A stretch of DNA of 63,945 nt, filler included, from Octopus bimaculoides (taxonomy: Eukaryota): NCBI RefSeq assembly GCF_001194135.2. It is 7 parts of 6 records of this genome, joined end to end, with 100 filler letters (N's around TTAATTAATTAA, not from the genome) between each part and the next. Parts side by side here need not be neighbours in the genome. Positions count along the whole stretch, not along the records: positions 1 to 21,484 come from NC_068985.1; positions 21,585 to 40,385 come from NC_068995.1; positions 40,486 to 51,431 come from NC_068991.1; 4 more parts are not named here. One strand, written 5' to 3'. Both the position numbers and the translations under genes were made by a program. Each line of letters opens with the position of its first letter. Within the stretch, counting starts at the first letter, position 1. Shown one piece after another: positions 1-63,945 of the stretch. The notes beneath the pieces are model-generated. The model ran no database searches. It was not told the origin of the DNA and saw only the letters and a list, made by a program, of their open reading frames with translations.

Positions 1-1205
1 AATAGTTTGACTCCATCTGACATCAAAGACCTAAGAAACGCCTTAGCTAAAGTACAAGCTGACTCTTCAGACAATGGTTACCAGAAAATTGCTTCTTATC
101 ACGGAATGCCTCTCAGTTGTCACTATCCCAATGGCACAGCTTACGCATGTTGTCAACATGGAATGGTAACTTTCCCTCACTGGCATAGATTGTTAGTTAA
201 ACAGATGGAAGACGCTTTAGTTGCTCATGGCTCTCACACTGGTATTCCCTACTGGGACTGGACAACTACTTTCGCTAATTTACCTGTACTGGTCACTGAG
301 AAGGAAAACAACCCCTTCCACCATGCTCATATCGATGTTGCCAATAAAAATACAACCAGAGCACCGAGAGCTCAACTTTTTGATGATCCAGAAAAATGAG
401 ATAAATCATTCTTCTATCGCCAGGTAGCACTTGCTCTGGAACAAACAGATTTCTGTGATTTTGAAATCCAGTTCGAAATCGGTCACAATGCTATTCATTC
501 TTGGGTTGGAGGTAGTAGTCCATATGGTATGTCAACCCTTCACTATACTTCCTATGATCCTCTCTTCTACCTTCATCACTCCAATACTGATCGTATTTGG
601 TCTGTATGGCAAGCATTGCAGAAGTATCGAGGATTGCCTTACAACTCTGCCAACTGTGAAATCAATAAACTTGCTAAGCCACTGAAGCCGTTCAATTTGG
701 ATANNNNNNNNNNNNNNNNNNNNNNNNNNNNNNNNNNNNNNNNNNNNNNNNNNNNNNNNNNNTTACAAAGGCTCATTCAACTGGCAAAACAACTTTCGAT
801 TACCATGATCTTGGTTATGATTATGACAATCTTAATTTCCACGGTATGACCATTCCTGAATTGGAAGAACACCTTCAAGAAATACAACATGAAGACAGAA
901 TATTTGCTGGTTTCTTACTTCGTACCATTGGTCAATCTGCTGATGTCAATTTCGACATCTGCACCAAAGATGGTGATTGTGCTTTTGGAGGTACGTTCTG
1001 TATTCTCGGTGGAGAACATGAGATGTTCTGGGCATTTGACCGTCTTTTTAAATATGATATCACCACAAGTTTGAAACAACTGCGTTTAGATGCTCATGAT
1101 GATTTCGATATAAAGGTTACCATTCAAGGTATCGATGGTCATACCTTACCAGCAAGCTATTTCTCTCCCCCTACAGTTTTCTTCTCTCCAAGCAAACATC
1201 ATTAA
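1..1205 (+). CDS. Molluscan hemocyanin, C-terminal functional unit g (5'-partial; in-frame TGA at 397-399; N gap at 704-762)
   Basis: Frame 1 from base 1 reads [12 protein letters not shown]...ASYHGMP...[14 protein letters not shown] (CuA His plus the Cys-His thioether motif) ...GIPYWDW...[38 protein letters not shown]...[13 protein letters not shown] (CuB His). After the gap it resumes TKAHSTG...[13 protein letters not shown]...[11 protein letters not shown]...SKHH* (TAA 1203-1205). By recollection this is very close to Octopus FU-g. The gene ends at FU-g with no FU-h tail, as in cephalopods. Confidence 0.96.
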
Positions 1206-1279
1206 CATGTTCTTATCATGTACTTGATTAAATCTGCATAATTTTTTCTCGTTCTTGATGTACTTTGTTCTTTTTATTC

Positions 1280-1285
1280 AATAAA
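1280..1285 (+). terminator. Candidate polyadenylation signal of the hemocyanin gene
   Basis: AATAAA 75 nt after the stop codon, followed by a T/GT-rich tract (about 1302-1345). Confidence 0.6.
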
Positions 1286-3429
1286 GGATATCTCAAGCAT
1301 GTAATTTGTTTTTCTACTTACTTCCAATTTTTTGTTTAAGAATACTCTTTTCACTTTTTTTTTGCATGACTTTACAGCGCCATCGACATGAAATTGCATA
1401 ACCATTTCTTATTCCGTATAATTACTTTTGCTTTGGGTCTTTAAATTTCCGTCTTTAAACTTTAGCACTGCTCCTCGATTTTATAGTCGACAATCTAAAA
1501 CATCCTATTTTTAAAGGAATATATTCTGAAGTACGGTTACAATATTCAAGGACGTAGAACTGAGTGAAAATTTAGATACGTGCGTACTTTTGTGAATTCC
1601 CCTCCTTTTGAGATAAGTTTAAATACCATCTTGGTCTGTTTAATGTCAAAAAAAATTTGTATTTTGTTATATCAAAGACTGTCGAGAGCGTTCCTTTTAT
1701 TGGAACTTTTTCTCATAATGTCTCAAGAAAAGTTTAGTAGACAGCATCAGTTGTAATGCAAGGCATCTCTTTGCCAATGACTTAGCCAAATTATAAAGCT
1801 ACGATATTTGCAGTCATTGGATTTTAAACGATTAGTCTTACACACCTTCCTGTCGGCACACACATTTTTGCTCATCTCATCGCTCGTCAGACCTTACTTT
1901 AACCATATACTTAATCTTTATTTCTGAAATGTCCACCCACTTCATTCTCCTTCCTTCCCACATTTTCCTGCAAACGTTGACTTATATCAACAGTATCAAA
2001 CTCAGCACTGTTGGACAGGCTATGAAGCCCATTATCACTACCCTTCGTTCTTGTCTGTAGTATTAAAATTATTGACGCTCACTTAATACTAAAGTTGAAA
2101 AATAACCAGATGTGTTTTCTCACATTTTTAACTGCTCATATGTTATGGGTCTGTGACTCGCTATTAAGAACCAAGACACTATATTAATCAATATAACCAT
2201 ATATTTTCCTCAAGAAATTCCAATAAAATTATTCAGTTACTCCCTTTATTTCTATTCACTTTTTAGTCCTGTTACCATTTTATAATTTTCTAAAAAGAAA
2301 AAAAGCAGAGTTTATTATTAATAACAACCAGAATATCCTACTTAATGTTGCATTCTGTAAGAAATCTTAATATTGTGGTATTCGTCTTTGAGGAAATATA
2401 TTTTTTTAGACGCGTAGCATTAAAAAGTACAGAAACAGCAGCAACTGACGAAAATATGCAGCACTAGCGGCAGAACTAGCAGGTCACGTAATTTCTACCT
2501 AGTTGCATGCCATCAGCAGTAGGTATCCACTATCACTGAAAACAGTGATTGATTGGTCTCTGGTGCCGAAAACAGCTGGTGGGCTGGCCAAAAATCAGTT
2601 ATTAGCGACGAAAATAGCATCAGTACCGAATAGAAATCTTTGTTTCCTACTTAACGTGAATATACTTTAAGAGCGCCATAATACTGCGATATTCACCTTG
2701 AGAAATCCTCTCATATAGACGTATTGCTAAGAACCACAGAAATATCGGTAGCAAACGAATAGTGTCTAGTCCTTTTCTGTCGACTTAAGAGAAGCAAAAC
2801 TACTTCCACTCGAATTCAACACTAACTACTACACCTAGTTCTTCCTCCATAATATCGACCTTCCAGAACTCGCTGGACATATTCTTTCACCCATCAACTT
2901 ACAATTTATCCCAAAGGAACATTAACCGCGTCAGACTAACCAATTACAGAGAATCTGCGAAGAAGATAGTTACAGTTTTTCGTCCAAAGTAAACTGAATA
3001 ACAGATTTTTAAAATGGAATAAAAATTTATAAAACCAAGGTCGTAATTAAAATTTTGAGAAAAAGAAATAAGAAATTTAGATCTTTTCCTATCGGTGCAG
3101 TATTTAAAAATTACATGTAGAATGCCTTTTCATGAATGTATTAAATATATTAATTTTATCTAATAGAAAAGATGTAAACATTCTTAAAACATATAGCAAT
3201 AACTCTAAAATAATGAAAATCAGCTACCATAACAAAAGGATCATTAGGAAATTCTTTAAAAATAAATATTTTCTAAAAATATAAGTATCATACATTTAAT
3301 AGATGGATAAGCTGCCATCGCTTACTTGGGCATTTTTTTAATGAAAAAAGATGGAATGGTCACAATAGCAGCGAAGAACCATTAACAGTAAAGAAACATT
3401 TAAAGTGAAGAATTCTCAACGATAAAGAA

Positions 3430-4135
3430 ACATTTAGACTAAGCAATATTATGTGTAAACAAGTATTCACTGGAAAGAAATATTGAATCTCAACTAGCAT
3501 TCACAGTTTAAAAAAACGATAACTAGTAACATCATCGGCAGAATACTATCGACTCACAATCCTAAAAACAATAAGGCATACAATGCCATTATACAAAACT
3601 TACCAATACTCACTAAGGATCCAAAAATGAACTACATCCTTAAAACACATAAATTCTTCAAAAAAGGAAAAAGCAACCCAAATCGCTGAAAAGGCTACTG
3701 ACAAATGCAAAGCTATATGCAACAACCACGAAAGTAATGGTTAAAAAACATGGGTGTCCAAATTGTGGAACATGCCCCAACCTACTGGAAGGTTCAGAAT
3801 TCCAATTCAAACAAGGATAGAGGTTCACAATAAAGACCACCTTCACTTGTACATCCGAGAATTTAATTAATGTTGTAAATTATTCAGGATGTGGACACGA
3901 CTATACAAGACAGACAAGTATGTCACTTAGACAGAGAACCACACTGCATAAGGAACAGATACGTTTCTCAAGGTATAGACAGATACCTTTGAGTGAAAAC
4001 ATAGAGAGATGTGCAGGGAATATCCAACCAAATTTTAGTCTTTCCCATCTACCAGTGCAAAGAAAGAATTTCTGTAGAAGAACGTTTGAATAAAGAAACT
4101 TCATTTATCTAAAAATACAGAACACGCCTAAATAT
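3430..4135 (+). mobile_element. Penelope-like element remnant (GIY-YIG endonuclease and Cys-rich linker)
   Basis: Broken frames read CPNCGTCPNLLEGSEF...FTCTSENLINVVNYSGCGHDYTRQTSMSLRQRTTLHKEQI...ERLNKETSFI. This is a degenerate NLIY...YIG...LR.R...H GIY-YIG signature with stops and frameshifts. Confidence 0.75.
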
Positions 4136-4388
4136 GAGCGAAGAAACAACTTTTGTCTCAGTATATGTTTTAATTCATGATCACATATCCATCTCTGTAC
4201 ATATTTCGTCTCACTGCTTTAGACCATGAGCTTTTGCTGTGTTTATTTATCACACTCAAGTCCCGAATAATAACTACCACCAGTTACCTCCCTGAGGGTT
4301 TTATACTTGTTAATTCATTCACAAACTTTCATACAAAGAACATGGACTAAAAACTTCTTAAGAAAATACAAAATCAAAATAATTTCAG

Positions 4389-4421
4389 TGTCATGATTAA
4401 CGAAAGCGAAATCGGTCGACA
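4389..4421 (+). ncRNA. Degenerate minimal type I hammerhead ribozyme motif
   Basis: tgtc-ATGATTA-ac gaaa gc-GAAA-tcgg-TC-gaca: stem I is tgtc/gaca, the core differs from CTGATGA at 2 positions, and stem III is a near-palindrome. It lies about 250 nt downstream of the Penelope endonuclease on the same strand. Confidence 0.55.
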
Positions 4422-5503
4422 ACCACAATACTCTTTCATTTAAAATATATTATATTAAAACTATGTAAACTGTGTGGATTTCTCTTCTTTTATTATATAT
4501 ATATATATCTTTCTTGCATTGCAACTTACTACATGGGGGGGGGGNNNNNNNNNNNNNNNNNNNNNNNNNNNNNNNNNNNNNNNNNNNNNNNNNNNNNNNN
4601 NNNNNNNNNNNNNNNNNNNNNNNNNNNNNNNNNNNNNNNNNNNNNNNNNNNNNNNNNNNNNNNNNNNNNNNNNNNNNNNNNNNNNNNNNNNNNNNNNNNN
4701 NNNNNNNNNNNNNNNNNNNNNNNNNNNNNNNNNNNNNNNNNNNNNNNNNNNNNNNNNNNNNNNNNNNNNNNNNNNNNNNNNNNNNNNNNNNNNNNNNNNN
4801 NNNNNNNNNNNNNNNNNNNNNNNNNNNNNNNNNNNNNNNNNNNNNNNNNNNNNNNNNNNNNNNNNNNNNNNNNNNNNNNNNNNNNNNNNNNNNNNNNNNN
4901 NNNNNNNNNNNNNNNNNNNNNNNNNNNNNNNNNNNNNNNNNNNNNNNNNNNNNNNNNNNNNNNNNNNNNNNNNNNNNNNNNNNNNNNNNNNNNNNNNNNN
5001 NNNNNNNNNNNNNNNNNNNNNNNNNNNNNNNNNNNNNNNNNNNNNNNNNNNNNNNNNNNNNNNNNNNNNNNNNNNNNNNNNNNNNNNNNNNNNNNNNNNN
5101 NNNNNNNNNNNNNNNNNNNNNNNNNNNNNTGCTCGGCGATAGCCAAGGAAGAAAAGGATTATTGACCGGAAGAATGTGACCATGCCGGTGTAAGGGGAAG
5201 AGAGAGAGTGGTAGCGGGAGAAACAAAGGGAGGAAGTAGAAGAATAGGTGAGCAACGAGAGGAAAAGAGGAAGAGAGGAAGTACGAGGGGGAAAAAGAGA
5301 TACGTAGTAGTAACAGAGGAAGAACAAGAGGGGTAAAGAGAGATACGTAGTAGTAAACAGAGGAAGAACGAGAGGGGGGAAATGATAGAGGAAGAGAAAG
5401 AGAACGAGAAAGAGATAGAGTAGCGTCAGAAAATATAAAGTTGCGATAACTACTTACAAATTGGTGACGCTGCGTTCGGTCATGTAAAAACAAATAGTAT
5501 GTG

Positions 5504-5504
5504 C

Positions 5505-5566
<62 letters not shown>

Positions 5567-5599
5567 ATATGCGTGCATGTATATATGTGTGTGTGTGTG

Positions 5600-5651
<52 letters not shown>

Positions 5652-5790
5652 GACAGAGAGATACAGAGAGAGACAGAGACAGAGAGAGAGAGACAGATAG
5701 AGAGACAGAGAGAGAGACAGAGAGAGAGAGACAGAGAGAGACACACAGAGAGAAACAGAGACAGAGAGACACACAGAGAGAAAGAAAGAA

Positions 5791-5828
<38 letters not shown>

Positions 5829-5829
5829 T

Positions 5830-5865
<36 letters not shown>
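5504..5865. repeat. Compound microsatellite (GT)n/(GA)n/(GACA)n/(GATA)n
   Basis: Directly visible. It is representative of dozens of similar tracts in the window that generate spurious low-complexity ORFs. Confidence 0.95.
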
Positions 5866-5867
<2 letters not shown>

Positions 5868-7134
5868 ACATTGTGACTGAGGATGCTGAATATTATCAAT
5901 ATTGCTAGAAATAAAAGTTAAGACACTTAAAGCTGCATAAGCAACATTTATATACACGGATAACTACCCCAAAAGGTAAAGCTCGAAAACCACTGGGCTA
6001 AACTAGTCTTGTCTGTTATTTGCAGACTCATCAGCAGTGTCTATTCCCATTTCTCGGATGGTTCAGCTAAAGCCCTCTGTCAGTATATATTTTATATATT
6101 TGCTATATAAAATTATAGCTGATTTATCGAAATGTTAATGTGTACACTAAAAATTAATATATGCAGTTGCACGCAATATAAAACCATAAAGGAAAAATTT
6201 AATCGTCACTAATTGTGAATAGCACCCATAGTGTTATATACATTTAGACCACCACGAAGTATATATAAATATATATCCGTTTATATATACATATGCATTT
6301 ATATATANNNNNNNNNNNNNNNNNNNNNNNNNNNNNNNNNNNNNNNNNNNNNNNNNNNNNNNNNNNNNNNNNNNNNNNNNNNNNNNNNNNNNNNNNNNNN
6401 NNNNNNNNNNNNNNNNNNNNNNNNNNNNNNNNNNNNNNNNNNNNNNNNNNNNNNNNNNNNNNNNNNNNNNNNNNNNNNNNNNNNNNNNNNNNNNNNNNNN
6501 NNNNNNNNNNNNNNNNNNNNNNNNNNNNNNNNNNNNNNNNNNNNNNNNNNNNNNNNNNNNNNNNNNNNNNNNNNNNNNNNNNNNNNNNNNNNNNNNNNNN
6601 NNNNNNNNNNNNNNNNNNNNNNNNNNNNNNNNNNNNNNNNNNNNNNNNNNNNNNNNNNNNNNNNNNNNNNNNNNNNNNNNNNNNNNNNNNNNNNNNNNNN
6701 NNNNNNNNNNNNNNNNNNNNNNNNNNNNNNNNNNNNNNNNNNNNNNNNNNNNNNNNNNNNNNNNNNNNNNNNNNNNNNNNNNNNNNNNNNNNNNNNNNNN
6801 NNNNNNNNNNNNNNNNNNNNNNNNNNNNNNNNNNNNNNNNNNNNNNNNNNNNNNNNNNNNNNNNNNNNNNNNNNNNNNNNNNNNNNNNNNNNNNNNNNNN
6901 NNNNNNNNNNNNNNNNNNNNNNNNNNNNNNNNNNNNNNNNNNNNNNNNNNNNNNNNNNNNNNNNNNNNNNNNNNNNNNNNNNNNNNNNNNNNNNNNNNNN
7001 NNNNNNNNNNNNNNNNNNNNNNNNNNNNNNNNNNNNNNNNNNNNNNNNNNNNNNNNNNNNNNNNNNNNNNNNNNNNNNNNNNNNNNNNNNNNNNNNNNNN
7101 NNNNNNNNNNNNNNNNNNNNNNNNNNNNNNNNNN

Positions 7135-7547
7135 TACAACAAGGCACCAAAATTTACTGGAAATTTTTGCTGGAAATTAATACATTTGTATTGAAATATT
7201 TTTCATTGATAACTTCTTCACTGTTCTCAGTTCTGTTAACGGCTGGGCGTTCGGGCGAGTATACTTGGCATTGATGTGGCAACATTTGAAATATTGTCTA
7301 GGTAAATGCAGCTGATGAGGACTGATCAGATTTACGTTGTGAAACGTATTTGAAGAGTCAGAAACCGGTGCTGCATTATCCAATTCCGGGTTGTCCATTT
7401 ATCGAATGTTCTTCCTAGAGGTAAGACAAATTTTCATGTTTGTTGCACACACACACATTTTTGCCAGTATATACGCAGTGAAGCTATACAATAGCGTCGT
7501 AATTGTATCGATTGCTATTTTCCAGTAAATATCGGTGCCTTGTTGTA
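7135..7547 (+). mobile_element. Non-coding foldback element with a central hammerhead-like motif
   Basis: Terminal inverted repeats 7135-7163 and 7519-7547 match at 27/29. The inner arms are degenerate inverted copies. The HHR-like motif at 7305-7377 is centred on the element midpoint (7341). Confidence 0.7.
7305..7377 (+). ncRNA. Type I hammerhead ribozyme-like motif with long stem II
   Basis: Stem I aatgcag/ctgcatt (7 bp); CTGATGA at 7312-7318; stem II gact..tcaga..tacgtt-GTGA-aacgta..tttga..agtc; GAAA at 7361-7364; palindromic ACCGGT stem III. Position 17 is G, which is non-permissive for cleavage. Confidence 0.7.
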
Positions 7548-7925
7548 CCACTCATCTGAATTTATATATATATATATATACCCTTATAGGGCTTTATTTT
7601 GCTGGAAATTNNNNNNNNNNNNNNNNNNNNNNNNNNNNNNNNNNNNNNNNNNNNNNNNNNNNNNNNNNNNNNNNNNNNNNNNNNNNNNNNNNNNNNNNNN
7701 NNNNNNNNNNNNNNNNNNNNNNNNNNNNNNNNNNNNNNNNNNNNNNNNNNNNNNNNNNNNNNNNNNNNNNNNNNNNNNNNNNNNNNNNNNNNNNNNNNNN
7801 NNNNNNNNNNNNNNNNNNNNNNNNNNNNNNNGGGAGAATGTACGAAAAAAAAACAACAACAAACGAGGACAGGTGGTGTAAACAACAAAAGGATGTATTA
7901 GTTTAACGCTCGGGAATACAGAAAG

Positions 7926-7962
7926 TCTTTAACGTTTCGAGCTACGTTCTTCAACAGAAAGA
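7926..7962 (-). ncRNA. Minimal hammerhead ribozyme-like motif
   Basis: Minus strand: tcttt-CTGTTGA-a-gaac gta gctc-GAAA-cg-TT-aaaga. Stem I is a perfect 5 bp, stem III lies in the AACGTT palindrome, and the core has A6>U. Confidence 0.6.
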
Positions 7963-8052
7963 ATACGGAGAAAACAAGGAGAAAAACACGGAGAAAAAAA
8001 TTGAATGGTTTGGTCAGCGATCTATTTAAAAAATATATAAAGATATATATAA

Positions 8053-8104
8053 TCATATCACGTGATTTCGGACCTTGTGGTAAAAACTTAGTATTCATCA
8101 GTAA
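8053..8104 (-). ncRNA. Hammerhead ribozyme-like motif (TCACGTGA stem III family)
   Basis: Minus strand: tta-CTGATGA-...ggtcc-GAAA-tcacgtga-TA-tga. The core is intact and ATCACGTGAT is a perfect palindrome; stem II is weak. Confidence 0.6.
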
Positions 8105-8294
8105 GTGTTACTGTCGAGTGCTAAATATAATCGCATCACCATATATGAATTGACCATTTGAATGAAGCGGCAAATTCAAAATGATCGTAGTTAATAGATT
8201 TTTTTCCAATATATAAAGATATTATTATTAATAACAAAAATAATAATATAAGTGGCTAGCAAGCATAAAATAACTATAAAGTTAAAATTATCAA

Positions 8295-8765
8295 TTTATA
8301 ATCAGGATACAAGATAGTTTACAGCTTCTGGATACAGGATAGTACACAGAATAGAAATAAGTGCCATTACGACTCAAAACCCACAGTTATCACTGGTGAA
8401 TTCGAAGAAACAAGTAAATATAAAGCCAACTTACCCATAGCAATTAAAAATCACAAATGAATTTGCAGGCGTACTTATATCACGTGATTTCGCACCCTGT
8501 GAGCATTATTGTGCTAAAAATTCTTGCGTAACCAGCCCTCTGCAGAAATACTCACTGATGAAAACTAAGTGTTTACCACAGGGTCCAAAATTATGTGATA
8601 TGAGAGCGTGTGTAAATTTGTTTGCACTTTTTAATTACTATGGGTAAGTTGGCTTTATATTTACTCGTTTCCTCGAGTGTGCACAAGTGATAACTGTATT
8701 TTTAGCCGTTATGACTCTTATTTCTAGCAATGCTGTGTACTATCTTGTACCCTGATTATAGAGTA
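8295..8765. repeat. Head-to-head inverted duplication of a hammerhead-bearing unit
   Basis: About 8295-8505 is the imperfect reverse complement of about 8575-8765 (e.g. taaatataaagccaacttacccatag / ctatgggtaagttggctttatattta). HHR-like motifs lie at about 8478-8535 (-, degenerate) and 8551-8604 (+), around the centre. Confidence 0.8.
8551..8604 (+). ncRNA. Degenerate hammerhead motif (same family as 8053-8104)
   Basis: ctca-CTGATGA-...ggtcc-AAAA-ttatgtga-TA-tgag. Stem I is ctca/tgag. The G12>A and C>T changes are consistent with CpG decay. Confidence 0.55.
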
Positions 8766-8856
8766 ATATATATATAATTGTTAAACAGGACAGCAAACAC
8801 TAAGGCAAGGCAAACATCTCAAGTTGTATACAATATTATTATAGGAAGAAATTCGA

Positions 8857-8914
8857 AATCTTACAGCTGTTTCTTGGATATCCCCGAGTATGAGATATTC
8901 CGTCATCAGAGACA
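8857..8914 (-). ncRNA. Hammerhead ribozyme motif (ACAGCTGT stem III family)
   Basis: Minus strand: tgtct-CTGATGA-c ggaatatc..gatatcc aa-GAAA-cagctg-TA-agatt. The core is intact, stem III is palindromic and the cleavage triplet is GUA. Confidence 0.7.
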
Positions 8915-9779
8915 AATAGAGACAAAATAGAGAAAATGAGAATGGTATATGTTAATAAGATGACGACATAGAGGAAGGGAGTAAAAGAATAAGGAGATGG
9001 GAAGAAAGAAGAAAAAAGAAGCATAAAAATTCATAATTCAACTTTCCGAAATTATAGAAACCAGAGCATGAGTCCTTAGGTGCAATCCTTCGTAGATCCA
9101 TGAGCGTAAGTCCTTAGGTGTAATCCTGCGTATATCCATGTGCATTAAAATCTTGATATAGTAGATATCTGGAGAAAAAAGACGCCAATGTATCAAAGTT
9201 CAATAACAGAATGGTAACGGAAGAGGCTATTAAGTGGTAAAAGTGAAGAAAACAAAATAAATAGAAAGGGAAATAGATAGAGTGAATGGAGGGATTTTAA
9301 GGACTGGCTATAGGATAAAGTAAGGTGCACAGGTGTGTGATGTCTAAGAATTGTGTACGGGGTATCCGAGAAGATAAGAGAGAAGATGAAGAGGTAGAGA
9401 AAGATAGGGTAAAATAATAGAGCAAAATGAAAGGAATTTAAAGAGAGTAGTAGATGTCTGGTAGTCTCAAAGTCTAAAGTTATTGGGGAGGAAATTTAGT
9501 AGTAATTGCTTGTGTCTGTTCTGGCTAAGGTTAGTGGCTGTAGAGTTATTTTTAGCAATGGGGTTCTGTGTATGTAGGCAGTTGAGAAACGAAGAGATAG
9601 TTGAATGTTAAATTATTCATGAGCGGGAGTTAGAGTTAGGGGGTTTATATTAGGGGATTTATTGAGCTAAGGTTCAAAAATAAATTAAGGATAAATTAAA
9701 GAATTAATAGTTATCGCATAGTGTGATGTGGTAAGGTAGATAGAAATGAGGTAAGTCATAAGAGTTAGAGAGATAAAGA

Positions 9780-10090
9780 AGGGGTGTGTGTTCTTACGCG
9801 TAGTGAAGGCCTCGTTGTATTATTAAGCAATTGTGGTGAGTTGTGTGTTCGAATTTTGAGAGCTTCTTTTAAGCAAAATCCATAAATAGAGTGTTAGCTC
9901 TGATATGGGGTATCCGAATCTATTATAACCCAGGAAAATTTATACTGAATTTTTCTATTAATTAGATGGTGTATGTGGCTGGCTAGTGATGTGGAATTGC
10001 TATTCTCCTTATATTTAAACGAGTTTAAATGTGCATAATACCTTTGTTTAAATTGGTACTAGAACCAATGTAGTAGCTACAGGAGTTATT
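9780..10090 (-). mobile_element. Penelope-like element GIY-YIG endonuclease remnant
   Basis: Minus strand: SYYIGSST / QFKQRYYAHLNSFKYKENSNSTSLASHIHHL...FSWVII...PYQS*...FCLKEALKIRTHNSPQLLN, with one frameshift. Confidence 0.75.
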
Positions 10091-11555
10091 TACCATATTG
10101 TGAACGATGCATCGGTATATGACGTTGAATCTTCTACATTAGGCTTGCAGCGAGCAATCTGTCCCGGATCTGCAGTTGCATTTATCGGTTCTATGGTGGT
10201 TAAATGTTTTTTACAATGCCTCAAAACTGTTCTATCGATGGCTAGGTGATCCTTGGTACACTGAGAACTCTTCTTACATCCTCTTTGTTCCCTTGGCAGT
10301 ATTTCTTCCTGTACTAGGAAAGTGTTTGTCTTTGCCACACATATTCTAGTGAGTATCTTCCAGATTATGTTCAGGCATGCTAGTTTCCCACAATATTCCC
10401 CTTTCTTCTATCTTTCATTACAAGCGCTGTCCTCCCAGTCACCATCCACGCGGGGACTGTACCTTTCTGAACACACTCATTCAATTGGGCTGCTAGTCTT
10501 TCATGCACCGCATGGCATTTCTTCAGCCAGAAGCCATGAATCCCGTCTGGTACGTAGGCTTTCCAGTTAAGCACTTTACCCACTAGTTCTTTCACATTAC
10601 CCGTGCTTATGACTATATTCCTTTGTTTCTTTCCTCCTTATAATTCTGTCTTGATAGTTCCTATCCACATTACATCCCTTTTATGCACCACATTTTCCCC
10701 ATAACCGCTCCAGAACTTCCTGGCTTGGTTTGCACCAGGAGCGACATTTTCCCCCATTGTCTCTTTCTAACGTTCGGAAGAATTGCTTCGGGTTATTTTT
10801 TAACAATATGTTCTCGAACTGTTTCTTTCTGTTCGCAAATCTTCTGATCTGGTTTTTGCCATGATCCTCTGTTTTAACTGCTCTATTACTGTATCAAGCC
10901 CGTTCTTCTGTATTTTATATTTCTTTTCTAGTTTTTCTCGATCGGTTTTTTTCTCATTTTTCCAATTTCTTCTTAACCATTGCTCAATTTTGTCTAGATC
11001 TTGCCTTGCTCGCATTATGTCCCTTTCAATGCGTCGTTTCGACCATGGTTCTCTTGCTCCGCCATTTTTTGTTCTCTCAAGTTGTAATTTCTCCTCAACA
11101 AGTAGCGCAATAGCTCGGAGAAGATTCCTTGTTTCTGTTGTGTCCTCCGTCTGGATGTATGGTATGACAGTATTTATCTTTTGTGTTACTTTTTTATCAT
11201 ACTCCTATCTACCCTTCTCATATTCATGGTGATTTTTTTCTTCTGGAACATTCATCAAGTCGGTGAGTCGTCTTTGAATTTCAAGCAATTCATTATCTAG
11301 TTGATTCATTTCCCCTGCATGTCCACCCACCACAGTATCAGAATTCACTGTATAACATTCCTGTTCCTCATCCTCAACAACCCCATCACCATTTCCCTAT
11401 TCCTCTTGTCTACTCTTCTCCCTGCTTTCAACTCCTACCTCTCTGTTTTCAACTCCGACCACCCTTTGTAGCCCGTCCGCGGGGTCTCTCAGGCTCTCAC
11501 TAATCCAAGATATTCCTACTCCAGTTAAGTACCTTTTCCTCCTAGTCAAACCAAG
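10090..11555 (-). mobile_element. Dong/R4-clade LINE remnant (N-terminal region and RT start)
   Basis: EPWSKRRIERDI...KKYKIQKNGLDTVIEQLKQRIMAK; NWKAYVPDGIHGFWLKK...GRTALVMKD..KGNIVGN; QRGCKKSSQCTKDHLAIDRTVLRHCKK. It has multiple stops and frameshifts. Confidence 0.85.
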
Positions 11556-11556
11556 C

Positions 11557-11602
<46 letters not shown>

Positions 11603-12178
11603 TTTTCATCCTTTCGGGGTCGATAAAATAAGTACCAGTTGAACACTGGGATCGATGTATTCGACTCATCTGCACNNNNNNNNNNNNNNNNNNNNNNNNN
11701 NNNNNNNNNNNNNNNNNNNNNNNNNNNNNNNNNNNNNNNNNNNNNNNNNNNNNNNNNNNNNNNNNNNNNNNNNNNNNNNNNNNNNNNNNNNNNNNNNNNN
11801 NNNNNNNNNNNNNNNNNNNNNNNNNNNNNNNNNNNNNNNNNNNNNNNNNNNNNNNNNNNNNNNNNNNNNNNNNNNNNNNNNNNNNNNNNNNNNNNNNNNN
11901 NNNNNNNNNNNNNNNNNNNNNNNNNNNNNNNNNNNNNNNNNNNNNNNNNNNNNNNNNNNNNNNNNNNNNNNNNNNNNNNNNNNNNNNNNNNNNNNNNNNN
12001 NNNNNNNNNNNNNNNNNNNNNNNNNNNNNNNNNNNNNNNNNNNNNNNNNNNNNNNNNNNNNNNNNNNNNNNNNNNNNNNNNNNNNNNNNNNNNNNNNNNN
12101 NNNNNNNNNNNNNNNNNNNNNNNNNNNNNNNNNNNNNNNNNNNNNNNNNNNNNNNNNNNNNNNNNNNNNNNNNNNNNN

Positions 12179-12512
12179 CTAAAAGAAATGGAAAAACTTT
12201 CAAAATACAAAGACCTGGAAATAGAGATAACTCGAATGTGGAATCTAAAAACAGAAACAATTCCTATCATAGTAGGTGCCTTAGGTATAATAAAAAAATA
12301 TTCAGACAAATACATAACAAAAACACCAGGACTTACAAATATATATAACATACAGAAAATTGCACTACTGGGTACTGCACACATTCTACGCAAAACACTT
12401 TCAATACAGTAAACATAAGAGCACCACAGCAAACCACAGCACATACCCAAGGCGCACAGAGCTGCGCTCGGTAGTGAAGTGAAAGTACGTTATAAAAATA
12501 AAACTACTGAAT
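12179..12512 (+). mobile_element. Dong/R4-clade LINE 3' end (restriction-like endonuclease C-terminus and 3' UTR)
   Basis: KEMEKLSKYKDLEIEITRMWNLKTETIPIIVGALG...IQKIALLGTAHILRKTLSIQ*, followed by a UTR and a (TAA)n tail. Confidence 0.88.
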
Positions 12513-12545
12513 GATAATAATAATAATATATCGTAAATCATACGA

Positions 12546-12602
<57 letters not shown>

Positions 12603-12817
12603 GGTGGTGAGCTGGCAGAATCGTTAGCACGCCGGGCGAAATGTTGAGCGGTATTTCGTCTGCCGCTACGTTCTGGGTTTATATTCCGCCGGAGTCGACT
12701 TTGCCTTTCATCCTTTCCGGGTCGATAAAATAAGTACCAGTTACGCACTGGAGTCGATGTAATCGACTTAATCCCTTCCCCCAAATCTGAGGCCTTATGC
12801 TTCCAGTAGAAAGGATT
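12603..12817 (+). mobile_element. SINE family B copy (about 210 bp), in a (TTA)n tract
   Basis: ggtggtgagctggcagaatcgttagcacgccgggcgaaat...gtcgactttgcctttcatcc...; at least 10 copies in the window. Confidence 0.85.
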
Positions 12818-12929
12818 GTTATTATTATCATTATTATTATTATTATTATCATTATTATTATTATTATTATTATTATGATTAATATTATTATTATTGCGAG
12901 CTGGCAAAAACGTTAGAACGCCGGGTTTA

Positions 12930-14705
12930 ACATGTTCTCTTTGAATTTCGTTTTTGTTCTTTTCTCTTTTACCAGCCTTGATTACCTATACTTTATTCAT
13001 TGCCTTTAGAAACTTTTCTGTATTGTCATGGAAATAATCAAGAAAGCTATTCCGTTGCTTCTGCACACACTTTTCCATAACAATTAGGCCGTTTCCACCT
13101 TGGTCAACCAGTTGATATCAGCCTCCTGATGATGGGCTCCTGATGATGGCCAACAGCTATCCAGATTCCATTTGGCCTTTCAACTCCCTAGCTTCCTTCA
13201 AATCTACTCCGTTTCGTTACGAAAATAACGCACACTCAAGCCCGAATTTCAGTTCTATATCATTTGAGAAAATATGCCCAAAACTTTTCAGCTGCTTCTC
13301 ATTTTTCGCATGAAGCTTTAAATCGCATAAAGCTTTAAATCGCATAAAGCTTTAAGTCATCCATGAATAGGAGATGATTTATCTGACCATACCCTTTTCC
13401 CAAATCATACGCTATTTTGTCATTCTGTAATATCAGACTGAGTGGCGTCATGGCCACTATAAATAAGAACGGAAATATGCTATCATCTTGGAATATACCA
13501 CAGCTGATGTTCACCTTCCCAAGCTTTTGTTTCCCCCCAATCAAGTCAGTGCTCCGATGTTTCATACCTTCCTTGACCAATTTCTCCATACTTTCTACTT
13601 CTCAAAATATTCTCATTGTTTTACTCATCCAACTGTGCGGCATCATCTCGTATGCATTTTATAATCCAACCATGCTACATTCAATCTACGTCTGCAATTT
13701 CTGATAATCATTTTATCAATTAACAACTAATCTTCAGTTGCCCTACTTTGCCTCCTGCACTTCTGTTCCACTGGAAGTAACTTGTTACTTTCCAGATAAT
13801 GATAGAGTTTTTCCGCCAAGATACCGATCATGAGCTTTCACATAAAGTGACAAACAGGTTATAGGTTAAAAAAATTCGCACCAATATATCTTTCAAGGGA
13901 TACTTAAGACACAACAACGTTTGTCCACCTGTCATCCAAGTAGGAATGTATCCCAGCTACAAGCATTCATCAAGGTGTACCGCGATACTGTCATGCAGCC
14001 GTGTAAAATTCTTCAGCCAATAACCTTGTACAACATCTGGTCTGGTTCTTTCCAATTTGGTTTTGTTTTCAACTTCAGTCTCACTGAGTATAGATCAATC
14101 CTAACGTCCTTCTCTTTCGGCACATTAACAAGCTGCTCTTCACCTGTGTGTCTCACTGACATGTTCCAAGGTTCTCACTGACATGTTCCAAGGTTCTCAC
14201 TGACATGTTCCAAAGTTCTCTCCAAAACACTTTGTTTTCTTCCGAACCAGGAATCATCTCCGTACGTGGTTCCCCATTCTATTTCCTCAAAAGCCCGTCT
14301 TCTATTCGATCTATTTTGTTCAAAACCTTTGCATCAAGCATCATGGCTTTCAATTTAGCTTTTAACGCCACCACTCGTTGTGATATTTTTTCCTCTCTCT
14401 TCAAACTACTACTGTCCATTCAATTTTCTAATGCCTCATTAATGGGTTCCCCTCTCATTATCCTATTTAATTGCCTCAATTCTTTACTTGACTTTTCCAA
14501 CTTCATTCGTATTCTCTTCAGTTTTGTTCTGTCTTTTCCTTTTCTTTTCTTTTTTTTTTTTTTGCTTCTTTTCTATAGCTGACTTCCGCTTGTATCCTAT
14601 TATGTCAGCTACAACATTGGCAGCAGCTATAATTAGCTGGTGTGTTTCACTAATGTTCTCTGTTTTAAACCAGATTCAAACGCTGTTTAATTTGTATATG
14701 GCTCA
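12930..14705 (-). mobile_element. Dong/R4-clade LINE remnant, internally deleted
   Basis: NISETHQLIIAAANVVADIIGYK; LGKVNISCGIFQDDSIFPFLF; QINHLLFMDDLKLYA (RT catalytic YxDD-like motif FMDD); MKCGLECALFS. Confidence 0.8.
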
Positions 14706-14744
14706 CATTATTATTATTGTTGTTGTTGTTCCTGCTGTTGTTGT

Positions 14745-15275
14745 CGTTGGCGAGGTGAGACGTGTTTTTTCTGAGCTCCGTGAGTTGTAGTTTGTGTTGA
14801 AAAAAAGACCCAGACAAGGGGGACGTTATAGAGAATTTCAGGCCCATCACTCTGCTCAATGCAGAGATGAAGATTTTGGCCAAGATGCTAGACAAGAGGT
14901 TGGCGCTTGTCGTGGACAAGCTGATTGGCGAGACGCAAATATGCATCATCCCAACCAGGACTATTCACAACCTCCACCTCATAGAGAGGATGGGTAGCGA
15001 AGCTGGCATAGGTGGGACTCTGATCAAATTAGAGCAGTCTAAAGCCTTTGATAGAGTCGACCATCAATACTTATCAGCTGTTCTCGGGGCAGCTGGTTTC
15101 GGTCCAGGTTTCCGCAGTTGAATTGCTGCTTTGTACAGCGGAATCTGCTCGGTTGTTGGGGTGAATGCGCTCGGTCCGGCAAGGGTGTCCTCTCTTCTTG
15201 TACTGACTCCTGAACTACTGCTGCGGAATTTGGAAGTATTGAGGGTGTGTTCCGTGTAATCTAGGATGTGGGAGA
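14745..15275 (+). mobile_element. Tx1/L1-clade LINE RT fragment
   Basis: MKILAKMLDKRLALVVDKLIGETQICIIPTRTIHNLHLI...LIKLEQSKAFDRVDHQYL. Confidence 0.85.
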
Positions 15276-15775
15276 AGCGTGTCTGCCAAAATAAAGCAAT
15301 CAAAATCACCCGAAAACAACAACAACAATATACTAACACCCACGCTTCCAACACTTTCACTAATACCACCACTACCAGCACCACAGACACAGCTAACAGT
15401 ATAAGGCACAACAGGGTCAACACAAAAAGTAAACGAAAATAGCAAAAGCACCACAAAACTCACCGGCATAAACACAGACAACACAAACTTACTATTATAT
15501 ATAAAGAAAAATACAGACATCAAAATTACTGACTTTGTTTCCCCCACGAATAACACACCGCCACGACATATACAGATCCTTCGAACATTGCAACATACAT
15601 ACAGCAACATAGAATCCAAATTTCCTCAGGCGTTGGAGGCTTCAACACGAAAGTGCCCCGGAACGTCTATAAATCCTTGGTCATAGAGACCACCACGACC
15701 CACTTAAGGAGCGGGACATCTGCTTCGCTCCCACTCCAGAGTACTCTGCTTTTTTTCTCCTTACCAGCGACTCAA

Positions 15776-18060
15776 ATGGTTATACTCAAAGTAGTTTGCA
15801 TAAACGTCCGTTGCCTGGGGTCCCCTTTGAAACAACGACCTTAGGTCACGAGGAATAGATGTAATAGCCATTACTGAATCAAGACTAACCGAGCCGCGAG
15901 CTTTCATGCCTATTTTCGATGACTACGAGATCTACGCATCTCCGTGTCGGTGGGGAATGGATGGTGGGAGTACAGTGGTATTGTTTCGGAAAGATCGCGA
16001 TCTCAAAGTAAGATAAGTCTTCTTGGACCCGGAAGGTAGGCTGGTGGTCCTGGACATTAGCGGTAGTAACGGTGGGGCATTCAGACTGGTGGCTGTTTAC
16101 GCACCGACAGGTGCAAAACAGCCGGAATACTTCAGGCGCCTGGAGTTCTTCCTGGGTACGTCCCTGCCTTTGGTGTTAGTGGGCGATTTCAACCCCGTCT
16201 TATATGCACAATTGGATTGTATGGGGCTATCGGATAAGAAAGGGGGTTGCAAAAGCCTCGCAAACCTGCTCAGACACTTTCAAATGTCTGACAGATACTG
16301 ACTGGATTTCCCGAATATGCTAATGTGGACATGGGCAAACCACATCAGAACAGCCAGATCGTATCTAGATAAAGTATTTTGCAGGTCTTTAGATGGGGAT
16401 AGTATTAGTTGTCCACAATTTCAAATCGTCGGCTACACAGATCACAAATTGGTGAGCTCTAAGGTTGATTTAGATAGCATACGTAGACAGGGCACTGGCT
16501 ACTGGAAGCTAAACACGTTATTCCCGGCGTGCCAGGCTTACAGAAACTGGTTTAAAGAGTTAGTTCAGAAAGCTTTGACAAGGGCAATCGTCAACATTAA
16601 ATAGTAGTATAACCTAAAAAGGGCCATCAAAGTAGAATCCGTTACGTTTAGCAAAGTTATAGCTGTAAAAAGAATTAGAATAGAGGGTGATTTAGTGAGA
16701 AAAGTTAAAAGAGGCACTTAGGAAAGGCATTGCAATTGACGTGCCGGCAGTGAGGTTGGCCCTCGATCAACACTTCAACGCCAAGCACGAAGGTTGCATT
16801 GTCAGAGCTAAGGCACGTGCTCTGAGACAAAAGTGAACCAAAGCTGTCCGATAGGCCCGGGTGGCCGTGGCGTAAAATGGCAACAAAAACACCATTTTGT
16901 CTTTAGTGGACCAAAATGGGCGCACGGTGAACGAGCCGGGGCAGATATGTGTGGCTTTTCATCAGTATTTTGCCGATTTGTTCGGGACGAACGGTGGGCC
17001 AGATCGCACGATGGATTTCACTGCCTACCTCGATGACCAAACACGACTGTCAGAAAGAGATGCAGAGTGTTGCGAAAAGCCAACAACAATTGAGGAAATA
17101 CGGGACGAGATAATGAGCTGACGGGGGTGGGAATCTCCAGGATTAGATGGTCTACACTACGAGCTTTATTTTAGTATGCCAGACTTGTATGCAGGCTTCT
17201 TGATAGATGTCTACTGCAACTGGCAACAGAATGAAATAAGTTCCAAATTTGTGGGCCGAGGAGCAGTGCTATTGCTGAGAAAGGTTCCAGACAAGGGGGG
17301 AGGTATTAGATCATTTTAAGCCCATCACTCTGCTCAACGCAAACATGAAAATTTTGGCCAAGGTGTTAGTGAAGAGGTTGACGCTAGTCGTCGAGAAACT
17401 GGCTGGAGACGCACAAACATGTGCCATCCCAAATAGGTCCATCTACGACAACCTCCACCTCATTCACTACATCGTAGATAGGGTGGTTAAGAAACCTGGC
17501 ATGGGTGGAGCTCTGATCAATTTAGATCAGTTAAAAGCCTTTGATAGGGCTGACCATCAATATTTGACGGCTGTCTCACGGCGGTCGGTTTCAGTCCGGT
17601 TTTCCGCGGTTGGGTCGTTGCCATGTACAATGACATCTACTCGATAGTCGAGGTAAATGGTCACCAATCGGAACCATTAAACATCGTACGTTCGGTCCGT
17701 CAAGGGTGCCCACTCTCGTCGCTTCTGTATGTAATGACTCTCGAGCCATTGCTTCGGAAACTGGAGACGCTGAGAGACATCTCTTGTGAACTAGGATGTG
17801 GGAGAGTTGTGTCAACATACGCAGATGACGTCACTGTCATAGTGTCGGACGACAAGCACAGAGACCTGGTCAGCACTACTGTGAAAGAATACGTGGAAAT
17901 AACGGGAGCAAAGATTAACCCAAAAAAGTCGGTGGACCTGCAGCTCGGCACCTGGAGAAGCAGATTCATGCCGACCGGTAGCGTTGTAGAACGTTGGACG
18001 GTCGTGTCCGAATCAGTGCTCGGGGTCTGGTTCGGACCGGACCTCCAACTGGAGGTTCGG
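15776..18060 (+). mobile_element. Tx1/L1-clade LINE ORF2 (APE endonuclease and RT), decayed
   Basis: ATG at 15776: MVILKVVCINVRCLGSPLK; DPEGRLVVLD..FRLVAVYAP..LVGDFN; WTW..SYLDKV..YTDHKLV; GYWKLN; KAFDRADH; VRQGCPLSSLLY; YADDVTV. It has many stops and frameshifts. Confidence 0.9.
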
Positions 18061-18574
18061 TCTATCTATAAAAACACCACATCGTATTTACGATAAAGGA
18101 ATCTATCTATGGAAAATTACATCGTAGTTAAGAAGTAAAAATCTATAAACATATCAAAGTTTTAACAATCATAGAAAGCAATAGAAAAGGCTTACACACT
18201 TTGGGGGAAGGCTGTTAAATGGCCATCCTATCGTGTGAATGCTTACAGCAGCACTGAAAACCCAGTGGAAGAGGAGGGGGAGAGAGGGGGAGGACGAAGG
18301 GGAAGCAGGTAGGTAAGCTCGCCAAAATTCCAGCGTGGGGACGAATTTATGTATAGAAATCTAGATTTTTTGGGAGGACCTAGCAGAGCTAAGATAAAGA
18401 AATTTATGAAATCTTTGAGAAGAGAGTCGACAAGTTAGAACTAGCATAGCTAAGATATAGAAATTTATGAACAACATCTCAAAGTTTTAAAAAAGTATAG
18501 TAATATATCTATAAAACACCACATCGTATTTACGATAAAGGAATCTATCCTATCGCGTGAATGTTTGTTATTAT

Positions 18575-18974
18575 TATTATTATTATGTTGTTTTTTTTTC
18601 TTCTTTCTTCAAATTGTCTTCCATTTCTCGCCGAGTGTTTTCCGTATACCTAGGGCAGAGAAACTCGTTGTATGCATTCCCAGTTTACACACGCAAATTC
18701 ACAGGTAAAACATGTATTTAAGAAAAAAAAAAAGAAAAAATTCATGAATGGATGTTGTTTTCACGGCGATAATGCTCTTCTCAGTATATGAGTCGTTCCA
18801 GTTAGCACAATTTTTTGCACTTCCTGTAGGGATGGTAAGCCTGGTATCATTTTCAAATAGGTTTCAGTACCTTTTTTTATCATTCCTAGAAATCCTACAA
18901 TCACTGGTACGGTAGTCGCCTTAAGGTGCCACATTTTTTCAATTTCTATTAGCAAGTCTTTATATTTACTGATC

Positions 18975-18976
<2 letters not shown>
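18575..18976 (-). mobile_element. Dong/R4-clade LINE 3' fragment
   Basis: KYKDLLIEIEKMWHLKATTVPVIVGFLG...LQEVQKIVLTGTTHILRRALSP*, with (TAA)n on both sides in element orientation. Confidence 0.85.
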
Positions 18977-19015
<39 letters not shown>

Positions 19016-19016
<1 letters not shown>

Positions 19017-19325
19017 GAGTGAGAGAGCAGTGCATGCCATCAAAATGACACTGGGGTAAAATATACGAAGCCCATTATACCCATCTGATAAGGGTACACC
19101 AGGCAGGTACATGCATCACAACCATATTTGCGCGACATGGTGATCTCATATCAAGATAAACAGCGCATGACCTCGCAGGTGGGGCACAGATAGAATTTTC
19201 TTCAGGTCNNNNNNNNNNTTGCTGTAGCCCATCTTTTATACCAAGACAAAACAATGTACATGATAACACTTCCAATCAATTAAGATCAGAAGCCATGAGA
19301 GCCACTGCCTGGCACTGCGTCCGAG
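19016..19325 (-). mobile_element. SINE family C copy (short internal gap)
   Basis: Non-coding interspersed-repeat-like block (gcagtgccaggcagtggctctcatggcttctgatc...gcactgctctctcactc) ending in (AAT)n. The family assignment is from recollection of octopus repeats. Confidence 0.55.
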
Positions 19326-19332
19326 CAGATTA

Positions 19333-19396
<64 letters not shown>

Positions 19397-19398
19397 CA

Positions 19399-19595
19399 AG
19401 GCGACGAAGTAACGAGTATCGTTAGCACGCCGGGCGGGCGAAGAGCTTAGCGGCATTTCGTCTGTCTTTACGTTCTAAGTTCAAATTCCGCCTAGGTCGA
19501 CTTTGCCTTTCATCCTTTCGGGGTCGATAAATTAAGCACCAGGGAAACACTGCGGTCGATGTAATCGACTAGTCCCCTCCCCCAAAATTTGAAAC

Positions 19596-19597
<2 letters not shown>
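19399..19597 (+). mobile_element. SINE family B copy
   Basis: Homologous to 12603-12817; flanked by (TTA)n. Confidence 0.85.
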
Positions 19598-19646
<49 letters not shown>

Positions 19647-19860
19647 GGCGACGAAGTGACAGAATCGTTAGCACACCGGGTGAAATGTTTAGCGGTATTT
19701 TGTCCGTCCTTACGTTCTGAGTTTAAGTTCCACCGTGGTCGACTCTGCCTTTCATCCTTTCGGGGTTGATAAAATAAGTACCAGCCAAGCACTGGGGTGG
19801 ATGTAATCGACTAAACCCCTCCTCCAAAATTTCAGGCCTTATGCCTAAAATAGCAAGGAT
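19647..19860 (+). mobile_element. SINE family B copy
   Basis: Homologous to 12603-12817; flanked by (TTA)n. Confidence 0.85.
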
Positions 19861-20104
19861 TACTATTATTATTATTATACACACTGTGAAGTATATATTA
19901 TACCTATTGTATTATACCTTGGGTTTTCGAAGTGTTCCTGTTTTTGATAAATTGAAGTCTTTTACCGATGTGTGTTTAGTTAACTGAATACGACGCTAGT
20001 TAGGTTCCGACATGAAATGCTGATGAGATGATAGTCTGGATTATAATTATCTCCTCAATTTTTAATATAATATAATATAATATAATATAATATAATATAA
20101 TATA

Positions 20105-20513
20105 GGCGCAGGAGTGGCTGTGTGGTAAGTAGCTTGCTTACCAACCACATGGTTCTAGGTTCAGTCCCACAGCATGGCACCTTGTGCAAGTGTCTTCTAC
20201 TATAGCCTCGGGCCGACCAAAGCCTTGTGAGTGGATTTGGTAGACGGAAACTGAAAGAAGCCAGTCGTATATATATATATGAATATATATATGTGTGTGT
20301 GTGTTTGTGTGTCTGTGTTTGTCTCCCCAACATCGCTTGACAACCGATGCTGGTGTGTTTACGTCCCCGTAACTTAGCGGTTCGGCAAAAGAGACCGATA
20401 GAATAAGTACAAGGCTTACAAAGAATAAGTCCTGGGGTTGATTTGCTTGACTAAAGGCGGTGCTCCAACATGGCCGCAGTCAAATGACTGAAACAAGTAA
20501 AAGAGTAAAAAGA
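20105..20513 (+). mobile_element. SINE family A, full length (tRNA-like head, internal microsatellite)
   Basis: ggcgcaggagtggctgtgtggtaag (A-box-like)...ggttctaggttcagtccc (B-box-like)...(TA/TG)n...gcggttcggcaaaagagacc...aaacaagtaaaagag. It is near-identical to 40928-41329. Confidence 0.9.
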
Positions 20514-21112
20514 GAGAGTGTGTACATATATATATACATGTAAATATACATATATATACACATATATACATCCATAAACACGCACATAGATTTCCGGTAA
20601 GACCTTCTTCCCTACCTCCCAGCAATCTTAGGGTCCCTAAACGAAACTTGATTACTGCCTTCTCACCTGACTAAAAGATTAAGGAAAAAAACCTGTATAA
20701 ATAAGTTTTGCTAGTTTGTTGTGTTTTCTTCAAAGAAAAAAACTTTTGCAGACGTATTAGTGTCTTAGATTTTGAAAATTAGTCTCAACCAGGGATCGAA
20801 ACCAATGCGTGTAGGGAACATTCTGAAAGTGTATCTCTTGCTTTATGGTTCTCATTACAAGAGGAAAATTGAATATAGATCACAATCTTGGCAACAGTGA
20901 AATACAAAATTTAAGACGACATCCAGCTGGGGTATATAATGTTTCAGTTATATAACAACTGTACACTATAAAGTTACACATTATTAAGAACAGTCTTCAA
21001 AAGAACAATTCTATGATAGCAATCTATCCTTTTGCAAAAGTTCTTCGATATATGGTTTTGGCTCTGTAGATAATGTCAAATGTCATGATTATGATGTATT
21101 GTCTAAAAGACC

Positions 21113-21198
21113 GACACGTGTCATAACCACACTGTTATTGCCAACAAAGCATTACTGAAATTGCTATAAAAGGGGAGCATTTCACAGATTTCATCAGT
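21113..21198 (+). promoter_or_regulatory. Pol II core promoter: palindromic E-box, TATA box and initiator
   Basis: GACACGTGTC at 21113-21122; TATAAAA at 21165-21171; TCAGT Inr at 21194-21198, with its A 31 nt after the TATA start (canonical spacing). Confidence 0.65.
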
Positions 21199-21239
21199 GT
21201 TGCCTTCAGCTGAAGACTGAACACTGACTTGAAGAAGTC

Positions 21240-21278
21240 ATGATGAAGATTCCTTGTCTCTTTGCGATCGTCTTTGCC
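21240..21278 (+). CDS. First coding exon encoding a partial signal peptide (MMKIPCLFAIVFA); putative start of a second hemocyanin gene
   Basis: ATG 44 nt after the Inr; basic residue then a hydrophobic core; ends on a perfect phase-0 donor GCC|GTAAGT. It resembles the octopus hemocyanin leader as recalled (not verified). Confidence 0.6.
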
Positions 21279-21360
21279 GTAAGTTAAACAGAATTCTTTA
21301 ACTTTCTATGCACGTATCGAAATTATCAACATTTTTTCTTAATATTTTGTACATTGAAAG

Positions 21361-21484
21361 CAGCGAGCTGACAGAATCGTTAGCACACTGGACAAAATGT
21401 TTAGCGGTATTTCGTCCTTCTTTATGTTCTGAGTCGAATCCCATGGAGGCTTATTTTGCCTTTCATCCTTTCGGCGTCGATAGA
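21361..21484 (+). mobile_element. SINE family B copy, truncated by the assembly linker
   Basis: cagcgagctgacagaatcgttagcac... homologous to the other copies. Confidence 0.8.
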
Positions 21485-21584
21485 NNNNNNNNNNNNNNNN
21501 NNNNNNNNNNNNNNNNNNNNNNNNNNNNTTAATTAATTAANNNNNNNNNNNNNNNNNNNNNNNNNNNNNNNNNNNNNNNNNNNN
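21485..21584. other. Artificial scaffold-join linker (44 N + TTAATTAATTAA + 44 N)
   Basis: Exactly 100 nt with a six-frame stop 12-mer. The same linker 12-mer recurs at 40430, 51476, 55386, 60202 and 62812. Confidence 0.92.
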
Positions 21585-21649
21585 ACGGAACCCGGAACCA
21601 TGTGGTTGGGAAGCAAGCTCCTTACCACACAACCACGCCTGCGCCTATT

Positions 21650-22177
21650 ATTCTTTTATTCTTTTAATTGTTTCAGTCATTTGACTGCGGCCATGCTGGG
21701 GTACCGCCTTTAGTCGAACGAATCGACTCCAGGACTTATTCTTTGTAAGCCTAGTACTTATTCTATCGGTGTCTTTTGCCGAACCGCTAAGTTACGGGGA
21801 AGTAAACACACCAACATCGGTTGTCAAGTGATGGTGAAGAGGGTACAAACGTAGCCACACAGCTATATACATATCTATATTTATAAAATTCATTGTGCGC
21901 GCGCGTGCGTGTGTGTGTGTTTTCTCTATGCACGGCGAAACAGCTGGATCAATCTGTACCAAATTTGGCATGAAGGTTTTTCATTACTCGGGGAATGTTC
22001 TAGGGAAAGGGTCAAATTTTGGCTCTTGCGCATATAGGGGGCTGTAGCACCCCTACCCTTATGCGACTCTTCCGATTTTTTTTCAGCGGTTTAATAGTTT
22101 CACTTTTATTCTTTCACTTTTCATAAGACTATAATATTGTATCACTTTTCTTTCACTGATTGTTTCACTTTTATTTT

Positions 22178-22239
<62 letters not shown>

Positions 22240-36052: not shown

Positions 36053-36508
36053 ATATTGTAGGTCCTGATAACGTAGGAAATCGGTGTATTCCCAATGCAG
36101 TGCTCAACTCAGACGCCTGCCAATGTACATTCTTGAACTGGAACTTTAAAGAAAAGCTGCCATTAATCGCTTCACTACATCGCATATAAACTCTCAGATT
36201 TCAACTCTAAATGCTTATCCTACACCACGATGCGTTTTGTGAGAACCACTAACTCAGAAGAATATATTTAGTTTCAGTTAGTTTTAAATTCCATTATCCC
36301 CAAATGTACCATCTCTACAAGCTTCAAAGAGTTCCCAATCTTTATTCACACTTACACACACGTTTATCATTCATACCCACCGGCCTACCTTGGCATTCAT
36401 TCGGTATGAACACTCAGATGTAAATTAATTAATTAATTAATTTATTTATTTATTTAGATAGATAGATAGATAGATGGATAAATAGACGGATAGATAGATA
36501 GACAGACT

Positions 36509-36575
<67 letters not shown>

Positions 36576-36591
36576 GGGTGAATAGATAGAC

Positions 36592-36642
<51 letters not shown>

Positions 36643-38307
36643 TAGATAGATTGATGGATAGATGGATAAATAGATAGATAGATAGATAGATAGATAGATN
36701 NNNNNNNNNNNNNNNNNNNNNNNNNNNNNNNNNNNNNNNNNNNNNNNNNNNNNNNNNNNNNNNNNNNNNNNNNNNNNNNNNNNNNNNNNNNNNNNNNNNN
36801 NNNNNNNNNNNNNNNNNNNNNNNNNNNNNNNNNNNNNNNNNNNNNNNNNNNNNNNNNNNNNNNNNNNNNNNNNNNNNNNNNNNNNNNNNNNNNNNNNNNN
36901 NNNNNNNNNNNNNNNNNNNNNNNNNNNNNNNNNNNNNNNNNNNNNNNNNNNNNNNNNNNNNNNNNNNNNNNNNNNNNNNNNNNNNNNNNNNNNNNNNNNN
37001 NNNNNNNNNNNNNNNNNNNNNNNNNNNNNNNNNNNNNNNNNNNNNNNNNNNNNNNNNNNNNNNNNNNNNNNNNNNNNNNNNNNNNNNNNNNNNNNNNNNN
37101 NNNNNNNNNNNNNNNNNNNNNNNNNNNNNNNNNNNNNNNNNNNNNNNNNNNNNNNNNNNNNNNNNNNNNNNNNNNNNNNNNNNNNNNNNNNNNNNNNNNN
37201 NNNNNNNNNNNNNNNNNNNNNNNNNNNNNNNNNNNNNNNNNNNNNNNNGAAAAAATTTTAATTGATTGAATTTGGGGTCGTGCTATTATTTAGAATTTAT
37301 TAATGCGTGTAGAACTTTGTAAAGAAGCCTGTAGGTATTTCTCTTTTGTTAGGTAGGCACAAGGTGTGACAGTATTTTTGTTGCCTTTGGTATTATTGAA
37401 TTTAATCCTTTTGCTTTGAGAAGGTAAAGGTTAAAGATGTAAAGGCTACCTTTTGACACCAGCATAGCTTCTGTCGCAAATAATTATTTTTCCAATAATC
37501 CTGCTGGTTATGTGCAGCATCAGTAACTGAAAAAACTCTGGTATTCTATGCATCGGGCGCAGGCTTGGCTACGTGGTAAGAAGCTTGCTTCTCAACCACA
37601 TGATTCTGTGTTCTGTTACACTGCCTGATACATTGAGCAAATGTCTTCTGCTAAAGTCTCGGGTCGACCAAAGTGTTGTGGGTGGATTTGGTAGCGGGAA
37701 ACTGAAAGGAGCCTGTCGTGTTACCCTTCTTGGCACAAGTCCGAGCAAGGTTGTTTACGGAAGACCAGCACTCGCCCATGCATACTAGCCTCCCCTCTCC
37801 ACACCACCGAATACAAGGCAAAGGCAAAGGCCGGTACAGCTTGGCACCAGTGACATCGCAACTCATTTCTACACCTGAGTGAACAGACGCGACGTGAAAT
37901 AAAGTGTCTTGCTGAAGAACACAATACACAGTCCGGTGCGCGCGCGCGCATGTGTGTGTGTAAATATATAAAAGAAATAACTATTACACTAAAATTAAGC
38001 AAACATTCCGCTCTTATTACGCCACCTTGTATATTCCACCTTCACTACTAATAAAGTTTTCTAGTTTTCATAACTTATCATCTAGAAGCCTTCTAGAAGC
38101 TCTTGCTCGCTTACGCACTTTTAGTTTAAGTTAAAAACACAGTCTTGTATCCCTACTAATATCTTTTCTGGAAGGCTGCTTCCTAAATAGGGACAGAGTC
38201 TTGTATCACCTTTTACTAAGACTTTTGCTTTCCCTAGGTTAGTTTTGCTGACTTCGTGATCGTAGGGCTTGTCTCTACGTTTGAAGCTTTTATTATTATT
38301 ATTATTA

Positions 38308-38475
38308 TTATTCAGTAGTTTTATTTTTATAACGTGCTTTCACTTCACTACCGCGCGCAGCTCTGTGTTCCTTGGGTATGTGCTGTGGTTTGCTGTGATG
38401 CTCTTATGGTTACTGTATTGAAAGTGTTTTGCGTAGGATGGGTGCAGTGCCCAGTAGTGCAATTTTCTGTATGTT
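38308..38475 (-). mobile_element. Dong/R4-clade LINE extreme 3' fragment, same family as 12179-12512
   Basis: Near-identical reverse complement of about 12350-12510; (TAA)n on both sides. Confidence 0.85.
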
Positions 38476-38476
38476 A

Positions 38477-38511
<35 letters not shown>

Positions 38512-38559
38512 ATTATTATTAATTATTATTATTTTACTCATTCAGCTTTGAGGACTTGG

Positions 38560-39290
38560 TCATCTGTATATAGGAGTTCCAACGGAAGGTCACTCTTCAC
38601 CTCTGTTCTGACCCGGTAGACCACAATAAATAACAGTACATATATCTGTATTCTAGATTTCTATCTAGAAGAATTTCCGATTAACAATCACTTCTCTGAT
38701 AGTTACCACTCCATCCTGAATATGGCTCTCACCAACTATTCGTCCACATCCAGAGACTTAACTCCAAGAACTAATTAATGGTTCCTGATTTAAGCACAAG
38801 GCCAACAATTCTGAGGGGAGGGGAATAGTCCATCCATTGACCCCATTATTTGAGAGGCGCTTTATTTTATCTACCCAGAAAGAATGAAAAGCAAAACCGA
38901 CCTGGGCGAGATTTGAACTCAGATTCTAAATTACCAGAACAGATACTGCAAAGCTTTTCTTCGTACATTATAACGACTCTGCCAGCTCACTGCCTCCGTA
39001 AATGAATTAATATTGAGTACAGTGGCTTACTCATGGTTAATTAAGAACTGCAACTCGTCTAAACAAATTTTCTTTCCAATAAATCTGATGTTTCTATATT
39101 TTCCAAGTCCTTGATCTAGTTGACAATAATACTGCTACAACAATCATTTGAAATAACATCTCTTTGTGCTATCTGATTCACTATTCAAGTGATTATTTCG
39201 TGTCCTACTTTGCCTCATATTTCCATCATCTCAGCAACTGTCCACCATGGTCCAGTTGCTTTCATTGACTTAATATCCTAATTGACCTTT
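38560..39290 (-). mobile_element. RTE/CR1-type LINE RT fragments interrupted by a SINE B (38793-38996)
   Basis: MKATGP..VAEMM...IVNQI....ISNDCCSSIIVN; LDVDE*LVRAI. Confidence 0.6.
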
Positions 39291-39435
39291 TGACATACAT
39301 CTGTCAACTTCAATAGCTGAACCTTCCGTTTGGTCAACTTTGGTTTCTCTTTTAGTCTTTCTCTCTCTGTTTCCAACTCTTACTCTTTTTCCGTTTCTCT
39401 CCCTATCTCTCTCCACCTCTCTCTCTCCCCTTCTC

Positions 39436-39523
<88 letters not shown>

Positions 39524-39613
39524 AGAATAAGGGCAGGGAATCGTCAATTAATAATAGAATTAATAATTAACAATTTTGCCAAGTATGATTATATATATAT
39601 ATATATATATATA

Positions 39614-40385
39614 CAGTGGGCACGGTTCCGCTAACAGCTAATTAGTGAAGCTAACTTTTCGTTTAGCGGATTAGCGTTTTCGCTAACTTTGGAAACCATC
39701 AGCGGACCAATTAGCTTCCATTAAATTTTAAGTCCGCTAATAAAATTCACAAGTCTGTTCCTATCTGTTGTGGGCATGTCTCGAAGAGTCTGTCAGGCAC
39801 GTTATTGGTTATTACGTGTACACGTGACAAGACGTGATTGATCGATGCAGCAGCAGCTAGCTGAGCAGTAATGTGTAATTCTGAAGTTTTGAGTTGTGTT
39901 CACTTACGACCTTGTCACGTTACAGACAGTCTTACAGTGTCAGCGACAGCAGTGTACGTTATCGGCTTACCAAGTTATCGCTTATCGTTATGGAAAGTGG
40001 AGACGTTTTTGTTGGGCCTGAGGATGAAGGGTCTGTTGAGGAATCTGCAACGACTGTGTGTGAGGTAGAGGTCGCTCAAGTTGAGAGCCAGGAGTCTCAG
40101 AACCCGTGATCCTCACCTGGACGACTACTTTGTCCTTACGTCAAGGGATAAGAGGAACACCAAATTCTTGTACTTCCGGTGAGTCATGTGCTTGCCCAAG
40201 GAGACCATCAAGGGACAAGCGGCGAGCCTCTACAATTTGAAGTCGCATGTCAAGATGAAACATCCAGCGCATGCCATCCAGTTTGAGGAGAGAATCAAGG
40301 CTGACTCTTCCCGTGGGGAAGACACGCTAATTTTGTTTGACCCGTTTAGCGGTTTAGAGTTTGCGAAGCTAACTTTTTTAGTTAG
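39614..40385 (+). mobile_element. Internally deleted hAT-like element with a BED zinc-finger remnant; right end cut by the linker
   Basis: Left end CAGTGGGCAC with clustered GCTAAC/GTTAGC subterminal motifs mirrored at 40340-40385; internal P.PHLDDYF...MCLPK...NLKSHVKMKH. Confidence 0.65.
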
Positions 40386-40485
40386 NNNNNNNNNNNNNNN
40401 NNNNNNNNNNNNNNNNNNNNNNNNNNNNNTTAATTAATTAANNNNNNNNNNNNNNNNNNNNNNNNNNNNNNNNNNNNNNNNNNNN

Positions 40486-40568
<83 letters not shown>

Positions 40569-40927
40569 CATATATACATACATACATACATACGTACATA
40601 TATATGTATACATATATATATATTTATGTATATGTATATATGTGTGTGTGTGTATATATATATACATATACATATATGTAAGACATTAAGTCTGCACATA
40701 CGTCACAGATGTACACACACACGCACACATATATATATCTATATATAAACATTGATCATAGAACAAACATCAAATTCGAGTCAACGACTTTATATATAAC
40801 ACCATACCTCCAAACATTTGGTCATATATAAATATTACCATGGTTCTTCAACGTATGAAATATACATATACAAAAAAACACAGAAGATAAAATTATATAT
40901 GCGAATAAAAATACAAATATATAGAAC

Positions 40928-41329
40928 TCAGGAGTGGCTGTGTGGTAAGTAGCTTGCTTACTAACCACATGGTTCCTGGTTCATTCCCACTGCGTGGCAT
41001 CTTGGGCAAAAGTCTTCTACTATAGCCTCGGGCCGACCAAAGCCTTGTGAGTGGATTTGGTAGACGGAAACTGAAAGAAGCCTGTCGTATATATGTGTAT
41101 ATATGTATGTGTGTGTATATGTTTGTGTGTCTGTGTTTGTCCCCGTAGCATTGCTTGACAACCGATGCTGGTGTGTTTATGTCTCCGTAACTTAGCGGTT
41201 CGGCAAAAGAGACCGATAGAATAAGTACTAGGCTTACAAAGAATAAGTCCCGGGGTCGATTTGCTCGACTAAAGGCGGTGCTCCAGCATGGCCGCAATCA
41301 AATGACTGGAACAAGTAAAAGAGTAAAGA
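40928..41329 (+). mobile_element. SINE family A, near full length
   Basis: Near-identical to 20105-20513; possible AGAAC target duplication at both ends. Confidence 0.9.
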
Positions 41330-41552
41330 GAGAACGGTGTATCAAAAAGGTAAATATAATCGACTAAAAATTGTAAAACGTGTCATGCTACTAAAAATTT
41401 AAACAAACTAAGCTAAAATAAAATATCGATCGACTAAAAAAATTTTTTCTACTCTCCTCACACAAAAGAGTACATCCAAAAAATTCAATTCATAAAACCA
41501 TGGTAGGTTAGTGTCTAGGAGCAAAATGAGTTCCACAAAATGAAGTCAAACA

Positions 41553-41635
41553 CACCTACGGCCATTTCGGGAGTTCATTGCCGCGGTTCGATTACTGTTA
41601 ATGCGCATCTCGGCAATGACCTCCTCATCAGGATG
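41553..41635 (-). ncRNA. Type I hammerhead ribozyme motif
   Basis: Minus strand: catc-CTGATGA-ggag g tcattgccg...cggcaatga a ctcc c-GAAA-tggccg-TA-ggtg. The core is intact, stem II is about 13 bp, stem III is near-palindromic and the triplet is GUA. Confidence 0.75.
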
Positions 41636-42430
41636 AACAAACAGGAAACTCAAATACTGGTTTTATGAAATGAACTTTTCGGACGTACTCTTTTGTGTGA
41701 GGGGAGTAAAAACAAAATGTTAGTCGATTGATATTTTGTTTTATTTCATTTAGTTTTTTAGTAGCATGACACGCTTTAGAATTTTTAGTCGATTATATTT
41801 ACCTTTTTGACAGGCTATTCTATATATTTGTACTTTTATTCGCATCTATATTTTTATCTTCTTTGTTTTTTATGTATATGTATATTTTTATATGTTGAAG
41901 AATCATGGTAATGTTTATATATGATCAAATTTTTACAGGTATGGTGTTATGTATATATGACTACACGTCACTGCTCTGTTATTCTACACCGGTAGTTCTC
42001 AACCTTTAAACACCCCCCCCCCATAGACCCCCTTCGATTCCTATTCTAATCTATTGGACCTCCATGCTAAAAAAACAAACAAGCATCCTATTTTAATCTC
42101 ATAATTAAATATTATTGGGAATTGTATAAAAAAATGTTTTTAAAATATTCTGTATATTGCAGAAGAATAAACCAATTTCTTGCGCATAAATTTTAATACC
42201 AAAATCTTGTATGGACTTTCAAGATTCCCAAGAACCCACACCTAACAGACATTTAATTCTTCACTACATTCCGCTATAGTAAGCTACACTACAATATGCC
42301 ACACCATTCCATGCCGAACTGCCAAACACTTCTACATAACACTGTGCTACACTCATATGCACATCTACGTTATGTATGCTACACTTCAACGCTACGCTAT
42401 TCTGCGCTACAATACTCCATGCTAAACAGT

Positions 42431-43050
42431 CACGTGGCTAGTAATTTTGAAGGGAGGGGCAAGTTGATACATCGAGCCCAATGGCTAAAAGGATAAAAGG
42501 CAAAGTCGACCTCGGCGGGATTTGAACTCTGAGTGTAATGAGTCGGAAGAAGTACCACTAAGCAGTTTGTTCGACGCGCTAACGTTTCTGCCAATTTGTC
42601 GCCTTAATCCTTTTGACCACAGGCACAAAGCCTGAAGTTTTGTGGGTGGGAGTTAATCGATTACTTCGACCCCAGTGCTCAACTGGTTTTTGTTTCTTCG
42701 GTTCCAAAAGAATGAAAGGCAAGGTTGACCCCGATGGAATTTGAATTCAAAACGTCTAAAGACGGACGAAATACCGCTAAGCATTTCGTCCGGCGTGCTA
42801 ACAATTCTGCTATCTCACCGCCTTAAAGTAACTATATAATCCTCTTTGCCATAGACAGGAGGGAACTATCGATTATATCGATCCCAGTGATCAACTGGTA
42901 TTTATTTCTTTGACTCTGAAAGGATTAAATCCGAAAGAATGAAACGCAAAGTCGGCCTCGGCGGAACTTGAACTCGTAACGTAAAGAAGTGCGAAAAGCC
43001 GCTAAGCATTTGGTTCAACGCGCTAACCATTCTGCCAGCTCGTCGCCTTA
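42431..43050 (-). mobile_element. Three stacked SINE family B copies
   Basis: Copies at about 42431-42606, 42607-42825 and 42841-43050, each ending in (cc)gcctta on the plus strand. Confidence 0.85.
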
Positions 43051-44578
43051 AAGTAACTGTATAATGAAATATATAATAGTATATATAAATTATATTGTAG
43101 CAGTAACTATATAGAATGAAAATTAGTTTACCACAGAAGTTGTCATCTGTTTACAGGCTGTTTGGAATTCTCTTTATGTTACATGTTCATTATGTGTAGG
43201 TGTGTGGTTATGTACGTGAGACTATCTGGATGTGTGATTATGTGTATATGTATGTTTGTAGGTCTCTCTCTCTCTCTNNNNNNNNNNNNNNNNNNNNNNN
43301 NNNNNNNNNNNNNNNNNNNNNNNNNNNNNNNNNNNNNNNNNNNNNNNNNNNNNNNNNNNNNNNNNNNNNNNNNNNNNNNNNNNNNNNNNNNNNNNNNNNN
43401 NNNNNNNNNNNNNNNNNNNNNNNNNNNNNNNNNNNNNNNNNNNNNNNNNNNNNNNNNNNNNNNNNNNNNNNNNNNNNNNNNNNNNNNNNNNNNNNNNNNN
43501 NNNNNNNNNNNNNNNNNNNNNNNNNNNNNNNNNNNNNNNNNNNNNNNNNNNNNNNNNNNNNNNNNNNNNNNNNNNNNNNNNNNNNNNNNNNNNNNNNNNN
43601 NNNNNNNNNNNNNNNNNNNNNNNNNNNNNNNNNNNNNNNNNNNNNNNNNNNNNNNNNNNNNNNNNNNNNNNNNNNNNNNNNNNNNNNNNNNNNNNNNNNN
43701 NNNNNNNNNNNNNNNNNNNNNNNNNNNNNNNNNNNNNNNNNNNNNNNNNNNNNNNNNNNNNNNNNNNNNNNNNNNNNNNNNNNNNNNNNNNNNNNNNNNN
43801 NNNNNNNNNNNNNNNNNNNNNNNNNNNNNNNNNNNNNNNNNNNNNNNNNNNNNNNNNNNNNNNNNNNNNNNNNNNNNNNNNNNNNNNNNNNNNNNNNNNN
43901 NNNNNNNNNNNNNNNNNNNNNNNNNNNNNNNNNNNNNNNNNNNNNNNNNNNNNNNNNNNNNNNNNNNNNNNNNNNNATATATATATATATATATATAAAT
44001 ATATGTACACATGTATCTCTATTGATAACGTCATTCACATGCACACACACGCATGCACACTGTGTCGTGGGGCACTTCCTTGTCAGGGTTAGACACAGAC
44101 AGTCCAATAGTCAGACTGCAAAAGGACCAAATACACGCACACATACATACACGCACACACATACATACATACATGCATACATACATTCATACACATATAC
44201 ACGCACATGGGTACATGCACAAATGTACATACGCAGAGAAACAGACATTCATTGAAGCACATTGACGCACACACAGACAGAGACAAATAGACACGCGCGC
44301 GCGCGCGCACACACACGCACACACACACACACACACATAGACACGCAGGGTCACAACGTACACACACACACTTACAAAGACATACAGGCAGACTGGCGAT
44401 CCAGACGTTCATAATTTAACAAACACACACACATACATACACACACACACACGCGCACACACATACAGACATATAGTGTCCCAGATACACACACTCACGC
44501 ACACATATACGCAGACAAGTTCACAGACACACACATACACACGTGCTTTAGACACACCCACAAACATAGTCACAGTGC

Positions 44579-44619
<41 letters not shown>

Positions 44620-44931
44620 ACCGTTGAACACATAGATATACACTCGCAGACAGATTAAGTGTTCCAGACACACATACATACATACATACATATATACAAA
44701 TACACTCACACAGTCACACACAGGCTCACGAACACACACATACATACATGCATAGACACACCCACAGACAGACAGTCATAGTGTAACAAATACACACATA
44801 TAGCCAGAAATACAGTTGCACATATATGTACTCACAAAAAGATAGTGTCACCTCCCACACATACATGATCACAAACACATACATATATACGTAGACACAC
44901 CCGCAGACAGACACGATCATCGACACACAGG

Positions 44932-45000
<69 letters not shown>

Positions 45001-45525
45001 NNNNNNNNNNNNNNNNNNNNNNNNNNNNNNNNNNNNNNNNNNNNNNNNNNNNNNNNNNNNNNNNNNNNNNNNNNNNNNNNNNNNNNNNNNNNNNNNNNNN
45101 NNNNNNNNNNNNNNNNNNNNNNNNNNNNNNNNNNNNNNNNNNNNNNNNNNNNNNNNNNNNNNNNNNNNNNNNNNNNNNNNNNNNNNNNNNNNNNNNNNNN
45201 NNNNNNNNNNNNNNNNNNNNNNNNNNNNNNNNNNNNNNNNNNNNNNNNNNNNNNNNNNNNNNNNNNNNNNNNNNNNNNNNNNNNNNNNNNNNNNNNNNNN
45301 NNNNNNNNNNNNNNNNNNNNNNNNNNNNNNNNNNNNNNNNNNNNNNNNNNNNNNNNNNNNNNNNNNNNNNNNNNNNNNNNNNNNNNNNNNNNNNNNNNNN
45401 NNNNNNNNNNNNNNNNNNNNNNNNNNNNNNNNNNNNNNNNNNNNNNNNNNNNNNNNNNNNNNNNNNNNNNNNNNNNNNNNNNNNNNNNNNNNNNNNNNNN
45501 NNNNNNNNNNNNNNNNNNNNNNNNN

Positions 45526-45558
<33 letters not shown>

Positions 45559-45751
45559 ATGTTCTGTGTCCCTAGAAACACTTTGAGGCCGTATGTGAAG
45601 ATGGTTTGAGAACGGCTGAGGAAGAAATAGCAAACAAACAGACAAGAAAATAAAAACACAAACTATGAAGTTCCACAACCGCTACCGCCGCCACCGACAA
45701 CAGCAACAGCAACAGCAACATCAGCAGCGGTGGCGGCAACAGCAACAGAAA

Positions 45752-45782
<31 letters not shown>

Positions 45783-45900
45783 TAGCAGTACCATTGCGAT
45801 CGGATAGGATAACGCTAGAGAAAAACCGTGGATATTGAGCAGAAGATAATTTCATGAGTTAAATACAGATCGTAGCCAAACGCAACAACAATAACAACAA

Positions 45901-45938
<38 letters not shown>

Positions 45939-45940
45939 GC

Positions 45941-45993
<53 letters not shown>

Positions 45994-46591
45994 TAATAAT
46001 GAATGTATTATTCAAAATGTAGAGCCACTGCGAAGAAAAAAAGAAAACACGAAACGGAAGCAACAACAACAACAAAACAACAAAACAAAAAAAACGAAAT
46101 ATAAGCGAGACTGTTCCGTTTGAATTAATTTATTAATTTTTAATTTTATTCTTGTGTTTTTTTTGTTATATATATATATTGTTTGATGAATTTGTCTGAT
46201 GGATTGTTTGATTGTTTGTTGTGGAAATTTCGCTTTAATTTTTGGAAATTTTCGTTATTACGAATTAATGAAAACGGTAAACGAATTCTCGAACAATCAA
46301 GAGGTTGAATTAAACAGATAAATTAATAGACAGTGAAGCCTTATACATACATACATACATACATACATACATACANNNNNNNNNNNNNNNNNNNNNNNNN
46401 NNNNNNNNNNNNNNNNNNNNNNNNNNNNNNNNNNNNNNNNNNNNNNNNNNNNNNNNNNNNNNNNNNNNNNNNNNNNNNNNNNNNNNNNNNNNNNNNNNNN
46501 NNNNNNNNNNNNNNNNNNNNNNNNNNNNNNNNNNNNNNNNNNNNNNNNNNNNNNNNNNNNNNNNNNNNNNNNNNNNNNNNNNNNNNNNNNN

Positions 46592-46627
<36 letters not shown>

Positions 46628-49600
46628 GGAAGGAAGAAAATAAGGAAGACTATACGGTCGTTACTTTCCACTAAATATTCACCTTTTCCTTCTGTGCACC
46701 TCGTCTTCCTCCTCGTCTGTCTCATCGTCGCCGTCATCACCATCATCATCATTAGCAGCAGCAGCAGCAGTAGCAACGTTAAATAACAAGACCAATGAAG
46801 ATGGAGACCAGGGGTCGGTCGATGGTAAAACGAACGACGAACGAATATATAACACAGTTTGTTCATTAATTGTTTAAAAACCCGGAAATTATTACTCCAT
46901 TTGTCAGAACGTACCACCAATAACTGTTAAAGTACCCTGGAAAACAAACCAAAGAAAAAAACAAAACGGCAAACAAAAAACAAACAAAAAACCCCTATAA
47001 TATTGTTACCTCCAAACCATCACACATCTTGTCGATTGAAAAGGAAAAAAAAAGATATATACATATATATATATTTATTTATACACGGGAAAGCAAGTTC
47101 AAAATTATATATATATATATATATTATATATATATATTATATATTTTCACTGTAGTTTCTAATATTTGACTTCTGACCACCAACCGCGTTGTGTACATAC
47201 ATACACATACACATACATTCATTCATACATACATACATACATACATACATACATACATACATACATACATACATACACAGAATACCAAAGCGAACACCGG
47301 TCCATATACTTCTAAACGCAGATGTGCATATCAACACAGTTATCTCTTTCTCTCTCTCACACATTTCTCTTTCTCTCTCTCTCTCTCTTGCACAATACAT
47401 ACCACTTAATTTCACATAAGTTAAACGAAGGTACATACCTCTATATGCATTTATATTTTTAAACTACTTATACATACATTAGCATATATAACCACATATA
47501 TACATTCATATATATATATGTATATATATCGTTTATACACAGGTTTTCTTCTCAAAACATAAACATACGTTCCTAATTACCCACATACATGCGTGTATAG
47601 AATACATCGACATCTAATTACATAGATACAGCTAAATACATAAATACACGCATTTATTTATATATAGAAAGAGTGTGTTTAAATCGTTATAATAAATTTA
47701 TATCTACACAAAGATTAATATCTATATATATATATTCATATATCAGATAGAACGTACATACAAATTATTGACAAAATAATAAGCGACATTTAAATACATA
47801 TAAAATATGTGTATAAAATTCGTAGCATACCTGAGTATATGAGTAAACAAAAATTCCAGGAAGTACCAATATATGTTTATATATATATATATATCAGCAC
47901 TTTTAACTTAAAACTTCATTACACATAACTTGTCTCATGTAATATCGAAAATTTCTTTACTCCTAAAATATATGAAAATATATTTTCAAAACTTTAATTT
48001 GGCTGTGATTTTTTCGACGCACTTTATCGTAATTTAAATACATATATGATATTTTAGTTGTAGATAATAACTTGTCTCAAGAGAAACAATTTCCGTATTT
48101 TATTTTATTCCAAGTAAATTCCAGTTAAATTATGCTTGTACTTAACTTACTACTTTTGTAGTATATTTTTTACTATCTAAAATACCCATATATATATATA
48201 CATATATACATTTATATATATACAGAAAGCTGGAAAGTTTTAATAAATATTTAGTTATTTCTCAGAAAGTTTCAGTTTCTGAAAATTTCATTAAAATATT
48301 TTAATTTATTTCTTAGTTATATATTTTATTTGTTTCTTGCTCGGCATTTACATATATGTTGCATATATGTCTTTATATGTGTAGAAGATAAACACACACA
48401 CTCACACATACATATACACACACAAATAATTTGTGTACTTATATAATTCACAAATAGGTTAATATTGTATATTTGAAGTTGTTTGTTTATATACAAATAT
48501 ATATATCAATATTTTGGGAAACAGGGTTTTGTAAAAAGAAGACAGAAATCAAATGCTACTTATTATGTTTCGATAAACCGTAATGTATTTCAACCATCAA
48601 ATTTTAAAAATAAAAATAATAAATGAGAAATAACAAAGAAAATATTGCAAGATGATTGCTCAAAATATTAATTGTGGTATTGATAACGATAACGATATAG
48701 GGAGAAGATATATCGATATATTGGTAAATTTGACAACGAATACGAGCAAATCTAGTTGAAAAATATATCGATAGATTGATTGATAGATAGAGATATGATT
48801 AGAGTAAGAGTGTGTGTTAAATTAACATATAGTAAAGGTGTAGAATCTATATGTTGATCTGTTGTAGTTTGAATATATCTAATCTTCTTACATACACTTA
48901 TATATATAAACATATTGATAGATAGATAGATAGATAGATAGGTAGATAGGTAGATTTAGTCAAATATTTAGAAGCAGTTTATAAATCGACAGGTAGATAC
49001 TAGTTAGGTAGGGATATACGTACATACTTTTATAGGTAGATTCCATATCAAGAGAAACACAAGTTTCATATATATACATATATATATATATATAGGTATA
49101 TACATACATATATATGAATGTATATGTTTGAAATCAATACAACGATGATTGCATGAGGAATGCTATCGGCTGCGGTATGGATAATATCATTTAGAAAGAT
49201 TTCTAACTAATGACACGCTTTAATTTTCACCCAATCAAGGAAAGATAAAAAGAGAAGAAAAAAGTAACTACAGATAAACACGTCTGAAAACGCCATAACA
49301 TTGAAACTGTTTATAACTACTTGGTTTTTACATATTTATTCTCATGACCGAACAGTTTTATTTTTCTTCTTTTTCCTCCCGTTCAATTTGTTTACCTTGC
49401 TATTTGCTTACTGTAAGTCCTTAAGGTCACACACACACACACACACAGACAGACAGACACACGCACACACATACACACACAGAGCCACAGCCACGCAGAC
49501 ACACACGTACGTATGTACGCAATATTTAAATATCTACGTGTGCTGTAGGGGTTAGACTTAGCTCTCATTTTTAAGCGAAATTGCGGAGCCTTCTTTAACA

Positions 49601-49871
49601 AGCCCCTGTTTCGCTGATTCGTGGATAAGGGATAAGAAACATAGCGAGAAGGGTCGAAAAAAAGGTGGAGCAGGTGCGCTGAAACACGCATACGCACACA
49701 CGCACACACGCACTCACAGATTTACGCAAATACGCAAACACTCAACGCACCCATACGGACATACATATACATACGCACACATATGCACACAGAAATACAA
49801 GCACATACACAGACACAAGCATATAGTCATCCCACCTTCCTTTTATCACTCACTCTCACACACACACTCAG

Positions 49872-49902
<31 letters not shown>

Positions 49903-50503
49903 CTCTCTCTCTCTCTCTGTGATTCTCTCTTATCCCTCACTCCGTCTTTCTCTCTCACTTTCGCACAAACAAGAAAAAGTAGACAGGCGAAAAAGCTACA
50001 CACTCAATCCCGTGTTCAAATACATGCAAATATATTTATGAATATACATACACGTCTCTAATCATGGTAGCTACTATGCATCCATATATAGACTACACAC
50101 ATATATCTGACTTCATGATAGCCTTCTATTCTCCTACGTATTTATTAGAGTTTTCTACGATAGCTAAAGAGATGCTATAGCTAACAGTTATATATAGTAT
50201 TAATTTAACATCATACAGCAGTCGTTGTATATACATATATATGCATATACATATATATATATATATATATCTATACACTGCAATTATACATTGGATATAG
50301 ACACCGTAGTCTTCTCATATAAACGCAATCACTACTGTCATACGCAACATTATCAACATCATCATCATCATTAACAACAACAACAGTGATATATTACAGT
50401 GACAAAATGTATGTTAAGATACAAACAAAGCTTCACATGTTTTTTATGTGAAGTTAAAGAAAAGTGCTCGCGTTCATTCATACAGAATTATATAACCACG
50501 CAC

Positions 50504-50538
<35 letters not shown>

Positions 50539-50711
50539 TATATTTATGCATATGTATAGGAAATATATCTCCTATGTGTATCAACATATACACGTGTATA
50601 CCAATGCAACATTACTTGTATCACAAACACAACAAATTGATATAAAATACAAACCAAACTACACGTAATCGTCAACAAAATATTAACATACACAACAACA
50701 TTTTCACAGCC

Positions 50712-51283
50712 ATGTTCCATTTACCCATGCTAAACTTTTCCCCGCAGCAAGTGGCACAGGTGTGTGAAACTTTGGAGGATAGTGGTGATATTGAGAGGTT
50801 GGGACGTTTCTTGTGGTCCCTTCCAGTCAACCCGGCGGCCTCGGATGCTCTCAATAAACACGAGTCGATTCTCAGGGCGCGAGCCATTGTAGCGTACCAC
50901 ACGGGTAACTTCAGGGACTTGTACCATATTGTCGAGAACAACCAATTCACGAAAGACTCACATGCGAAGTTACAGGCCATGTGGCTCGAAGCACATTACC
51001 AGGAGGCTGAAAAACTCCGAGGTCGACCCTTGGGGCCAGTGGATAAATATCGGGTCCGCAAGAAATTTCCTTTGCCCAGAACGATTTGGGACGGAGAGCA
51101 AAAGACGCATTGTTTTAAGGAAAGGACGCGTAATCTCTTACGAGAGTGGTACCTACAAGACCCGTATCCAAATCCAACTAAGAAGAGAGAATTAGCCCAA
51201 GCCACAGGTCTCACACCGACTCAAGTTGGAAATTGGTTTAAAAATAGACGCCAAAGGGATAGAGCAGCTGCCGCCAAGAACAG
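50712..51283 (+). CDS. Six3/6: Six3/6 (Optix-type) SINE-class homeobox gene, exon 1 (SIX domain and homeodomain)
   Basis: [22 protein letters not shown]...[15 protein letters not shown] (QKTH is diagnostic for Six3/6, versus ETSY in Six1/2 and ETVY in Six4/5)...[17 protein letters not shown]. Good Kozak context (acagccATG). Phase-2 donor AG|GTAAAT at 51283/51284, the conserved intron position after KNR. Exon 2 was not found. Confidence 0.97.
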
Positions 51284-51531
51284 GTAAATTCTATGATAAA
51301 AAAAAAAAAAACACAAAAAAGAGGAAAAAGAAGGGTTATATTTATTTTGCATTGTATTATGTTTTAAATTCTTAATTATTCTGTTTTCTTCATATATGTT
51401 TCTTAATATTTAAACATGTCATATATATATANNNNNNNNNNNNNNNNNNNNNNNNNNNNNNNNNNNNNNNNNNNNTTAATTAATTAANNNNNNNNNNNNN
51501 NNNNNNNNNNNNNNNNNNNNNNNNNNNNNNN

Positions 51532-51860
51532 GCCAGCAACCGAAAAGCGCCTCCATTGCTGCCGTCCACATCCAGGACAACCAGTCTACCCTCCGGGTCC
51601 GTAAATATCGTCTTTACTTGGAGATCCAGACTCTTGCGAAAAAGAACCACCGTGCCACTACCGCCCATCCTCGGCCGACAGGGAGAAAAATAAATGTTAA
51701 ACTGTCCGCCAAACATGGACTTTACGGCCCGCGGTTCATGGAGTCTGGTCTCACTAACGGCTATGATATCCAAATTGTGTGACTTGATGTCATTTAAGAG
51801 GTACCCTTGTTTCCAAGGGGACCCCAAGCCACCTACATTTATACTGCCTATTTTGAGCAT
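51532..51860 (-). mobile_element. Tx1/L1-clade LINE ORF2 5' end (APE endonuclease), uninterrupted up to the gap
   Basis: MLKIGSINVGGL...DIIAVSETR...GTVVLF...DPEGRLVVLDV; same family as 15776. Confidence 0.88.
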
Positions 51861-51931
51861 GATTCTATCAAAATTTGTGCTTTACACACGAAAGGAGAGA
51901 GAGAGAGTTACTTACTGTCCGAAAGTTCTTG

Positions 51932-51993
<62 letters not shown>

Positions 51994-54002
51994 TCGAAGA
52001 GATTGGAGTAAGAGCAAATATTAAAATCCATATTCTTTACAAAATTTGTAGCGACAGGAATGGAATGGCCTTGCTTTAAATTAAGATTGCAATGGTAATT
52101 CGATGTTAAGTTTCCCTGCACTTTATCGTTCTCATCGAGACTTTTGCGATGCATTTCTAGCACATAATGTAAGCATGTCGTTTTATAACTGAAAGATTTG
52201 TTGTTTAAAATGATATATGATACCGTCAGTGACACCTGAGTTATGAAACACAAAATAAGCATATATGCATTACATATATTGAACATGTATTGAGAGTTTA
52301 TTCTTTAAATTATATGCTTCACTGATTTATCATGCCTGATAATCTGCTTGCATCTTTGCCTCAACATCAAATGCGGTATCCTTACGATAGTAACAGGAAA
52401 TTCATTTTACTCTATAATTTATAGATATCTAGACTAGCAGAAATAAGTTAAGTAATTTTACACTGGATGTCATAGGACAGGAAAATGAGATTTGATATAG
52501 CTTTTGTGCATATCAAGAAAAGGGGAAAAAATGCTATCTACTTTCATGCCATAGAAATTCTGCTCAATTGAGGAAACTGCCGTAAATCAATCAGAAATAG
52601 GAAGAAAAATAGGTAAAACAGCAATAGATTAATTCTACACTGGCAGATCACAAAATCATGTTTTCCCGAAACAGGGTTACAGAAATACATTTTGATACAA
52701 ACCAGATTTGAACTTGGTCCACTTGTTATTTGGTGTGTGGGTATGTTAATCATATCTTGCATCCGATTGATATGGATTATCTTTCAGTCAATATACAGAT
52801 CATTTCTTCAGACGAAGGTGATTCCCTTCTATTTATCTAACGTCAATATATATTAATAGCCGTAGTTGTACGTGTTGCCTTGGTTGTGTAAGACTGATTA
52901 AAGTAAAACGAATTGAAATTTGAACGAAGAACGTACATAGAAAATAGCTTTATCCCATCTTTTTCGGTTTTCTTCCGTTTGTAGAAAGTTGGGAATCGCT
53001 GACTAGACAATGCAATAAAAGACAGCAACTCATTATTACTCTACATATAATGAAAACGAGAATAGCTGAATTAACTGGTACCTGATAACCACTCACGATG
53101 GCTTTCTTGGGCAATCCTTTGTCAGATAAAATGTCTTGAGGTTTACACTAGCATGTAGTATAGCATACAATACTAAATAATTTTCAGTAACGAAAGGTAT
53201 TTTAAAACATTCTACATTTCGTGTTTTAAATGCAGAATTGTGTTTTTCTAATGTAATGCAAAGCTAGTATATTAATTTTGTGGAAGCGTTGAACGTAATA
53301 CCTAAAACTGTCTCCTTCGTGCGTAGCATCTTTACTATCTTCAGTATACACATCTTATTTATTTTCCTTTGGCCGACTTCTTATTCTAGCGTTTACATTT
53401 CTAGATGCAGTTTAAGACGGTTCTGAAAGTGATCTTCAATCCTTTCCTATAAGCCCATAACATGGAACGGATTCAAAAGATTTAGTGACGTCGAATTTAG
53501 TTGCAATGATGTGTGGGAGAATTTTGTCATTAAATACATGAAGTGTCTTTTGTGTTAATTTGTGAATGGGGTATAGTGTCAATCTGACAGTTATGTGTGA
53601 TAGTGACGCCAACGATTCGACTTTAAAGAGTTTTGAAGATGAGGGCGTGTAGTCATTTTTCTATTATTTTTCTGAGTAACATCATTATTATGCTATTACC
53701 TGTCTTTAGGTATATCATTATTGTGTTTGTGGGGAGAGTTTCAAAAGGTGTCTGCAATCATTCTTTCTGATCCAATGAAATATTATGTGTGTTTTTGTAA
53801 TAACTGCAAGATTTTAGTTCTTTTCATTTTTCTAGTTTTCTATTTTTTGTTACTTGATTACAATATTTCTTTTTAGGGTTTTCCGTAGGTATCGGAGTTA
53901 TAAAGTTTAGGAACGTTCATTTTAAAAGCATAAAAGCCAGCTACAACATGCACTCTACGGCTCACAGCTCAATTATGCACACACACACATACGCACAAAC
54001 AG

Positions 54003-54033
<31 letters not shown>

Positions 54034-55304
54034 GACAAACACACACACACGCACGCACACACACACACACACACACACAAATATATATATATATATATAT
54101 ANNNNNNNNNNNNNNNNNNNNNNNNNNNNNNNNNNNNNNNNNNNNNNNNNNNNNNNNNNNNNNNNNNNNNNNNNNNNNNNNNNNNNNNNNNNNNNNNNNN
54201 NNNNNNNNNNNNNNNNNNNNNNNNNNNNNNNNNNNNNNNNNNNNGAAGAATTACAATTTATGCGATCCATAGGAATCGTCGATGTTAAAAATGAAAACTT
54301 CTCCTCGGGGAATGTATGGGAACCATCTTAAACGTAAGACATTATGACCGAGTATGATAACTATAGTTGGAGAAGTTTATAACGTAATTCATTTGAAAAA
54401 ACCGTTGGAGATTAGGACGCTACCAGATAGTACATTGGACAAGAAGGGAAGAAAAAAATAAGAAAAGAAAAAAGAAAAAAAAGAGAAAGAAAATTCAGAG
54501 TGTAGAGTTGGGAGAAGATAGGCTGATATAAATCCGATAAAAATTGGACAGGAATGTTATGTAATAAAAAGGCATTATAAATGGGTTTAATCTTGTGTTT
54601 CTACAAAAATATTGAGATGAGTGAATATAGCTATTCTATACTTATGTGTATGCTCATATATACACACAAACAAATCCACATTTACTCCCATAAGTTCATG
54701 AATGTATATTTATATACATACCGACGGAAGTTGCCGAAAGATTGTCAAACGATTGTCAAACGATTTGACATTTAAAGAACTTGTACCGAAGGATCGCCTT
54801 TTATTTTTATTTTTATTTTTATCTCTACTTTTATTGCTATTATTTATAAAAAATATATAGATATGCATATGCGTACGCTTAATTGGATGTATGTATATTT
54901 TTATGTACAGATATATTTATGCATACATTTCTTTATATATTCATATATGAGTGTATTTGTGAATTTGTATGGTTGCATATTTGTGTATGGGTATTTTTAT
55001 ATATGTAAATATATATATGTATCTGGGTATGTGTATGTATGTGTATATATAGGTATGTATGTGTGTGTATATGGATGTGTATACATGTTTATATACGTGG
55101 GTGTGTATATGTGTATATATATCTATATATATATATACTTTTATATATTTATGTATGTAGTTGTGTGTATTTGTATTTGTAATGTATATGTGTATATATA
55201 TGTATGAATGCATATGTATATATGTGTGTTTATGTTTGTGTGTATGGGTATGTGTATATGTGTATATGTGTGTATACAGACACACACACACACACACACA
55301 TATA

Positions 55305-55341
<37 letters not shown>

Positions 55342-55441
55342 NNNNNNNNNNNNNNNNNNNNNNNNNNNNNNNNNNNNNNNNNNNNTTAATTAATTAANNN
55401 NNNNNNNNNNNNNNNNNNNNNNNNNNNNNNNNNNNNNNNNN

Positions 55442-55476
<35 letters not shown>

Positions 55477-55650
55477 TATATACATATATATATACATGTC
55501 TATATATGTATACATGTCTATATATGTATACATATCTATATATGTATACATATATATATATATATATGTATACATAAATATATTGATACGAACGCAGACA
55601 AAAAGAACAAAAACATTATGTCCCTTTTCCATTAGCTGGGTTCGAAACGG

Positions 55651-58600
55651 TGTTCTAGATGTTCAGGCCAGTGGTATTCCCATTGCCCTGTCAAGGAGCA
55701 TGGTTGTTTATGGCCGTAGGCACTTGATCTCTGGCTCTCTACAGTCACAGAGAGTTTACAGAAAATAAAAACAATGACAGAGAAACCCAGTTTTGGAAGG
55801 AAAACACGCACTGTTACGTACGGTATGCATCTCTTTCTGGCTGGATGGCCTCATATTTACAGGTGCGGAGAGAGAGATAGAGAGAGACAGATAGGGACAG
55901 AGACAAACAGGGGCAGAGAGAGACGAGAACTGTAGCGAATTGACAAGTTATGTAGCCAGGTTTTGCCGAAGTTGCAGATACAAAAAAAAAGAAAGGAACT
56001 TTGTTGCCGGTAAATGTTTTTGTGTATTAAAAGAAAACGTACTTTAGAAAAGAAAGAAGTTTGAATTGTTAACTGTGTTTTTAAAAGAAAAGAAACAGAG
56101 ATAAAAACTGTGTTGTTTTAGAAGAAAAGAGAAAAACAAAAGAACTGTTATAAATGTTTGAAAAAAAGTTAAGATTTGTGTCACTAAATGTTTTAAAAGA
56201 ATTTTTTTAAAAAGAGAGAACTGTGCTGTTAAATGTTTTAGAAAAAGAGGAAAAAGAAAAGAACTAACTGTGTTATAAATGTTTGAAGAAAAAAAAAAGA
56301 TCTGTGTTATTAAATGTTTGAAAATTAAAGGAGAAAACAAAAAGAAAAGAACTTTGTGATGTTAAATGCTTTTAAAAGAAAGGGAAAAAAGGAAGAGAAC
56401 TTTGTGTTAAATGCTAAATGTGTTTTTTTAAAGGAACGAAGGAAAGAAAAAAAGAACTTTCCAAAGAACTCTTGCTGTTGAATGTTTAAAAAAATATATT
56501 CTGACGACGCAACGTTTAGTGTGTTTTTTTGTTGTTGTTGGCGGCACTACTGGCTTCGTTTGGCTACTTCACCGTCCGGAACAGGTTTCCGATTTACTGA
56601 GCGTTGTCGCACGCGAGCTTCTCTGGGCCAGCAAAATGTAGGCTGTTTGTGTGGAGACCAGTGGTGACATCGGAGGTGCGGCACAACAACTGGTGTCAGA
56701 AGTGGGATATTCATTACTGCATTGAGTCAGTTATCCGCTATGGCCTCGGATGGAGCACGTACAAGGAGCCAAACAAGGAAGGAAGAGATAACCCTGGCTA
56801 CAATTGTCCAAATGTTAAAAGAGCAGAAAACGCAGCTGGAAACGTATATGGGAAGAATGGAAAAAGGGTAACAGTGGTTGCAGCAAAATCACCAAGCATT
56901 TAAGAATGGAGAAGAGTCTGCTTTTAAGGGTGAGTGCTGGATATGTTGTAAAAATGGACACATAAGCTTCGAGTGCCCAACAAGAGAGAAGGAAAGAGTA
57001 ATGGAAAATAAAGAAAGTGAGCCGGAGAAACTACCGAGCCTAAGGCTGCTGAACCTGAAGTAGTTGCTGTTGCCATTCCATATCGTAATTGCTCCAAGGT
57101 CTGGGCCCGGATCTCCTGGGGTTCAGGGTAGCTGTGCAGTCCCCATTAGGAAGAAGTCACAGGCGTCGATGGCTTGTCAGCTGGACTTGCGTTCCATGAA
57201 GCTTTCGGTGCAGGGAATACCAGTCCCTGTTAAGGTGGTAAAGCGGACCGCACCTGGTAGCGAGGTAAGAGCGCTACGGACGACAGTAATACCACCGAGA
57301 TCGGAAAAAACTGCTCCAGTGTCATGCGAGTGACCCGTTTAATGGCTGCCTGCGGCTGGTGGAGCACGACAGACGATGCAAGATGAAAGCAGGNNNNNNN
57401 NNNNNNNNNNNNNNNNNNNNNNNNNNNNNNNNNNNNNNNNNNNNNNNNNNNNNNNNNNNNNNNNNNNNNNNNNNNNNNNNNNNNNNNNNNNNNNNNNNNN
57501 NNNNNNNNNNNNNNNNNNNNNNNNNNNNNNNNNNNNNNNNNNNNNNNNNNNNNNNNNNNNNNNNNNNNNNNNNNNNNNNNNNNNNNNNNNNNNNNNNNNN
57601 NNNNNNNNNNNNNNNNNNNNNNNNNNNNNNNNNNNNNNNNNNNNNAAGGTGGTGGTCTGCCTGTGCATTTACAGGATCGGTTCATACGGAGTCGTCAGTA
57701 CTTAGATGGCGCTCAGGTGTTACAGTTGAGGCAGCTGCTAACGAGGTGTGCTGATGTGTTCCCTGCAGGAGATCTAGACCTTGGTTGTACGGACCTGGTG
57801 GAGCACCATATCGACACGAGCGGCTAGCTCGGAGGATGGCCCCGGTTCAGCGACGAGAAATGGAGGAAGTGGTGGAGGAATATCAACGACAGGGAGTAGT
57901 GGAAAAGTCGAACAGTTCCTGGTCATCAGTAATTGTTTGAGTGCGGAAGGAAGACGGTACAGCGCGATGCTGCGTGGATTATAGAGCGATAAATTAAGTG
58001 GCAGTGAAGGATTGGCCGGTTTCTACTTATGTAAGGGAGTTGAGGAATCTCTGAGGACTGTGCACCTATTATAGGCGCTTTATAGAAAACTTTGCGACGT
58101 TGGCTGCACCATTGCACAAGCTACTGAGTGGACTGCCATGCCATAGGGCGCTTTTGACGGACTCAAACATGCGCCAGCGAGTTCGCCGGTGTTGCCGTAC
58201 CCGGAACTGAGCAAGCCTTTCATACTGGACTGTGACGTCAGTAGCCATGGTATTGGTGGAGTACTGTCTCGGAGGAAGGGTGACAGGGAATATGTGGTGG
58301 CGTATTACGGTAAAAAGCTTAGCCCACCCGAGCGAAACTACTGTGTAACCCGTAAGGAGCTTTTGGCGGTGATGAAGAGCGTCGACTTTTTTCATCCATA
58401 CCTGTACGGTTCCCACTTTACCATCAGAACAGACCATGCAGCACTCAAGTGGTTGAAGACACTGTGGAACCCGGAGCGACAATATTGCACGCTGGCTAGG
58501 GAAACTGGACCAGCACAACTATGAAATACAGCACCGTCTGGGGCAGGTACATGGTAATGCTGATAGCTTGAGTCGTCGTCCTTGTAAATCGGACCGCGAG

Positions 58601-59045
58601 CATTGTGCAGGAAGGGTGCAACCGTACTGCAATGACTGGACATGTGTCAACTGGAGAATTACAGAAGAGCAGACGGGAGTTGCCGACGTAAGACCAGAGG
58701 CAGTGAGACCACCGGGGCGAGGAACTGCCCAGGGAAACCTCCAGCTATGTGAAACACCTGCAAGAGAAGCTGACTGAAGTACACCAGCAAGTTAGAGAAG
58801 AGCTGAAGTTTTCGGGTGAAGTGATGAAGCGTCGGCATGACACCAGGGCTAGTGAGATCGATTTTAAGGATGGTGATGAAGTATGGTTTCATAAACGCCA
58901 GCGGAAGAGAGGGCAGTCACCGAAGTCCATAGGAAGGACCTTATACCATGATGAATCGCCTGTCCGATGTGACGTACCGGATTCGAGGAGGCAGGAGGAC
59001 TTCTCCAAAAATTGTGCATGCAAACTGTCTGGAAAACTAGTTACA
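55651..59045 (+). mobile_element. Ty3/gypsy LTR retrotransposon remnant (5' LTR, PBS, gag knuckle, deleted pol)
   Basis: LTR ends ...CA at about 56688 (start uncertain). PBS TGGTGTCAGAAGTGGGAT at 56691-56708. CCHC knuckle CWICCKNGHISFEC; RT remnant (VDYRAIN); RNase H FILDCDVS...ERNYCVTRKELLAV...TDHAALKWL; integrase largely deleted; no 3' LTR recognised. Confidence 0.88.
56691..56708 (+). promoter_or_regulatory. Primer-binding site (tRNA-Leu type)
   Basis: An 18-mer complementary to a tRNA-Leu 3' end (...ATCCCACTTCTGACACCA), 2 nt after the LTR-terminal CA. Confidence 0.75.
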
Positions 59046-59847
59046 TACTTAGAGTGTTGAATAAGTCGATAATAGGGCTCCTGGAAGGGATTCTTATATC
59101 TGCTACAAATACGTAATATATTATTTTTAAACATCCAAGGGAAATAACCCCTTCTCTCATGAAAGGGATCCTTATATATATATAGCCAAGGGAAATAACC
59201 CATTCATGTTTGTAAATCATTTCGTATAAATCAAATTGAGTATGCTTATTTCTTAGTATTTAAACTATTTGAGTTATTTTCGCAATTCATCCAGTACAAT
59301 GCTTAAAAAAGTAAATAGTATTTTCCTAAACAATAGATCCACTTATTTTGGTTACGGGCTTATTGACGAGTATACCAATGCTAGCGCCACTGAGGGTAAT
59401 ACCCTCTGAGAACATACAAAAGCTTTTTTCAGACATATTTACTTTGAATTGTTATTATCTCATATCTCATTAGCCAGTTATTACATAACATGCTTCACAA
59501 TTTTAGTATACATACCTTACTAGTATTTCCTCCTAAGTTCTATATACCCAGAGAACGTATTAAGGCCCTTTTCGGGGCAACTTTATTTGAATTCTTACTA
59601 TCGGTTAATTAATTTCATGTTATTACATAACTGACTTCACAATTTGGGTATTCATAACTTTTTGGAAATTCCTATAAACAAGATCCTGGGCAAGACAGTT
59701 CGGTATTCTCAATAAATACACAAAAACCGTTTTAAGAGCTACATACTTTGTATTGTTGTTACTGGATTAGCGAAACAATTATGAGAACGGACCAAGGGAT
59801 AAGCCCAGCTTTCCCGGGAATTACCTGGTACGTCAGCTAGTATAGAC

Positions 59848-59878
<31 letters not shown>

Positions 59879-59924
59879 CACATATATACACACACATATA
59901 TATACATATATATATACACACACA

Positions 59925-60045
59925 AATTAACTCCAGGACTTATTCTTTGTAAGCCAAGTACTTATTCTATTGGCCTCTTTTGCTGAACTGCTAAGAAACG
60001 GGGCGTAAATACACTAACATCGGTTCCCAAGTGATGGTAGGGGGA

Positions 60046-60091
<46 letters not shown>

Positions 60092-60157
60092 CAACGGGCT
60101 TCTTTCAGTTTCCCTCTACCAAATCCACTCACAAGGCTTTCGTTGGCCCGAGGTTAT
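59925..60157 (-). mobile_element. SINE family A partial copy
   Basis: Reverse complement of the family A body; cut by the linker. Confidence 0.8.
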
Positions 60158-60418
60158 NNNNNNNNNNNNNNNNNNNNNNNNNNNNNNNNNNNNNNNNNNN
60201 NTTAATTAATTAANNNNNNNNNNNNNNNNNNNNNNNNNNNNNNNNNNNNNNNNNNNNGATCGAACTCCCCCCCTTTTTCCCTTCCTACGATCCCTTTTGA
60301 TCGACACACCCCTACTCTTTTTTTCTCTCTTTCCTTTCCCCCTCTCAAAAAGAAAAGCTCTTCATTGTATTTGTCCCATCTTTGTTGAGCCCTGTGTGGC
60401 TAATAAAAGAAATGTATC

Positions 60419-60458
<40 letters not shown>

Positions 60459-61063
60459 CATACATACATACTTACATCGTGGTTGTCTGCTCCTTATTAA
60501 GAGTCTAGCCACCTCTTGCACTTACACATTAGATCCATCATGGCGTCTGATGTGGCATTTTAAACCAGACAATGTATTAAAAAGACACCCGCATGGGTTG
60601 AGAAGGAATTGCAATTGTGGCACAACGCGTATAGGCGAAAATACTTTTAATAAATCAAAAATTTAATTTATTTACCTGTATTTGTCAATGTCGTTTATAT
60701 ATGTCACTAGCCACTCTGTGTCCGTAACCAGATTTCCTTTAAATTATGCCAACTACCTAGGTCACGAAAGTGTTCTACTCTTTCTGTATAAGTTCAAGTT
60801 CCTTGGCTACAACAGATATGGCACCTATTGAGAGAGAAACACATGCCCTCAACTGTGCGTATCTCCTCTTCTCATACAGAGTTTGTCTCAATTCAATTGC
60901 CATTTGGTCGTTATGACACATACTCAGGTGGCCAGACGGCGGAGATAATTCTAATAAATCAAGAATTCATGTTCTATGGTATTTGATATACCTGTATTAG
61001 TGTGCTTAATACGCATATATATATATATATATAATACAAAGGATATATATTGCATATGTTGCA

Positions 61064-61126
<63 letters not shown>

Positions 61127-61525
61127 ACGTGTGTGTGTGGCCTGTTTGTGTCTGTGAGTTAGAGGTAGATGACCGAACATAATCAATTCATAGAATAAAA
61201 CAATACTGTGTAGGATTGAGTTCCGTCTTAGTTCCGTTTCTTTACATCAAGGTAGACTTTGCCTTCTGTTTTTTTTACTATACTAATTACCATGATCGAT
61301 ATAATCGATTAATCTTTGAAAGCCGCAGTCCAAATGCTGAGATAATAAAAAAAGGGAATAATGGAATTGCTTATATACATACATACATACATACATACAT
61401 GCATGCATGCATAAACATGTATATGCATTTATATGTGTGTGTGTATTTATATACACATATAAACATATATGCATATATATTTATGTGTGTATACATATAT
61501 GCATATGTATTTATATGTATGTATG

Positions 61526-61610
<85 letters not shown>

Positions 61611-61776
61611 CATATATGTATATACATATATATATATATGTATTTACATGTATACATATATATGTATCTATATAGATATATCTATATATATATATGTATG
61701 TATATATATATGCATATATATATGTGTGTGTATATATATATATGCGTGTGTGTGTATATATGCATATATACATTAA

Positions 61777-61810
<34 letters not shown>

Positions 61811-62695
61811 CTCATATAGATATTTATACACACACACATATACATATATATAAACACAGAGAGAAAAGGAAAGAGGGAGAAAAATGGAGCCAGACAGACA
61901 GACAGACGGGCAGACAGAGACATTGAAAGGGGGAGATGAAGGGAATGTGACAAATATAATATATAAAAAAAGGGGGTAAGAGAGAACAGAGAGAACATAG
62001 TGAACATTAGAAATAGTGAGGAAGTGAGGGCGAATAGAGATAGAAACAAGTATACCCCTTACACACACACCACCACCACCACTACCGTCACCACCACCAC
62101 CACCACCACCACTACCACCACCATCGCCACCAACACCGTACCTACAATGACACACCACACACACAAACGCAAACACCATCATCGCTGTCTTCTTGCATAC
62201 ATTAACCGACTTTGGTGCATTACTGCTTTCAGAACTGGATTGTTATTTTAAGGCGTGGGTAATGGATGAAATCACTTGGCTAGGCGAGTGATTCCCTCGT
62301 ACATCTACACAGCTATACATAAGTAGTAAACTCACTTATATACACTCACATACACTTAGGTACACTCAGGCTACGTCACCCCACTTTTGTTTATCTAAAT
62401 ATACATGTATATTTTTTCCCTTGAGTATGTGTGGTTGCATGTTTTTTTGTGAATATATCTAAGCATTTCACTATTATCTCTGCGTGTGTATGCGAGGGCG
62501 CGTGTATCTACAAGGAATATATAAATATGTATGAATGTATATATATAATATATATACATATATATATTTGTCCATATAAATATGCATGAATTCATAATTA
62601 TATTTACTTAAGTATATATACGTGTATGTACTGTGTGTGTGTGTGTATCTACATAGCAATCTTTATGTTCATATATGTATGTGTATATAATGATG

Positions 62696-62762
62696 TGGCC
62701 AGTATGGGGTGCGAACCCACGATTTTCGCGTTATCAGCACGAATTCTGACCAACTGAGCTAA
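62696..62762 (-). pseudogene. tRNA-Ile(GAT)-derived pseudogene
   Basis: Minus strand: ..ttagctcagttggtcagaat-tcgtg-ctGATaa-cgcga-aaatc-gtggg-ttcgcac-cccat-actggcc-a. The anticodon and T stems pair. The 5' acceptor strand is replaced by TATAT, the D stem is mismatched, and T-loop A58 is C. Confidence 0.8.
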
Positions 62763-62879
62763 ATATANNNNNNNNNNNNNNNNNNNNNNNNNNNNNNNNN
62801 NNNNNNNNNNNTTAATTAATTAANNNNNNNNNNNNNNNNNNNNNNNNNNNNNNNNNNNNNNNNNNNNCAAGCAGACTGT

Positions 62880-63945
62880 TCTGAGTCTTACTGAACTCCG
62901 TATATTAAAAGACTACGCCTCAGGCACACACATTGAAAATACACGTATATAAATGAATACACACACAATGAAAGACAGTGAAAATTCAACATTATAAAAA
63001 GCCCCCCAAAATTGTTGAGGCAGAAGGCAACATCTCTGAGATTGAAACAAGACATTTACGGCCGTAAATAGACTACACCCGGCAGCACAGAAAGGAAAAC
63101 CTATGTAGGTTAGGCGTGACGAATAAGTTGAACCATTTCTCCTGCCAAACAATACTGATGTAAGATGGTCGAACCTTACATTATAACAAACACTAACCAA
63201 AACCTGTAATATATGCCCTTTAATATATTAATTTTTTTTTTAAGGTTCTAAAGTGTTATTTACCTCATTTATAAATTAATTCAATTCTTCGATCTTCCTG
63301 GGCAAATATATCTATCATATTTTCATAGAAATCTTTTCCTCAATTGTTGTAATAAATATTTTTCAATTGTCATTAGTGCTAACCCAGACAGTCTTCCTTC
63401 TTCCGTCGCATTTCTTTGGTATGTTTTGATTCTACTTAATGCAGAAAAGGATCGCTCTACAGAAGCAGCGGTAGACGGAATTGTCAAAATCAACTTGCAC
63501 AGATTGAAGAGTTCTGGCATAGCTTCAACAAGGTCACTGCTGTAAATGTAACTCATTAAATGACTTAACTTCGCTTTTTAAAATGTATAGAGTCCACAGG
63601 AAATTGTTTGCAATATTCATCAACTTTGTTGAAATTCAAAAGTTCCATGAATTTAAACTCTTCTAAGGATGAATATCGTGCTTTTATTTGGTCAACTACC
63701 GTACTGATAATTTTGTTACAATGCATTCTAATAATGTCGTTGACGCTCAATAGATATATTTTTGGATCTCTGAATTCCGATTCCTGCATCGACTCCATAT
63801 TTTCCCCCTAACATATCATAAAAGATTGAAAAATCATCAAGTTTGTTTCCGAATACAGTTCTAGTTTTATCTATTTGCTCTTTACAATACACTACGTCAT
63901 GACTTTTACTCTGGATATTAAATAAGACGTCAGTAAAAGAAAAAA
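62880..63945 (-). mobile_element. hAT transposase C-terminal remnant (hATC dimerisation domain)
   Basis: PELFNLCKLILTIPSTAASVERSFSALSRIKTYQRNATEEGRLSGLALMTIEK; upstream IISTVVDQIKARY; frameshifted; runs off the window. Confidence 0.88.

Follow-up and report, generated by a model that had tools for sequence, protein, structure and literature searches.

Inverted arms around hammerhead motifs in Octopus bimaculoides DNA: probable 3′ ends of Penelope-like elements

A stretch of Octopus bimaculoides DNA (63,945 nucleotides with filler, analyzed as a whole and called the window here) carries hammerhead ribozyme-like motifs, some of which lie between inverted arms. The question raised by this window is whether such arrangements constitute a foldback system of their own or are remnants of known mobile elements. 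The initial annotation had proposed non-autonomous, Penelope-mobilized foldbacks whose transcripts would be rod-like RNAs with a ribozyme at the apex. The explanation that we consider probable takes the motifs as markers of 3′ ends, those of several Penelope-like families and of their protein-less derivatives, and the arms as a by-product of insertion and not a working RNA rod. A literature search found no paper on octopus hammerheads.

Hammerhead motifs and their state of decay

A strict type I hammerhead descriptor, drawn up post hoc when the motifs had already been seen, required an exact CUGANGA, GAAA, a palindromic stem III of at least 6 nt, and a stem I of at least 3 bp. Six matches were found in the 63.9-kb window (7305, 8053, 8857, 27402, 41553, and 24087), compared with a mean of 0.02 and a maximum of 1 in 200 local dinucleotide shuffles, none of which reached six; the motif density is clearly above that of shuffled sequence. 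Ten hammerhead-like motifs had been listed initially. A motif or part of one was present at all ten coordinates, but only five of the ten passed the strict descriptor. The motifs at 4389, 5991, 7926, and 8551 are decayed and failed it, with one or two core changes each, and 8478 is a 3′ half only, lacking CUGANGA. An exact core with A as H17 was retained at 8053, 8857, 27402, and 41553.

The G10.1–C11.1 pair of stem II is broken in most window copies, and a scan requiring a perfect first stem II pair found no motif in the window. For three families, taking the majority letters among other copies restores or strengthens stem II (at 7947; at 8094 and 8093; and at 8875 and 8893), which is restoration and not two-sided covariation. 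At 8053, the stem II pair that is restored in other copies is the first one (8094 and 8093), and stem I (8103) is restored there too. Because stem II is restored in all three families compared in this way, the hammerhead fold appears from these sequences to have been kept in their ancestors.

No motif attained the gathering score of the Rfam hammerhead models; the best match was Hammerhead_HH9 at 7298–7390, with 17.6 bits against 52. A whole-window Rfam search gave no hammerhead among the matches listed (150 of 244). The matches of that search were dominated by microsatellite-derived miRNA entries, and a search for tRNA genes with ARAGORN was negative. In two RNA runs, read ends did not pile up at the predicted cleavage sites, which is weak evidence since the libraries were randomly fragmented.

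Foldbacks, their arms, and the search for an RNA rod

Inverted arms were tested against shuffled sequence at nine sites. They were significant at three of them, 7305, 8551, and 41553 (0 of 300 shuffles each), and marginal at 27402 (18 of 300). At 5991 they were not significant (75 of 300), nor were they at 8857, 7926, 4389, and 24087 in the same test. Three of the four arm–hammerhead–arm elements described initially were confirmed in this way, and the fourth was not. As had also been claimed, the foldbacks are without protein: no ORF was found at any of the three. The two abundant families, represented by 7926 and 8857, showed no arms in the window.

The foldback around 7305 (E7305) consists of a left arm (7136–7299, minus strand), which is an inverted, gappy copy of 7424–7546 with its outer end cut by an assembly gap; a hammerhead (7305–7377, plus strand) with a 7-bp stem I, a long stem II, and the palindrome ACCGGT; and a sense 3′ tail (7378–7562, plus strand) comprising the right arm at 7424–7546 and approximately 16 extra nt, followed by (TA)n from 7563. 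Its arms are identical in 85 of 103 aligned columns. The ribozyme has G at position 17 and would be predicted from this not to cleave. In the foldback around 41553 (E41553), the central hammerhead (41553–41635, minus strand) has a long stem II and the palindrome ATGGCCGT. The sense arm, which is the 3′ tail (40791–41515, minus strand), is split at approximately 40927–41333 by a dispersed SINE-like repeat with further copies across the window, and the inverted arm (41645–41955, plus strand) has a TA-rich site at its end; 123 of 138 and 150 of 185 arm columns are identical. A 43-nt extension lies between the sense-arm end and (TA)n (40748–40790, minus strand) and is absent at the other end. By analogy, it is a candidate Penelope ‘tail’.

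The motifs at 8053, 8478, and 8551 belong to one family. On the minus strand, a complete hammerhead with the palindrome ATCACGTGAT (8053–8122) is accompanied by the 5′ part of the unit (8123–8295), which is joined head to tail with a tail end at 8296. From there begins the third foldback, E8300. Its left arm (8296–8501, minus strand) is a 5′-truncated copy that starts inside stem II, includes the hammerhead 3′ half at 8478, and is identical to 8577–8755 in 143 of 181 columns. The forward copy (8502–8763, plus strand), also 5′-truncated, has a leader of about 50 nt, the decayed hammerhead 8551 (core at 8555–8561, AAA for GAA, palindrome decayed), and a 160-nt tail reaching a TA-rich site. Because the left arm contains a ribozyme half, it is an inverted 5′-truncated copy of the element itself, an arrangement already published for Penelope insertions (PMC8557442). 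The foldback at 8296–8763 is not an assembly artefact, since a single contig of run X1 covers 8245–8741 with 0 differences.

Other loci of this family could be read in X1 contigs, six in all: five came from the joints listed (15 of 87) and one from the pieces. Among those listed, four of the six had no inversion in the part seen: two were collinear (depths 60.1 and 65.2), and two, the depth-58.9 contig and record 1 (spanning 8155–8317), had a tail-to-head tandem join. The join of tail to 5′ part is seen in the window and in both of these contigs, the joints of the depth-58.9 contig being 8273/8760, 8092/8241, and 8047/8658. One contig was inverted at another place, 8130/8179. In the depth-69.6 contig, the joint links 8502 with 8164, a position with a loose alignment to approximately 8504–8507; a collinear reading of this joint was rejected, as depth arithmetic indicates a second head-to-head junction, nearly identical to that of E8300. 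Two insertions made independently would not be expected to have both breakpoints in common; the E8300 foldback must therefore have been duplicated one or more times, either at the DNA level or through an RNA.

The unit of this family, as deduced from the window and the joints, is approximately 400 nt long, ORF-less, and arranged head to tail. Summed depth gives roughly 4–8 relatives at 80% identity. No two consecutive complete hammerhead units occur in the window, where the minus-strand tandem has 8053 complete and 8478 as a half. The family is retrozyme-like in being a low-copy, ORF-less unit of this length in head-to-tail order, and it was likely moved by Penelope-like machinery. The idea of non-autonomous, Penelope-mobilized elements is partly supported by the Penelope-type hammerheads, this ORF-less unit, and the shared inversion junction, but not as far as a distinct foldback family is concerned.

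The proposed rod-like RNA did not gain support. In the predicted fold of E8300, the 8551 ribozyme has its cleavage site and its stems I and III paired into the stem, so that it would be buried and not at the apex. RNA depth over 8300–8689 was 0–1 in two cDNA runs, of each of which about 6% was sampled and in whose libraries circles may be lost. In the predicted folds of E7305 and E41553, the ribozyme region lies mostly outside the arm duplex. ADAR editing, which had also been suggested, was not seen either: across the stretch, A>G or T>C places stood against G>A or C>T places at 103:84 in the RNA runs and 102:100 in the DNA runs (p = 0.42), giving no A-to-G excess of RNA over DNA. The arm mismatches comprised 22 G·U and 24 A·C (p = 0.88), in addition to 34 transversions, and there were indels as well. 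An ADAR footprint is therefore rejected for now. In its G·U and A·C balance, transversions, indels, and the SINE insertion inside one arm of E41553, the arm decay follows the pattern of neutral DNA.

Endonuclease remnants and abundant families

At 3547–4133 (plus strand), phmmer, with Pfam scans of its matches and tblastn, identified the C-terminal portion of a Penelope-like ORF in broken form. It comprises a CxxxCxxC linker and a GIY-YIG endonuclease of the Neptune/Nematis type, a clade call made from the linker motif and not from a tree. A phmmer search with this remnant gave 502 proteins at E ≤ 0.001; Pfam GIY-YIG was present in 11 of the 12 matches scanned and RVT_1 in six (E ≤ 0.01), and tblastn mapped back to 3547–4133. 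Approximately 260 nt behind the remnant lies a degenerate minimal type I hammerhead with two core mismatches (4389–4425, plus strand), with (TA)n near 4496. An ORF with a reverse transcriptase plus a C-terminal GIY-YIG upstream of a hammerhead was confirmed for this motif only. The decayed hammerhead at 5991–6042 (minus strand) has an exact CUGAUGA, a 5-bp stem II, AAG for GAA, and the palindrome ACTAGT.

Two Penelope endonuclease remnants had been claimed; the one at 3547–4133 was confirmed, while the other, at 9768–10150 (minus strand) upstream of the 8857 hammerhead, is a possible GIY-YIG remnant seen at the level of motifs in the translation. Its motif pattern resembles the published description of the Hydra clade. 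No significant protein match to it was found by Pfam, a word-index search, or an HMM; the HMM, built from 86 of 150 matches, gave an E value of 6.5. The Pfam and word-index blanks are weak evidence because both searches also missed the confirmed remnant, which HMMER found.

The hammerhead at 7926 (core CUGUUGA, with U at position 6) lies in a copy of a very abundant repeat (7848–8025, minus strand), the 3′ end of whose family abuts (TA)n. From read depth and loose ends, the copy number of this family is of the order of 10^4, a rough figure. Metagenome relatives of the family were rejected, as all 25 loci had matches of 18–26 nt without flanking similarity and were chance matches. The 8857 hammerhead, with the palindrome ACAGCTGT, lies in part of an abundant repeat (8770–9000, minus strand) that is cut at 8770, where other copies continue; the copy number, estimated as roughly by the same means, is of the order of 10^3. 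Related to 8857 is the best-preserved hammerhead (27402–27450, minus strand), which is followed by a tail of about 30 nt and then (TA)n, with a short arm near 27604–27639.

Origin of the arms and comparison with known systems

Penelope-like insertions are known to include inverted 5′-truncated copies, one-sided tails of 30–40 nt, and microsatellite targets (PMC8557442). Their machinery cuts and extends both strands, with uncleaved RNA as template (PMC11167929), and another study describes opposite-strand minimal hammerhead pairs 100–700 bp apart and cleavage as dimers (PMC4209133). On this model, the reverse transcriptase–endonuclease would cut an AT-rich site, here (TA)n by inference from other Penelope-like elements; both strands would be extended from the element 3′ end, and the two cDNAs would stop early and be joined head to head, giving an inverted truncated copy followed by a forward truncated copy. 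If the forward copy alone extended past the hammerhead, an arm–hammerhead–arm arrangement would result (7305 and 41553), and if both copies reached into it, two opposite-strand motifs would result (8478/8551). Active ancestral copies would have relied on dimers, paired through the palindrome, for ribozyme cleavage; most of the present copies are decayed. The 3′ ends of 4389, 7305, 8551, 27402, 41553, and the 7926 family abut TA runs, and the arms of E7305 and E41553 are consistent with Penelope inverted-copy insertion. No target-site duplication was readable, the ends lying in TA runs or at the assembly gap. Against a by-product, the forward copy of E7305 and E41553 starts approximately 5–25 nt from the ribozyme, tighter than random truncation needs. 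Overall, these are likely Penelope ends and a retrozyme-like derivative, both of known kinds, and not a new foldback system.

If so, unrelated families of Penelope-type hammerheads would be numerous in the genome, with one family reaching roughly ten thousand copies or more. Repeat pipelines could leave such families unclassified or group them with inverted-repeat DNA elements. The inverted junctions would then be a fossil record of Penelope integration, and the result a useful annotation, not a new system.

An alternative that we hold unlikely is that some foldbacks are themselves mobile, read-through RNA over an inverted junction being re-copied by Penelope-like machinery into arm–hammerhead–arm families with a fixed junction. 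The second, diverged locus with the E8300 junction speaks for it, but segmental duplication accounts equally well for a common junction, and most of the readable loci among the roughly 4–8 relatives are not inverted there. E7305 and E41553 would suit it, with a ribozyme mostly outside the predicted arm duplex and close to the junction; in E8300, however, the predicted rod sequesters the ribozyme parts named above, RNA depth was 0–1, and no G·U bias was found. Also in its favor, the 8053/8478/8551 family, being ORF-less and tandem, would have to be mobilized in trans. There is a small chance, on the same evidence, that head-to-head Penelope insertions become mobile with the hammerhead near the apex; to the tandem retrozymes and solo pseudo-LTRs they would add a third non-autonomous form. 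The second locus would then be the first trace of mobile foldbacks, to whose fixed-junction families E7305 and E41553 could belong, and a new route would lead from insertion by-product to mobile non-coding family.

MITEs and foldback DNA transposons are non-coding, with long inverted arms and TA-rich insertion sites, and Tc1/mariner elements also use TA targets. An origin of the arms as terminal repeats, in inverted orientation, of such transposons, which captured or received a hammerhead, would explain ORF-less foldbacks ending at TA-rich sites, but we consider it very improbable: the E8300 arm copies the element's own 3′ end including half a ribozyme, the family also occurs collinear and head to tail, and the three elements have no terminal motif in common, one having a one-sided extension. 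E8300 thus lacks what defines a MITE, terminal repeats distinct from the interior and a structure fixed across copies. Chance matches in AT-rich repeat DNA are the least credible origin, for although no motif had a gathering score and a relaxed scan also matched 31021 inside an apparent DNA-transposon remnant, the six strict matches against 0.02 in shuffles and the stems restored by family majorities refute it for the strict hits save 24087; 24087 and, singly, 4389 and 5991 may be chance matches. The match at 31021, in what we take to be a pogo/Tigger-like transposase remnant, and another at 2991 were rejected as hammerheads, both being without stem II.

The preferred reading, Penelope-like 3′ ends, agrees with endonuclease-bearing Penelope-like elements (Neptune/Nematis and Hydra; PMC8557442) in the hammerhead near the 3′ end, partial tandems, a C-terminal GIY-YIG with a CX2-5CxxC linker, an inverted 5′-truncated copy giving inverted repeats, and, as candidate features, a one-sided tail and (TA)n targets. 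The window differs in having only short decayed ends and a confirmed ORF remnant tied to 4389 alone. As described by Cervera and De la Pena (2014; PMC4209133), minimal hammerheads of these elements likewise are type I with a short stem I and palindromic helix III, have an unpaired base after position 9 as in the 7926 family, and occur in many unrelated families per genome, with opposite-strand pairs 100–700 bp apart. Palindromes of up to 8–10 nt, the extra A before GAA in 7305, 8857, and 27402, and the U at position 6 in the 7926 family differ from that description, although such variants may already be catalogued.

Metazoan non-LTR retrozymes (PMC7229834; bioRxiv 10.64898/2026.07.22.740005) resemble the 8053/8478/8551 family in having an ORF-less head-to-tail unit with a type I hammerhead. 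The family differs from them in being low-copy and decayed, without two consecutive complete hammerhead units or RNA seen over E8300 in the two cDNA runs, and in having a Penelope-type inversion. Its unit length of approximately 400 nt is close to the 350–390 nt of mussel retrozymes.

Hammerhead motifs and the Penelope link

A relaxed scan of the window, in which no more than one core mismatch was tolerated, gave nine hammerhead ribozyme (HHR) candidates, named here by their start positions. Six of them (7305, 7926, 8053, 8857, 27402, and 41553) were among the ten sites of the initial annotation, and three (2991, 24087, and 31021) were outside its list. A strict type I descriptor (exact CUGANGA and GAAA, palindromic stem III of at least 6 nt, stem I of at least 3 bp), composed after the motifs had been seen and matching the published minimal form, had six matches in the window; across 200 shuffles that kept dinucleotides within 500-nt blocks, it averaged 0.02 matches and never exceeded 1. 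Motif density therefore exceeds that of shuffled sequence, and the original observation was largely right, although several of its roughly ten motifs are decayed: the core of 4389 carries two mismatches, GAA is replaced by AAG in 5991 and by AAA in 8551, position 6 is U in 7926, and 8478 lacks the 5′ half. The Rfam hammerhead models did not recover the motifs, as the gathering score was reached at no HHR site in the window.

Position 17 is A in most motifs and G in 7305 (window 7370) and 24087 (window 24163), where it pairs with C3. Under the NUH rule, G at position 17 should prevent HHR cleavage, and both motifs should thus be non-cleaving. They are unrelated, two cases are too few for calling editing, and 24087 has a weak stem II. 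At 7305, 8857, and 27402, which represent two families, the stem II base is flanked by unpaired bases on both sides, one after CUGAUGA and one A before GAA; the available sections of a study on minimal HHRs describe only the 5′ unpaired base (PMC4209133).

The endonuclease remnant at 3547–4133 had 502 relatives at E ≤ 0.001; GIY-YIG was present in 11 and RVT_1 in 6 of 12 scanned relatives. All 14 matches longer than 690 aa carried a CX2-5CxxC linker ahead of the GIY-YIG motif, which is a mark of Neptune and Nematis (PMC8557442), and the likeness to these two lies in this linker of the relatives. HHR 4389 lies approximately 260 nt downstream of the remnant. The proposed Penelope link is right. 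A candidate for the second claimed remnant, at 9768–10150 (minus strand) and approximately 850 nt upstream of HHR 8857, has endonuclease-like motifs resembling the description of the Hydra clade and was confirmed by no search.

Inverted arms and the origin of the foldbacks

Arms were assessed at nine HHR sites with 300 shuffles each. Arms were significant at three (7305, 8551, and 41553; 0/300 each), compared to the four arm-flanked HHRs proposed initially, whereas those at 27402 were marginal (18/300) and those at the remaining five sites were not significant. The arms were identical in 143 of 181 columns in the foldback E8300 (8296–8763), in the foldback at 41553 (E41553), whose left arm holds an inserted SINE-like repeat, in 123 of 138 columns of the outer part and 150 of 185 of the inner part, and in 85 of 103 aligned columns, with large gaps, in that at 7305 (E7305).

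Other copies were sought for 7832–9000 only, and so for E8300 alone of the three foldbacks, at 80% identity in RNA runs X21 and X22 (raw reads, approximately 6% of each) and contig sets X1 and X14 (organism B). A single X1 contig spans 8245–8741 with no differences, and E8300 is therefore not an assembly artefact. Its left arm (8296–8501) ends within stem II and bears the ribozyme 3′ half, motif 8478; it is therefore an inverted, 5′-truncated copy of the same element rather than a terminal repeat in its own right. On the minus strand it continues via 8295–8123 into the complete HHR 8053, so the insertion consists of a tandem on the minus strand followed by a short copy on the plus strand. The end of the inverted copy in both E7305 and E41553 falls approximately 40–55 nt beyond the predicted cleavage site in the downstream direction, and the junction is within approximately 5–25 nt of the 5′ side of the ribozyme. 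TA runs adjoin the 3′ ends of 4389, 7305, 8551, 27402, and 41553, and likewise the 7926 family; just one of the two ends of E41553 bears a 43-nt extension. The arm–HHR–arm shape is best read as a probable product of ordinary Penelope insertion. The available parts of the literature describe cutting and extension of both strands at AT-rich DNA with uncleaved RNA as the main template (PMC11167929), and dual minimal HHRs on opposite strands 100–700 bp apart (PMC4209133).

Junctions were read among 15 of 87 joints listed; three joints that have sides of 24–33 letters and fall where other repeats crowd the bins (such as 8255/8643 and 8270/8713) were used only within the contig of depth 58.9. At least six X1 contigs are readable as other loci of the 8053/8478/8551 family. 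Those of depths 60.1 and 65.2 run on one strand from 8499 or 8460 to 8208, collinear and without inversion, and that of depth 55.6 has a head-to-head junction elsewhere (8130/8179). As in the window, the tail end joins the 5′ part head-to-tail in record 1 (8155–8317) and at three joints of the contig of depth 58.9, giving a unit of approximately 400 nt that lacks an ORF. This one family is retrozyme-like, as had been suggested. Mussel retrozymes measure 350–390 bp in the sections available (PMC7229834), and a partly accessible preprint, whose main text mentions neither octopus nor molluscs, derives animal retrozymes from Penelope pseudo-LTRs (bioRxiv 10.64898/2026.07.22.740005).

The contig of depth 69.6, read on the assumption that two joints of equal depth form one contig, comprises pieces 8077–8164, 8393–8502, and 8700–8760. 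It was ruled out as a collinear copy, since it covers 8107 and cannot cover bin 8339–8377, and is apparently a second, diverged locus whose junction almost matches that of the window (8164 has a loose alignment to 8504–8507). This locus counts against ordinary insertion, and the shared junction implies a common origin, through DNA duplication or re-copied foldback RNA. A mobile foldback with a fixed junction would account for it, but this is unlikely, an estimate that reflects the one shared junction and the possibility that E7305 and E41553 are of this kind.

Family sizes and RNA

Family sizes, taken as summed contig depth over a single-locus depth of 61, are orders of magnitude and not true copy numbers: approximately 33,000–35,000 for the 7926 family, 1,600–2,400 for the 8857 family, and 4–8 for the rare 8053/8478/8551 family. 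Neither abundant family has arms in the window. Among 40 of 316 variant rows listed, majority letters restored stem II of 7926 at 7947 (99% of depth), stem II of 8857 at 8875 (97%) and 8893 (93%), the first stem II pair of 8053 at 8094 (4/5 contigs), and its stem I at 8103 (5/5 contigs). Active ancestors therefore kept the hammerhead, as these letters mend folds broken in the window copies. The 7926 repeat (7848–8025, minus strand; of the order of 10^4 copies) was strongly represented in RNA. Its family core is CUGUUGA or CUGUGGA, with U at position 6 (loose-end consensus of contigs and reads), a family-wide core change that is notable given this abundance.

Rods were predicted at −212 (E8300), −218 (E41553, inner part), and −137 kcal/mol (E7305); such modelled folding is expected of any inverted repeat. 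In the predicted E8300 rod, the ribozyme is not free at the apex as anticipated but buried, its cleavage site, stem III, and the stem I 3′ strand all being paired with the antisense arm. The ribozyme region is largely free in the predicted folds of E7305 and E41553. Arm transition mismatches on the ribozyme strand were 22 G.U versus 24 A.C (p = 0.88), with 34 transversions (46 alignment columns for E7305), giving no sign of duplex selection or editing before insertion.

RNA depth over 8300–8689 did not exceed 1 in X21 and was 0 in X22, compared to up to approximately 2,700 on the 7926 family. No read-end pile was found at predicted cleavage sites over 7832–9000 in either run. The initial annotation considered editing likely; the share of places with A>G and T>C did not differ from RNA runs to DNA runs (p = 0.42). 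As the libraries appear unstranded and come from one study without matched DNA, these results represent absence of support, not proven silence. Reads of X21 (109) and X22 (33) skip 61 nt at 8804–8866, including the predicted cleavage site of 8857; this skip is not among the DNA contig joints listed and may reflect a transcribed deleted copy.

Published families and genomic surroundings

One study describes, in the sections available, many families of minimal HHRs within a genome and weak cleavage by dimers (PMC4209133). In the accessible part of an Octopus vulgaris repeat annotation, 31 Penelope-like families are given as recently active, and ribozymes are not mentioned (PMC13282606). The families or core variants may already be listed in supplements (PMC8557442, PMC4209133), two 2017 papers, Repbase, or Dfam. 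No description of octopus hammerhead families or of fixed-junction Penelope foldbacks was found among the papers listed on hammerheads, Penelope, and cephalopods, or on Penelope, inverted repeats, and Neptune.

The window is gap-rich animal DNA (6,965 N). Exons at 400–1205 presumably belong to hemocyanin and those at 50646–51287 to a Six-type homeobox gene. At least six HHR elements of different families lie within 5.5 kb (3547–9000), just downstream of the last hemocyanin-like exon; this packing is consistent with elements having inserted into older TA-rich insertions. Other remnants presumably represent L1/Tx1-like LINEs (14800–18100), a pogo/Tigger-like transposase (30750–32100, minus strand), a mariner-like transposase (35175–35981), and a Ty3-like element (57700–59060). 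A 103-nt inverted repeat pair (60158–60260 and 62765–62867), 99% complementary and 2.5 kb apart, lies outside the set of foldbacks described here.
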